Source: Holothuria leucospilota (Eukaryota). Taken from it: a stretch of DNA of 64,000 nt. Positions within the stretch are counted from its first letter, which is position 1. Every line of letters starts with the position of its first letter. The position numbers and the translations under genes are program-made. Positions 1 to 64,000 of the stretch are shown here, piece after piece. The notes beneath the pieces are model-generated. The model did not search any database. It had not been told where the DNA came from and saw only the letters and a program-made list of their open reading frames with translations. The stretch spans positions 36,098,802 through 36,162,801 of the forward strand of contig CM055964.1 of the NCBI GenBank assembly GCA_029531755.1. Direction: 5' to 3'.

Positions 1-834
1 TGATGTTGCAAAAAGGGGGGCTGAGGCCAGGAAAGCCCCCTTGGATCCGCACTTGAGTATTATTAAATTTGCTGGAACCTCTCCAAATCTTAGTTCCTTT
101 GGGGAGAGGAACCCCTTTGGAGGTAATGTTTAGATTTTTGCCCTTGTACATACAGCCGAAGGGACTTTCAAAAAGTATCTTTTCTCATTCATGACTTCAA
201 AACCAGTGCTTTGTCTAAGTGGATAAATGGCAATACAAGCAAAAGACTTAGTAATTGTAGATTTCCCCCAACCAGTTCTCAGAAAAAGAGGGCTTTTTCT
301 TTTTTTAAATTCAAGAGTACCGTGTGGTGTGCCCACTTGAAATGAGATTCTAACTTGATACAAAATGTGACTGAGAACCACACCACATGAACCTGCAAGC
401 TGTTACTGTTCTCCCACATTCACAGGCATAACATGGTGTAAAGTAACTCTGATGCACTTGAACTTTACATGCCCTCTACGCTGGAGCAGACATAAGCCTC
501 AGAAGGGAAAGATGAGGAGGACATTTCCCCAAAGTAAAGCATATAAGATTATATAGCTTTTTTGATGGCTGATTCAATGGAAACGGAAAAAACTGGTGCA
601 AAAATGCCGGAGATTACACTACAAAGCATCTAGATTCTAAAATTTTCATGAGCCCAAGTGGCCCAACACCCCGCACCACTGGGTTTTGCAATCACGTTCA
701 CATTAGCTGGGGTCAATGTCATCTCCCAGCTACCCTTTTAGATGTTGACATCTGTGATGGGTGGGGATGAAAGGATTATATTCAAGGCATTTGAAATAAA
801 AGTCTATCATGCACAGGGTTGCCAACTCTGACTC

Positions 835-950
835 ACATATTACTGTCAAATTCTTGCCAAAAATGCCAAATCACCAACTTCACTGCTAAATTCTTGCCAA
901 AAAATGTCAAATCACCCACTTAACTGTCAATTTGTAAGAAAGGTCATAGA
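835..950. repeat. Short tandem duplication with a unit of about 45 bp (ctgtcaaattcttgccaaaaatgccaaatcaccaacttca), roughly 2.5 copies
   Basis: Direct reading: the unit recurs at about 843, 888 and partially at 933. Confidence 0.5.
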
Positions 951-3900
951 AACACTTCTAAATCTTAAGAAAAGGTCACAACAAACTGATATGTGTTTAA
1001 ATATCATTGCATTTATCTCCTTTTGGGTTCTGCATGTTCACTTCAACTGACTTTACAGAGATGCCACCAGCATTTACCCCAAAAATGTGAAAATTTTGTA
1101 AAGGTGTCAAACTGCCGGATAAACATCACAGTAAACTAGTATACAAAGTCTGTCCAGTACTTAACGATTCTCCATGCAGTGCCATCTGCATAAGGTACTT
1201 GGTACAACAAATACATTTGCTACTATCAGTGGTTTATGTTGGACTAACTCTCGGATCATGCAACAGAGCAGACTTTTTTCGTAAATTTGACCAAAAATTT
1301 GGGAATCAAAAAAGTGTTTTCTGACGTCAAAAAAATCTGAATTTTTGATGGGCATTCCAAAAAATCTGATTTCAGAATAAAATCTGAAAAGTGGCATCTC
1401 TGAATTTACTGAACAGCCAAAGAAGTCATACTGCCAAATTTGGGAGAATTTGGTATTGAAAATACCAGCTGGCTTTGATAAAGTGGCTGTCCTGGGATTA
1501 GAACATTGCCACCATTAGAATTCACAAAAAGAATACTTCTAGAAGCTGTTAAAGGTTTTTCAATTGCTGAACAAAAGTTTTATGAAACCAAATGTAAGGT
1601 AAATTGCTGAATCTTGGTCTGCCAACCTGTATGCAACTACTTTTCAAGAAACTACCCATTTCCCTACATTTTGTGGTCTCTTTAAAGAAAGTAAAATAAT
1701 TGTTATTCAAGGCTGTAATTGTATCATAATGAAAACATATTTGCAAACAAATTTTGGCATCATTATGATTCATTAGTAAAAATTCCAATAAACAAAAAGA
1801 AAAATCATAATTGCTTACATTTTGGGAAAAATATCGATCTTGTAAAGACCAATTCTCCAAATTAAAATGAATTTTTGAGGTAACCATACAATACATTCTA
1901 TATTGCACACTGAACACATCTGCCTCATGATTATTAAAATTCTAAGAGATATTGCAAGGACGCCTAGCTTTTACCTAATAGAAGTATGGGGCAAAGCACA
2001 ACTCTTTTGATGGTATATCCTTCACAGAACTTTTGGTAAGGTCTGAAAAATCTCACAATTTTTCTTTCCTGTCACAAAAAATGAAAAGCTGCAATCAAAT
2101 TGGTTAGCTGGATGGACACTTATGCCTAGAACATGCATGCATGTATACTTGAAATATTCCAACAGGGATGTTCCACAACCTACCCTGCAGTAAAGCCAGA
2201 AAATTTATTATGGAGACGGGGGAAGGGGGGGGCTTCAAGGAGGGGTCCACCATTTCATTTGGAGGGTTCAATTACTGAAGTGACATACATATATATGTAT
2301 ATATATATATTAGTCTGGAATTTTCCAGTGGGGGGTCTAAGGGAGTCACTTATTGGAGGTGAGGGGGGCTTGTACTCCTCAAGCTCATCCTCAGCCATGC
2401 CACTGAACCAACCCCTAAAACCTATATCCCTGGTCTTCTACTGTCTGTTATCTTTATCCTTCATCGGGGATTCGTCTTTCTTTTTTAGGCTGAAAAGTGT
2501 TTTCACTTAAGTTTATACCTCAAAACAGTAGTAGCCAGAAGTGGTACCTGTGCATTAATAGCTGAACAAAAATTTATGATCCTAAAAATATTCCAAGGGC
2601 CATTTCAATGTGTCCCCTGGCTGTAAATGGCCTCCATGATGATGCATAGGGACCTAGGTCCTATGTGCTCTCAAAATTGCACTTGAAACTAATCTCATCA
2701 GGCTTTAATAAAGTGACATAAATACTTCCGCTACAGTCAAGGCAACTGCTTGCAAGGACCAGACTAACCATTTCACTTTGTGTTGTAGTGCTAGGGTGAT
2801 ACAAACCCATACAACAGACTTCACAAGACACATTCTTCAACAGCTAGCACTTTAAAAATCATTTTGGGGGAAACACAGTACATATTTGCATGGAATCACT
2901 GGGAAATTGGTGGGTATCATTTAAAGTTTGCCTCCAATTGGCCTCAACAAGGTCTTGTCTGAATTTCAGCTGGAGAGTTTGGCTGAGGCACTACCTCTGA
3001 GGCACAGAATACCAACCTCATTCAGACTAAGCCTCAAGCAGGCACAGAATATAATGAAAAACTTATTTTGGTACCACAAAAATTCAAAGTTACCAGTCAC
3101 AGTTTAATAATACAACCATCTTTATATCCCATGATACTATGATGTACAGTGAAACCAAACGGTTGTATTTTTCTCTGAACACTCCAAACACTGTAATATT
3201 GTAAATATTCAATTCTCAGCATTACTTGGAATTATTTTCCAACAGACTTTGCAAAGCAAAAATAAAAGTCTTGCCCAACTTTCAAGAACAAGTACATTTG
3301 AAAAATTTCTGTAGCTCAAAAGAGGGACCACTCCTCCATCCCTTCTTTCCCCTTCTTGTCCTAACCTGAGTAGGACTTTGTTGTGAGAAACAATTTGTCT
3401 GCTTCCACAAGTAATTTCTTAATACTTAACAATTTCCCTTAACAAAATAAAGTACAACCCATATGCAAGTTTCCAAATATACTACCGGTATGTTATATAT
3501 GGTGTCATGTCCATGTGGATAATGGTGGTAGCATTTGAAATTACCAAGCTTTAATAGACATCAGGTGTTTACAAGTCCAATGTCTGGCAGAGTCAAAGCA
3601 AGCTGGGTTTTTTATTCTAGAGTGGTACAAATAACTTCCACACCTGAACTTTCTTACTTAAAAGATTCCACATTTGAGCTCAAATGCTCACTTGGAAGCC
3701 ACCTGATGTAAAGTAATACATCACAAAACCTTGTGGGGTTTTATAATCATTGTCACTTAGCATCCCAAAATACTGTATATGACCTCCAGGGCAGCCTAAA
3801 TTATTTGAATGTCAAGTGGTGATCTGCAGATGGAACAAAATTAAAACATAATTCTGGGAGGTTGACTGCATACTATTAAGTTGCAGGGAAGGAACAGTGC

Positions 3901-5086
3901 CACCACTATTGATCCAATAAACTGCCAGAAGCTAATTCTGCTGTAGATAGGGCTACCAATTTATTGTAACAGATGGGGTATTTTGAAGCTAAACAGACTG
4001 TACTATTCAACAATGAAGGTGTCACAAAGTTGCTAACTCCTGCTAATAAAATTTCTTACATACCTCCAAACAGCCAGGGCAAACGGAAAAACAAACTTGG
4101 ACATGAATGCCTTTCAGAGAGTACTAGAATACGAGATACACTTATAGACATGTTACAAGTAACTAAAGCATATACATTATATTTTTAATAAGTTTTGCAA
4201 GTATGGTTACAACTCAACTCAATTCTACAAAAGCTTCCACCTCACTTTTCTTATCAATGATGCTGAAATTTTTTACCTATTTTTCTTTTTTTCAATAGTC
4301 AAGTGTCTTGAACATGTACTTTATGTCCATACCTATTGCATTGGATGTGCTGTTATAAGGTTTTTCAATGTAGTCATTAGACTGATGTGAAAGACAATAC
4401 TTCATTGCTGATGCAGTTATTTGCAACTTCTCCCACCTTTAGTGCCAAGCAGGCATATAGAGAGCATGCTCAACTGTAAACTGCCAAACAGGTTTGTAGG
4501 GAGCATGTTTGGCTGTACTCAGTAGGGTAGCTTGGGGGAAGAAGATGGGGGAAGCTACCTGCTCAGGAGGGGAGGGGTTTTTGGTTTACTAAAATGAATA
4601 AAGGCTTTTCTTTTCTGTTGAACATCTTCAAGAAGTAGAGGGATGCAAAATGTTAGGACCTACTTCATTTTTTCCAGGAAAACGACTGTAAAATGACTCT
4701 TCCCCGATGCCTTATTTACACTTTTTGTTCGAGAATGAACCTTTCAGTTTTGTTTCCCTTGGAAGCAGCAACTCAAGAACCACCCACTGTGGCACAATGG
4801 TAGCTATGCCACTCTCTGCTCTCATACAGTGCTTTGTGTGATTCTGATCTAGTACCTTCTCACAAATTTTCCAAGGTTAACATTGTTGCTGATGAATCAT
4901 TTTGTACTTGTTTCAAACAACTGGTCTTGTACTCTCACTGGGAGGTAACACACCTGCAGTTGTTCTCATGACAATGTAGTCACATGACAATACTGCTGCT
5001 AAAGATGCAAGTAACTGCAATCAAGTCCAATGGAAATTATGAAAAGGAAGTAACAATATCAACGGCAGAGATTTCTTCTCAACCGT

Positions 5087-5103
5087 GGGGGGGGGGGGGG
5101 GGG
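5087..5103. repeat. G17 homopolymer tract
   Basis: Direct reading. Similar G/C runs of 10 or more recur through the window (18049-18060, 40080-40092, 47321-47332, 55196-55207, 56746-56758). Confidence 0.8.
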
Positions 5104-5849
5104 TGACGATCTTTCAAAAATTTACTGTGTGAAAAACACAAAGTCAATAGGGGAGTTCTTTGAAAGTGGGGGGTTGTAACCCCTCAACCCCCGTTTCTCC
5201 ACTCCTGATCATTATCACCTAATACAAAAAATTGATAAAGGTAAAATGTTGCAACTTTGGTTAATTGCAGGTATGAAGGAATATTGGCACGAGATATATG
5301 TACTATATGGGGAGCAGTTTACTTCAAATGGAAAGTCACCTTATACCTTAAAGTGCTTTGAACTGTACTTTCAAGCAATTGGATTTTAGCACTTTTTAAA
5401 AGTATTATTAATTATTATTATTATTAATTATTTGAACAAAGACACAAAAGTGTTTTACAATGTAGACTTGAAGTAAGTCTGAAGACTGAATGGCTTTTAA
5501 AAAGTTTTGTACTACCACAAAAGTAGAACCCAAACAAAATTCATGTGAAGTCTCACAGCCAGTGGTACAATTGCAAAGGGAGTCCTCACTCAAATATTGA
5601 CACAGAATTGTGCATGATTCCAGACTCAAATCTACTAACTCCCAAAGTATCACCAGTTTAATCACTGATTCTGGGAACACTTCAAGGTCAAATCTTCAAA
5701 TCTCTGGGTTCATAATTATACCTTTGGCATCTACATTTTAGTACATCTCTGGGTCCAGCTTTGTCCACTGCCAGGCCACAAGTCCATACAATATGAAAAA
5801 AGTTTTCCCACCTTTTAGCTTGAAGCACAGTATCAAGCACTGCTGCATC

Positions 5850-6240
5850 TTAAGCTAGCCACACACTTAATGACTTTGTGCCACATGACTCAACTCGACC
5901 GTCCCATCGTCATTATTAGTGTAGTGTGCATGGGTCTATGACTGCAACTGACAGTGTTTAGACCAGTTCTAGAAAGTTATGTCTCGTCGCTTTCAGTGGG
6001 GAAACATAAACATGTTCGTTTTTCCCTGACTGGAGTCTGCCACAGTGTTAACGTTGAAAAAATTTCACCAATCAGGTACCAGCCACTGCGCACGAAGCCA
6101 AAAGAGGGTTGTCAAATACCATGATGCCACCTCGTAATTTAAACGGGCTAAATGAAAGTTGCGCAAACTTAAGGTGACTAGATCATGACAGTCAAGTTGA
6201 GTTGGGTCACACAAAAATGTGTTGTGTGCTGCTAGCTTAA
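5850..6240. mobile_element. MITE-like element of about 390 bp with roughly 50-bp imperfect terminal inverted repeats and TTAA at both extremities
   Basis: The left end is TTAAGCTAGCCACACAC...TGACTCAACTCGAC. The right end, reverse-complemented, is TTAAGCTAGCAGCACACAAC...TGACCCAACTCAACTTGAC. Confidence 0.45.
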
Positions 6241-9200
6241 ATTATCTGTTCTCATTGAAAATTCCTCTCAACATATAAATCTTTATAAGAAAATATTTAT
6301 GAGCTTTCCTTGAATGAACCTTTAAACTGCTAGTCTTAACTGAAACACAAGCATAACTTGCAGCAAATAGTTCCAAGCACCACATGCACACTCCACTTTG
6401 ATAAAATAATTTTCAATTAGAAACTATCTAAAGACCCTGAATTAGCTTTGGGTTATATCTAAATGGGCCACAACCAAAGGCTGGAACATGTTCCCTATAT
6501 AATTTGTTAAGAGGGACAGAATACCATTCTTGGCCATAATATATTGCCAAAGGAATAACATTTTGCTGATATCTGTAATTTTATGACACTTTCCCTTCAC
6601 TACTTGGTGGTCAAAGAAAGGCTTGTCTTGAACTATGCTTCAGGTCCACTGTTAACCATGTGCACAGCAAGAGATAACCTTACCTACATATGCATACAGA
6701 GGTCACACATTGATGTAGGTCTGTGTATGTCATCATACAGTATGTATATATACATATGTACGCCAATTTGTACGTGCATATATGTAAGACTACAACCATG
6801 TAGCTATTAATCATAAAACTATTTCATGTGGAATAAACATGTAGTAAAAAGCTACAAGTCTGCGATTCATCACAAACCGTCTTTTGTTTTGTTTTATACC
6901 TACATACCTATGTTTAACTGCATATACTCAAGCACATGTACATAGTCTGCCATCCTGCCAGCATTCACAACAATATATGAAAGACCTCTGTAATGAACAA
7001 CCATGCATGCAGGTACATACAAACATGTACAAACAGATAACTGTGAATGGTCCCCCCTCCTCATCCCTACAATAACCTCCTCCCTTGTACTTATAGGTAA
7101 AATTTTTTAATATATTTTTCATAGTAGGCCAGTTTTGGTGTTAGGCAATGGGCAGACAAGCTTCCTATCTGCCAGATGTTGACCGTAACAGTTACTTACT
7201 GTACGCTGAATTTATAAAACACTACCACTAGAAAATCTAATTTGAGGTGCTTACATACATCTCCCATAATTTTCCATTTTTAAAACTTACCAAGGGTCTC
7301 CTATAAGTGTCTCTGCCAAGCATTCCCTTAAATATGCTGAGCACCATCTGAGATGGCAACAGTTTCCATCTTCAACATCCTTTGGTATGGCCTGAAACTG
7401 AACCCACGCCTGAAAGGCAGGCATTCTGCCACAAGGCCATCGCATCATTACTACATGTACAAGTAAAACTAACCTGAACCAGATGGTCAAATGTTCGTCC
7501 CCACTGACTGCAAAGACCTCACCCTGAACTGGTCCGTCCGGCATGGAGTGATGTCAAAACTCTTTTCAACAAAGGTTATGTTTTATGAGTGAAATCTTTG
7601 TTGTTACTCTTCAAATTAGATGATAATGAAAGATTCCATTAACCAACAACGAAATGAATCATATTAAAAGCTTCTTTTATCTGATATTCAAGCAATAGTG
7701 GGAGAAACAGGTTCCACACAGAAACCGGTAATAGTAACCACTGTATTTATCTGATTACCTCCGTCTACATGGAGAAACCACTTTAGAAAAATTACCTACT
7801 TCTAATTGCATAATGCTCACCAAATGCCGTTTAACAAGGTCGGCCAGATTCTCCAGATTTTGCAAGGCAGTCTCCAGATTGCTTTGTTTACACATACCAC
7901 ACTACAATAGCTACTATGATGACATCTGAAGCTGGATGAAAGACAGGTTTAAGGTGACCACTTGAGACTGGGCTGGGTCCTTTAATGTTTTGCGCTCATG
8001 AGCAAAAAGAGAAAGAAAAATAAAAGAAAACACTGCAGGTCAAGTAGAAAGCAGACTCGGCGTGTTAAGCTTTGAATACGGCCTCTGACTTACAGGACAG
8101 AGGCAAACCATTATTTTCAATCTCAATCCAAGATGTGCTTCACTGTCTCTGGAAATTCTTGACCCTGTTGAACCGTTTTCTCCCAGTCTGTGATGAAGAA
8201 ACAGAAATGGATATCGTAAAAGAAAATGGGTTGATACGAAATGCCAATAGTTGCTATAGAAACTGTTGTGAGATTCTCTGACATGCATAAAATCTTATAA
8301 ATATGTTAAACTTAATAATCTGACTGTCTGACCTAGAACGAACTCTAATGACATCTGACCCTGTACTATTATACATTCCTTGAACTAATTTCCTAATACA
8401 ATCAACTTTCACTGGCTCTGGCCTACAGCCTAAAACCTTTAGGACGTGGAGCACTTTCCCCTTATGCAACACATTTTTGAAGGGTTAATGCCAACACAAA
8501 AATTTGAAGAACACATTTTAAAAGCAACGTATAACAACTTACGGGAATTTCGATTTTTGGCAAAAGATGATGCCAAGCCTTATACTTTTTAGAGAAACAA
8601 ACATGGTTTGACTACTAACTGGCTAATGTGAACACTGCTGCCTGGAGGAGAAACAGTTACAAATATTTGACCAATGGTGACTACAGATGACAATGACAAT
8701 AGGCTGGTATCCTCCAGAGATGTATTCAAGTCACTCTTTTCTCACCAAGTCAAGTCAACTGGAGCTATTTTAGGGACTTGAGTCAAGTCACTGAGTGGAG
8801 TCTCTGTGTTATTTCAATAAGGGAAAATTACCCAGAATTTTTCAAGTCAGGTAGTGTTGGCAGGATGTGACTCAAGTCGCGACTTGAATAAAAGATGGGA
8901 ATCCTTCTTAGAGCTAAGGTTCTTCAAATGTAGTTTAAAAACAGTTTCTGCATTTTTGAAATTTATTATCGCCTACCAGATGCCAACTTAATTAACGTTG
9001 TAAGGTTTGGGTAACACTGCTTAAAACCCCTTTACAAAAACCAGAAAGCCAAAGGGCTTAGTGATTCCTTGCCGAAAGGAGGGTGCTTTGCTACACTGAG
9101 GTTCATCCATCAAATTTATACTTCTCTACTACATCATTCTTTATGAAGTGGTCACAATTTGACCTCTTCTCATGTCAGCTCATGTAACATGACCTTTGAA

Positions 9201-9284
9201 CTAAAGCTTGAATAACCAAAAAAATGAAAAAAAAAAGAAGGGATTTGTCTGTGCTTCCTCCCTTGTAATGACATGTTTGCAAAG

Positions 9285-11455
9285 TTTCAGTTTTGACCTC
9301 TGATGACCTCAAATGGCTTGTGACCTCCATGAAAAACAATAGGGTTTTTCCTCGCACCATAACACATGAACATACTTAGTATGAAATCTATCCAAGATTC
9401 CTACCTTGAGATATCGTATAAGGTTTTCATGGTTTGACCCCTGGTGACCCCAGATAACCTTTGACCTCCAACAAAAACAATAGGTATCTTTCTCTAACCA
9501 TAACACATCCACATAATAAGCATGAGATCTACCAAAGCTTCCTACCTTGAGATATCATGCACACAAGGTTCTCAGACTTTGACCCCTGGTGACCCCAGAT
9601 GACCTTTGACCTCTACCAAAAATGATAGGATTCTTCCTCTTACCACAACACATCCATATACTAAGTATGAAATGTATCCAAGGTTCCTGCCTTGAAATAT
9701 CATGTAAACAAGGTTTTCAAACTTTGACCCCCGGTGACCCCAGATGACCTTTGACCTCCACCCAAAACAATAGGCTTCTTTCTCTTACTATAACACATCC
9801 ACAAACTTAGTATGAAATCTATCCAAGATTCCTACCTTGAGATACCGTGTAAACAAGGTTTTCAGAGTTTGACCCCTGGTGACCCCAGATGACCATTGAC
9901 CTCCACCAAAAACAATACGGTTCTTCCTCTCACCAAAACGCATCCACATACTAAGTATGAAATCTATCCAAGCTTCCTACCTTGGGATATCAAGTAAACA
10001 AGGTTTTCAGATGTTGACCCCCGGTGACCCCAGATGACCTTTGACCTCCACCAAAAACAATAGGGTTCTTCCTCTCACCACAACGCATCTACATATTAAG
10101 CATGAAATGTATCCAAGCTTTCTAAGTTGACATATCGTGTAAACAAGGTTTTCAGATTTTGACCCCCAGTGAACCCAGATGACCTCTGACCTCCACCAAA
10201 AACAATAGGGTTCTTCCTCTCACCACAACGCATCTACATACCAAGCATGAAATCTATCCAAGCTTTCTAACTTGAGATATCGTGTAAACAAGGTTTTCAG
10301 ATTTTGACCCCCGTGACCCCAGATGACCTTTGACCTCCACCAAAAACAATAGGGTTCTTCCTCTCACCACAACGCATCTACATACCAAGCATGAAATCTA
10401 CCAAAGCTTTCTACCTTGAGATATCGTGTAAACAAGGTTTTCAGATTTTGACCCCTGGTGACCCCAGATGACCTTTGACCTCCACCAAAAATAATAGGGT
10501 TCTTCCTCCCACCACAACACATCTACATACCAAGCATGAAATGTATCCAAGCTTTCTAACTTGAGATATCGTGTAAACAAGGTTTTCAGATTTTGACCCC
10601 CGGTGACCCGACATGACCTTTGACCTCCACTAAAAACAATACGGTTCTTCCTCTCACCAAAACGCATCCACATACCAAGCAAGAAATCTATCCAAGCTTT
10701 CTAACTTGAGATATCGTGTAAACAAGGTTTTCAGATTTTGACCCCCGGTGACCCCAGATGACCTTTGACCTCCACCAAAAACAATAGGGTTCTTCCTCTC
10801 ACCACAACACATCTACATACCACGCATGAAATGTATCCAAGCTTTCTAACTTGAGATATCGTGTAAACAAGGTTTTCAGAGTTTGACCCCTGGTGACCCC
10901 AGATGACTTTTGACCTCCACCAAAAACAATAGGGTTCTTCCTCTCACCACAATGCATCTACATACCAAGCATGAAATCTATCCAAGCTTTCTAACTTGAG
11001 ATATCGTGTAAACAAGGTTTTCAGGTTTTGACCCCTGGTGACCCCAGATGACCTTTGACCTCCACCAAAAACAATAGGGTTCTTCCTCTCACCAAAACGC
11101 ATCTACATACCAAGTATGAAATCTATCCAAGCTTTCTTACTTGAGATATCGTGTAAACAAGGTTTTCAGGTTTTGACCCCCGGTGACCCCAGATGACCTT
11201 TGACCTCCACCAAAAACAATAGGGCTCTTCCTCTTACCACAATGCATCTACATACCAAGCATGAAATCTATCCAAGCTTTCTCACTTGAGATATCGTGTA
11301 AACAAGGTTTTCAGATTTTGACCCCCAGTGACCCCAGATGACCTTTGACCTCCACCAAAAACAATAGGGTTTTTCCTCTCAATATGGGCCATCTATGTAC
11401 CAAGTTTCAAAACTGTCCAACTTTCCCTTCTTGAGATATCGTGTAAACAATCAAA
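9285..11455. repeat. Satellite array of about 15 monomers of 145 bp in head-to-tail arrangement
   Basis: The motif tgacccc(c/t)ggtgaccccagatgacctttgacctccaccaaaaacaatagggttcttcctctcacc recurs at about 9436, 9581, 9724, 9870, 10015, 10160, 10306, 10450, 10595, 10740, 10885, 11030, 11175 and 11320. Terminal copies are diverged. Confidence 0.9.
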
Positions 11456-11468
11456 GCCGTCACATAGG

Positions 11469-11486
11469 CACACACACACACACACG
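11469..11486. repeat. (CA)n microsatellite abutting the satellite
   Basis: Direct reading: cacacacacacacacacg. Confidence 0.8.
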
Positions 11487-12155
11487 ACATCACCATCGCA
11501 TAGATTCCTTGCCTGCCTTCGGCAAGGAATCAAAAAACTGTAAAAAAGCAAGAACCTGACACATGCTTTCAAGTGAGGCACTGAGTCCCACACAAAGGCA
11601 GAAATGTTAGACATTTGTTGCAATGGCATATGATTAATACTCCTGTGGTAGCTACAGTATAGCAGTGAAACACCAGCTGGACAAATACGTAAGGCACACC
11701 CTACTGTACTGTATATTTAGCAACTTAGTTAAAACATCTTGACTTTGAAAGACAAAAAATATGTCATGTGTGAAATGAAAACACCTACTTCAGAAACAAC
11801 TCAGGGGCTGATTTCACCACCATCAACTTTACCGATGATCTCTCAATCACACCCAAACATGAAACAAAGCTTATAGTGCTAGCAATGATTTATTGCTAAA
11901 AGCTATACCTATCAGTTTAGTTCTTTGCATATACTATAACAGTCATTGTTAAAATTGATCCTAAGAGACCTAACTATGATAAAGTTTACGTGAAGTCTAT
12001 TGCAAATATTGACTGCCTAATTGCAATGGATTCCTGGTTTAGCAACAGATATCAGCAATAGCAATCATCACTAAACATTAGCAAAATGGGTGCCAGGTCT
12101 CACCTTTTAACAGCATTTCTCTGACCCTAGCAAGGTTGAATTTTCCAGTACTCAC

Positions 12156-14131
12156 ACCATGGTCACCAGTCACAATTTTGACAACAAGACCCGACATCAA
12201 TTCAACGGAGACACTATCCTCAACTTTTTCTATCTCTCCTTTATTACCAGAGACCTGGGGGCTCAAAGTTTTTCTATCCTCTACAACAAAATCTTTATCT
12301 TTCACCTGAGCCACATGAGATGAGTTTTCAGGAATCCACCCTCTCTCTGGTGGAAGGTTATCTTGCAGATGATCACTGTCATTTAAGATCACAATTTGAT
12401 TTTCACTGACCAGTAAACTTCCGAACCAAATGGGATTGCTCACACTAGTGCTCTCAGAGGACGGCAACTGATGACTTGGCTGAAAGTCTCCTCCAACTTG
12501 GGAACCTTGAAGGTCTGTTCCCATGAACCTGGCACAAGATTCAGTTTCGATATTTGATTTATAGGCAGTGTATCCCATATTGCTTCCATGTTCCATATTT
12601 CCCTCAAATACAGTATCGTTGGCACTACCACTTTCTGAATCACCTATTTTGGGTTTGACATGGTTCAAACATGAAAGTTCTTTCTCCTGATTTGCTAACA
12701 GAGGAATCAGTGTTTCCTCTAATGTATACTCTTGTCCTGTTTGACTTTTGGCCATCTCTGGGCTACTTCCTGTAGTCCTCAAATTGTCATCACTTTTCTC
12801 AGCTTCACTTGCAGGGTGCAAGGCCATTTTATTGCTTTTGCCTAAACTTTGCTTGACTCTGCCAGCATATGTATTATTAGTGCACTCCAGGTCTAAATAT
12901 TGCACACATCTGGTCTCCCCTTTCTCACCACCAGTGTTGGCATTGTCTTTTGACTTGTTTCCTGTGAGATTTGGGAAATTAAGATCAAACTTGTGGGAAG
13001 AGTTTCCAAGTCCGACTTCTAAGTTCATTGCTGAGGTAATGGAACTGGAAGGTGGGCTTTCATTGACTTGGGTTGATCCAGTCGGAGGGTGAACCAACAG
13101 GTCGAAACTAGTGTCTTTTTTATCGTTACTTATGGAATATATTTTTGGTTTGCTATTGCTTTGCGAGGAAGCTGTATCCAGTACCTCTTTGTTGCCTGCT
13201 ATATCCCTGTTTGCATCAGGGCCTGATTGCACACTTGCTTGTATGTTAACTTTCAATTTACTAGCATAAGAGAATCTTTTCTGATCAATGTTTTCATCAC
13301 TCTCTAATGAGTCTCTCCTGGAAGAGGCTGTCGTAGTTGTTGTTGTCGTGCTGATCGGTTCTTCTGCTTCATTCGTACCCAATCTCTTTCTTGCACTACT
13401 ATAGTTGCACATTTCCTTTGGAAGGCTGCTGGATTTCCGTATGTACCATGGGGCATCCTGACTCCGATCATAACGTGGACCCCCAGGATCATAAAACAAA
13501 AAGTTTCTGGAGGCATAACCCTGATGGCCAAAATGGCCAGCCTCCTTAGGCCTCCGCCTCGACCTGCGATTTGTAACAACATTGAATTCACCATCCCCAT
13601 CGTCATTTTCACCAGGATCAGACATGGCTGCTCTGCAGTCATTTTCCTTTACATGTTCACTGTTGCTATGGAAACTACTTGCATCATCAGCTGCTCTTCT
13701 TCTCAAAGCAAACACAGAGGATTCTTTCTTGGAACCAAAATTATTTTGTTCATCTTCTTTTTGTACTTCACATTCTTCTTTTTTATCCTCTGCATCATCC
13801 TCTTTCGAATTAATTGCCTTATTCACTGATTCTAAACTTTCCTCATTCCCTTTCTTCCTCCTCTGCTCTCCTTTCTTCTTTTTACTTACACCACTATCTT
13901 TTGTCCTGGTATTCTTGTCACTCAGTTTTTCCTTCAAATCTATTCTCTTATCTGGGGTTTGATGAACTTTGCTGTCACTTTCTCCAGATAAATTCTCCCT
14001 CTCAGAGCTAGATTCTGCTGAGATCTTCCTGGTGCTGCTTCTATCAGAAGACAAAGATGGAGGCTTGATGACTTCTGTGGAAGATGATTTCACTTCTTCT
14101 CCCTCAGTTGTACTCTCAGCACCATTATCAC
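12156..14131 (-). CDS. Large internal coding exon (658 codons) of an unidentified low-complexity protein rich in Ser/Thr/Lys/Glu
   Basis: Uninterrupted 671-aa minus-strand ORF. On the minus strand the acceptor is tgtttttctag|GTGATAATGG, ending at plus 14131 in phase 1. The donor is CATG|GTGAGTACTG at plus 12155-12150, after codon GGT at 12158-12156, in phase 0. The overlapping short ORFs on both strands are alternative frames. Confidence 0.5.
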
Positions 14132-16239
14132 CTAGAAAAACAATGCCAAGAAATGGTTCAAATTAGGGATATTTCTGAAAATTTGAAAGGAATCAGAACC
14201 ACCACACCAAATGAAAAGTTTCCCTAAAATGAGAAAATTTTGGTGAACAAAATACAGTTGGGACAGAATCAGTGTACATTTAAATATTCTTGTGCATAAA
14301 TGTAATAATTCTCTGAACCTTCAAACTTAAATTTTTCTCCTCCCCTACATCTTTCAAAGAACTGAGGAAGGCTACTACACATGTCTGATGCTTAATTGAT
14401 ATTGCTTCCCCTCTAAAAAATGTAACAGATCATCTTAACTTAATACAATTACTTTAACTTATTGAATGTTGTTTATGAATAGTCTCTGTTGGCTTACTGA
14501 AGTGCAAACACTTATATATGGCACACTACATTCTACGTACGGCTGTGACCATGTAGCAATTAATCGCTAAACAATCGCATGTGGAATAAAGGTTTAGTAC
14601 ATGCTACAATGGGATTAATCGCAAAACATGTTTTCCGTCCATTTTCTATCCATCTGAATACTCTGTAAATGCAGGGTGCATAATATTGGCCCATACATAG
14701 TATGCAGTATGTCATCACGTTGTGATTACTGTTTTAACTACGAAAAAGCCTTTACAGGAATCATGTTTGGGATTTACGGGTATTTCCAATTCATTTTGAA
14801 TAGGCCTATTTATCACATCAATCAACACACAACGAGTCTTTCTGTTGTGATAAGGTAATTGCAATTAATCGCTACACGATTGCAAATTTTTAAGTTTAAT
14901 TAATTGGCGACATGTTCACAGCCCTAATTATACGTAGATGTAGGCCTTGTCAGGGAAGTGTCTTTCGACTCATACCATACCATTATGCTCTTGCAAACGG
15001 ACCTAAAATTGATTGACAGGTACCCTGTGTGATGTCGAGTATGGTACCACCATGCCAGCACAGAATTGAGTAAACCACCATGATACAGACATTCGAAACT
15101 GTTCTCATGGGAAATACTGTAATGGCAAAAGTACTGCTTTCCCTAAAATGTATACGTCCGGAAGGCCAACAAGATTCAGATGACATTCCACCATAGGTCT
15201 TCACCCTTGCCCCTGGACACCTCCTGTTGGACATTCTGCTTTCTACACTAGCCCTGAGCCTATCTTGATACTAAATTAACCGGCACTGATGTTGGCCTAC
15301 TGTAGCTAAAGCTTTGTCAATGACAACACCTCTGAAAGTTAAGTAATACCAATGGGGGCTCTGCCTAGGCCACTGTTCAGGGCTGGCTAATGTACAGTAC
15401 ATGTAGTATCCAAAAGGTGCAAAAAGTGGATTTTCCAACAGCAGTAGACCAGGGACCACAGTGAAGCACAGTTTCCATCAAGGGGGAGAGGAGGGGATTT
15501 GTTCCCCTTTCAAGAAGAAGGGGGGGTAAAATCCATCCTTTTCATTTCCATTAACTAAAAATGTCAATACCTTGGTTTCATACCTAAGAAGAGGAAACTT
15601 GTGCAGCAATGTTTGAAATTACATAGATAAATGGCCTTTAAAACCCTTCAAATTGCACCTTATAGGGGCCTTGAAGCGAGCTTTTGTCCCCCTGAACCCA
15701 CTTGTAATTTTGGCCAAGGACAGCATCAATTTGGAATCAGGGTTTAGTGGTAATAAATCCCCCCATTCCTTTTGAGTTTCTGGTGAAATCCCTGTTAAGG
15801 CTTTCACCATGATTTCTTCTGAACCTCATACTGTACAGTATGCCTTCTGGCTCTTTGGGGGAAAGCCATACTTTTATCATTATTTCCCCTCACACCTGTA
15901 TGTAAATTTTGCATGTCCTGTACAGGGTATTTATTAAATTATGTGCGGTCAGAAAACTACAAATTCACACCAAGCACCAGTCTGACAGTCTGGCTATGGG
16001 AGTTTTAGCTCCTCCCAACTGAGGCTAACTAGCATGGCTAGAACCCTGCTACGGTCATACTGTAAAGGTCGTAGACAAGTGCCTCCAGAGCAGACTTTGA
16101 TGGGTTACTTGAATCTAGCTTCCATATTAAAACTACTCACCAGGAGTCAAACAGAGACATTTTCCTTATAGCCACGAGTTGGCACCTTCTGGAAAATGTT
16201 CAGAATTGTCAAACAAATGCCCCAACATCACACTTCAAG

Positions 16240-16368
16240 TTTTTTTTTTTTTTGTGTGTGTGTGTGTGTTATGTCGCAAGCTTCAATGAAGTAACTGTAT
16301 TGACTGACTGACTGACTGACTGACTGACTAACTGACTGACTGACTGATTGACTGACTGATTGATTGAT
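16240..16368. repeat. Compound microsatellite: T14, (TG)8, then (TGAC)n of about 17 units
   Basis: Direct reading of 16240-16270 and 16301-16368. Confidence 0.85.
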
Positions 16369-16460
16369 GGAAGTTGCCAAAGATTACTCCATAGGTTAAT
16401 TTGAGAAACTAAAAGGAATACTTCTGTTCAATTGTTGCATCATGCACTAAGCTGAATAAC

Positions 16461-17018
16461 TAAAGTCTAGAATTACAAGAATATATAGTTTAGAGGTTGG
16501 AAAATGAATTTCATTCACCCAACTCCCAGTTTCATAGCTTACTCTGTTGCTGAGATATAAAATGTTGAAAGTTATTCACTTAAGTTGAAATAGTAGACTG
16601 CACAATAGTTTGTGATGTCCTTCTTGTACAACTCACATCATCTACTTTTGTTTCCTTTTGAAATTAAATGTCTTTATGACCTTGTAACATGTACTGTTCC
16701 CTTCCACAGCATGTTGTACAGCCAGGATTTACATATACAGTAGCCAAGACACCCTTTAACAGTAAGACAGTTATCATATTTTGGCATAACGTGCAGCAGC
16801 TAAAAAAAAAAAAAGAAAAACAAACAAAGGCAGTAATTTGAGCGGTACAAGAATGGCATCACAAATGATTGTGCAATCTACCATTTTAAATTGATAGAAT
16901 AAGCTTCAACATTTTATGTGCTCAGGAATGTCCTGTGAAGATGCGAGTTGGACCATTTGGATGCATTTTTCAGGCTTTGCAACATATATTTTTGAATTTT
17001 TTAACACTAGGTACACTC
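16461..17018 (+). mobile_element. Dispersed non-autonomous repeat, copy 1 (paralogue at 62641-63428), with an internal A-rich tract at 16801-16830
   Basis: About 85-90% identical to 62641-63428 over taaagtctagaattacaagaatatata...aggtacact. Copy 2 carries an extra segment of about 200 bp (62750-62940). Confidence 0.6.
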
Positions 17019-18290
17019 TGTTTAGCAACCTTGGAAGTGGTATTTACATACAGTAGAAGCTTTTTATCGATTTGCAGGGCTCAAAATAAACAGATCTATG
17101 CCTAAGATGCCATGGTCTTTGCGTGGGCCCCTTCAATTTGCTTTCATGCCCCTCAAAAACTTCCAACACTAAATGCCATAATGGCCTTGAGGCCCTTCTA
17201 TTTTATTCCTATTTAATGTTGTTTGCTTTCCAAGTTTTGGCCTTTATTCCCCTCTCCTCTGGCCTCCCCAGACTCACTGACATTACATATACAGTATTAC
17301 TGCCACCTGAAAGCCATTTGGCCTTACTTTTATAGTTCTTTTTTAGATTCTTGCTTTCCTAATGCAACTTTTACAGTATACAGTCAAATCTCACTGCTAC
17401 TGTACTAGCATTGGCATATACTAAAGCAATGAACATGTAATTCAGAGGCACTGTACTGAGGGGACTTTCAGTTCTGGCCAGATCAGGTAACAGATTTTTT
17501 CATCCAAGAGCAATGTACTGTTTTCCCATCTTAACAAGCCTTCTGGACAGTTTCCAAACTTGAGATAAAACTTTTGACAGTTGGAAGGATAAACTCAATG
17601 CACAGTAAAAGTATACAGTATTAACTCAAACCACTAAAGCTCTAACGGATTCCTCCCACATTCTTAGTTTTTTACTGTTGTATAATAAGTGCCCTAGGGG
17701 TATGATTATCACAAATAAATTCCATTTTTGGAAACAAAATGGGACGGTGGAAACTATAAAGGATGTTATCGTGCCCTAATTCATGCTTACGTATACGTAA
17801 GTCACCACTGAAGAAGGATGCTTATTCATATCACAATTTTGTATTCAAGAATCTCAACCAGCTTTAAGTATCTTCTTTAACCACCCTTAATTTTACAGTT
17901 GAATTCAATCACAATGCCTGACCTGAGTAACTGAAGTATCCAAAAACTTTTTACACCAGTTGGATGAAAACAAGAGTGAACCTGGAACTTGACATTAAAT
18001 TGTCAAACTAATCATCTCAATGTCCCTTCTTCTGAAGGGTTATTCTTCCCCCCCCCCAAAAAAAAATTGTCTTGGATAAAAAACAGCATTGCCACTGACC
18101 CTGCAAAAAGTGAAAACCCAACTTGTTCATACAGCACACAGAATTTTGCAACGTTCACAAGATGTATGGAAACTGACCTCTGACCATACTGGTGGCACCA
18201 GTAAAGAAAACAACATGATTTCAATGACGCATGACTCATCACTTTGTACCTTGCATGTTTCCACACAGGTGCAAGTGAGGTACCACAAAC

Positions 18291-20451
18291 CATGGGCCGC
18301 TCTAAGAAATTTTGTTTGGGGGGGCAAACTCGAGTCCGTATTCAGGGAGGTTCGGAAGACCCCCCCAGCAATATTAATGGTCAGCTCCAGATAGTAATAT
18401 AGCCTCAACAGGAGCATGCATAGGCGTAGGGGCCCAAGTTGATTAGGGGGGAGGGCTGTAACGATCCGCCCGAAAAATAGAAACAAAAATTTCTGCGCGC
18501 TCTGCGCGCGTCCAAAATGTTAATGTACATATCATATAGGCATGCATCCGTTATCACACCACATGTCAATTACATACAATAATTTGCCATGTTACTAGCT
18601 ATTCCATATTGGTTATAATTCTGGGGGAAGTCGTTACCAAAATGCTGCTAATAATCAGTGGCTTAGCCAAGATTTCTCTCATGGGGTGGACAGGCACTAT
18701 GTTGTGTGATCGCTGGCCTGGGGGAGGGGTGTAAGGGGAGGGGGTGTCCCCCTCCCCTTTGAAAATTTTTTGAAAAATTAGGTGTCCATACATGCTATCT
18801 GGTGCCACATATGCTACCTTTGAAGTAAAATTTTGTGTTTTAGTTTAGGTACAAAAAAAAAAAAAAAATCGGCGTCAGTGACGGAGGCATGGCCTAATGG
18901 CTCCTCAAATACACCACTGATAATCATAATATATAAGTTGAACCATTAAAAACACACTGGTGAATTAATACCGTATATATAGGTACTGGTGCAATTCAAA
19001 TCAGAACTATGTTTTAATTACCAAGGAAGTTTTTTTAAAGTATCGACTTCCATTAAGGTACATATTGCATTATTTTTCTTTCAGTAGGTGCCCGAAAAAT
19101 TCTCAGAATATTGCCCGAATTTTCACAAAAATATTTTGTTGGGGGAGCTGCAGCCCCCAGCCCCCTGCCTCCTACGCCTATGGGAGTATGGTTATTATTA
19201 CGTATTACAGCGATGCCCCATGTAGTTTTCAAAAGCTCTTCACACACCATTTCGGGCAGTTAGTCATGAGAAGACTACTTTAAAAATAAATACAACCATA
19301 TCAACCGATCGCTACCGTACTACCATAGGGGTGGAGTAAGAGCCAAGTGAAATGGGCAAAGCGGCTTGATCCATTTGTATAAAATGAGCCCCACCTTTAA
19401 ATATTTTATTGTTTCTTTCATTGTGCCACAATATGTTTCAGCTTTGCCAAGAAGCCATAAAATGTTGGTTTTCTGGATTGTTTTCATAAACTAACGAAAA
19501 TTTCGAGCATGAAGACACTTGAAAATGATGAAATGATAGCACTAGTATTTTGGATCTCAGTACCGTTCCGAAACGAATTTTTTTACAGGGGGAGGGGAAT
19601 TCCCCTAACTCAGAACGACTTCTCATCCTATATACAAATAGCTAGGCCACTAGTCAAAATCTCATCACACTGAGCTTTGATTGACTGTTTGGTGTGTTTA
19701 TTTTAAACCAATTGAAACGGTATATACTTTAGCACAGCTGTGGAGAACCTTTTGCTTATAACAGGCCATTTGACAGTCATAAGACCGCTCGTGGGCCAAC
19801 GGCACTGTCAATTTGGACAAGGGAAGGGAAACCTCTCCTTCTATGGGAAACACAATACTTTTAGACTTCATGCCCGTTACAACTTTTTGTAGACAGATAC
19901 CTATGCTCATCTGGCCAGGTGACACCCTGGCAAAACTGCTTTTAGTCGTGGATGATAATCAACACGGCTAATGGGTTGTGTATCTAATGACCCCGAAAGC
20001 TCTGAAGTGTCTGCAAAACTGTAGGCATTTAACTCCAGCATTACTGTTACACTCTGTAAATGACATTATGATGCCTAAGCTAATCAGATTACAAATATCA
20101 CAACGTGATCATTTGTTTTGATTACCTTAGCTCGCACTAACGGCAGGTCCATTTGTGATGTCTGAAGTATATATACGGTAGTAGCAAACATGCAACTGTG
20201 AAAACGCGCGCGAAGCGCGCTGAAAAAATGGCGTTTTGAAAGCACTTTATTAATGTTTAACCTTCACATTGCATTGAGCGGTTATTCACTCCTTTAATTT
20301 TAAGCCCACTCAAGGAAAAGGGAGGGCCTAACCCATCTCGAATTACATGTTTTTTTATTTATTATTTTTATTTTTGAAAATTGAAGACCATGCTTTGCAC
20401 ACTTTTGGGGGGGCAAGTGCCCCCCCGTGCCCCTATGGCGAGCCGCTAATG
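18291..20451 (+). mobile_element. 2.16-kb non-autonomous DNA transposon, copy 1, hAT- or P-like, with imperfect 12-bp TIR (CATGGGCCGCTC ... GAGCCGCTAATG) and an 8-bp TSD
   Basis: Collinear at about 90% identity with 47287-49455. The flanking 8-mers are CCACAAAC (18283-18290) and CTACAAAC (20452-20459), a 7/8 match. A subterminal inverted GCGCGC-N3-GCGCGC motif lies at 18495-18510 and 20205-20220. Confidence 0.7.
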
Positions 20452-20634
20452 CTACAAACCACCTAGAGGTGGGTACAAAGAACCTCATCTGGCTGATAAT
20501 CTCATTCCAAATAATCTGAAAGTGTTTCCACAAGGTTGTTTAACCAAATCAGCCATATTTGACACAGAATGACTCAGAAGCCAGATTTTGTGCAAACACA
20601 CCCAATGACTGGTCAAAATGGAAGACACGAATAT

Positions 20635-21720
20635 TTATAAATTCAGCATTATCCCATTCAAACCTGGTTTATTCTTCTTTTTCTTTTTCCTCTTCTTCTT
20701 TCGCACCGCCTCTCTGTTCACTGCATTTGAGTCCTCAATCTTAGTGTCGTCTGTCTTGCTCATACTTTCATCCCCAGGCAAGTGCGAAGCTTTCATTGTC
20801 CCGTAGTTGCTATATAAACAGAAGTTAGGAGGCACTGTGGGGGACAACACTGGGTTGTCATCTGGGTACACATCCTCCACCTCTCTCTCCCTCTGCTGTT
20901 CCCCCTGTCTCTTCTGGGGTATCTTGGCTGATCTCTCTAATTTGGAATGTCCCAGAATGGGAGTGGACTCTGTTACAAGAACATCTGCTCTATGATTCTG
21001 ATAAATCGGTTCAGGGTCAGGACAATTCTTTAAATCAGCTTCAGACGGTTTACCAATTAGATTAACAGCATTCCCAAGTAACTTGTGTGGAGAGTGAGGG
21101 CCCACAGTGTTGACACCATCAGTATGGTCAGTAGCTTTTACATTTTTTTTGGTAGGCAGAATATCTCTTTTAAGCTTGACAGGACTTACAGAATTTTCCT
21201 TGGCCGTATGTAACTTTGGACCAAAGTGAATTTTATCGTCCACTTGTTCTGGTTTCTGTTTATGTTTTTCCTCACTAGTACTTCTAACTGACATCACTTC
21301 TAACTGTATATCATTGTCTCTCATATGAGAGTTACTACTGAAAGTACCATGCTTCTTCAGTGACAGGGCTTTGCCTCTATCTGATGTAACAGATACATTG
21401 TCTGTCCTTGCACCTACAGGGCAAGTACCCTTTTCATTCAAAGAAACATTTTTGTTGGACACTAGTTCCTCCCTCCCCTCCATTGAAACTGAGCCAGAAA
21501 CGGAACAAAAATTGTGGTTCACATCTGATGGACTGTAACAAGCTAAGTCTTCAGACTTCAATCCATTCAAAGAATTCGACAAGGATCCAAAATCATTTCC
21601 AAGGAATGTTTGAGAAAGTTTTGACATAAGGTCATCTGCAGCTTGAAAATCAGCCTTCAAGGTTTCAAGTTCTTCGGGATGTTCTAGAAGTTCACGTACC
21701 CTCTCTTTAATACTTTCCAC
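20635..21720 (-). CDS. 3'-terminal coding exon of an unidentified protein (coiled-coil-like N-terminal part, Ser-rich middle, polybasic KKKRKKKKKNK tail)
   Basis: On the minus strand the acceptor is ttctccattctttcag|GTGGAAAGT at plus 21720 in phase 0. The ORF then runs VESIKERVRELLEHPEELETLK... to a TAA ending at 20635. The first 66 residues of the track ORF (21721-21918) lie upstream of this acceptor and are presumably intronic. Confidence 0.45.
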   Translation of the reverse strand: MESIKERVRELLEHPEELETLKADFQAADDLMSKLSQTFLGNDFGSLSNSLNGLKSEDLACYSPSDVNHNFCSVSGSVSMEGREELVSNKNVSLNEKGTCPVGARTDNVSVTSDRGKALSLKKHGTFSSNSHMRDNDIQLEVMSVRSTSEEKHKQKPEQVDDKIHFGPKLHTAKENSVSPVKLKRDILPTKKNVKATDHTDGVNTVGPHSPHKLLGNAVNLIGKPSEADLKNCPDPEPIYQNHRADVLVTESTPILGHSKLERSAKIPQKRQGEQQREREVEDVYPDDNPVLSPTVPPNFCLYSNYGTMKASHLPGDESMSKTDDTKIEDSNAVNREAVRKKKRKKKKKNKPGLNGIMLNL

Positions 21721-22787
21721 CTGAAAGAATGGAGAAATATAAGAGTTAAAAATATTAAACATACTCAAAATATTCACAATTGTGACCTGACAACTCACAG
21801 CCCACCTCCTCAGCCCCCACATAATATGACCATCGGGATATTTCCCTCTGGTTAACTCCTGGGACAATCTCCACCCCAAACAACTTACCCCTGGACAACT
21901 CCCACCCATGACAATCACAGTTCAGACCACTTACACACCATAACATTTAGAGATGTCCTGGGTGGGACTTGTCCGGGTGGGAATTGTCAAGGAGGGATTG
22001 TCCAAGAACCATTCCAAATAATAAGCCAAAATGCCAAGACCTAAGAATATTCAAGTCTTTTGAGCAGGGCTTGACAAATCCCCTGCCCGACAGTCTGAGG
22101 CAAGAAAAAAAATCACTTGGGCAAGTGCACTATTCAATATCGTAGTCCGTCGGGCAATCACCTCTGCAGAGTCTTCTCCTCATAAGCAATTGGGCAAATT
22201 CAAACTGGACAAGTAAATAATCAAGTGGGCAAATGGGCTTGTCTACAGTAAAGGAAAATATTCAGTGTGTGTTTTTTGCTTTGATGATATTTTGAAAGAT
22301 GTCACAATAGTTTGGTGATTTTACAGTTCACCATACTTGGAGGACTATAGAGAGATAATAAAGACAATTTTATCAATGTCCAACTTATATAAAGGATGTT
22401 TTGGGCAGAATTTGGGGCTATTTTGGCCTTTTTTACCACCTATAAGTGTTACATAGGATGTGGAATAAAGTTATGATGTGAGTGGGACCTTTGCAGATGT
22501 GACTGATGCAGGTTCTTTGTCTTCATTCATAAATGTAATGTAATAAATGGTAAATGATAAATGAATATTTTTAGGTGCACAAACACTGCAAAATTTTATC
22601 AGCAATTTGGAGTAAAATTTTGAGATTTGTCTGTTCATCTGGATATTAAATCTTAATAGTTGATATTTTAACTGAAAGAAAAGATTTCCAGAGCTAAGGT
22701 TATGATGTAACACTTAACCTTGATCATGTGCAGTACCACAAATAAAATAATCCAGCAGTAAATGCATCATAGTCAATTGCGGAGCAC

Positions 22788-23400
22788 ATGATGGTTACGT
22801 TGGTAACATGTCTGTCCCCTAATGGTTACGTTGGTAACTATCATATTAACAGGCCTGTAGGACACAAATTACCAGAGAATTTGATAAAACTGCATCTGTT
22901 TGCAGATGGCCATATTTGTCACTGGTTTGTGTGCTTTCCTCCATCTTTTTGCTTACAACAAGGGTATGAGAGCCTTCAAGGCGATGTCTGTCCAGATGTT
23001 ACCAACGTAACCATGTCCTTGTCGGTAGTATAACGTAGGCACATTGGGACATTGGTTTTTGATGAATGTTTCACATGTCATCAGTTTACACTTCAGGAAA
23101 GAGCAAAACTTGTGTCACAATGCATTCAAGTGTTTAAAGTGCTTAATTTTCTCGAACATAGTTTGGTTACGTTGGTAACAAGGACGGACATGTCTGTCCT
23201 CGTTACCAACGTAACCATTGATCTCCACACTAGTCCATGTTTAACTAATGGTAATGCAATTTCAGTGAAAAAGTGTTTGTTCTTTATCATTCTATTAAAT
23301 ACAGGGTTTATTTATACATATTGTCCTCCTTAAAGATTTCTGGAGCAAAGAGTTTCCATGTCTGTCCCTGTTACATACGTAACCAGTAACACTTACCACT
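22788..23400. repeat. Cluster of short palindromic repeats built from GGTTACGTTGGTAAC next to ATGTCTGTCC, including a 56-bp near-perfect palindrome at 23163-23218
   Basis: The motif, or its reverse complement GTTACCAACGTAACC, occurs at 22793, 22828, 23003, 23163, 23200 and partially at 23358. Confidence 0.5.
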
Positions 23401-24289
23401 TAAAAAGTGGTGATAGCCTTAGGTGAAAAGAACTATCTTCCTGCTCTCAGGAAAAATTGAGACTACCAATCAAACAAAATAACACAACAAAAATTTATTC
23501 TTAGAGGACTTCAAGTTTCACCACCTTTATAACACTTTTATACACCTTTATTGTAGACAAGCCCAAATAGATGATTTAGTAAACAGTTAGCCTGAAGGAT
23601 AAGTAATGAAAAAAGGATTTGTCAAAGCCTGCTTTCAAGTTCCATTTTAAACATTTTGGTAGTTAGGTAGCCAACCTGGCCCTGACCTTGTAAGGTATAG
23701 GCCTCCAGGGGCCAAACAAGAAAACTATGGGCCTAAGTTATAAAATAAAAAGCAATAGAGGCAATAAATTCATTTTCCTTAATCTTATACCTAAGCTGCT
23801 GAATACAAAGTAATGTCCACCAGGGTGCCTGCTAAAAACTTGACAAAGGTTATGGGACAGGAGGGAGGGAGGTAGTGAATTATACAATTTCCAATTCATG
23901 ATTTTACCTTACCTTACATTAGACTAGCAGGTCAAAGATGCAGCTGTTATCAATCTAATGCAGGGGTTCTAAATGTTTTGGCCACAAGTCACATTCCTTG
24001 AGTTTCTGCCTTATTGTATCACCATTGTAAAAGCCACCAGGGTCAAATCTAGGCTTTGGAGGAAGTATCCAGGCTTGGAAGAAGTAGCTCATTCTTGAGG
24101 GCAAAGCCCACAAATAATAGTGCCAAAAATGCCTGCAGAGAAGGCAGTGATAATTTCTAGGGATTCTTAATTTGGGTGGTAGTTTCTCCCCCTGATGAGG
24201 TCAATATAGGTAGATCAAAATGGACCTCAGCCCCACACCAAGGTAGGGGCTGAGATGAGAAACTTTAAAAATTTAAACTTGCTAGACAG

Positions 24290-24655
24290 CAGGAAAATGC
24301 ACTGTCCAACACAAATATGTGTATATGCCATCGTGGCCTCTCATCTCCCAGGCTTGTACAGTATTGCCAGTATGAGGAGAAAATCTGGCATCCCAAAAGC
24401 CCTAGACTGTAGGAAATTGCACCCTTAAAACACAAGTTTGTGATGAGAACTCAACATTTACAATGTGTGTATGCCCCATGGGTCACCATTACAGGAGAAC
24501 ATGTGGCATCCCAAATGCTCTAGATCAGTTGAAATCCCATTTAAAGCATTAACTTGAAACTGGACTTTTGCTTCCACTATGTATGAATTGCCAGTTGGCC
24601 AGTATGGGAGCAAATGTGGCATCCAAATGCTCTAGATCGTACTTAAAAAAACGTC
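24290..24655. repeat. Tandem repeat of about 125 bp, three copies
   Basis: The string tgtggcatcccaaa(t/a)gc(t/c)ctaga...gtaggaaattgcac recurs at about 24385, 24500 and 24610. Confidence 0.6.
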
Positions 24656-27139
24656 CTGGCTCCTCAAATCTTCCACAGACCACATTAATTCATGTCACCG
24701 GCCACATATGGCCCACAGGCCACCACTTGAGAACCTAGGATCTAATTGGTAACTTCATAATGACCTTTAAACCTGAAGGGTATACATTTAAAAAGGCCAA
24801 AGTAGTCCCTGGGCAGATGAAGACAAATCAAGGAAAATACAATGCTTTTGCTATTGTGTTTTTTTTTTTTTAAGAAACAAATCTAGGTAACAATGAGCAC
24901 TTGACTCAGTGATTTAGCCTGGTCAGTTCTCCAATGTGACATTCTGAATGCATGGCCTGGAGGAGAGGTCCAACAGGATGGGATGTCCCCCTTCCCTTTG
25001 GTATAATCTTTCAACTTGAGAGGTGCCTAGAAGGCAAATGGTGCTATATTTGGTCCAAATTTACCTTGGAAGGACAGGGGATATTCCCCCAACATTTGAC
25101 TAGGGGGGATGGCCCATGTAATCAACCCCCCCCCCATGTTACAAGTCTACAGATATTTGTATGCTGGAAAGTACATTTTATTCATTTTCTTCAATCTCTG
25201 CTTCATTTTCTATCACAAATGTTTCTCAAACTATCGGAATTTTAGCAAATCCTTCGCAAAATATAAAATTTTCGCGCCCGGAGCGCACTTCAAACCTTAC
25301 GTCAGTGTTATTGTTATCAATATCTTCCGATAGCAACTTTTGGAGAAGCACAGCAGCAAAAAGTTGAAAGTTTACGAATTAACAGGTAAAAGACTGGCTT
25401 GGCAGTGGCATGTAGGTTTGTTGGGCAATTGAAAGTGCCTCGATGCAGAGCCTGAATACAGGTTTGTCATGGAAATCGCGCATTTGTCACGGTGTGCACT
25501 CCATGTTATGACCATTATTAAGGTAATAATACATGAAACTATTCTGATCTCTGAACTATATCTGATCTCCAAACATCTGTGGGGACCTCACATCAATATG
25601 GGATCTTTCAATCTAATATGTAGCATGATATGGAAGGTTGAAAGTACATATCTGCCATTATACATTTTTCAAATGTTTTTACTGAGCACTTCGCGCGCAG
25701 CCATTATCAATACACATGGTGATTGTAAAAACACTTACGACAAAAACAGCATTCTGAAATGCACTTATTAGTCTTAACCCCTTTTGCCACGCTTATCAGG
25801 GAGGTCTAATATCACCTCCTTGCACCTATACTCTCCCTCACTCTCATTCCCCATTGCTGGCAGCTGTCCGTCTGGATTTTCATTCAAAATTAGTAAAAAT
25901 GCGAGTTGTAAAGTGTTCGGCCCCATACTCTACATTATCATTTGGGTTAGAGTTAGGTTAGATGAAGTTTTATGCCTCAGTTTCTAACCAATTATCATTT
26001 GGATGTCAGGTACTACAAATTATGTCATTGCCCCCATTTAATATGATTAATGCAGAGCTTACAGGAGGTCTTATGCAGGTATCTGCTAGCCTTAAATGCC
26101 CTTTCATAATGCACAATGAAGGAAAGGAAATATTTTGTAATAGTCCAAGAATGTTTCTGTGGACTCGTGTATTTTTGTCTTAAAACTTTCCCCAAATGGA
26201 AAGCAGTAAAACAGACAAAGGGGAGGAGGTTTCAGGTTTGTTAACATAGTATCTTTCTCTTAATTGACAACTTATTCTCCTCTTTTACCTTAACAAAAAT
26301 TAGCATTCACTAAATTATGGACATTTTCCAGCCATATATGATCAGTTCCAAAACATCCCAAAGATAACACCATTTTGCATCTAAAAGACCTTAAATTAAC
26401 AAACATTTCTTAAAGGGGAGGGGACCCCTTCCCCAGGACGGCACCTTTATGTAGTGACAAACGAAAGATCAAAACTGCTGTATACAAATGCTGGGACGCA
26501 TCAAAAATAAAGGTGCAATTTATGCAGACTTGGGGGAACTGGGGTATTATTACATCATCATCTACTGCGCCCACCAATCACAAAAAAACCTGGTGGTGCC
26601 ACTGATCTCAAACCAACTTGCAGGTCTTGTAATGACCTCCGAATTCAAAATCCAGTTGTCTTGGATGACCCTGTAAGTTGATCCCTGCCTTTTTAAGCTC
26701 AACAGGTCATTGTTGCTCTTGTACAATTTCAATCCAGTGTAGCTTATCAATGAGTTTTGTGCTAAAAATAGCATTTCGTAAATGTATAAATATACCAAAT
26801 ACCCAAGAACATTACCTCTGAAATTTACCTCTTAAAACAGTCTTCCTGGCACTTCTGAGACATTAAAACCCAGGAACTTCCGGGGGCTTAGCCCCCTGCA
26901 CCCCCACCGGGACTCTGACCCTGGACCCCGCCAGGGGTCCTTACGCGGGCCCCTGGACACCACCTGTTATGGGCTTTGCGCTGTGCGCTTACCGTGCACG
27001 GTTTGCATGCACATGTTGTAGGTTTGCTATAATTCACCCCATCCCCCCCCCCAAGTTGAAAAGAAATCTATGCCCCTGCATAGGACAACTGTAAAACTCG
27101 AACACTGCTCTTGTTAATTGTGAATCTACTGTACCAGGA

Positions 27140-28100
27140 CTACAGGTACTGTACTTTCTTTAGCACTGGGCGTCCGGACTCTTGTCTTACTTGGTCAGTG
27201 ATTAGGTCCTTTGGGGTTTTACTCACCAACAGCACTTTACGTTGAAGTTTGTTCAGAAAATGTTCTTTGAGAAAGTGAGGGGCGCCACACATTATGGACA
27301 GGAATGTGAAAATTTGTACACACTGCACAAGGGCTCTGTTGGTCTTCATCTTGATAAGTACCCCCACAAATCGCCCACAAAGCTGTTGACGTGTGGTCCT
27401 TCTTTGCCCGGATTACATGTATTTGTCCAGAAGCTGCTCGAAGGAGAGCACACTAGGGGCAGATGGTGTGTGGACAGAGTGAGAACCTATAATATCAGTC
27501 TTTGTTAGCTGAAGGAATGACATAATACAAGGCATGGGTGGATGTATGTCTGTGAAAGTTTTGCTGCTAATTAATAGATTAGAGACATTACTGGGTATGC
27601 ATCCATGGCTTTCCTTAAAAAGAGTGATAAGTCGAGTTTTTGTTCCGCGCAAATCTAAATCATACCAGTTAAGATCCTTCGTCATGTTTTAAAGACTGCT
27701 GGTACGGCGATTATCATTCTTAACAAGTCTAGCTGCACTGCGTTGCACTTTTTCAATGGAATCAATATGGGTAATGCGATAAGGATCCCAAATAGAACTG
27801 GCATACTCTAACTTTGGTCTGAAAAGAGATTTATATACCATTTCCTTCGATATGGATGGAGAACAATCCCACAAATTCCTCTTCAATAGCCCAAGAATTA
27901 ATACCACTGACAGTTCGAGATACATGTTTAGAACAAGAGAGGTCATTTGACAATTCAATGCCAAGGTAGGGGTGGTGCTTAGCTTCATGAAGAGCAGAAT
28001 CACCCATAAAACAATTGAAGCAAATTGGTCTCTTCTTGTGAGTCATCCACACACAATGAAACATGGAGGTGTGCAATGAAAACACATATTTCACTGTTCA
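27140..28100 (-). mobile_element. 5'-truncated, frame-shifted fragment of a second CR1/L2-like LINE family (C-terminal RT region and tail)
   Basis: Minus-strand ORFs give ...LFRPKLEYASSIWDPYRITHIDSIEKVQRSAARLV.... These parallel LVRPHLDYAAKAWSPLHEKDKFLLEQVQRRATRLI of the full-length LINE at 33400, but in three different frames. Confidence 0.55.
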
Positions 28101-28414
28101 AGGGCTAGTGCAAGACAGATATTATGTACTATGATCAGGGTCTGCATTAAGGATTTTGTTTTGTATAGCAAAACTGCTATGCATTTTTTATGTTGTACAG
28201 CAATTAACAGTTATTTTTTCAATTTTTGTATCACTACTGTGCTCATTTGCATCGCAAAACTGTGATGTGATACGGCTATTGCGGAACCTGATCATGATGC
28301 ACAATTTTGGGGTTAAAAATTATGGTTCTCTAGACATTAATCATGGGTCAAAATGACTTTCCTTTTGGAAAAACTTTTCTGTGAAGATAATTTCTTTAAC
28401 TTTGACCAATATGG

Positions 28415-28508
28415 GGTTCGTTAGTTTACGGACCCATTACTTTCCTCCCCTAAGAAAGTTAGTTTCCTCCTACCCTATACTTCAGGGGAGGAAACTAGCA
28501 TTTTTAGG
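28415..28508 (+). repeat. Left copy of an inverted repeat pair of about 95 bp; internally palindromic (gtttcctcccc...ggggaggaaac)
   Basis: It is the reverse complement of 34493-34587, for example ttagtttacggacccattact versus agtaatgggtccggaaactaa. The 10-mer GACCAATATG lies just outside at 28403-28412. Confidence 0.6.
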
Positions 28509-29187
28509 CTGTTTATTAAGGAACATAGACTAGATAAAATGAGTGATTGTATTGAGTAGTTCAGTACAGTTTTATTGACTTTGTGTAATGAATAGGCACA
28601 GGCCTAGCTAATTTTGTAAATTTTGCTAGTTTTCTCACTGATTATTTTTCATCTTTGTGTATTTCTTCATCTGGTTTAGTTTGAAAGCTTTCTTTCTTAC
28701 TTGTCAGTTTTTGTTGTCTGTTGCTTTGTTTAGGTGACTTTTCCTCCGTGTTTCTTTTTCCGGCGTCTCTTGTCAGGTATTTTTTGTCGTTGTTACTATC
28801 CTATCACATTGTCTGTGTCAGTGTTTGTGTGAGCCTAACCATACCTGTTCATTTGTGTTTTGTCGTAGGCCTATGTGTAAAGCCTAACAGTTAGATTTAG
28901 GCTTTTACTCTGCAAGCCTAAGTTAGGGGCCTAAGTTAGCATCTAAGTTTACATTCTAACATTAACATTAGGCCATTAGCCCAACGTTAGGCTAGCTATC
29001 CCCTAGTTAACTTACTAGAGCCTGTCTAGGCTAGTTTTCTTTATATTAGACCTAGGCCTAGCCAATACTTGAGGCTTTAGCTTATAGGGGTTAGCTACTG
29101 TAGCTCTTACTTTCCTTTTATAGCTAAGTTTTTAGATATATTGTATTGTTACCTGTTCTCTTACCGTACCTTTTTGTTGATTACCTA

Positions 29188-29361
29188 TGGCTGAAGACCA
29201 ACTTATTTGTTGTGATGATTGTGGTATGTGGGCTGAGTTTGTTAATTTGGGCCTAAATTGTACATTTGAAGAAGCATCTAGAGATACCTTTGTTCTTGTT
29301 TGTCAGAAGTGTAACCGCCTTAAAGTGGGTATGACACGGCCAAAGTACGTTTCTCAGTAAA
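29188..29361 (+). CDS. 57-aa Cys-rich ORF (MAEDQLICCDDCGMWAEFVNLGLNCTFEEASRDTFVLVCQKCNRLKVG...), possibly a PHD-like zinc-finger N-terminal piece of LINE ORF1
   Basis: CxxC-x12-C-x13-CxxC spacing. Esterase and PHD domains have been described in ORF1 of CR1-like elements. The ORF is separated from the esterase ORF by about 850 bp of CpG-rich sequence. Confidence 0.3.
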
Positions 29362-30229
29362 TATTCTTTGGGTACAGCTTGAAATGAAGCGAATGTTTTC
29401 CCGACTCAACTACGTCCATAAACACAGTTATACGACCTTGTGAATTCCCAATTACAGGCCAGACTCAGCCATCTGAAATCCAAAAGCGAAAAAAAGTATG
29501 TGAGCGCGTCTCAAGATCATGACGTCATTGGAGGCACGGTTAGTAACACTGTACCAGGCAGCTCACCCATCGTTCTACACATCCAATCATGTGCATGCTA
29601 ACGCGTGTTAGATACAATACAGCAGCGCGCGTGACCAGTGACCACATTGTGAACTATGCGTCGTTGCGCGGTGACTGCTTACCATTCACAATAGCAACGT
29701 TACTGAACAGTTCACTGAGTAAAGGCGCGCTTGTTATGGACTGTCCATACATGTTCATAGCTGTTCTGTACAGCGCGCCCGGACCGCATTCTTTTGGCAC
29801 AAAAACAAAGCTGTTTATTATATGCAGGGAAGCTAAAGCACGGGCGCATATGCACGCGAACATATTGGCCAATGATATGCTTCGAAGCCCCCAACATGTT
29901 CCGCGCTTTGCGCTCTGTATGTTGGGCGGGTATTGTGATGTAATCCTTTTCATGAAGTTTCTAAGGTATGAAACATTCCCAAAGCGTTGTATTAGTTTCA
30001 CATCTAGATACGCGTCCTTACATAGCACAGTGCGGGGTGCCGCCAATTGCGTCATAAAAGTCAGGTGACCTGTTGCGGCATTTTTCGAAATTGGATTTCT
30101 GGACGTTTTTCTTCAAATTCTATTTATGCCGAACTGCGCCGGTTTTAATTGTGTTTGAGATGATACTTTAACAATACTGTACCCAATCTTGCAATGCACA
30201 AAAGTTATTTTGGCCATGTCATGCCCACT

Positions 30230-30968
30230 TTAAGGAACTTGAAGGACTTCTGGCTGCTGCTGATAGCTCAAACGGGTGGGTTTCAGTACAGAAAGGTAGA
30301 AAGCCTGTTGAAATTGCAGAGGGGTGTCCAGCTGTTGAGATGTCAAATTCTTTTGCGGGATTATCAGTGGAGGATATTGTTCAGGAGGTTGTAGAGGAAT
30401 CAAAGGAAGGGGACCTTGGTATTTCTGGTGGTCTGTGGGAGGGTGAAAAGGCTAAGGGTAAGGTTCTGTTTGTCGGGGACTCCACTACTCGGTATACTCA
30501 TAGGGAATTTTGTAAGAAGGACTGAAGGACTGAAGGAATAGGGTAAGGATTTGTCTCCCAGGTGCTAGAATTGAGGACATCTCGGCCAGAGTTAGCAAAA
30601 TTGTTCGGGACGATGAAGTTGTAGCTGTGCAAGTGGGCACTAATAATCTCAGTCGGGACAATCAAATTTCACTTAGGTCAAAGTATAAGGAACTGATTTG
30701 TAGGCTGAAGTCGACACGTACGAAAGGGGTTGTTTGTGGTATTCTCCCCCGGTTTGACAGGAAGGTCTCTTGGGGCAAAATTTTGGGATTTAATAAGTGG
30801 TTGAAAAATGAGTGTGCGCTTGAGGGTTTTCTCTTTGTTGATACCTGGGCTGGTTTTGTAAATAGGAGGGATCTTTTTGCTAAAGATGGGTTGCACTTGT
30901 CGAGCATAGGGGCTAACGAGTTGGGTAGGCTGGTTTCTAGGGCTGTTGATTCTCAGGTGTCAAACTAG
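30230..30968 (+). CDS. LINE ORF1 with an SGNH/GDSL-type esterase domain, interrupted by one frameshift between about 30525 and 30627
   Basis: Frame 1 gives ...KELEGLLAAADSSNGWVSVQKGRKPV...KVLFVGDSTTRYTHREF. Frame 2 gives ...ARIEDISARVSKIVRDDEVVAVQVGTNNLSRDN...DGLHLSSIGANELGRLVSRAVDSQVSN*. Confidence 0.7.
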
Positions 30969-30976
30969 AGTCAGGG

Positions 30977-33852
30977 GTGAGGTCAGCCAAGAATGGGGGG
31001 GTTTCTGAGTTTTATTGTGCTCAGAGTGATTGCGTTAGTAACAAGGGGAAGCATGTAAATAGGGCTGTTTGTGGAATGAAGGTCATGTTTGCCAATGTTC
31101 GCAGCCTTTTCAATAAGTTCAAAGAGTTCCTTGCTCATATTTCCATAGACAATCCAGACATAGTTGGGGTTACCGAAACTTGGCTCCATAGCGATATCAG
31201 CAACTCTGAAATTCAGGTTCCTGGGTACAAAATTTTCAGGCAAGATAGGGCTGATACTGCCTGTGGTAGAGGTGGAGGGGTTTTACTGTATGTTAAGGAT
31301 AGCATAAATTGTGTTGATGTCACCAACAAGTTTTCTTCTGGATTTTCTAACTGCTTGTGGTGTGAAATTAGTTTTGTCAATGAGTCTTGCACTCCTTTAG
31401 TTGTTGGTATTATTTATCGTTCACCAAATTCTTGTGCTGATAATAAGTTCAGAGTTTGTTTGAAAGTTTTCGGAAAGTCTCTTCAAAAAGGGCAGTTGTG
31501 TTTGGGGATTTCAACTTTCCTGATATTGATTGGCATTCATGTACTAGTGGGTCACATGGGAGGGATTTTCTTGAGGCAGTGTCTGATGGTTTCTTTACCC
31601 AGCATGTTCTGTTTCCCACTCGTGAGGATAATTGTCTAGATCTGGTGCTAAGTACTGATGAAAACATGGTTAGAAATGTAGCTAGTGGTGGTAAGATAGG
31701 ATCTAGTGACCATGACCTCATTAGCTTTGAGTTACTTTGTTTCAACAAGCTTCAAGGTAGTGACAAAACTGTTTTAGATTTCAGCAAGGCTAACTTTACT
31801 CATGCTAAAGAGCTTCTTACCATAGATTGGGTTGCACGTTTGTCTCACTTAGGCCCTGCTGAAGCATGGAGTGTTTTTCGTAATATAGTTACTGACACTA
31901 CAAAGTTGTGTATCCCACTCAAGAAAGCTGTGGTTAAAAATAGGCCAATCTGGATGTCTAGAGAGGTACTTAGAGCAGCCAGGAAGAAATGTAAGTGTTG
32001 GCGTCGTTATAGGGTCAGTAAGAATTCTGATGACTTTGCAGTCTACAAGAAGCAGGAACTCTTAGTTAAAAATTTGGTTATTGACACTAAAGCTAAGTTT
32101 GAAAAGCAGTTGGCCAAGGAGGTTAAGGTAAATCCAAAATCTTTTCATGCCTATGTCAGGTCTAAGCAGAAGGTTAAGGAGGGTGTTGGGCCTCTCCAGG
32201 GTAATCAAGGCACACTAGTTAGTGATCATCAGGATATGGCTAATTTGTTAAATGATTATTTCGTATCTGTTTTTACCAAGGAATCATCTATTTTGGGGAC
32301 TTGTAGGGATTCTGATAATTCTTCTTTAGTTAGTGATGTTGTCTTCTCTGAAGAGTTGGTTTGTAATAAGTTGAAGAGTTTAAAAGCTAGTAAGGCTCCT
32401 AGGCCTGATGGGATCCATCCTGCCATTCTCCATGAATGCTCCAAGATTTTGTCAGTTCCTCTTTGCATTATTTTTCAGAAGTTTCTGGATTCAAACTTTG
32501 TACCTGCTGACTGGCGGATTGCTAATGTTACTCCAATATTTAAAAAGGGGGATCGGAGCTTGCCTTGCAATTATAGGCCGGTCAGTTTAACCAGTGTTGT
32601 GTGCAAAGTTATGGAATCTGTAATCAAGGATTGTTTGCTTAAATATCTTTTAGATAATGGGCTACTCAATCTGTCACAGCATGGTTTTTTACCGAGTAGA
32701 TCTTGTGTTACTAATTTACTAAGCTTTCTTGAGGATGTTTCCTTATCTCTTGATTCTGGTCACAGTGTTGATGTCATTTACCTTGATTTTCAAAAAGCCT
32801 TTGATAAAGTTCCATTAGGTAGACTTATGGTTAAACTGCATAGGTTAGGCATCAAGGGCAGTTGTGCTGACTGGATAAATTCATGGCTCAATGGTAGATC
32901 CCAGAGAGTTGTTGTTAATGGTAATTTCTCTTCTTGGAAAGAAGTTACTAGTGGAGTTCCACAGGGTTCTGTTCTTGGCCCGCTTCTTTTCTTAATTTTC
33001 ATCAATGATATTGATAGCTCTCTCACATCTAGTATTAGTAAGTTTGCTGATGATACTAAGCTCTATAGGAAGGTTAGTGATAAGGATGATGCCTCATTAC
33101 TGCAAAAAGACTTGGATAGGTTATTTTCATGGTCTCAGACTTGGCAAATGTCTTTTAATGCAGATAAATGCAAAGTCCTTCACTTTGGTCCTAAAAATTT
33201 CAGCTATGTTTACAACATGAATGGTAGTATTCTGAGTGATGTGTCTTTTGAGAAGGATCTGGGTGTAGTTATTACAGGTGATTTAAAGCTATCTAGACAG
33301 TGTGCAGCTGCTGCTGCTAGGGCTAATAGGGTGCTTGGATTGATCAAGAGGAATTTCAGTAGTTTTAGTAAAGAAATTGTACTAAATCTGTATAAGCAGT
33401 TGGTAAGACCCCACCTCGACTATGCAGCCAAGGCCTGGAGTCCCCTCCATGAAAAGGACAAGTTTCTTTTAGAGCAAGTTCAGAGGAGAGCCACTCGCCT
33501 TATACCCGAGGTGAGACACCTACCTTATCATGTCAGACTTAAGCATCTTGGGCTTACCACCCTGGAGTTGAGAAGGATTCGGGGGAACATGCTTCAGGTG
33601 TACAAATTTCTCTCTGAAAGGAATACTTTGTCATCTTGCAATTATTTAAAGGTTCAATGTGATTCTCGGGTTCGAGGCCATTGTAAGAAGCTAGTTAAGT
33701 GTTTTGCAAGGCTCGACATTAGGAAGTTCAGCTTTTCTCATAGAGTTGTTGACGAGTGGAATAGTCTGCCTGAGTGGGTAGTTAACTCTACATCTGTACA
33801 CTGCTTTAAGGTTAACATTGACAAGTTCTTCCATAACTGTGGTAGGATCTAA
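30977..33852 (+). CDS. LINE ORF2 (APE-type endonuclease plus reverse transcriptase) with one apparent frameshift at about 31440-31460 between the 220-aa and 798-aa track ORFs
   Basis: The 30977 frame ends in ...VVGIIYRSPNSCADNKF then becomes nonsense. The 31456 frame continues ...RAVVFGDFNFPDIDW.. through the RT and C-terminal tail to the stop at 33852. Confidence 0.85.
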
Positions 33853-34082
33853 TTTGTGCTGGGCTCGTTTGGTGTTGGTTGGTTGTTTGTTTTCAGTTAA
33901 GCTTGTATGGACTTCAGGGCATCTTATGGGGCCTTAGCCCTCCTTTGCCCTTTAACCTGTTATGTTATGTTATGTTATGAGTGTCATTTCAAAAATTGAA
34001 AAATAACATCTATCTAGGCCTAACCTGTAATCTATACTCTATAAACTAAACTTACTTGCATCTTTACAACATACACATTTCC

Positions 34083-34477
34083 CAGTATGGAAAGTATGGC
34101 AATTGCACACTTGAAAATTCACATTGCACACCTGATTTTTTAAGCCGACGGCGATTGCCTTGTATAACCCTAGGTATATGTTATATTGACTTGGCCCATT
34201 GGCCGCCTACGTACTAGGCCTATGACTCGAGACAGTGACCATTAATTTTCAATTTTCAGTCAGTTAATTGTGACATGGCACATGTAGCATGTTAAGGAGT
34301 CCTTCAAGGGTTTTGTTTTAATTTCTCCCAAGTATTTATGTCACTCTTGACTTTTCCATGTGCACACTTGAAGTGTGCATTTGACACCTTGTTGCACACT
34401 GCACATTTCAATGTTTTCTCGTGCACACCCGAGATCTCGGCGAAAAATGCCATACTTTCCAATCTGGCACATTTCAG
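34083..34477. mobile_element. MITE-like element of about 395 bp with inverted termini (ccagtatggaaagtatggcaattgcacac ... gaaaaatgccatactttccaatctgg)
   Basis: The reverse complement of 34441-34475 matches 34087-34112. The interior carries degenerate gcacac(t)tgaa repeats. Confidence 0.4.
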
Positions 34478-34492
34478 TGTTTCTTTCCTGCT

Positions 34493-34587
34493 CTAAAAAC
34501 ATTAGTTTCCTCCCCAGAAGTATAAGGGGAGGAAACTAACCATTTTTAGGGGAGGAAACTAGTAATGGGTCCGGAAACTAACGGTAT
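34493..34587 (-). repeat. Right copy of the roughly 95-bp inverted repeat pair (partner 28415-28508)
   Basis: Reverse complement of the left copy. GACCAATATG recurs directly outside at 34590-34599. Confidence 0.6.
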
Positions 34588-36515
34588 TCGACCAATATGA
34601 TGGTAGGCCTAAGTTAGGACTAACTTTAACGTTACATTGTGAGAGACAAGAAAACAGTTGCTACAAGCCTTTCTATTATGAAAGTATATTCTTGGACTTC
34701 ATCTGTGGTACTATATGACAGGAATCTAGGATACACCAAAATCCAATCTTCCAACGGCCAGGCTAGGCCTAACAGCACGGTCTGCAGACACACAGCTGTA
34801 ACTGTATAGGCCTAGCCTAAATGTATCATAGTAACAGGACTCCACTGGCTTATTGTCACTGCTCTAACCTTTGCATTGTTATATGCTGGTGTTACTGTTT
34901 GTGTTAGTGACATTAATTCCTACCTTAGCTTAGCCTAACGTTAGGCAGCGCCCCATCACTAACAGAAACCCTGTACACTGAAATGCGTAGCCTAAGCTGG
35001 TAACTAACATTGTTGCTGTTGCTACAATGTTACACAGTGGCCAACACTGAATTGGGTAAACAGACCTTCAATGAAACAGACCTCAATCGATCATACCTTG
35101 TTCTGGCCAAATTCAGCTGGAATAGAGCTATCATAAATATCACCGAACTTATCAGCATCGCCCTCTTCGATTGATATAGCAAGGGAAATGGCCAGACGTT
35201 CACTTTCTATGTTTAAGTGTTTACTGTCACCTGCAGTAGGCCTACTTGCCATGATCAGTCCCACAGTACAAGCAATGGCATATTCACACACTAGTACAGG
35301 GTTAGTGTAGTACACACAAACGTTATTACTATACTCACACTGCACATTATGTTTGTGTAGTAGGTTAGGTCAGCTAGGCGTGCTGTAGAGGTCAGTGAGT
35401 ATTTTGCTGTACATAGGCATTCATACAGTCATAGGTCGTAGTATGTTACGGTGGCCCACTGGGGACCTACTGTATATATAATTTATCCATAGACATGATG
35501 CATTGACGTAACGAAACGTCATTTTGGAGGCACAACGGTCACGGTGAAGTACACTGCAGGCCCACGGTCTTGCATTGAAGGATGAAAAATTTATTACGAG
35601 ACCAGCATTTTTGGAACACAAATATAAGAAGAAAAAATGGAAAATCTCGCACCATTTTGCATCTCGAGTCCTTGAAATGGGGTCGGTCGGAGACACGTCC
35701 AGGCGCGGTTTTACGGAAGGGGGGGGGGCTTTGGGGACTCAAGCCCCCCCAAAATTCGCTCAAGCCCCCCCCAAAAAATTCCGAGGTTGTATGTTATCTT
35801 CATGCTATATTTGCGTGTATTGAGAAAAACAAAATTGTCCAATACATTTGTGCACATCTTAGTCCAGTGGATTTAGTTTCTCAAATGTGTCATGCAAGAT
35901 AGGCATGTGATCACGTTTCTTGTATCCACGTCCACGTACGTACACCTTTGTTTTGACTGCATGTAGTGCGACAGCCACGCTTCGCCTTAGTACTGTATGA
36001 CGACGGTAGGCACAGTGCGGGCGCCTACTAGCTTACCCAGCTGCATTCTTACGTTTTTTGGTCTTACAACATAATGACACTCCTAAACGCTACATCTACG
36101 AAACCTTCCCAACAACCGCTAGTATCCCTCCTCTCATGAACAAGAGAGAGTAGGTAAATACGTTTCGCTATTCAGGGTCTGGAATTAATCTCTTCTTTTA
36201 TTGTGTTGCCCTAATGATGGGAATAAAAAGCCAATCTTAGGTTAAAGTCCACAGTCAAGAGTTGACCAGAAATCACAATAGACGAATCGGTGTTTGTTTT
36301 ATTTTAATGTTACTATATAAAATCACCACCAGGTCAAATAAAACAATGTCAGTCGGTTCAATTTTTTGGACCGATGACCGGTATGCTGTCGCAAATAAAA
36401 AGCAAACATTCGACTTCAGTCATCTGCTCTGACAGAGTATTTTTGCCAGTCACGCCACAGTTATATAGGAAACACAACATACAGCCTTTTAACCCCCTCC
36501 CCTAGTCGAAATAGC

Positions 36516-36725
36516 GGTGGCGCCAGGTGGGGGAAGGGTTCATGCCCCCCGTCGGGAAGGCTGGCCCCCTATCGGGGAAGTTTTACAGTTTCATCGGGGA
36601 GTCTTAGTCGAAAGTATGCAGTCCCGGACGACAACTAGTCGCCCTGACGGTTTACCTGTTTTTTACTCTCAATCGGATAATGTCTCTACTAAGAACCCCA
36701 AATTTTCAGCGCGCTACGCGCGCTG
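36516..36725 (+). mobile_element. Partial (5' half) copy of the CAGGGGTGGCGCCAGGTGGGG hAT-like MITE family
   Basis: It starts gcggtggcgccaggtgggggaagg...ccccgtcgggaagg...gtcgccctgacggtttac and ends at the GCGCGC motif at 36707-36725. Confidence 0.45.
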
Positions 36726-36781
36726 TAGAGTCACTCTTTTTTTCTTCAATAAGTCCATTCCACATAGCAGGATAGCACAAG

Positions 36782-36898
36782 CAGGGAGCTGTTATCGGAT
36801 GACAGCTCCCTGGCACAAGTCCTGTTCACCTTACCAAGTAACATATAGGCAGAGTACATAGTTTATGCAGGGAGCTGTTATCCGAATACAGCTCCCTG
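36782..36898. repeat. Two direct copies of a perfect 31-bp hairpin (cagggagctgt-N9-acagctccctg) at 36782-36812 and 36868-36898
   Basis: Direct reading: an 11-bp perfect stem with a 9-nt loop (tatcggatg or tatccgaat). Confidence 0.6.
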
Positions 36899-36943
36899 GT
36901 TTATGTAAAGGTAGTAACTTTCATCCAATATCGCAAAGCCTAG

Positions 36944-38760
36944 TTGGTGTTGTCTTGTGTGTGTCATGCGGTAGCAGCGGTACAGTCAGTTGGTGAGCGA
37001 CTTACGGAGCAAAGTTTGGCTATTTCATCGTGTAGTCCAGGTGGTTTCGATACAATACATGTTACACCCGATATGGTCTACAGACCTTACAACTTTTTTT
37101 CCTTTTCAACATATGTTTTATACGGAAGCGTATTGTTGTCACGTAGAAAAAAAAAAAAAACTTTTCGTACGTACGATCGAAAATCTTTTCGTACGTACGA
37201 AAAAACTTTTGGAACGTTCGAAAATCTTTTCGTACGTACGAAAAAACTTTTGAAACGTTCGAAAATCTTTTCGTACGTACGAAAAAACTTTTGGAACGTT
37301 CGAAAATCTTTTCGTACGTTCGAAAATCTTTTCGTACGTACGAAAAAACTTTTGGAACGTTCGAAAATCTTTTCGTACGTTCGAAAATCTTTTCGTACGT
37401 ACGAAAAAACTTTTGGAACGTTCGAAAATCTTTTCGTACGTACGAAAAAACTTTTGGAACGTTCGAAAATCTTTTCGTACGTACGAAAAAACTTTTGGAA
37501 CGTTCGAAAATCTTTTTGTACGTACGAAAATCTTTTCGTACGTACGAAAAGATTTTGGAACGTTCGAAAATCTTTTCGTACGTTCGAAAAAATTTTTGAA
37601 ACGTTCGAAAATTTTCGAACGTACGAAAAGATTTTCGAACGTACGAAAAGATTTTCGAACGTACGAAAAGATTTTCGAACGTTCCAAAAGTTTTTTCGAA
37701 CGTACGAAAAGATTTTCGAACGTTCCAAAAGTTTTTTCGTACGTTCCAAAAGTTTTTTCGTACGTACGAAAAGATTTTCGAACGTACGAAAAGATTTTCG
37801 AACGTTCCAAAAGTTTTTTCGTACGTACGAAAAGATTTTCGAACGTTCCAAAAGTTTTTTCGTACGTACGAAAAGATTTTCGAACGTTCCAAAAGTTTTT
37901 TCGTACGTACGAAAAGATTTTCGAACGTTCCAAAAGTTTTTTCGAACGTACGAAAAGATTTTCGAACGTTCCAAAAGTTTTTTCGTACGTACGAAAAGAT
38001 TTTCGAACGTACGAAAAGATTTTCCAACGTTCCAAAAGTTTTTTCGTACGTACGAAGAGATTTTCGAACGTTCCAAAAGTTTTTTCGTACGTACGAAAAG
38101 ATTTTCGAACGTACGAAAAGTTTTTTTTTTTTTTTTTTACGTGACAACAATACGCTTCCGTAGTTTTATGTGTAAGCCTACCAAATATTTTCGCCCGCTT
38201 CGCGCACTGTTCAACTTCACGATCCAGATTCAAAGAGCACTATCAGTGCGCAACTCGGATCTTGAAGTATTAAGCAATATAATGCAACTATGCCTGCAAT
38301 GGCATGGGATAATGAGGCTCCTCCATTTGCCCTTCTCATCATCCCTTCGAAATAGGGAATGTCGGAACGTGGGCCAGCTGACATGGCTGTCGTAAGGTTA
38401 ATTTCTGGGATAAAGACCAAAATTTTCGGTAGGCTTTGTCCACTCTTCCTAAGTTCCGTTATACATATAGATAAATAATACAAACCCTTTCCACCTTTTC
38501 AAGTTAATAAGTAGAATACATGGATTTATGTAAATGTCGGGAACTGAATCGCATTTCGCTAAACCTGGTTAAAGTTCACTCGTGTCTGTCGTATGGTACG
38601 GCTAGTGACTCGAGGAGGGAAGTACAATAAAGTTACGCTCGATAGGGCCCAACTGCCCAATTGTTCTATTTAAGCTTTAAATTGGTACAAATTCTTATAA
38701 GTGTAGGCTGACCCCAAAATTTTCGCGCGCTTCGCGCGCTTTGCAAATTCCCCGTTTAGA
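36944..38760 (+). repeat. Copy of a dispersed host repeat of about 0.8 kb, interrupted at 37113-38162 by the Foldback-like element. An uninterrupted paralogue lies on the minus strand at about 57060-57880
   Basis: 36944-37112 matches the reverse complement of 57760-57880. 38165-38310 matches the reverse complement of 57570-57720. 38400-38760 matches the reverse complement of 57060-57420. Confidence 0.6.
37113..38162. mobile_element. Foldback-like transposon, 1050 bp. It has perfect 24-26-bp TIRs (TACGGAAGCGTATTGTTGTCACGTAG), internal A-run and T-run, and two mutually inverted arrays of about 41-bp tandem units. It is flanked by a direct GTTTTA (37107-37112 and 38163-38168)
   Basis: 37113-37138 is the reverse complement of 38139-38162. 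A14 lies at 37139-37152 and the T-run at 38121-38138. The left arm unit is cttttcgtacgtacgaaaaaacttttggaacgttcgaaaat and the right arm is its reverse complement. The symmetry centre is near 37610. In the 57.7-kb paralogue the site reads acatatattttttgtgtaaaacc, which is uninterrupted. Confidence 0.8.
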
Positions 38761-39555
38761 TTCCAGGTTTTGATTCCAGTTTTTGCATGTTTCTTAGTTT
38801 ATCCTTTCTTTGTCAATATGCGGTAAATTGTATAATCGCTGACGTTTATGGGAACCAAAATTAAAAAAAGAAAACGAATGTGCCCTTTTTATGTTGGACC
38901 CCACCTCAGAAAAGACCCTGGATCCGCCCCTGCCCACCCCGCGGTTTCGATGCTCTGGAAAGAACTGGGCTTCGTGGTCATGAGAGTGCGCTTTCAATTG
39001 GGTGACTGTCGTTGTTGACAAAAATCTTGAATGAATGGAAGGCAGAATTGTAAAAATGTTCTTCATTCTGTTCCAGACATTGAAAGAATAATCGCTGTAA
39101 TGCATGATTGAACAGAGATAAGGTTTTGTCATGTCTTTTCCGACGACTTCAATACCAGGTGTAGAGTCATCTTTAGGGAGAGATTTTAAGTTTGAAACAT
39201 ACATTAGTTATCTACCCAGTTAAGCTCCTTCGAGCCCTAAACAGTTCTTCCATCAGAGTAGGACAATTCTTGCAGGAATTTTTATAATAAGAGGCCGACA
39301 TTGGGAAGAAAAAAGGGATGAAGGTCGAACAGGTACTTTTTATTTCCTTGGCAGCCATTTTATTCTCAGACGGCTTTTACGGACAGGTAGATGCGGAGGA
39401 GAAAATTGCGAGACGGCGTTTCAGAGTAAGAGGTAAGATTATAGGATGTCCATTTTGAATATATAAGCAGATAAGCTACGTTTATTTCAATCTTTCAGGT
39501 ATGTTTATAGCTATCCTTCTTTCTCATATACTTTCTGTTCTGGCATCTGCTGAAT

Positions 39556-39972
39556 CAGGGGTGGCGCCAGGTGGGGGCAGGGGAATTTCCCCCATCGAGA
39601 AAGGCTGGAACCCCTCTCTCTCGTCAGCTGGTCAGGTAAATATTCCAATTTCTTCTTAGACATTTAAGGTATGATAAAGTATTACTAGTTGCCGCGACGG
39701 TTTACTTGAGTTGGTTCTCATGGAGGGCAGATTACATCCTTGCATTTTCAAATTTGCGTCAATGTTATCCCCCAATTGCTATTTTTTTCAATAAATTTCC
39801 AGGATTTTCTGGTGCTCTTCGTGCTCCTTAATTTTGCTTTCGGCGTCCTTTCGGCAACCCGTGATGTTTACTGGGGCTTTGGAATGCTTCTCCCTCCCCA
39901 TCGAGGAGCTTGGCCCCGGTCGGACAAATCCTTGCTCCAACGCGGCTACCTCGGCCCTGAGCTCCACCACGT
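39556..39972 (+). mobile_element. hAT-like MITE copy of the CAGGGGTGGCGCCAGGTGGGG family; diverged 3' end
   Basis: It starts caggggtggcgccaggtgggggcagggg at 39556. The interior has the family motifs cgacggtttac and ccccatcgaggagcttggcccc. Confidence 0.5.
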
Positions 39973-40542
39973 GGGGAGGGTCTGTTTAAAGTACACTTGT
40001 AAATGTCGTTAAATTGTAAACACTCACATATCAGAATTTTGTAAATAAATAATCAGTCGTAGATCCAAAAATTTTCAAGGGGGGGGGGGGGGAAGATGGC
40101 GAAGCATTCAAATCCCCTGAGATTACAGGAAATCGTAAAATTAAAGACAATTTATTTGTCATTGCAGTTGCACACTTACAGTGTGTGTCCCTTCCCTAGT
40201 TCGACAATAATTCCCTGCCTTCACATCCACCGATCTGTGGATTAGCACACTGTAAAAAATGTCTACAGACTGATGTAGAATTACTGAACAAAAATGAAGA
40301 AATACAAACAGGAAACGGAAAAAGTGCTGTCAATTTTTTAAACAAATTGACAGTACTTTTTACACATTTTTATGTATTTCTTTATTTTTTGTTTCTGTAA
40401 ATCTTCAGAATTTTTACAGTGCATTATGCTAAACTAGCAAGCTGCTCTTCGAACAATAAAGCCCTCATTCTGGCTTTCAACCTCCTTTCGGAATGAAACG
40501 TTAAAGAGATTTTAAGAAATTGGCTTATCTTATCACTTAGAA

Positions 40543-41448
40543 CAGGGGTGGGGAACCTCCGACCCGCGGGCCGTATGCCGCCCGCGAGAGCAATTCATCC
40601 GGCCCGCGAGGCAATTTATAATTGTAAATACAGAATCAATTGAAAAGTAATTGACAATATTTTTTAGCCCACGGTACCTACCGTTTATCCTGCTAACGCC
40701 TATACCGTACCAGTTTCCGGATATTTCACGTAAATCTGCCGCGAAACACCACCAGCTGGCCTGTAATACTAAAACCCCTGCGCAATGTAACAAGCCGACA
40801 GTTTCGTTTAAATAATTGAGGCGCAGAACCCTTGCAGCCTACTTCTAGAGGTAACGAAAGCTTTGCATAGCAGATAGGCTACATAACATTGTACATGAAG
40901 GCTTATACTATCACATATGTAGGTCTATCTATTAGAGTACGAAACTCAGTGGACATTGTACCTATTCCGGTAGATTTGGGAAGGGTGTGGGAGGTAGAAC
41001 TTCTCTCCGAAGAGTGAATTAAACTTTAGAAAGTGGGCAATTTTGCAAAGAAAATTAGAAGAGCATAAACTTGGTTTAAAAGTACGCAATTTTTTTCGGC
41101 GCGCTTCGCGCGCACTTTTCATATGTGCTCACATTCATTATTAGTTCATACATAAATAAAAAGACAAATGGTAATGTTGTGATACTTCTGGTCTTTGCAC
41201 CCTTGCACATTCTATCTCATTTAAAGATAGTGGATGAATATTCTATTGCCTACAAATTAGTATAAACTGATTCCAGGGTTTCCTGGGGCTTCTTGCCTAG
41301 ACTCTGCCCCTAGACCCCATCAGGTCATGTTTGTTGACCCTTTGCTTGAGCCTATAGAAAAAGTTTATTGTAACCTCTCTGTGTGCGGTCCGGGAGTGGA
41401 TAATGACCTCAAAACGGCCCGTCAGAGAGAAAAAGTTCCCCACCCCTG
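40543..41448 (+). mobile_element. 906-bp hAT-like non-autonomous transposon with TIR CAGGGGTGGGGAAC... (about 70 bp, imperfect) and a perfect 8-bp TSD ACTTAGAA
   Basis: ACTTAGAA lies at 40535-40542 and again at 41449-41456. The left terminus is caggggtggggaacctccgacccgcgggccg. The right terminus, reverse-complemented, is caggggtggggaactttttctctctgacgggccg. A terminal fragment of a third copy lies at 60135-60172. Confidence 0.8.
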
Positions 41449-43766
41449 ACTTAGAAGAAAAAATTCCACAATACCCACATGACGCACGGGACTGTTTTTC
41501 AGAGAGGGCGGTAATATTTGCCCGACTCCAGACCTAATATAACTGTCCAATTTTTCGCCCGACTGAGACAAAATATCTGCCATATTTAGTCAGGTTTCTG
41601 ACATCTGGGGAGGCCGCCCCCAGCACCCCCGGCCCGTACGACCATACCTACCCCATCATTAATTATACATCATGGGCAAGTTTTAGGAATATTTTATTAT
41701 TCCTCTAGGTTCTCTTCAGATTTCTCTTTTTCACCATTCATTTCCCCTTTTCATTGTTTTTTCTGACAAGGACAAGGAACGGGTTCCCTAGGCCTCCCCT
41801 CAGTCCGCGCCTGTACAATACTCTATAAAACATTCTCTTTTTTTTGTGATAAAACACCCTAGTAGATGGAATGTTAATAGGTTCCCATTATGATCTTCCT
41901 ACGGTCTGTCGTGTTGAATTTGCTTTCCTTTTCAAATGATTCATTTTTTTCAAAAAGTATTTTTTCAAAGCACGTAAAAACAAGCATGTGCTCCAATACT
42001 TTTTGATGAAGCCTTGAAAATTGCGGAGCACTTGTTCCTCAGAATTGTCCCCGTGCCCCACGGAGGCGAAAGGTTTTTGCCCTGGAAATTTCCCTAACTG
42101 GCACACAGTCATGACATAAAGTTTGCAAACCGACATTTTTGCCTTAAAATCAACATTTTTTGCTCAGGTGGGCTGCAACCCTACAGACTCCTGTCTCATA
42201 CTACTATGGTGCTTCCCTTGCAAGATGTTTTATGCAATCATGGGTGACGCTAAAGAGGGGCAGAGGGGGCTACATCCTCTTCCCTAGGGGAAAATGAGAA
42301 TTATACAGAAAGCCAAAGTATAACATCTTTTATTACATCTTTTTTTATAACTGTTGATGCATTGTGGGATTCTTTTTTTTAATTTCGTCGGAGAGCCAAG
42401 TTGAAACAAACGGTAAAGAGTAATCCCAATTAGCAACGATCACACTCCCCGTTGGGTCAACTTTTTATTCTTAATAATAGTAGATTCTTCTAAAAGATAC
42501 CAAGACTTTTCTACACACTTCCCGCCATGAAAAGTTTCGTTGTCTTTGTTTCATGTTGTGGTTGTATATGATTACACAAAAGTGGCAAAACCAGACATAG
42601 ACCTACGTAGCTCCCACACTGAGTTTTCTGAAAAAGCCGGGTATTCCTTCCTCAACCGCATACCCTTAGCTGTACGCTTGTATTCGTCGATCGGTAGCCT
42701 GCATAGGGGCATGAAGCGGAAAAGCCTGAGTGCAGTCCCACACCCTAGCCAAACAATGGGGACAGACTTCATGTAATGGTTGTTTACCATTTAGAGAAAG
42801 TGTCAGAGCAAACACGTTCACCTTCCGTGCCCTTGTGAAATGTCTTTCTGTACCCCAAAGCTTATTTGTAGGACAGACGAATGCATATCATGCATGTTAC
42901 ACCCTTTAGAGGCCAGCCTACCTAATGTGGCTCTCATAATTCTTCTATGCACCTTGCACGAATTTGAGCGCGCTTTTGAAGCTCTTGTTTTCCGATAAAT
43001 ATCAGCTCTAAACTGGACCGGTACATCAAGTTCGTATATTGTGCAAAATGTGCTATGACACCATACAGATAAAAGGTCATGGTTAGTCAGATGTTGCATG
43101 GTGACGGACCTACCATTCTGGGGACCATTGGTGCTAAAAAGTTTACAAAGCCCTGCCCAGTCAAGGAAGCCATCCCTGTTCGGGGAAATCTGATAGATAT
43201 TTCTCAGCTCGAAACATTGTTTTGAAAATTAAAACACATGCATACGCTCACTTTCTAACGATTCATATTTTATATAAGAAATGTACCTACTGACAAGCGA
43301 ACCTGTAAACTTGGTATAAAATTACATTGTCTATACCTAGTTAAATTTTGGGAGATGCATCTCCGTCACCAACCCCCAACCCCCCTCGTAATGTCAATGG
43401 CTTCGGCGTTGAGCTTAAAGGCAGTAGGCAGTCACCCCAAACAGAGTGAGTGTATCCTGTCACTCTAGTTCATGAATGGCCTATTTTGATCATGTGACAC
43501 TATTTTTGTTAGTGAATTGTGGAATTCAAGGAGAATTTCGCCTTGCTTTACCTATTGTTTGTAATAGTTATGTTCAAAACGTCTTCAGAGGTGCTTGTAA
43601 TGCAATAAAAGAAGATTTGCAAGAGTTTGCTGATTTTTCAAAGAAAATTTTGGGGCGATTGAGTAAACTGTTTTTCTGGCTAGAAAACATATTTAAAACA
43701 CTTTGTATTAATTTCTGTTTTACACTTCTTTCGTTAAAAGAAATCTCGAGCTATGACACCGTTTGA

Positions 43767-43810
43767 TCATAGTAGGGAGTTGCTACTAGTGGCAACTCCC
43801 TGATCATAGC
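43767..43810. repeat. 28-bp near-perfect palindrome (agggagttgctactagtggcaactccct) bracketed by a direct tgatcatag repeat
   Basis: Direct reading. The stem is related to the cagggagctgt hairpins at 36782-36898. Confidence 0.45.
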
Positions 43811-46800
43811 GTTACGTTTCACGCAGAATACAATGCGGAGCAGGATCAGTTTTCTTATGTATTTTCGACTTCACAAGGTATCTTAATGATTTAGGCCGAC
43901 TGACCGTGTAGCCTGCTATGAAGGCAAAGTGCGGAGAGGCCGAGGAAGTCGTTACGGAACTCCGTGCTATAAGAGGTATCCACTTTCATTTCTGCTCTTT
44001 CCTGTTTTTGAGAGAGATATCAACAAAACGGAAGTTGTAAGATTAAACCCTTATATGGATTAACCAGCCAAAAATATCAAATCGTATTCAGGTTCTTTTT
44101 AGTCTCCTTTGTAGTAATCTTTTCTTTGAGCATATTGAAGTAGTTCACCGTTGATCCTCATTCATTCTTTGTCTGTCTGTCATGGGAAGTTCAAGGTATG
44201 CCGTGCGCAATTACTGTAAATGTAGACTGCACCTAAAAACCCATTGGCTGTGAGACAGGGGCGGCAAGGGCTACATCCCCCGCCGGGGAGGTGTAGCTGT
44301 CTGTCGGTGAAATGTGAATCCGTCGGAGAGCCAAAACTACTATATTGTTTATTATCTTTATTATCATTGTAGGATACCGTAACTATTAATCATTTTGAAG
44401 ATATAGCCTTTAGGTCGTGTGACATGAAAATAACATAGTTAGATATTTGATGTGAAAAGCATTAAAAATCCAGAAAATAGCCACAATTCCCATTAAAATC
44501 CGTCAAACATTGACCATTTTACAGGGAAATTTCTATTTTACCTTTGTATCATGAATAAACATGAGCTACATATGCAAATATGTGACATCCAAAGAGGGAC
44601 ATACCATATATAGGACATACTAGCCTTTGTTTTTTCAACCTTAATTTCAAGGACACTGGTAGCATTGTGTTTCCCTCAGAGGTTTATTATAAACATTAAA
44701 TTTTATCCTTGAAAAATATTGATATCCTCACCAAACCGTAATCTGTATGATCAGTAATTAAGAGATAATTTATATAGGGTTAACAAAAGAAATCTTAACA
44801 CTGTGCAACACTCCACATCATTATTTTTGCATAGGCAATTAGTTTCTTCAGAAACCATCAAACTTTAAAGACATATATTTTGAGAACGGTAAAAGATATT
44901 GAAATAATTCCAACGGATCTTTGATTGGAGGACTTAATTCTTTAACTGACTAGTGAAACAGCTCCTTTTGGTGGCATGTCACACGACCTTTAAACGCAGT
45001 AATGTAATGACAAATTTGTTCTTAAATGTTACTTCCGGTTCCCGGACAATTTCCAGCCAGGGAAATTTTAAATTTTCTGGTGGGAGAAGTCTTGTAAGTG
45101 GTATAGCCATGGGTGGGAATAGTCCTTGGAAAGTTGTCCGGTTGGGAATTGTCCGGGAGCAAATTTTCCCGGGGGTTGTCCTGGGGGCATTCTCCTGTTT
45201 CGTCAGCAGTGCATTTGGGATGCCAGTCTCTCCCCATTCTGGTGACTCATACATGGTAGTCTATGGAATATTGGAATATACAGTTTTCTGATCTCATTCA
45301 CCACTATGGTGAAGATGAGATCAGCCTTGTCCCCTTCCGGTGTGTCCCTTTGTAAAAACTAAAAGCCATCCCCTGTAAGAAAATAATCCATGGATCCTCC
45401 CTTCTGCCTAATTGATTCTTACGTCAATACGTTACCTTTCTCTTCCACATCAATATTGAAAAGATGAGCATGCTAAAACTTGGAAATATTGTGTTTTGCA
45501 AATGCATTTATGAGCATAGCAAATGTGGAGCAAGTGTAGGAGTATGAGGCAGTGAGCTGGAGGACACGGGGGAGGACTGTGTCCTCCAATTTTTTGGACT
45601 CTCAACAAGATTAAGGAAAACTCTGCAGGAATATTTGGACAAATTTCTCAAACAACGCCCAGAGATTCGGGCAAAATATTGTGCACCCCCTCTAAAAAAT
45701 AAATAAATAGAAAATCCAAGTTGCCCCATACCCTTATGTCTCCTCTAAAGGGTAAAAGGGAGAAAGCAGTCGCCCCAAGTGTATTTTCAAAAATCTGCTA
45801 AATCTTACAGATTTCCTCCTATTTCTCTTACAAGAGCTTTCATAATATAAGTTTAGATTAGGGATTAGTTGTAGCCATTCCGACTCTAGGTGTAGCATCA
45901 AGGAAATTAAATGAAGTGTAAAGATTCATTTCATGTTTGTGAGATCAAAAAGGGAGAGGGTTAGAACGATCATGGTCAATGAGATATCTGTTCATTCATC
46001 TATTTCTAATCCTCCACCCTTTGGAAGCTTGTTGTTGTTTACTTGCCTACTACTTCTCATATGTACTTCTATAGTGACTGACTTTGTTTTTGTTGTATTG
46101 CTAGTTGTCTGATGATGGTCGAGGTCAGACCAAAAATTTAAAATATACTCTGGAAATGGGAAAATGAATTTTCATTCTTTATTTATTTTCCTTGATGTTA
46201 CACATAGAGTCGGAATGGCTACAACTAATCCCAAATCTAGACCTAGGCTATATCAGTATATAAGGACTCTATGCTAGGTCAACCGGATTCTTTGGAATTC
46301 TAACTTAAATATCTTTCATAATGTTTCTGTATAAAAACATGAAATATTGAAGGAAAACCAAGGAGTTATTCTGCAAGAAGTTAAACAAATAAGTTACAAA
46401 AATATTGTTACATGATTGATAGCAGCCATTCCTGAATTAGGATGACGGGATAGACTAATTTAAATCGAGGGGACTGCATTTTCCCTTTGAATTAAATGTA
46501 GTCGTCATATATCTATCATGGCGGTAGTGTGTATTAGTCAAAAAGAGGCGATTCATTGAAGGTGATTGCATGTTTTGTGGATTTCAGAAAGCCTGAGGGT
46601 CTTTCACAGCAAATTCGACGAGAATGTGAATACAAACAAATCTTGTGCATTCACGTCACACTGCTACGTCATTTTAGAGGCAAAACAATGAAGCAAACTG
46701 CACGCACAACGCAGACTTCGCACTCGCGTGTAGTAGACATGCACACGCGTATCCGACTGGTTCACCAATCAGCTGTCTGTATTTGTTGACGTAACTTGCA

Positions 46801-47286
46801 ATGGTGTGCTCTTGATTCCAAACGAGGGGGCACTTTCTGCTCTGTGACGTCATACGCATATTGGGTATTGATAGGTCACATGGTGTACTAGTCACCAGTC
46901 ACGCAGGCTTACTATATTCGGGACTATTAAGGTGAATTTTTAAGCCCCTCCTCCCCATTGGGGAGGAAATTTCCCTTACCGGACAAACACTATAGCGCCA
47001 CATCTGTTGTGGCAGCCATGACAGCAAATACACAATCGGAAACGCAATTGTTGATCTGTGAAAGAGCTTTGCAGAGATACAACAGATGACGTTACGAATA
47101 TGCATGGCTACACGACTACATACACCCAACCTTCAACATGATATTTTGGATGATAATAAGTGTAGAGACTTCTAACCCTGACCTTCATGTCTCTAATCCT
47201 AACCCATAGAGCAGGATATAGGAACTATATCCTGCTTTATGTCCTAACCTAACTTGGAGACATGATATCAGGCATAATATATTATG

Positions 47287-49455
47287 CATGGGCGGCTCTA
47301 AGAAATTTTGTTTGGGGGGGGGGGCAAACTCAAGTTCGTATTCAGGAAGGTTCGGAAGACCCCCAGCAATAATAATGGTCAGCTCTGGATAGTACAATAG
47401 CCTCAATAGGAGTATGCATAGGCGTAGGGTCCCAAGTTGATTTGGGGGGGGGGGGGCTGTAACGATCTGCCCGAAAAATAGAAACAAAAATTTCCGCGCG
47501 CTCCGCGCGCGTTCAAAATGTTAATGTACATATCATATAGGCACGTTATCACACCGCATGTCAATTACATACAATAATTTGTCACGTTACTACCTATTCC
47601 ATATTGGTTATAATTCTGGGGGAAGTCGTTACAATAATGATGATAATAATCAGTGGTGTGGCCAAGACTTCTCTCATGGGGGTGGGGCAGGCACTATGTT
47701 GTGTGATCGCCGACCTAATTTTTTGAAAAATTAGGTGTCCATACATGCAATCTGGTGCCACATATGCTACCTTCGAAGTAAAATTTGTGTTAAAAAATTT
47801 ACCGTACGTATTTTAGGTACTAAAAGGAAAAAATAGGCATCACCCCCTACCCTTTGAAAATTTTTGAAAAATAAGGTTTCCTTACATGCAATCTGGTGCC
47901 ACATATGCTACCTTTGAAGTAAAATTTTGTGCTTTATTTTAGGTACTAAAAAAAATCGGCGTCAGTAACGGGGGAATGGCCTAATGGCTCCTCAAATACA
48001 CCACTGATAATCATAATATATAAGTTGAACCATTAAACAACACACTGGTGAATTAATACCAGATATATAGGTAATGGTGCAATCCAAATCAGAGCTTTAT
48101 TTTAATTACCAAGGAAGTTTTTTAAAGTATCGATTTCCGTTAAGCTACATTATTGCATTATTTTTCTTTCAGTAGGTGCCCGAAAAATTCTCAGAATATT
48201 GCCCGAATTTTCACAAAAATATTTTGTTGGGGGAACTGCAGCCCCCCAGCCCCCGCCTCCTACGCCTATGGGAGTATGGTTATTATTATGTGTTACAGCG
48301 ATGCCCATGTAGTTTTCAAAAGCTCTTCAAGAACCATTTCAGGCAGTTAGTCATGAGCTGACTACTTTAAAAATAAATACAACCATATCAACTGATCGTT
48401 ATCGTACTACCATATGGGTGGAGTAAGAGGCAGGTGAAATGGGCAAAGCGGCTTGATCCATTTGTATAAAATGAGCCCCACCTTTAAATATTTTATTGTT
48501 TCTTTCATTGTGTCACAATATGTTTCAGCTTTGCCAAGAAGCCATAAAATGTTGGTTTTCTGGATTTTTGTTCTTAAACTAACGAAAATTTCGAGCATGA
48601 AGAAACTTGAAAACGATAAATAGATAGCACTAATTATTTTGAATCTCAGTACCGTTCCGAAACGAATGCTTTTAAAGGGGAAGAGGAATTCCCCTAACTC
48701 AGAACGACGTCTCATCCTATATACAAATTAGCTAGGCCACTAGTCAAAAGTCTCATCACACTGAGCTTAGATTGACTGTTTGGTGTGTTACTGTTTATTT
48801 TAAATCAATTGAAACGGTATACTTTAGCACGAAGGTGGAGAACCTTTTGCTTATATCAGGCTACTTGACAGCCATAAGACCGCTCGTGGGCCAACGGCGC
48901 TGTCAATTTGGACAAGGGAAGGGAAACCTCTCCTTCTATGGGAAACACAATACTTTTAGACTATAAGCCCATTACAACTTTTTGTAGACAGATACCTATG
49001 CTAATCTGGCCAGGTGACGCCCGGGCAAAACTGCTTTTAGTCGTGGATGATAATCAACACGGCTAATGGGTTGTGTATCTAATGACCCCGATAGCTCTGA
49101 AATATCTACAAAACTATGGGCATTTAATTCCAGCATTACCGTTACACTCTGTAAATGACATTATGATGGCTAAGCTTATCAGATTACAAATAAGCAACTG
49201 AGAAAACGCGCGCGAAGCGCGCCGAAAAAATGTCGTTTTGAAAGCACTTTATTAATGTTTAACCTTCGCATTGCATTGGAAAGTTATTCACTTCTTTAAT
49301 TTTAAGCCCACTCAAGGAAAAGGGAGGGCCTAACCCATCTCGAAGTACATGTTTTATTTTATTTATTATTTTCATTTTTGAAAATTGAAGACCATGCTTT
49401 GCAAACTTTTTTGGGGGGGCAAGTGCCCCCCGTGCCCCTATGGCGAGCCGCTAAT
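47287..49455 (+). mobile_element. Copy 2 of the 2.16-kb hAT/P-like non-autonomous DNA transposon, with an 8-bp TSD
   Basis: Collinear with 18291-20451. The flanks are ATATTATG (47279-47286) and ATATTATA (49456-49463). It carries the internal tandem duplication ttttgaaaaattaggtgtccatacatgcaatctggtgccacatatgctacc at 47712-47790 and 47850-47940. Confidence 0.7.
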
Positions 49456-49901
49456 GATATTATACATGTCTCAAGACACAAATGTGCACCTTACAAAACA
49501 ATATGTAAGAATTTGGTGCTACATATTCTTGTCAAATCTGATGCACCTATTTCATGATGTAACTACAGTTGGAAACAAACATGCCGTACCTTTCGGGGAC
49601 GTAGCTCCTTTGGGAGAACAGAGCCCCTTCGGGAGAAACGTTTGGTTTCGCCCCTTGGCTCTTTCCCAGAGAGTCGAGGGTTACTTAAGAAAGAGTAGTT
49701 CATATCAGTTCCGATCGATGCAATTTTTGTTCACAAAAGGGATTTTCTCTTATTGTCCAAAAAGTTGGGGACTTGTACTCACATGTCGAGTCTAAGACTT
49801 TGCAACCGGCCTTGATCTTTTAAATGTATATTAGAGAACAGAGGGTGCCATCTTAATTTCCCATCATTGTTGACAGTTAGGCCTACCCTTTTTTCCGACA
49901 G

Positions 49902-50069
49902 AAACCACTGATGTCCGAGAGCATATCATCGACAACGGTGTCGTGGGAGACTGCTTTGCCGATCAGTTCATTTGTGGTAACGGGATGTGCCTGCCACCAA
50001 GCTGGGAGTGTGATGAGCGAGTTGACTGTGAAGACGGAAGCGACGAGTCTGACAGCTGTAACTATGCCG
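49902..50069 (+). CDS. Exon encoding one canonical LDL-receptor class A (complement-type) module; 168 nt; phase 1 in and phase 1 out
   Basis: Acceptor cttttttccgacag|AAACC and donor GCCG|GTAATGT. The translation is ...[58 protein letters not shown], with six Cys in LDLa spacing and the DxSDE calcium cage. Confidence 0.75.
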
Positions 50070-51777
50070 GTAATGTAATTATGTCATTACATCACTACGT
50101 CATACGTCATTACGTCATATACAATTTTGCATATTGTAAAAGTTGATTTTTCGCTCCATCTTTTGCTACTATTTATTGTTTTTGTAAAGGAAGATGAATT
50201 TAAATGAGAACAGTGCCCAGATAACGCCGAAACCAATGCTATTTGTCTCTTCTTGAAAAGGCCAAATATTTCGACATGCCATAATACTGTTTGAAGCAGC
50301 CAAATGTACAGAACGAACGAAACAACGTTGTCAATACAAAATGAATTTGCACACGAACTTGCCTTTAACACAATGATGTAACATTTAACCACCGTACAAT
50401 TTACATAGCGAAATAGGTTCTGTACACCACCATACCGTATAATTTGACTCGGCGAAGCAGGTTTTCTACAAAAAAAAAAAAGGAAATGCTGCAAAATACG
50501 TACCATAGTGAAAACCAGTCGCGTCGCGTGGCAGCTAGACGGGTCCAAATTTTGTTCTCGACCCAAATGTCGGTCCCGATTGCTAGTTGTTTCTTTTTGC
50601 GTAGGATGTCGATGGAAAAATTGGTTTTCCAAAAATTTTTAAATTTGTTTCAAAATCAGATTAGATTTCAAAATAGGGTTAGATTTAAGGTTAGGGTTAC
50701 GTGGAAAAGGGATATTTGACCTGTTCTTTCATAATCCGGGGTCAGAATTATAAAAAAAAATAGTCGAAAAGTTGTTATTTTGGAATTAGGGGTGTGACCA
50801 ATTTCCAAGAAGCTGATTCGTCCATTGGCATGATTCTTCCATTTCCATCCTACGAGAAAAAAAAAAAAAACGCGCGTCCCTATTGCAATCCGACAGTAGT
50901 CGTCGCCACCCATTGGACTCCCAAACTGTGTGGTATCGTCACAGTTGAGTAGTAGTATGTAGCTGTCATCGACGCTACTGATCTCTAACAAGAGAGAGGT
51001 GAGTGATCGACCCATCTTCATGCGACCCAATTTTTCTCCTGTTGAATTGTCCAATGAAGAAGTGATTTCCAAATCAGACAACGTTCGCAGACAGTCATTG
51101 TGCTCGCTCCCATGTGTGAATGATAAACAGTAGATAGACACTACCTCGGCAGTGTGCTGTGTGTTAAGCTACAATTCGACTGCGACCCGGCCCACCTGAC
51201 CACGAATATTTACAACTCATCCCCGACGAGCATTTATGTTGATTTGCATCACAGTCCAAAAGGCTTTTACTTCGCAGTGTCGGACATGGTGTCTATGATT
51301 TCATGGCAGACAATTATGCATACAGTACTTCTAGTCTAGCGGCGAATTTGAAAAAGAGCTCTAAAAATTGTCTAACCCGGTACCGATTTGTAAAATATAG
51401 CGACTATGCTAAAACTATTGTTTATAATGTAACTTTAAATTTTAGGTTGGTTGTCACTTTTTAAAAGTTCCCGAACATGCAAATTTTCAAGGTCAAAGGT
51501 CAAAAAGGTCAATTTTTCAAAATTTCAGTATTTTTAACACACTTTAATATGACGAGACTTATAAAATGCTGTGAGTCAAAATGAACAATTTATACAGTCC
51601 TAAAGTGCTCAAAATGTAAGGAAAATAAAAGAATTATAAACTGTTTATAGAGTGTTTTCGTAGCCTTAAAAAAGAAATTTGAATAACGGACTTAGACACG
51701 TTGAACAGTCTGTTTTCAACACCTTTCAATTTCAGTTCTGGACCATTGGTGAAGAGTAAGAAGAAAAACGTCTAGAA

Positions 51778-52185
51778 CAGTGGTGGCGTCAGGTGGGGAG
51801 CAGGGGGCCATGGCCCCCCGTCGGGGAAATTTTCCGGTTTCGGGAAGCTACTATGTATACGATAAAATATGTAGTCCCTGACAACGGGCAGTCGCCCCAA
51901 CGATTTACTTAATTTTGGTCTAAATTTGGGCAAATTCTTCAATAAAACCCCCAGATTTTCCAAGTTTCTTCGTAAAAACCCAATTTTTTCAAATTTTCCG
52001 TGGTAAAAGCCCAACTTTTTCAATTTTTTCCATTCAGAGTTTGAAATTTTCGGCGCTCTTCGCGCGCCAAAATTTTACTTCAAACATCGTTTCGGCACTA
52101 CATCGCCCTCATCGAGGCTTCGGGTTGCTGGCCCCTCGTCGGGGGAGCTTGGTCCCCTGTCGGGCAAATCCTGGCTCCACCCCTG
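51778..52185 (+). mobile_element. hAT-like MITE of about 408 bp with TIR CAG(G)TGGTGGCG(C)CAGGTGGGG ... CCTGGCTCCACCCCTG and a central aaattttcggcgctcttcgcgcgccaaaatttt motif
   Basis: Collinear with 56383-56803. The flanking 8-mers are GTCTAGAA and GTCCAGAT, a 6/8 match. Confidence 0.7.
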
Positions 52186-52421
52186 GTCCAGATACAATCC
52201 CACGCGTTCTGTAAATTGTGGTCGAGTGATGTTTAAAATACAACCTTTGAATGTTTGTTTAGTTTTCGAACATAGTTTTAAGGTCAAGGGTCATTAAAGG
52301 TCGCACCTTTAAACTTGATCTGCATTTTACGTTTTTCCACATAAGGACCCTTCACAAAATCATGTGACTTCAAACAACATTTATTCAGATGTTTTAAAGC
52401 AACTTTGTCAGGGGTGAGGCC

Positions 52422-52790
52422 AGGTGGGATGAGGAGGCCATGGCCCCTTCGAGAAAGGTTGAGGCCTCGTCGGGAAAATTTTCTTATCTTTTTTAGGGAG
52501 AATGAGTGTGTGCGATGAAGTTTTTAATCTCCGACAGCGACTGGTTGTCCCAACAGTTTAGTTGAGTCACGGTACTCTCAAAGAAGGCTATTTTTCAAAA
52601 TAAATTGCAAACCTAATCTTTTGCATTTACTTCAATATAAAACCAAATTTTTAAATTAATTTACTTCAATAAAAACACCAAATAATTGAAATTTCTCCAC
52701 TAAAAGCCCCAAATTTGTGCCGCCCCAATAGCGCCGAAATGTTTATTCACCATCCTTCCATGCAGTAATCCGTCGCTTTTGTCCTAGTTT
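52422..52790 (+). mobile_element. Degenerate copy of the same MITE family
   Basis: It starts caggggtgaggccaggtgggatgaggaggccatggcccc...cgtcgggaaaat. The remainder is AT-rich and decayed. Confidence 0.4.
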
Positions 52791-54967
52791 TGGACCATGG
52801 CTTCCACCCCTACCAGTGTCGAGAACTTGCAATCCTTAAAATTAAGTGGGATATAATGAAAATATTTATAGGCCTACCATGAATTGTAGGCTATTTTCGT
52901 AGCTGTATCAGAGAAATTTGAATTTTTCTTTCGGTTGTTAGGATGTGTGGAACCATTGAATTGATTAGATTAGATGTGCGAAATCACATAGCCTAACTAA
53001 ATTAATTGACTAAATTATTTATTAAATACATTACGGTGTTTCTGTCATTGTAATAACTATTTGCCAACATGAACCAGATCAGCGAAAAGGGGTATGTTGT
53101 AGCAATATCCTATGCAAAAAGTAGATATTTGTTTAAATGTTTTCGGACGTGATGGTAAATTTTAGTAAGGCAGAAAGCGTCTTTGCTCGGGATGGCATAC
53201 AACTAATACATTTTACCGCTACAAACTGACAAAGTACGCTTTTACTTTGTTTCAACACACATTGTTCTCCTATCTTTTTATGAGAGCGAGTTGGAACATA
53301 GTCGCACTGGAACTTGGTCAGCCGGAGTTTGGAAAAAAAAAATCCTATTTCTCTGGCACATTTTGTGAAAATCCGGCCATTGGTCGGATTATAACAATTT
53401 GTCGGGCAAACGGCTTAGCCTCCTCCTCCCCCTAGAAAGTGTCCCTTACACCCATCGTAACTGTTACATGAATTTAATTCATTTTGTTTACAGGTAAATA
53501 AACCTTTAATAATTTGTGGTTACAGAGCAATATAATTAAAAGTTGTTTCCCTGTATTGGAAAGCCAGTGAATGATTCTTGCACCGATCTATGTTGTCTTC
53601 AAGTCTGGAAATGGAAATGGCACATATCCATAACAAGACTTGATTTTACTTGCAAAAAGAAAATCCTTTAAATAAAATAATTCGCAGTTCTCAAAAAATG
53701 ATTATGTTGAGATGAATTCAATGAAGCTTGTAGAGGGGCTGTTAATACGGTACAAATTCATATATGATCTAGCTTTCATTTTGGTAAAGTTATAAAGACA
53801 GTGTTTAGTAATCACAATTAGGGATTACGTGTTTAATTCCAGCCACATCTAGCATCGTGAGGGGGATATATAGAAAACAGGTTCCTTTCTAAGGACTGAT
53901 ATTATGCTTTTTGTCTAGCACAATATACGTTTTTGTCGACAAGTGATTGGAGGAAAGAAGCATTCAGCAAAATCGAGGGTTTTGTACACCAATTGTTCTT
54001 TTAGCCTTGCAACAAGCACATAAATTGGTTGGTTATATTACGGGTCAACCAGATTCAGATATAGCCTGAATGCAACCATGTGTTGACCACTCTGTTCGAA
54101 AATACAGGTCCATAGCTTAAAAGCAGTGGAGGGACCCACAAACATTAACGCCTGGGAGAAATTGTAGGAACAAAAATTACCTTTGTCTTTTATGTTAACA
54201 CACTTCTTGCCTTGAAAATGATTTTCCCTCTTACAGTCTGGGAACTTTCTCGCCCTCTCCAGCACGTTGTCTGGCTAAGGGCCTGGATGAAACTGGCTGT
54301 AAGAGGGTTTGGTGATTTGATTTTTCACATGCAGATGAAGGCAGTTTCAAATTGACAGGATACTCAAAATGCTTCTTTTTTAATAAAAGCAAAGAATTTG
54401 CTAATTGTTTACCGCTTTGACCCATAGGACAAGATTTTAGTGACACATTTTGAAGGTGGAGCATTGTATTTTATTACTCTTACATCTGATATGGGATTCG
54501 CAATTTTTATAATGAAAAAGTTCAGCTGTTCATCACTACCTTTCCTACTTACAAAGTGCATTCCGGCGTTTGTAATGACCATTCTGATTTTTTGCCTTCA
54601 GAATCACAACATGAAAACTGCCAGATGTATATTTTCCAACTCCATATAGTCTAAGGGCTTTAATAAAAGTATGGTCAGAAACCTCGTCTATATGAGAAAA
54701 TCTTAATTTTTTACCACAAATGATAACTTGAAAACACTGAAGAGAAACACCATTGCATTTTTTGCACGAAACATTTTTTCGTTAACCTTTCCAGATATGG
54801 TTTATAAATTTGACTAGTCTGCACATAGCTGACGGGTTTTTTTGTTTAGCCTTTCGCTACGGTTACCCAGTGTGGCAGAAGTTGAAGAGAGCCGCTATGC
54901 AGGCAAACATTCGACAGATCAATTTTATCCAAGAAGAGCATTATAGTGCAATGTAGAACTTATAACG

Positions 54968-55285
54968 ATCCATAGGCGTAGGAAGCTTTTCGCGACTGGG
55001 GGGCGGAATCTTGTTTCGGATCGCCGTCCTGGGGAGGGGTCTAAGGGAAGGGGGTTTGGTCCCCCTCCCCTGTGGAACATTTTTGGGTATTTAAGGGGCC
55101 TCAGATGCAATTTGGTGCAACATTTTGGACAAACTGTAAGGAAAATTACTGCAAATTTTTGACATTTCTTACAGAAGCTTTTTGCCCTTGGATCTGGGGG
55201 GGGGGGGCGGAAGCATACTTCAGCCACCTCACATTTTTGACTGGGGGCCCCCAGTCCCCCCGCTTCCTACGCCTATGTAACGATC
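54968..55285 (+). mobile_element. Short relative of about 320 bp of the 2.16-kb element's internal segment, bounded by inverted (A)ACGATC-CATAGGCGTAGGAAGC
   Basis: 54961-54986 is the reverse complement of 55262-55290. The interior matches 18700-18790 and 19100-19180 of the 2.16-kb element, including ggggaggggt.taaggg.agggggt, cccctcccct and cctacgcctatg. Confidence 0.45.
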
Positions 55286-56382
55286 TTACCTTGTCTTTAT
55301 TGAGAGACGCTTAACTCCATGTGGTAAAACATTCATAAGATGCATTAAAATATCATATCGTGTAAATTTGTAATGGGAAAAACTAAAAAAGGAAAAAAAA
55401 TAATGAAAATATTCAATGAAACCATAGTAAATATTGATAATTAAGGGTTTTATGCATTGATTGGAGTTCAGTGATGTTTATTGTAAATTTATTCAAAATA
55501 TTTACCACACTAGACTCAAGGTAAAGCCTCCCCTGAAGGTGAAGTACACATGTATAGTACCAAGATTGTTGAAGTTTGGGTGAAAATAGACTCGGGACCT
55601 TTGACCCTCCTAATTACCATGTTCGGGTAAATTTAAAAGGTGACAACCAACAGAAAATGAAAGCTGACATCCTAAGGAACATTTTAAGGGTAGGTGTCAA
55701 CTTTTACAAAGTTGTACCGGGGGGGTCGAAAATTTTCAGACTTCGCCGCTAGACTATTCCATTTTCCCGACAGACTGGATTTCTTCAAAAGACAATGGCT
55801 TACCGAATAGTATAGTCTGAGAGATACCTTCTGACACAGCCCTTAATAGACGGGTTGGGAAATTAGGTACTTACGGTCGGGCCACAAGGTCCAGGGGCGG
55901 ATGCAGGTTTTGACTAAAGGGGGGGGGGTGCGATATAGCTACTATCTAAGCGGAGCGCCACCATGAGTTGGCGCGAATTGTACAGAGAAAATTTTTGGTA
56001 CAGAAGACCCCCAGATTGCAGGAAATGGCATTTCCCACGCATTTCTTAGGCTCTTTGATCCGTACAAAAACAAGCTTTCATTGAAATTCCCTGTGTCAGA
56101 AATTTTATGATAAATGTCCTGTCAGAAAGTTGTCTCCCTCCTTGTGAGAGATGCATGCTATACAGCCCGATAACGATCTTGGGCGTCAGGAGTTCGGAGC
56201 ATTCAGTCATTTGTTGTGCTCTCTCTAGGCACTCACAGTGACTCACTCAAAGTTGCTCGCTTGTGCTCAATAAAGAAAATTTGGTTTCTCTTTTTGAAAT
56301 CTTTTGAAAGTATTTTGGTATTGGGGTCTTAAAATTAACTGGTAGGGTTAATCGCATGCATGGGATTTTTGTTGTCTCGCAA

Positions 56383-56803
56383 GGGTGGCGCCAGCGGGGG
56401 GCCAGGGGGGCCATGGCCCCCGTCGGGGAAGGCTGCCCCCCACCCCGTCGGGGAAATTCTTCGGTTTCGTCGGGGAGCTGTTATGTATACGATAAAATAT
56501 GTAGTCCCCGACAACGCCCAGTCGCCCGACGATTTACTTAATTTTGGTCTAAATTAGGGCAAATTCTTCAATAAAAACCCCAAATTTTCCAATTTTCTTC
56601 TTCAAAGCCCCATTTTTTTCAAATTTTCCATGGAAAATGCCGGCAATTTTTTCAAATATTCTCCAAAAAGAGCCCAAAATTTTCGGCGCTCTTCGCGCGT
56701 CAAAATTTTCCTTTATTTCATTCGTTGAGACTTTGGGTTGCCGCCCCCCCCCCCCCCGTCGGGGAGCTTGGCCCCCCTGTCGGGGAAATCCTGGCGCCAC
56801 CCG
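56383..56803 (+). mobile_element. hAT-like MITE copy (same family as 51778-52185). An inverted partial copy follows at 56826-56935
   Basis: It runs gggtggcgccagcggggggccagggggg...aaaattttcggcgctcttcgcgcgtcaaaatttt...cctggcgccaccc. Then ggttggcgccaggatttgcccaacggggg is the inverted end of another copy. Confidence 0.7.
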
Positions 56804-57059
56804 TTGTCTCGTTATCTAAGCGGAGCGCGACCATCGGTTGGCGCCAGGATTTGCCCAACGGGGGGGGGCAGACTCCCCGACGACGGGCCAGCGACCCGAA
56901 GCCCCGACAGCCATGATGTCGTCGAGGAATTGGTGAGGAAGAATTTGAAGAAAACTTGTGTACTAGATTATGACATTGCGGGGTATATATTTCATAATAT
57001 TTGTATATACTAGAGAAATATATTTCCGCCCTGATTTATCGTTTTTCCTAGAATCTAAA

Positions 57060-57880
57060 CTGTGAAATTTCAAAGCGCGCGAAATTTTTTGGATAGGTCT
57101 ACACTAAAAAGAATCTGTACTTATTTGAAGCATATATAGATATATAGGTCAATTGTCAAGGCAGTTGGGCCATATCGGGCATAACCTACGCTGAACTTCC
57201 CTCCTCGAGTCACTAGCAGTACCGCACGACAGACACAAGAGAATATTAACTAGGTTTAGCAAAGTAAGATGAAATGACCGACATTTACATAAATCCATGT
57301 ATTCTACTTATATTAAGTTACTTGTAAAGGTGGAAAGGGTTTGTACTATATTTAGCTATTAGTAACGGAACTGAGGAAGAGTGGACAAAGTGGACCGAAA
57401 ATGTTGGATTTTAACGTAGAAATGCCCCTTTTGAAAGCCAAAATAAGTAAACCGACCAGGTCGGTAGCGACAGCATTTTCCCGACAGGGGACCGGATCAT
57501 GCAGTGACCCGAAGTTCCGACAGCCCCTATGTCGAGGGGGTGGTAAGGAGGGGATATGAAGGAGCCTAAATATCCCAAGTCATTGCAGGGCATATTTTGC
57601 ATAATATCACTGAATACTTCATGAGCCGAGTTGCGCACTGATAGTGTACTTTTGAATCTGAAACGTAAAGTTGCAAAGCGCGCGAAGCGCGCGAATTTTT
57701 TTTGGTTTTACACAAAAAATATATGTAATCATTAAGAACAAAAAGAAAAAAGAAAAACTGTAGGGGTTGTAGACCACATCAGGGATAACATATATTTTAT
57801 CGAAACCACCTGGACTACCCTATGAAATGCCCAGACTTTTCTCCTTGAGTCGCTCACCAACTGACCGTACCGCATGACAC
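57060..57880 (-). repeat. Paralogue of the host repeat at 36944-38760, without the Foldback element. It carries an inserted MITE fragment at about 57430-57560
   Basis: See the matching segments listed for 36944-38760. Confidence 0.6.
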
Positions 57881-57989
57881 ACACAAGACAACAGCAAGTA
57901 GACTTTGCGATATGGGATGGAATTTACGACCTCTACCTACATGTTACTTGTTACGTTTGACAGGTCTTGTGCTATTTAGCAATGTATAA

Positions 57990-58242
57990 TGGAAGTACTG
58001 AAGAAACTGGAGTGACTCTACCGCGCGCCTAGCACGCCGAAAATTTTGGGTTCTTTTAAGGGATATTGTCGTCTTGAGAGCAAAAAACAGGTAAACCGTC
58101 GGGGCGACTTGTCGCCGTTTGGGGTCTACACACTTTACCGTATCGACTAAGACTCTCTGACTGTAAAAAAAACTGTAAAAAACTGTAAAACTTCCCCGAC
58201 GGGGGGCCATGCCCATCCCTGTCCCCCACCTGGCGCCATCAC
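57990..58242 (-). mobile_element. Partial hAT-like MITE copy in reverse orientation
   Basis: ccgcgcgcctagcacgccgaaaattttggg, then gtaaaccgtcggggcgacttgtcgcc, then cttccccgacggggggccatgccc, then cccccacctggcgccatcac. This is the reverse complement of the family layout. Confidence 0.5.
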
Positions 58243-60358
58243 TGCGAGGCGTGAACCAAGAAAAATTGACCCTTCTCAGATCTTACAATCTATACTTAGG
58301 CCATCTTCATGTTTCATGCTTTGTATGTTTGTCATTTCCATGGAAACGTTACGTTTCTTTGATACCCTCCCTTGCTGTACATACAACCATGTCGTCTAGA
58401 GGCACGAAGGAAAATATGCTAAAATACCACCTACAGGTCACTGGCACTTCCCATGAGCAAGAAACTCCAGGCAAACACCCACTCTTTTGCATGGAATAAT
58501 GTTTAAACGTGATCTTGGTCATAACGTACTCTTGGATAAAAAAGGAATATATCTTGTGTAACAAATGAAAGGGATTCAGTATATAAGCGAATTTTGGATT
58601 ATAATACCTTCCAGAACAATGGTAACTTCTTTAGATGTATGTTCCAACTGAACAGTCTAATTTTCCCTGGACGTCTTTACATCCAACGGATGTCCAAAGT
58701 ATGATTGGCCTTCGCGATTTCTGATTATATTAAGTGATTCCAATTCAACGACAACCACTTTCAGTCAACACAATATTTGAATTTATCAGCGAGAGTACAA
58801 GCGAAAAGCTGGAGTCGCGTTCCCATGTTTTAAAACAGAGTTAGGCACTACTGGACAACTGGATGCGATTTCATTGCATATGGGAACCAAGATTAGAGCT
58901 GGACCTCCTCTTGAAGGACTCACTGACTCTATAAGGATTTTGAATGAGAGAGAATCGGGACGATAGAAGGAAAAATACGCTGTCAGCAAACTTATAATTA
59001 TGGCATGTTAATTGCATTGTTTTAACTGAAAATAACCTTCAAAACATACCGGGGAAAATAAACAATATATTATACAAAATGAAAAAAATCCTCGAAAATC
59101 AAAGGGGGGGTTAAACCCCTACCCCCCCCCCCTTGGACCCGCCCCTGAGGTCAAGTGTACCATGACAACGGCAACACGTTTAGCTCTGCGTGCTCAACAT
59201 GCAATACCCGAGCTGGGACACTGTAAGCGTGATACACTTCACCTTTGACCCATTCCCATATTGCATTGCGTGGAAACACTTCCCAACTCGTCTATGTGTG
59301 ATTTCTTTCACAACAGTAGGCCTATGTAATAATTTCCCGACAAACAACCTAGTTTCCCAATGCAGCCAAATCCGAGAGCGGTTAAGTCTCTGGTTAAATA
59401 TACACACACCAATATGTGATCATAAAATTTCCCGACATATTTTAGCCCAAAATAACAGATATGTATCATTCATCCAAAGGAACTGGATGCACGAGGCTAC
59501 AATACCCACAATTATCTCATTTAGACCATTTATCGCTTTCTAATGTATGAGTGATAATGGACGACCACATACGGAAAGAAAAGTTAGCGTTTGTGAAGAA
59601 GTCTCACTTTTTTCTTAACTTTATATTGCAAGTTATCTTTTTTTCAATTTCAACCCATTTAGAGGGTAGTGAGAGGTTTCTGACCCCCGGAATCTACTTG
59701 AACCAACACAGTTTCCACGAAAATATTTTTCACTAAATTACGCTAACGAAAGGAAATGTGACAGTGCACATTTTTTAATGCCTTGCCTTCTTTCCGCCAA
59801 GTTATAACGTTACCACCACCAATACGAGTGTTCTTTGCCTGGCTTGTACAGACCAACACGCAGTGTTGTAGTGTGAGTACAGGACCAGGAGTATGGGAAC
59901 GGGTACCAGGTCGTGAGTACGGCAATACGGCGTACAATCGTGTTTCATTGTGCATATTGTTAGGCGTAGTACCACACTGGTATTAGTACGCAGAATATTT
60001 ACCTAACATATCCGAAATATTGTAAGGAGGAAAGTGATTTGTTTAAAGTTATTATCAATTAAATTTCATGCGTTTCTGAAATTGTATTTAGAATATGACA
60101 TTCCTCGCAGGCTGGATCAAACGTTCCCCAGGGCCTTATGCGGTCCTCGGGCACCGAGTTCCCCACTCCTGATTTAGAGCTTCTGTATTTAATAGTTAAA
60201 ACGGACTGTGAGATCACGAATTGTACCCTCGCTGAACAAAACTATGCTACGCAAAGTAGTGTATTTACTCAGTGTGCCTGCCGTTAAAGTAGCAGATTCA
60301 GCCGGCCACCCTTCTCGCAATCGATGCTTCTATCTGTTACACTTTTCTTAATTTTCAG

Positions 60359-60457
60359 AGTTCAAATGCTACGATGGGCAGATAATCAACGCGACTTCGG
60401 TTTGCAATGGAAGAGTCGATTGTTCCGACGGAGAGGATGAAAGGGATCGTTGTTCAA
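60359..60457 (+). CDS. Exon encoding a truncated 4-Cys LDLa-like module in which C1 and C3 are absent; 99 nt; phase 1 in and phase 1 out
   Basis: Acceptor ttttcttaattttcag|AG and donor TTCAA|GTAATTT. The translation is (E)FKCYDGQIINATSVCNGRVDCSDGEDERDRCS. An in-frame stop at 60349-60351 prevents upstream extension of the exon. Confidence 0.6.
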
Positions 60458-61882
60458 GTAATTTTTATACATTTTTATTACCGTCTCACCTGTAGGAGTA
60501 AGTAAAACCTTAGGTTGTGTCATTTTGTGTGAAGGGTACCATTCTGTAGAGGGCGCCATTTTGAAGCCTCATAATCGCTGTTGACACCGGTAAGAGTAGT
60601 CTCATGTCATACGACTCTTCGTGTCGTACGTCTGGAGAGTAAATAAACCATCATTTGCTCACTGACTTATCAAAATTACCATTTTTTATAATAAAATTTA
60701 CGCTTTCCTGAGTACCTTTTGATGTAGCCAAAAGAAAACAGCACCCAAAGCCTTAGTCAAAGACTACCCTGTGGCGAGAGTAATCTACATGGGTGTACAA
60801 GACAAGTAGGCAGAAAATTTGCAATTTCTGAGCAAAATTTACTCTATTTTTAGAGGGCAAACGTGCATAAAAATTTTGGTCAAGAGCTGACCCCATTACC
60901 GAGTTCGATCATTCGTATGCCCCATGAAATCTTGGAATAAACAGACTGAGCCCAACACATAGTTTATCATTATACGTTCCCCTACTTTTGTTCGTTTCCT
61001 ACATCTATTTGTGACCAGCCTAACTGCACGAAAATGCGGGTCTCCATCCTCATTTATGGCAGATTATAATACCACTTTTGGTGCCAAATAGACTCTAATT
61101 TATATGCAGTCTATGATACAAGACCACATAACCCTCTTTACATTTGTGATGGATTTTATAAAAAGATGATTCGACAATTTTCTAAAATGAGTTTAAACTC
61201 AAGTTTTGAAACACGTGTTGTAGGTACGGGTGTGTAATCATTTTCTCGACGATTCTGAGGATGTGCGCACGTGCAGTCGATGAAAGTCGTTACTGGGAAG
61301 TAAAGTCCAGCATGCTTATGTTTCTAAAGTTGCATATCCAGGGAGCGTTAGGGGCGCCCCCTAAAAAGAAGAATACGAATGGAAAAACAAAGGGTTACAA
61401 AGAAATGAAGTGAACGAGAACAGAAAAAGGATTAAAATGCTTACCGTATATTCTAGGCATTTTCACAACCAACATATATTTTAACATGATGATTGCGTTA
61501 AGACAGTAATCGGCATATTTACGTATGATAAATTTCAAAACTAAAATTTTAAAATATAGCACGTAACCTAAAGATGAACTTACAGCTATGTGTAAATATC
61601 TACAAAATGACATCTCAAAATAAAGAACTTTAGATTCAATAGTTGGAAAGTCTTGGAAGCGCTATTCCCAGCAAATGTTCGAGCCTTTCTTTTCCTTTTG
61701 CAAAACTTGTCACTCTTCTCGCCAAGAGGTGATGGAGCTCCGATTAAAGTCATAATCCACTCTGAAATATCCAAGAAACATCCTGCATGCACCGACCTGA
61801 TCTAGAGATAAGTAAAAAGTCCTTCGGCAGGAATTACTGTAACTATCAAGGCGAGATTTTTTTCTCTCTTTTCATGGAATAG

Positions 61883-62038
61883 GTACAAAATTAAAATGTG
61901 TTGAACTGATGTGCGCCGACAGAAGTCAGTGTTTTAGTCGAAAAGAACTTTGTAACGGTGTCGCAGTTTGCAACGACGGAAGTGATGAAGGTCTCTGTGT
62001 AAACCAACGGAGTCTTGGAAAATCTGCCGAAGAGGAAG
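61883..62038 (+). CDS. Exon encoding one LDLa module; 156 nt; phase 1 in and phase 1 out
   Basis: Acceptor ttttcatggaatag|GT and donor GAAG|GTATTTTG. The translation is (G)TKLKCVELMCADRSQCFSRKELCNGVAVCNDGSDEGLCVNQRSLGKSAEEE(G), with six Cys. Confidence 0.75.
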
Positions 62039-62640
62039 GTATTTTGCCTAACTTTTGCTCTTTCCCTATAGAACTATTTCACATGACGTCATATTTTGCT
62101 CACACCGCCATGTTGGGGGATACATGGATGGCCTTTTGTGAGTCTAGCACAATACGTACATGCGTGTGTAGAAGGGTGTGTTTACGTTGCTGTTCGTGCA
62201 GCAGTGTAGTTACCACTAGCTCTCCGACGTTGATAGATCAGTTTGCGTGCACGTGTACAAATGCGTCTCGCACAACCTCCAACATGGCCACCTTTGCGTT
62301 GCTATTAAAAACTTGAAGTTGGAGAAATGGGTCTATAGACGTTAAATATCGAATCTTAAATATATTATTCCATTTTTGTAAGTCCCCCTTTTGAATAAAT
62401 GGACGCGACCGGCTCCTTTGCTTCATTGGTCGGTTGATGTTTTATTCCACCAATAGTAAGCCGGCTCACTCTGACGTAGTGTAGCAGTACACAATTCATG
62501 TACACCCAAATTATTAGTCAGTAGATGTACAATTTTTGACCGAACTTACAGCCAGTTTGCATCCACGATCCCTCAAGTACAGAAAACTCAAAGCCCTTGG
62601 CCCCTTACCTCACCCATTACACAGATCTCTTTAAAGTGGA

Positions 62641-63428
62641 CCTAAAGTCTAGAATTACAAGAATATATATTTTAGAGGTTAGAAAATGAATTCCATTCAT
62701 CTAACTCCCGTTTTCATAGCTTACTCCATTGCTGAGATATAAAAGCCTTTTGGTTAGTTAGTTAGTTAGATGAGGTTCAACGTCCCAGTTTCCAACCAAT
62801 TGGTTCAAGTCGAGACGACCACGGCCTTTATCCAGTTGTGGCTCACTGGCTTGTTTTCCCTGCTCCACTGCTTATGCTGAGCACCAAGCACAAAGGCAGT
62901 AGGTTCCATTTTTAAAGTCTTTGGTATGACCCGGCCAGGATTTGATAAAATGTTGAAGTTTATTCACTTAATTAATTTGAAATAGTCGATTGCGCAATAA
63001 GTTGTGATGCCCTTCTTGTACAACTCACATTACCTGTTTTTGTTTTCTTTTAAAATTAAGATGTTTACATGACCTTGAAACATTTACTGTTCCCTTGCAT
63101 AGCATGTTGTTGAGGGAGGGCTTATATAGCAAATCACCCTATAAAAAGTAAGACAGTGATCAAATTTTGACACAAGGTGCAGTGGCTTTCGAAAAAAAAA
63201 CAAAAAACAAAAAACAAAAAAAAAAACAAGGACTGTAATTTGAGTTGTACAAGAATGACATCACAAATTATTGCGCAATCTACCATTTTTAACTGAGTGA
63301 ATAAGCTTCAACATTTTATATCTTGGCTTAGGAATATCCTGTGAAGATGGAAGTTGGACCATCTGGATGCACTTTTCAAGCTTTGTAACATATATTTTTG
63401 AAATTTTAGACTTTAGGTACACTTTAAT
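62641..63428 (+). mobile_element. Copy 2 of the dispersed repeat seen at 16461-17018
   Basis: See the copy 1 entry. The internal A-rich tract is at 63193-63230. Confidence 0.6.
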
Positions 63429-63845
63429 GTATTTTTGCCCTCACTCATATCAGTTCCGTCGGAGGGTTTTTTACATGGAGGGCTGAACCATTCATGTGTA
63501 CATTTTTGCCATTTTCTAAGGTAAGGTTGGACGTTTTAAGGAAAAACTTCAAGCTGAATGTTACTGGGACCGGAGCTGTCCCCAGCCCCCGGTTCTAACT
63601 GCCCTGTGTATAGGAAATCTCCAGTGACTAATTCACAGACTCAAAACACAGAAGGGCAGGAGAGGTGAAAAGATACTCTAGTATACAAAACGACATTGAA
63701 TCAATGGTGTTTTATTCACTTAGCCTTTGCTATTTTACCTTTTTAGAAATTTTGATATCTCCCTAATCAATTGAAGCTTCAATGCTGGATGGGCCGATAG
63801 GAATGTGTAAGGAATTTTGATAAGAATCTTTTTTATTTCCCACAG

Positions 63846-63956
63846 ATTGCTTCCAGTGTGACAACAATATAACGTGCGTACCCTATATTTGGTTGTGTGA
63901 CGAATTCATTGATTGTGGTGACTTCACGGACGAAACAAATGAGCTGTGTCCGATAG
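63846..63956 (+). CDS. Exon encoding one LDLa module with unusual C1-C2 spacing (CFQC); 111 nt; phase 1 in and phase 1 out
   Basis: Acceptor ttttatttcccacag|AT and donor CCGATAG|GTGGGTAC. The translation is (x)CFQCDNNITCVPYIWLCDEFIDCGDFTDETNELCPI(G). Confidence 0.75.
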
Positions 63957-64000
63957 GTGGGTACCGTAAGGAAAAGATACAGAGACAATTTGATTCTCAT

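Follow-up and report, generated by a model that had tools for sequence, protein, structure and literature searches.

The 64,000-nucleotide stretch of DNA analysed here (the window), from the sea cucumber Holothuria leucospilota, has a GC content of ~0.40 and a CpG observed/expected ratio of 0.58, and it contains many copies of a ~30-nt motif, a GC-rich palindrome with an A/T-rich flank. The full motif reads (CCC)AAAATTTTC(N)-GCGCGC-TTC-GCGCGC, often followed by CGAAAATTTT. Every copy lies within a DNA transposon that is non-autonomous and bounded by terminal inverted repeats (TIRs) and 8-bp target-site duplications (TSDs), and these features mark the carriers as hAT-like MITEs. The carriers fall into at least five families. 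Motif copies are numerous because the window is packed with non-autonomous derivatives of this lineage, MITEs and composites. Motif copies and carriers are listed in Table 1.

Table 1. Motif copies and carrier elements, in window coordinates
Feature	Position	Strand	Details
Exact GCGCGC-N3-GCGCGC matches	18495, 20206, 36709, 38725, 41099, 47496, 49208, 57678
Motif copy, exact arms, loop TCT	18495..18509	+	76 nt inside left TIR of nested MITE C1; 34.1 bits
Motif copy, exact, GAA on + strand	20206..20220	-	231 nt inside right TIR of 2.16-kb D1
Ambiguous site near 25684 copy	25272-25288		Weak, E=0.23
Decayed copy, GAGCAC TTC GCGCGC	25684..25698	+	Weak, E=4.8
Motif copy, exact arms, loop TAC	36709..36723	+	~200 nt inside left TIR of composite 36505-38932
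Decayed copy, GCCCGC TTC GCGCAC	38193..38207	+	Paralog of 57678; covariance model E=7.6e-4
Motif copy, exact	38725..38739	+	193 nt inside TIR CAGGGGCGGATCCAGG ending at 38932
Copy decayed CpG to TpG, GTGCTCTTCGTGCTC	39812..39826	+	In old MITE 39553-39960, family D13
Motif copy, exact	41099..41113	+	Within 906-bp MITE
Single-arm copy, AATTTGA-GCGCGC-TTTTGAA	42968..42973	+
Motif copy, exact, loop TCC	47496..47510	+	Paralog of 18495; nested MITE C2
Motif copy, exact	49208..49222	-	Paralog of 20206; element D2
Motif copy, one arm mismatch, GCGCTC TTC GCGCGC	52053..52067	+	In 408-bp MITE
Motif copy, GCGCTC TTC GCGCGT	56686..56700	+	In sister MITE; T mismatch common to 52053
Single-arm copy	57075..57080	-	Exactly 9 bp (one GCGCGCTTC unit) shorter than paralog 38725; E=0.03
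Motif copy, exact	57678..57692	-	Internal, 1.4-kb element
One-mismatch copy, GCGCGC CTA GCACGC	58023..58037	-	Loop TAG on motif strand; paralog of 36709
Carrier D1, 2.16 kb, non-autonomous	18291..20451		Harbours nested MITE C1; TIR CATGGGCCGCTC / CATTAGCGGCTC, TSD CCACAAAC/CTACAAAC
Carrier C1, nested MITE	18419..19182		TIR CATAGGCGTAGG, TSD GGAGCATG/GGAGTATG
Composite with three motif copies	36505..38932	+	Left TIR (CAG)GGTGGCGCCAGG-type, right TIR CAGGGGCGGATCCAGG
906-bp MITE	40543..41448	+	TIR CAGGGGTGGGGAAC, perfect 8-bp TSD ACTTAGAA
Carrier D2, second composite copy	47287..49456		93.5% identical; TSD ATATTATG/ATATTATA
Carrier C2, nested MITE	47417-48270		Partner of C1
408-bp MITE	51778..52185	+	TIR CAGTGGTGGCGTCAGG / CAGGGGTGGAGCCAGG; GTCGGGGA-type subterminal repeats
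Sisters of 408-bp MITE	56379-56806, 39553-39960
C3, 307 bp, C1/C2 TIR family	54971..55277		Perfect TSD TAACGATC; without ~240-bp motif-bearing segment
1.4-kb paralog of composite	56832..58244	-	~83% identical; both TIRs, three motif copies (one single-arm)

The original prediction held that a paired GCGCGC motif recurs here about 15 times, beyond chance, and our counts bear this out. We found 8 exact matches to GCGCGCNNNGCGCGC in the window, against 0.00 expected from dinucleotide-preserving shuffles, and both GCGCGC (24 observed, 1.09 expected) and GCGAAGC (10 observed, 2.2 expected) are in excess. A control locus of 23 kb, taken from a different eukaryote and comparable in GC content and CpG depletion, contained no GCGCGC. 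We then searched the window with a covariance model trained on 28 motif instances. The model returned 12 matches with E<1e-3, all at 18.4-58.1 kb, plus matches at 57065-57092 (E=0.03) and 25262 (E=0.2), for a tally of 12 solid copies, one single-arm copy and two to four decayed copies. Near-exact copies had been proposed at 52053, 56686, 58023 and 38193, and all four are present. Three GCGCGC at 29625-29778 have no relation to the motif.

The motif had been described as a symmetric palindrome set in A/T runs, but it is asymmetric. The 5' flank CCC-AAAA-TTTT-C is kept in 12/12 copies, invariably on the strand with the T-rich loop, and the 3' flank is variable. In the covariance model, the motif orientation outscores the reverse orientation by ~27 bits. 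We found no published description of the motif in the literature searched, mostly by sequence strings.

The sites at 18495 and 47496 had been assigned to the 2.16-kb element; they belong instead to MITEs nested within it, of 764 bp (C1) and 854 bp (C2), whereas 20206 lies in D1 and 49208 in D2. D2 has a TSD of its own, indicating that the composite transposed as a unit. A foldback array at 37122-38162 splits the composite at 36505-38932. The motif of the 408-bp MITE had been described as central but sits off-centre, with 275 nt to one end and 118 nt to the other. A subterminal position was confirmed in part: most carriers have the motif ~40-340 bp from an element end, but usually near just one end, at variable distance from and orientation to the nearest TIR, and C3 has no motif at all. 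C3 keeps an intact TSD, which speaks against a strict need for the motif.

The carriers differ in TIRs, TSDs and internal sequence, as expected if four or more families share the motif, but most are variants of one TIR lineage. The TIRs of most families are variations on a CAG[GT]GGCGGATCCAGG-like theme, and most fit CA[GT]NGGCGNA..CAGG with a G7CAA subterminal motif. This common theme argues that the carriers form one lineage rather than unrelated families, and common descent would account for much of the motif sharing. An origin of all copies in a single family can be set aside, since several hAT-like non-autonomous families carry the motif. At least five share the inward order TIR, GCGCGC-GAA-GCGCGC, CGAAAATTTT. 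Similarity between families is confined to ~30-49 bp around the motif and ends sharply. This ~30-nt limit, together with recurrence of the motif in MITE-like contigs from elsewhere, argues that the motif itself is under constraint. We found no TSD or termini around it, which gives no direct support to repeated acquisition of a small mobile module, although recombination may have exchanged the motif between elements. Short subterminal repeats, GTCGGGGA among them, differ family by family, and these are more likely than the motif to be family-specific transposase sites. No autonomous element or transposase was recovered.

Metagenomic instances were chosen by an exact pattern fixing stem and loop, and the exact 21-mer was found at 75 metagenomic loci. 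Once duplicates are removed, contigs with at most 50% GC supply 26 motif contexts; the zero-order expectation at 40% GC is ~2e-4 per Gb. A few contexts look prokaryotic or phage-like (L058/L061, L035), and the rest are mostly MITE-like, with short-repeat arrays and G/C runs. More than 20 low-GC MITE-like metagenomic contigs contain the exact 21-24-mer and have related TIRs, including L104 (CAGTGGCGGATCCAGG) and both L012 and L026 (CAGGGGCGGATACAG), where the motif is 40-58 nt from one TIR. L012 also has TIR CAGAGGCGTAGCCAGG with a perfect TSD (GTAAACAG), and L003 contains a MITE-like element that folds back on itself. The 24-mer AAATTTTCGGCGCGCTTCGCGCGC gave 0 matches in 596 Gb of prokaryotic genomes. 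In a few prokaryotic MAGs, however, repeat families are built on the 21-mer, so such a hairpin can arise by convergence. Because similar elements from other organisms carry the motif, it is probably a working part of the transposon lineage and not a host signal.

Once inserted, motif copies decay through CpG deamination and through a 9-bp loss that removes one arm. Paralogs differ within the motif (GCGTGC; GCCCGC..GCGCAC; CpG to TpG at 39812; 9-bp arm loss at 57075), showing that there is no constraint at single loci and that selection, if any, acts at the transposon level. CpGs are retained at 25/32 motif sites and at 71/130 sites in the rest of the paralogs (Fisher p=0.016, with sites that are non-independent). 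Both 408-bp MITEs carry the same stem mismatch, so a perfect hairpin is unnecessary for mobility.

Positions flanking the forced stem are complementary above permutations (16/26, p=0.019; 20/40, p=0.003), and variant copies retain both pairing and the TTC loop (CGACGCGC..GCGCGTCG; ATCGCGCC-TTC-GGCGCGAT; GGGCGCGC..GCGCGCCC). The GAA strand of the canonical motif includes GCGAAGC exactly, and the ATCGCGCC-TTC-GGCGCGAT variant, from contig L047, reads CCGAAGG on the opposite strand; GCGAAGC and CCGAAGG are the two mini-hairpin cores that have been documented (PMC13037366). In predicted DNA folding energy, the motif copies are just modestly better than dinucleotide shuffles (z -0.1 to -4.4). Covariation is likewise modest, and stem positions are mostly invariant, so that recognition of structure and of sequence are not separable at those positions.

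We favor a model, to which we assign a probability of about 0.5, in which a single widespread hAT-type lineage has the motif as a conserved cis-element in its subterminal sequence and has passed it on to its MITE derivatives. Each copy would have been brought in by its transposing carrier and have decayed neutrally afterwards, and the motif would be kept by selection that acts on the transposon rather than the host locus. The motif may act as a structured docking site near one element end: the GC clamp, set between A4T4 tracts that melt readily, would extrude into a hairpin or cruciform, the very stable d(GCGAAGC) mini-hairpin could form on the GAA strand, and a transposase or architectural host protein would recognise the structure or sequence. 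Alternatively, the motif may be a hinge that helps both ends of a short element meet. It would boost mobilisation, yet not be strictly required. Candidate molecular roles span an aid to transposition, a promoter element of the transposase gene, and a passenger.

Placement at one end, at a distance of 40-340 nt and in variable orientation, is atypical of transposition sites and consistent with a gene-linked signal, for instance a promoter. We consider it unlikely, though worth weighing, that the motif serves the parental transposase gene as a promoter or other regulatory element, with a host transcription factor (E2F/DP-like or another CGCG-binding factor) reading CGCG cores beside T-runs. Autonomous elements would keep it so that the gene is expressed in proliferating cells or the germline, and MITEs would merely inherit it, because it falls within the terminal 50-300 bp that a deletion derivative cannot lose. 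The inward orientation common to at least five families agrees with this, as do sequence conservation beyond pairing, including the asymmetric flank and loop, and arrays of three motif copies each in L063, L047 and the 1.4-kb element, which resemble enhancer-type site clusters. The canonical E2F octamer TTTSGCGC is present in three copies, but these are 3 of ~13, the octamer is not enriched in the window (4 observed, 1.45 expected), and the consensus TTTTCGGCGCGC does not fit it. The spacer between T-run and GC core also varies by 0-1 nt among copies, and complementary changes in the two arms are unexpected for a transcription-factor site.

We also doubt that the motif is a functionless passenger from the common ancestor of the families, seemingly conserved since its copies are young and possibly reshuffled by recombination or by abortive gap repair pausing and re-annealing at the stable GC palindrome. 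Common descent is real, given the TIR themes and G7CAA motifs that the families share, and elements without the motif (C3) or with imperfect stems transposed anyway. Measured from homologous ends, the motif sits at different positions in the 2.16-kb element and in L104, and the exact 9-bp arm loss shows that the site is slippage-prone. However, the sequence from TIR to motif has diverged past alignment, while 21-30 nt are identical across families and in contigs of other organisms. In a CpG-depleted genome, 5-6 clustered CpGs should be lost early, and random recombination predicts shared flanks of variable length, of which we saw none.

An RNA-level signal, in which hairpin and T-run would terminate transcription, by Pol III or otherwise, or form part of a small-RNA precursor, is very improbable: the GC hairpin adjoins T4 tracts, and on the opposite strand precedes a AAAATTTT tract, but C(N) or CGAAAA separates the T-run from the stem, the window has no Rfam family or tRNA matches, and the conserved GAA loop is specially stable in DNA, not RNA (PMC13037366). 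There is equally little to recommend an exapted host regulatory site or a (TTCGCGCGC)n micro-repeat born by slippage: 38725 and similar copies are perfect tandem (TTCGCGCGC)2 and one paralog has a single unit, but all copies are TE-internal and decaying at individual loci, they have essentially always two arms and never longer arrays in the window, and slippage leaves the conserved non-repeat flank CCCAAAATTTTC unexplained.

Among known systems, the hAT elements Ac/Ds have subterminal AAACGG repeats and ~240-bp cis-required ends. As with hAT subterminal cis-elements, our motif is short and conserved, lies no more than a few hundred bp from TIRs in elements with 8-bp TSDs, and is kept in non-autonomous derivatives. 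Known hAT subterminal sites, such as the subterminal repeats of Kat1 (PMC4763223), are short, family-specific and multicopy at both ends, whereas the motif, a GC palindrome of 30 nt, is single, usually lies near one end, and is common to families that each have their own short repeats. Tourist/Stowaway-type MITEs are defined with strong secondary-structure potential, and microhomology-mediated MITE birth has been described (PMC3814204). The carriers here are similarly short, non-coding, TIR/TSD-bounded and multicopy, and some fold back (L003), but MITE folding generally involves the whole element, in contrast to a specific, sequence-conserved mini-palindrome common to several families. Helitrons are without TIRs and TSDs and have a hairpin ~10-12 nt from the CTRR 3' end, unlike our carriers, with both features and with the motif 40-340 nt from an end. 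The Helitron 3' subterminal hairpin (PMC4778049) is likewise a GC-rich palindrome near a transposon end, and is a cis signal, a role that the motif may share. The known natural mini-hairpins such as d(GCGAAGC) and d(CCGAAGG) are those at single-strand origins of phages and plasmids and at promoters of phage N4 (PMC13037366). The canonical motif and its L047 variant contain these same G-C-closed cores; the hairpin here is predicted from sequence, and mini-hairpin DNA has no described role in eukaryotic transposons. Finally, E2F sites have reportedly been amplified by MITEs in Brassica. Unlike such sites, only 3 of ~13 motif copies match the octamer and the consensus has an extra base; like them, the motif combines a T-run with a CGCG core and has been multiplied by MITEs.

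Exact matches to the core GCGCGC-N3-GCGCGC occur at eight sites in the window, versus none in shuffles, and GCGCGC itself occurs 24 times (1.09 expected) in sequence that is ~40% GC and CpG-depleted (observed/expected 0.58). A mismatch-tolerant search of the window recovered further copies at 52053, 56686, 58023 and 38193. As a search pattern, the motif can be given as AAAATTTTCN-GCGCGC-N3-GCGCGC. A covariance model (R1) built from 28 instances returned 12 matches with E<1e-3, another at E=0.03 and a few of marginal score, none of them outside 18.4-58.1 kb. The site list and the count of ~15 in the original prediction hold, and the shuffles bear out its claim that the paired form exceeds chance.

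The motif had been described as a palindrome. When copies were oriented with the T-rich loop before their flanks were compared, the 5' flank CCC-AAAA-TTTT-C-(N) was present in 12/12 and the 3' flank was variable; the loop was TTC in 8/12, with TCT, TCC, TAC and TAG in the others. This orientation scored ~27 bits better than the reverse in the covariance model, which together with the conserved 5' flank shows that the motif is an asymmetric ~30-nt module rather than a bare palindrome. Its consensus is TTTTCGGCGCGC, and the palindrome extends to AAAATTTTCG...CGAAAATTTT in some copies. Copies such as 38725 are equally readable as (TTCGCGCGC)2, and the 57075 paralog has lost exactly one 9-bp unit; as an account of the motif, a simple repeat is unlikely. 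ODN 2395, a synthetic class-C CpG oligonucleotide that acts as a TLR9 agonist, includes a 12-nt stretch identical to the consensus, almost certainly by coincidence.

Every motif copy sits inside a non-autonomous DNA transposon (see table). The 906-bp element is present once in the window, the 408-bp family carries subterminal repeats GTCGGGGA/TCCCCGAC, and the 1.4-kb element and its paralog carry the motif three times each, twice inside an internal duplication. Target-site duplications (TSDs) of the nested MITE are perfect at 47417-48270 (GGAGTATG) and match at 7/8 positions at 18419-19182. Both copies of the 2.16-kb element have TSDs with 7/8 matches, and since these 8-bp sequences differ between the copies, the composite moved as a unit. 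The 307-bp MITE, which has a perfect TSD, lacks the whole motif-bearing segment, so the motif is not obligatory. We rejected a nested micro-element as the explanation, as no terminal inverted repeat (TIR) or TSD surrounds the missing segment in longer relatives. The octamer TAACGATC also lies within those relatives (18461, 47462), adjoining their motif-bearing segment. The foldback-type insertion in the 1.4-kb paralog, absent from 56832-58244, comprises ~23 palindromic 41/61-nt units (CGAAAAnnTTTTCGnACGTACG...) with inverted GGAAGCGTATTGTTGTCACGT arms at its bounds; its CGAAAA..TTTTCG units resemble the A/T flanks of the motif.

Motif copies, carrier elements and related features in the window, with selected foreign loci (L-numbers)
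Feature	Position or locus	Strand	Details
Single-arm motif copies	57075, 42968		
CpG-decayed motif copies	39812, 25684		
906-bp MITE	40543-41448		TIR CAGGGGTGGGGAAC, perfect TSD ACTTAGAA
408-bp MITEs	51778-52185, 56379-56806		TIR CAG(T/G)GGTGG(C/A)G(C/T)CAGG
Old 408-bp MITE copy	39553-39960		same family as 51778-52185, 56379-56806
1.4-kb element	56832-58244	-	~83% identical to paralog 36505-38932
Paralog of 1.4-kb element	36505-38932		ends in CAGGGGCGGATCCAGG; split by foldback array 37122-38162
Nested MITE	18419-19182, 47417-48270		TIR CATAGGCGTAGG
2.16-kb element	18291-20451, 47287-49456		TIR CATGGGCCGCTC/CATTAGCGGCTC; encloses CATAGGCGTAGG MITE
307-bp MITE, CATAGGCGTAGG family	54971-55277		perfect TSD TAACGATC
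G-run/C-run features	20407-20426, 49414-49431, 51803-51818, 56406-56421, 18719-18756		
Foreign scaffold (1 kb)	L104		binned with sponge symbiont; CAGTGGCGGATCCAGG + G9CAATTGC9
Foreign termini	L012, L026		terminus CAGGGGCGGATACAG
Foreign element	L012		CAGAGGCGTAGCCAGG, perfect TSD GTAAACAG
Prokaryotic-MAG multi-copy loci	L092, L099, L101, L105, L107, L109, L114; L085, L089, L102, L106, L115; L097, L108, L060		

We assessed hAT membership by an 8-bp TSD, a short YARNG-type TIR (CAGNG or TAGNG) and a cognate transposase with BED finger, RNase-H-like DDE core and hAT dimerisation domain. Perfect 8-bp TSDs flank the 906-bp and 307-bp elements, the nested MITE at 47417-48270 and foreign locus L012, and YARNG-type starts are seen in CAGGGGTGGGGAAC, CAGTGGTGGCG and CAGGGGCGGATCC. 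The CATAGGCGTAGG and CATGGGCCGCTC TIRs begin CAT, and these two families would also fit the P superfamily, as this start is combined with an 8-bp TSD. A tblastn search with approximate hAT C-terminal (Ac) and consensus-like queries found no transposase in the window or the foreign loci. As MITEs we counted non-coding elements below 1 kb with TIRs, a TSD and several copies; the 408-, 307-, 764- and 906-bp elements have TIRs, TSDs with 6/8-8/8 matches and no ORF of >=130 aa, and three of the four have paralogs. BLAST similarity between families is limited to 30-49 bp around the motif. Their TIRs are variations on a single theme (CAGGGGCGGATCCAGG, CAGGGGTGGCGCCAGG, CAGAGGCGTAGCCAGG, CATAGGCGTAGG, CATTAGCGGCTC), and a G7CAA(N)TGC7 palindrome adjoining the TIR is common to the 2.16-kb element and foreign elements; its G7CAA part recurs in L104 and L012, so G7CAA is a second conserved feature of the lineage. 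The four transposon families of the original prediction are thus real families that belong to one hAT-like lineage, and are not unrelated. G-/C-run palindromes (G7CAAGTGC7; GGGGGCCATGGCCCCC) adjoin TIRs, alongside a G-quadruplex-like GGGGGAGGGGTGTAAGGGGAGGGGG.

Inside the motif, paralogs have diverged through CpG transitions, further substitutions and one arm deletion, so individual loci are without constraint. CpGs were retained at 25/32 motif sites versus 71/130 elsewhere in the same paralogs (p=0.016, with non-independent sites), and a GCGCTC mismatch common to two 408-bp MITEs shows that an imperfect stem still transposed. That the motif is a transposon-borne module of a single hAT-like lineage, copied by transposition and then decaying where it inserted, is well supported. 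At these loci the motif is not a host signal, and a host element is an unlikely reading altogether. Long exon-like ORFs lie on the minus strand at 12078-14093 and 20635-21918; the first belongs to a host gene and is 100% identical to H. leucospilota protein HOLleu_10653 (66-Mb chromosome; genome paper PMC10120082), and the motif-bearing elements between and after both ORFs may lie in introns or intergenic DNA. The window also holds many short repeats, a 145-bp tandem satellite (9285-11450, 15 copies, 89% matches) and a CR1/jockey-like LINE (30977-33852) with endonuclease and reverse transcriptase; the LINE shares 97% identity with an H. leucospilota protein annotated on a different chromosome. 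Three GCGCGC at 29625-29778, upstream of this LINE, lie outside the motif context. GCGCGC was absent from a 23-kb control locus of another CpG-depleted eukaryote, which was obtained, together with a 3.4-kb contig, via relatives of the LINE.

Beyond this genome, the exact 21-mer TTTTCNGCGCGCTTCGCGCGC was found at 75 metagenomic and 3 viral-collection loci. About 40 are high-GC prokaryotic contexts, close to the expectation from composition and terminator-like palindromes. Contigs of <=50% GC gave 26 motif contexts after de-duplication, where chance predicts ~2e-4 per Gb. These include a few of prokaryotic or phage-like type (L058/L061, an archaeal contig; L035, densely coding); the remainder are mostly MITE-like, with family-specific short-repeat arrays, G/C runs and no long ORFs, and carry the A-run/T-run flank of the window motif. 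In several of them the termini are recognisably related, and 40-58 nt separate the motif from one TIR. These matches indicate that the motif is probably widely spread, as judged with a metagenomic pattern that fixed stem and loop beforehand. A sequencing-adapter artefact was dismissed, as the sequence occurs in many independent assemblies; to our knowledge, it is unlike adapter sequences. A 24-mer including the A-run had no match in 596 Gb of prokaryotic genomes; the 21-mer had 35 matches in prokaryotic genomes, mostly in high-GC sequence and including a few single-MAG repeat families. In these families the 21-mer forms the core of multi-copy elements: a multi-hairpin repeat in a Clostridia MAG, an intergenic element of ~200 bp in a 'delta proteobacterium' bin, conserved and sharing the gaaaaatTTTTCGG flank, and an element flanked by CTAGGGG repeats in a Rhodocyclaceae MAG; these may reflect convergence or mis-binned DNA. 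L005 and L065 contain a tandem satellite built from a related 33-bp hairpin unit (TTTCTT-CGCGC-TGC-GCGCG-CAAA), with the canonical TTC motif in one unit, and L003 is a near-perfect long foldback (arms >100 nt) with the motif exactly at its centre. In the literature, motif strings (15-mer, 12-13-mers, flank variants) and strings from the TIRs led to no transposon paper, and the only matches were primers, a promoter sequence from C. elegans and ODN 2395; searches on hAT, MITE, subterminal and palindromic elements found nothing relevant.

From the persistence of 21-30 identical CpG-rich nt while their surroundings diverged, we infer that the motif would be functional for the transposon. Our first-ranked role is a structured docking site or hinge that would assist transposition. 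The complementary strand of the motif contains d(GCGAAGC), an extraordinarily stable DNA mini-hairpin defined as a GCGAAGC or CCGAAGG heptamer with two G-C pairs closing a GAA turn (PMC13037366). GCGAAGC occurs 10 times in the window (2.2 expected), six of them in motif copies, and L047 has the variant CCGAAGG in its place. Stem-flanking bases are complementary more often than in permutations, and secondary copies that the search pattern did not force retain both pairing and the TTC loop despite altered stems, including one non-CpG double change. Covariation is modest: both sides had changed in 11 cells, a count that 7/500 shuffles reached. Against structure stand the mostly invariant stem positions and the nearest-neighbour folding energies, in which the sheared G-A pair is not modelled; these energies are only modestly better than shuffles, a comparison that is uninformative because dinucleotide-preserving shuffles retain GC/CG content. 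Asymmetric flank and loop conservation point to probable sequence-specific recognition as well.

The motif lies near one end only in most elements, at a distance of 40-340 nt. Inward from the nearest end it reads stem-GAA-stem-CGAAAATTTT in at least five families and the other way round in three; the 2.16-kb element and L104 do not carry it at the same homologous end. One-end asymmetry favours our second-ranked reading, a promoter element for the transposase gene of the parental transposon; the canonical E2F octamer fits only three copies. We rejected an E2F/DP site as a general reading: TTTSGCGC coincides with the motif only at 38721, 52064(-) and 57077(-), plus an ambiguous 25270, and is not enriched in the window (4 versus 1.45 expected), and the motif consensus reads TTTTCGGCGCGC. 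Ranked third is a recombination-prone passenger. An RNA-level signal is unlikely; the window gave no match in Rfam and tRNA scans, and a bacterial-type terminator is rejected since stem and T-run do not adjoin. Helitron 3' ends have a hairpin ~10-12 nt upstream of CTRR, without TIRs or TSDs; the motif has no CTRR end at 10-12 nt, and its carriers have both TIRs and TSDs, excluding a Helitron terminus.

A broader extension of the docking-site reading is speculative, and we consider it improbable: the A4T4-flanked GC mini-hairpin would be a lineage-wide 'licensing' module, whose structure a conserved transposase domain or an architectural host protein would recognise as a hinge or docking site; on this view, short hAT-type elements across distant animal phyla (echinoderm, probably sponge, and eukaryotes from soil and sea) would depend on it for end synapsis or transposition timing, with a similar hairpin convergent in some prokaryotic repeat families. 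If functional, the motif would mark a widely distributed hAT-type lineage, open the mobilisation of very short non-autonomous elements to testing (DNA structure, host cofactor or promoter capture), and provide a convenient sequence tag with which such MITEs could be annotated across invertebrate genomes; were it a passenger and no more, the finding would come down to ordinary transposon annotation of a sea cucumber chromosome. Compared with known systems, the motif is best classed as a variant of established themes, namely conserved subterminal cis-elements and structure-prone MITEs.

Follow-up and report, generated by a model that had tools for sequence, protein, structure and literature searches.

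The window analysed here, a stretch of 64,000 nucleotides of contig CM055964.1 from the Holothuria leucospilota assembly GCA_029531755.1, contains at positions 37121–38162 a 1,042-bp non-coding element of the foldback type. It is a genuine DNA transposon that has inserted into an older repeat, and it belongs to a multi-copy family of holothurians. Our best explanation is that it is a non-autonomous, cut-and-paste member of this sea cucumber family, mobilized by a transposase of the IS3EU/GingerRoot superfamily. We put the probability of this explanation as a whole at roughly three in four; with the superfamily assignment set aside, we regard the remainder as very probably correct. The element is well documented but fairly ordinary as mobile elements go, being of an already known kind.

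Structure of the element and its insertion site

The element, the repeat that hosts it and an unoccupied copy of that repeat are arranged in the window as follows.

36541–37114, plus strand: host dispersed repeat, left part (78% identical to 58220–57047)
37115–37120, no strand: target-site duplication, left copy, GTTTTA (identical hexamer at 38163–38168)
37121–37145, plus strand: left terminal inverted repeat, 25 bp, TACGGAAGCGTATTGTTGTCACGTA, starting with TA (exact reverse complement at 38138–38162)
37146–37160, plus strand: linker, G followed by A14
37161–37611, plus strand: left arm, about 22 tandem subrepeats of 20–21 bp (types A, B and C) in a single orientation
37602–37621, no strand: palindrome CGTTCGAAAATTTTCGAACG containing the symmetry centre, between 37611 and 37612, without spacer or middle domain
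37612–38120, minus strand: right arm, about 25 subrepeats in inverted orientation
38121–38137, minus strand: right T run, mirroring the A-rich linker (the full T18 reaches 38138)
38138–38162, minus strand: right terminal inverted repeat, 25 bp, final letters TA
38163–38168, no strand: target-site duplication, right copy, GTTTTA
38169–38800, plus strand: host dispersed repeat, right part
57047–58220, minus strand: paralogous copy of the host repeat with an unoccupied site (78% identical)

The termini of the element read TACGGAAGCG...CGCTTCCGTA. Their exact reverse complementarity had been recognized in the original prediction, but the length of 26 bp given there was too long: the left and right repeats diverge at position 26 (G against A), so that the exact match stops at 25 bp. 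The terminal coordinates were also 8 bp too low and are corrected here to 37121–37145 and 38138–38162. When up to three mismatches are allowed, the 25-bp terminus has two matches in the whole window, where none is expected by chance. The predicted A14 and T18 runs lie inside the termini at 37147–37160 and 38121–38138, the latter overlapping the first base of the right inverted repeat, and the predicted direct GTTTTA flanks the element on both sides, at 37115–37120 and 38163–38168. An identity of 6 bp at a fixed place, as in this pair, has a chance probability of about 3e-4.

Tandem Repeats Finder reports the array at 37178–38119, with a period of 41, 23.1 copies and 89% matches. That the interior is a tandem array was rightly anticipated, but its unit is not of about 41 bp; it is a subrepeat of 20–21 bp that occurs in three variants, A (CTTTTCGTACGTACGAAAAAA), B (CTTTTGGAACGTTCGAAAAT) and C (CTTTTCGTACGTTCGAAAAT). 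The subrepeats have a mean spacing of 20.4 bp, close to two helical turns, and the palindrome noticed earlier within the unit, TTTTCGTACGTACGAAAA, is present 14 times. The switch in orientation expected near 37610 falls between 37611 and 37612, but the arms are not the exact mirror images they were taken for. The left arm is 491 bp long and the right 551 bp; their alignment, of 467 columns, gives 97.0% identity, and they are distinguished by five indels of 19–21 bp, that is, of whole units, by a few gaps of 1–4 bp and by the order of their units. Foldback elements consist largely or entirely of their inverted arms, which here account for 491 + 551 bp of the 1,042 bp. As a single strand, the element is predicted to fold into one hairpin of -548 kcal/mol.

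During long-read assembly an array of this kind may be collapsed, expanded or mirrored, and the only published H. leucospilota assembly was made from PacBio Sequel I continuous long reads with wtdbg (PMC10120082). The insertion might be real and its palindromic interior partly a product of assembly, with arm lengths, symmetry and the lack of a middle domain misrepresented, or, in the extreme, the whole inverted structure might be an artefact of chimeric reads; the near-symmetric window copy is atypical beside two asymmetric copies described below, one with 1 versus 10 units and a middle domain (L001) and the other with uneven arms (L004). We consider this very unlikely. The differences in unit order and the five whole-unit indels are unlike a mirrored read, the same 25-bp end is found at both junctions, where the duplication is perfect, the flanks keep the order of the empty paralogues, and the same termini and units recur in the independent assemblies that yielded L001 and L004. 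The unit counts per arm in the window are those of the assembled sequence.

The flanks are a dispersed repeat with an unoccupied paralogue on the minus strand, as predicted, and the two are 78% identical with no gap at the site. Across the insertion site this paralogue reads ACATATATTTTTTGTGTAA, gap-free; its minus strand at 57708–57726 is ACATAT-ATTTTT-TGTGTAA, in which the hexamer matching the duplication occupies 57715–57720. We compared the host repeat with this paralogue and with three public contigs (L002, L003 and L005). Once the element and one GTTTTA are removed, the flanks align without gaps to the window paralogue, L002 and L003, and in L005 a single ungapped BLAST match spans the insertion site. 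The array is absent from all four of these copies, whose empty sites hold a single hexamer related to GTTTTA. These gap-free empty paralogous sites bear out the original prediction that a non-coding, almost fully palindromic transposon had inserted here, with a target-site duplication, into a pre-existing repeat. The H. leucospilota protein HOLleu_37114 is found among the ORF fragments of other host-repeat copies. Upstream of the element are the two 31-bp hairpins described earlier, at 36782–36812 and 36868–36898.

Related copies in other assemblies

An exhaustive search of representative proteins with the translation of the array found P0247, which led to contig L001 (ENA analysis ERZ26859072). 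The element in this contig (4465–5813) has terminal repeats that match the window terminus at 24/25 and 25/25 positions, an imperfect duplication (CAACAT/CAACAC, 5/6), and arms of one subrepeat (left) and ten (right) around roughly 1 kb of non-coding sequence. A further copy, L004, is from Stichopus fusiformiossa and was recovered from the Logan assembly of a Nanopore Iso-Seq run (SRR32120645; PMC12152155). It extends from 136 to 713, with a perfect duplication (TAACAA/TAACAA) and uneven arms; its right end matches at 19/25 positions, and its left end is shorter and diverged. The units of L004 have undergone CpG decay, with CG changed to TG or CA and a CpG observed/expected ratio of 0.85. L001 also has the A-rich linker behind its terminal repeat, and so does L004 at its right end.

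The conserved termini thus accompany arrays of variable length, with 1 to 25 subrepeats per arm in the four arms counted (window and L001). A short unique end followed by tandem subrepeats, in numbers that vary across arms and copies, is characteristic of foldback elements, as are a target-site duplication and dispersed copies, and the flanks of the window element, L001 and L004 all differ. A check for other copies sharing the termini had been proposed with the original prediction; L001 and L004 are such copies, at unrelated loci and each with its own 6-bp duplication. From these two, with their conserved termini and 6-bp duplications at unrelated sites, it therefore follows that the family is multi-copy. 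The 25-bp end had no match in JGI metagenome contigs, GTDB genomes or IMG/VR, nor the two-unit pattern in JGI metagenome contigs; because animal genomes are absent from these collections, the zero matches say nothing on copy number.

An apparent flip in the orientation of the B unit between the window and L001 is rather a variant with two substitutions (GGAACGTTCG versus CGAACGTTCC), and we dropped the flip because the flanks CTTTT...AAAAT hold the same orientation. Likewise, a W in P0247 had suggested that TGA was mutated to TGG in the terminal repeat of L001, but the DNA reads TGA; our guess is that the gene call translated TGA as Trp.

The array is satellite-like and highly homogeneous, and one could imagine that no transposition took place, a satellite having arisen and grown locally within the host repeat before being inverted and duplicated. 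Such a history is extremely improbable. The 25-bp ends are unique and unrelated to the host repeat, the 6-bp duplication is exact, the site is uninterrupted in the four other copies of the host repeat, and the same ends and units lie between different flanks at two unrelated loci. L001 and L004 effectively refute in-place expansion and leave the insertion of a transposon.

Known foldback elements and the superfamily of the transposase

The sea urchin TU elements are a foldback family whose modular inverted repeats contain short tandem repeats; as echinoderm foldbacks they resemble the holothurian family in structural description. Foldback-type elements are a long-known class, echinoderms included, and have been reported from sea urchin (Liebermann et al. 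1983, as cited in PMC4079207). The match to FB/TU elements drawn in the original prediction holds for the architecture and not for the duplication, which in Mutator-type Foldback is 8–10 bp and here is 6 bp. Drosophila FB, Tetris (PMC4079207) and Tm1 (PMC3169594) have the same combination of a short unique end with variable short tandem repeats in each arm, and foldbacks of the Mutator/Phantom type are similarly mostly non-coding, unstable and satellite-like, with arms unequal in repeat number. They differ in their duplications of 8–10 bp, mostly 9 bp (PMC4079207, PMC3169594), and the holothurian family has no sequence similarity to them and has symmetric ends that start with TA. Galileo, of the P superfamily (PMC4168063, PMC3688188), is like the holothurian family in that its foldback-like architecture arose outside Mutator, but it has a 7-bp (rarely 8-bp) duplication with the consensus GTANTAC and a THAP-domain P-type transposase, and no occurrence outside insects is known.

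For the transposase that mobilizes the holothurian family, the ends and duplications lead us to lean towards the integrase-like IS3EU/GingerRoot superfamily. The published signature of this superfamily is a 6-bp target-site duplication together with TA...TA ends (PMC6839031, PMC10045372); for GingerRoot, the 6-bp duplication is described as 'relatively rare among known TEs' and TA...TA ends are given for 72 of 77 elements (PMC6839031). Both features are present in all three holothurian copies. The 6-bp duplications, from three independent insertions, agree at 6/6, 6/6 and 5/6 positions, and the 5′-TA...TA-3′ ends read TACGG...CCGTA in the window and L001 and TACGG...CCATA in L004.

Most described foldbacks are Mutator-type and Galileo is P-type (PMC4079207, PMC4168063, PMC3169594), and the family might instead be a non-autonomous foldback of another superfamily, whether P/Galileo-like, Mutator/Phantom (FB, Tetris, Tm1) or an atypical hAT or Dada. 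If the ends are shifted by one base, the duplication of the window copy can be read as 7 bp, GTTTTAT, which matches the Galileo target consensus GTATTAC at 5/7 positions (PMC4168063), and an IS3EU partner for the holothurian family was not found. We nonetheless judge another superfamily unlikely. The 7-bp reading is limited to the window copy and fails in L004 (TAACAAT versus TAACAAA) and L001 (CAACATT versus CAACACA), where P elements and Galileo would have 7–8 bp and GTANTAC; readings of 8–10 bp, as in Mutator/Phantom-type Foldback (mostly 9 bp), are impossible, the three insertions having 6 bp; and the TA...TA ends fit IS3EU. Dada elements are without terminal inverted repeats and target small-RNA genes (PMC3706591), whereas the 25-bp inverted repeat is perfect here and no Rfam family was matched in the window.

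The assignment to IS3EU/GingerRoot also draws on a transposase-bearing element of the same architecture, in locus L006 (ENA analysis ERZ25071788), which we reached via an IS3EU-like protein, 70% identical to the IS3EU-1_SK core. This element is 7,682 bp long (8726–16407). It is bounded by TATGGAAAGCC...GGCTTTCCATA, ends that carry the terminal motif TATGGAAAGC, and is flanked by the 6-bp duplication AAGAGA, which is perfect. Like those of the holothurian family, its long inverted repeats (about 740 bp, 95–96% matched) consist of tandem subrepeats, some 26 of 21 bp, behind a short unique end, here of 38 bp; two ORFs lie inside, one with an integrase core (rva_4, E = 1e-67) and one with a weak helix-turn-helix. 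Architecture and subrepeat period are shared with the holothurian family, and the terminal motif is similar (TAYGGAA(A)GC versus TACGGAAGC), a likeness that spans only about 10 bases; the subrepeat sequences are unrelated, and L006 and the window have no DNA in common. Unlike IS3EU/GingerRoot elements, the window element encodes no transposase and its inverted repeats are the whole element. Selaginella GingerRoot inverted repeats are 100–150 bp, and tandem repeats are not mentioned in the consulted sections of that report (PMC6839031).

No transposase-encoding copy with TACGGAAGCG termini was found. Searches with six IS3EU transposase cores (tblastn) gave no IS3EU-like coding sequence in the window or L001, and an IS3EU profile search returned no holothurian-labelled protein among the 120 matches listed of 5,190. 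Boundaries were recognisable at one of the three IS3EU loci examined, L006; neither inverted repeats nor a duplication could be recognised at L007 and L008, which are probably degraded copies.

Taken with the 6-bp duplication and the TA...TA ends, the L006 element suggests that foldback structure has also evolved within the little-studied IS3EU/GingerRoot superfamily, a link for which we found no literature in the library searched. We would give even odds to the broader proposal that foldback architecture, with a short unique end and long arrays of subrepeats of about 21 bp, is a recurrent IS3EU/GingerRoot design in marine animals, with the holothurian family as its transposase-less extreme, reduced to two arrays of binding sites. 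If this is true, an integrase-related superfamily would be the third independent origin of foldbacks, after Mutator/Phantom and P, and the 25-bp end with its repeated 20-bp palindrome would offer a simple system in which to study the use of several subterminal sites by an integrase-like transposase.

Mobilization, coding capacity and age

Each end of the element has the conserved 25-bp terminus starting with TA, the A-rich linker and the array of near-palindromic subrepeats of 20–21 bp, the two arrays of the window copy joining head to head with nothing between them to form one long imperfect palindrome. In the mechanism we propose, a transposase encoded elsewhere would move the non-coding element in trans and cut the target with a 6-bp stagger, the repair of which would leave the GTTTTA duplication. 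The 25-bp ends are probably where the transposase recognizes and cleaves the element. The subrepeats probably give its DNA-binding domain additional sites to bind, by analogy with Galileo as the only model; tandem repeats in the Galileo inverted repeats carry extra transposase-binding sites (PMC4168063, PMC3688188). The spacing of about two turns (20.4 bp) would align all subrepeats on one face of the DNA, and the number of units may drift via slippage or unequal exchange.

Over the array, five ORFs of 243–483 aa are listed, two of them plus-strand and three minus-strand, and several reading frames are open on both strands. The original prediction had dismissed the long ORFs as artefacts of a stop-free repeat, and we agree, because the array is nearly free of stop triplets. 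A word-indexed protein search gave no homologues of the array translation, Pfam gave only sub-threshold or borderline low-complexity matches to the array ORFs, and an exact contig-index look-up of the window ORFs (36944–38395 and the LINE ORF) returned no match. One Pfam match, ComR_TPR, to the ORF at 37254–38141 (29.8 bits against a cut-off of 26.5), was set aside as spurious, the product of low complexity in a periodic translation from a eukaryote. Coding capacity is absent from most copies of foldback elements, and the holothurian element conforms. For genome annotation, the lesson is that long ORFs called over such an array are spurious.

The window copy holds 127 CpGs, with a CpG observed/expected ratio of 4.3 against 0.53 in the remaining window. 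It looks like a young insertion, because the CpGs are retained and the terminal repeats and duplication are perfect. The same CpG excess, with a very strong predicted cruciform potential, might mark a transposon-derived sequence retained for host function, for instance in regulation, as a CpG island kept free of methylation, or as an origin or boundary that forms a cruciform. We see hardly any chance of this: young age accounts for the survival of the CpGs, those of the Stichopus copy have been lost (0.85), so that the array is not conserved, and nothing ties the element to a gene. As a young, CpG-rich and perfectly hairpin-forming transposon, the window copy is a likely fragile site; in other animals, foldback-type elements such as Galileo and Tetris cause inversions and deletions and give rise to new satellites. 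In sea cucumber genomes, of which many are being assembled at present, the copy is likewise a likely marker of recent transposon activity.

Structure of the element and its insertion into a dispersed repeat

The element spans 37121–38162 (1,042 bp) and terminates in an exact 25-bp inverted repeat, TACGGAAGCGTATTGTTGTCACGTA, which with up to three mismatches allowed matched nothing in the window beyond the element's two ends (0 matches expected by chance). The original prediction was right that an exact terminal repeat exists, but gave it 26 bp, the 26th base being unpaired, and set its coordinates 8 bp too low. The left end is followed by a G+A14 linker and the right end is preceded by a T run; between these lies an array of about 47 units, a count to be read against the one published H. 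leucospilota assembly, built from PacBio continuous long reads with wtdbg (PMC10120082). The units measure 20–21 bp (mean 20.4 bp) and fall into three variants, A, B and C. Their orientation is uniform in 37161–37611 and opposite throughout 37612–38120, with the switch falling within CGTTCGAAAATTTTCGAACG. The array had been described as flipping to its exact reverse complement; the switch itself stands, but the two arms agree at 97.0% of 467 aligned columns and are distinguished by five indels of 19–21 bp, so that unit order is inexactly mirrored. As single-stranded DNA, the element is predicted to fold into one hairpin (−548 kcal/mol). It holds 127 CpGs in 1,042 bp at a G+C content of 34%, giving a CpG observed/expected ratio of 4.3, against 0.53 in the rest of the window and 0.8–1.0 in host-repeat copies. 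Stop triplets are almost absent from the array, which explains the five long open reading frames (ORFs) that run across it (three minus-strand, two plus-strand); a protein search returned no homologues of their translations and Pfam only noise-level matches, in keeping with their earlier dismissal as artefacts.

The element lies within a dispersed host repeat, of which the window holds two copies:

36541–37114 and 38169–38800: host-repeat flanks of the element
57047–58220, minus strand: host-repeat paralogue lacking the element, 78% identical to the flanks

As had been predicted, GTTTTA stands on both sides of the element; identity over 6 bp at a given position would arise by chance with a probability of about 3e-4. 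Once one GTTTTA is taken out along with the element, the two copies (ACATATGTTTTATGTGTAA and ACATATATTTTTTGTGTAA) can be aligned gaplessly through the junction, confirming the proposed unoccupied site. Further host-repeat copies were recovered from an exhaustive protein search with the ORF running through the element, which returned short ORFs whose contigs were then retrieved. One contig from the Tara Oceans marine metagenome (L002) and one from another ENA assembly (L003) are continuous across the insertion site (...ACATATATGTTTTTGTGTAAG... and ...TCATATGGGTTTTGTGTAAG..., respectively), and in a third, also from another ENA assembly (L005), a single ungapped BLAST match spans it. The array is therefore missing from all four other host-repeat copies, which rules out its expansion in place and favours insertion.

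A holothurian family and its superfamily assignment

The same protein search yielded P0247, whose C terminus consists of array peptide, an F run and the terminal repeat in another frame, and a weaker match, P0246. Their contigs, L001 (ENA ERZ26859072, 8.6 kb) and L004 (Logan assembly of SRR32120645, Nanopore Iso-Seq, Stichopus fusiformiossa), each carry a further copy sharing the termini:

L001 4465–5813: second family member, ends matching at 24/25 and 25/25, flanked by CAACAT / CAACAC
L004 136–713: third family member, ends TACGGAAGCATATG... and ...AAGCATCCATA, perfect TAACAA duplication

The L001 member carries one subrepeat in its left arm and ten in its right arm, on either side of about 1 kb of non-coding sequence that is partly another dispersed repeat. 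In the L004 member, most CpGs of the units have decayed to TG/CA, and the CpG observed/expected ratio is 0.85, where the window copy has 4.3. When all six ends are aligned, the terminus is seen to be conserved, as are the A-rich linker and first units. Judged from these sequences, the family is multi-copy, is found in two or more holothurian lineages and includes both old and young copies; its size heterogeneity is like that of typical foldback elements. The translations of retrieved genes at L001 5268–5828, L002 821–1396 and L004 147–608 differ from the query proteins, and P0247 has W where the DNA of L001 reads TGA. We guess that TGA was taken as Trp when genes were called on these animal contigs, which would lengthen spurious ORFs.

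We used duplication length as a superfamily character. The 6-bp reading matches at 6/6 positions in the window copy, 5/6 in L001 and 6/6 in L004; a 7-bp reading works in the window copy only. Mutator-type foldback elements duplicate 8–10 bp (PMC4079207, PMC3169594) and Galileo 7 bp, with consensus GTANTAC (PMC4168063), and the family departs from both. The predicted match to Foldback (FB/TU-like) elements thus holds for architecture, which is that of classic foldback elements, but not for the duplication length of the Mutator type. Dada elements duplicate 6–7 bp, have no inverted repeats and target small-RNA genes (PMC3706591). According to Kojima (PMC10045372), TA..TA termini are invariable in complete IS3EU families and a 6-bp duplication is usual; Cerbin et al. 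(PMC6839031) report both for GingerRoot and describe a 6-bp duplication as rare among transposons. Our family shares both features, with TA at both ends of all three copies, and we put the probability that it belongs to IS3EU at about 0.6. Searches with published IS3EU transposase cores (PMC10045372) found no IS3EU transposase gene in the window or L001. A profile search identified 5,190 related marine-animal proteins; none of the 120 matches listed was labelled as holothurian.

Among three loci examined that encode IS3EU-like transposases, L007 and L008 showed no recognizable element boundaries, and L006 (ENA ERZ25071788) contains an apparently near-complete IS3EU-type transposon:

L006 8726–16407: IS3EU-type element, 7,682 bp, perfect 6-bp duplication AAGAGA

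It begins TATGGAAAGCC... and has TA...TA ends. Each of its inverted repeats (about 740 bp, 95–96% matched) opens with 38 bp of unique end sequence, behind which stand about 26 tandem units of 21 bp; between the repeats lie a weak helix-turn-helix ORF and then an integrase-core ORF (rva_4, E = 1e-67). The element thus bears a transposase and has foldback-type arms, the subrepeat period of the window element and a terminal motif similar to it; L006 shares no DNA with the window and is therefore an analogue, not a partner. It merits its own description as a foldback-type IS3EU element. No link between IS3EU and foldback structure appeared in the literature searched, the sole paper with both words listing oyster satellites similar to IS3EU. 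The window element is real and cleanly documented, and the foldback class is already known, including from sea urchin (PMC4079207).

We infer that a transposase would act in trans: it would recognize the 25-bp ends by binding to them and excise the element, which would then be inserted at a 6-bp staggered cut. By analogy, the near-palindromic 20–21-bp units, about two helical turns apart, are probably extra transposase-binding sites; in Galileo, tandem repeats within the inverted repeats have been demonstrated to contain such sites (PMC4168063, PMC3688188). Unit number may shift by slippage or unequal exchange, which would account for the whole-unit indels between arms and the range of 1 to 25 units across the window and L001 arms.

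Mini-hairpins and other window content

The two perfect 31-bp hairpins reported upstream of the element are present and nearly identical, and a third mini-hairpin of the same type lies further along:

36782–36812: CAGGGAGCTGT, 9-nt loop, ACAGCTCCCTG; flanked by exact 7-bp GCACAAG
36868–36898: CAGGGAGCTGT, 9-nt loop, ACAGCTCCCTG; flanked by exact 7-bp GTTTATG
43773–43802: TAGGGAGTTGC, 8-nt loop, GCAACTCCCTG; flanked by ATCATAG (7 bp) or, with the element one base shorter, GATCATAG (8 bp)

The host-repeat paralogue lacks both upstream hairpins, with a clean empty site for the first and the second falling within a 56-bp segment missing there. Both look like independent micro-transposon insertions with two 11-bp inverted ends and a 7-bp duplication, and are unrelated to the foldback family with its 6-bp duplication. 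The host-repeat copy at 36541–38800 has taken up the two hairpins and the foldback element as separate insertions in a stretch of about 350 bp; the paralogue has none of the three. Beyond the two upstream hairpins, an automatic check for flanking direct repeats flagged none of the window's perfect hairpins with stems of 10 bp or more. The C/TAGGGAG ends of the third hairpin are reminiscent of hAT-type termini. Comparison of 37100–37120 and 38163–38180 with 36850–36867 and 36899–36915 shows that the foldback target (ACATAT-GTTTTA-TGTGTAAG) resembles that of the second hairpin (ACATA-GTTTATG-TAAAGG); with so few sites, chance, a duplication local to the host repeat and a common target preference are all candidate explanations.

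The window has a G+C content of 40% and low coding density, and no tRNA genes or Rfam families were found across its 64 kb. Its other features are as follows:

9285–11450: 145-bp satellite, 15 copies, 89% matches
12081–14162, minus strand: long open frame, 694 codons, rich in Ser, Lys and Glu
20638–21921, minus strand: long open frame, 428 codons, rich in Ser, Lys and Glu
18446–20369 and 47447–49371: direct-repeat pair, 90–96% identical, about 29 kb apart
16460–17017 and 62642–63423: direct-repeat pair, 86–91% identical, about 46 kb apart
About 30950–33850: LINE with endonuclease and reverse-transcriptase domains

For the LINE ORF, the closest named relative is a protein of Holothuria leucospilota (97% identical), and an ORF fragment of the host repeat matches H. 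leucospilota protein HOLleu_37114; the window is therefore of sea cucumber origin, from this species or one closely related to it. The two long frames have no Pfam match, probably encode disordered sequence and look like large exons of a minus-strand host gene. Both direct-repeat pairs are either dispersed repeat copies or segmental duplication. A diverged form of the satellite (about 70% identity) occupies 241–918 of L001, an unrelated contig that bears the second foldback copy. A G+C hairpin module, AAATTTTCGCGCGC-TTC-GCGCGC, recurs at approximately 18490, 36705, 38185, 38715, 47490, 52050 and 56690, within several different repeats including both host-repeat ends, and is possibly the core of a further small mobile element.
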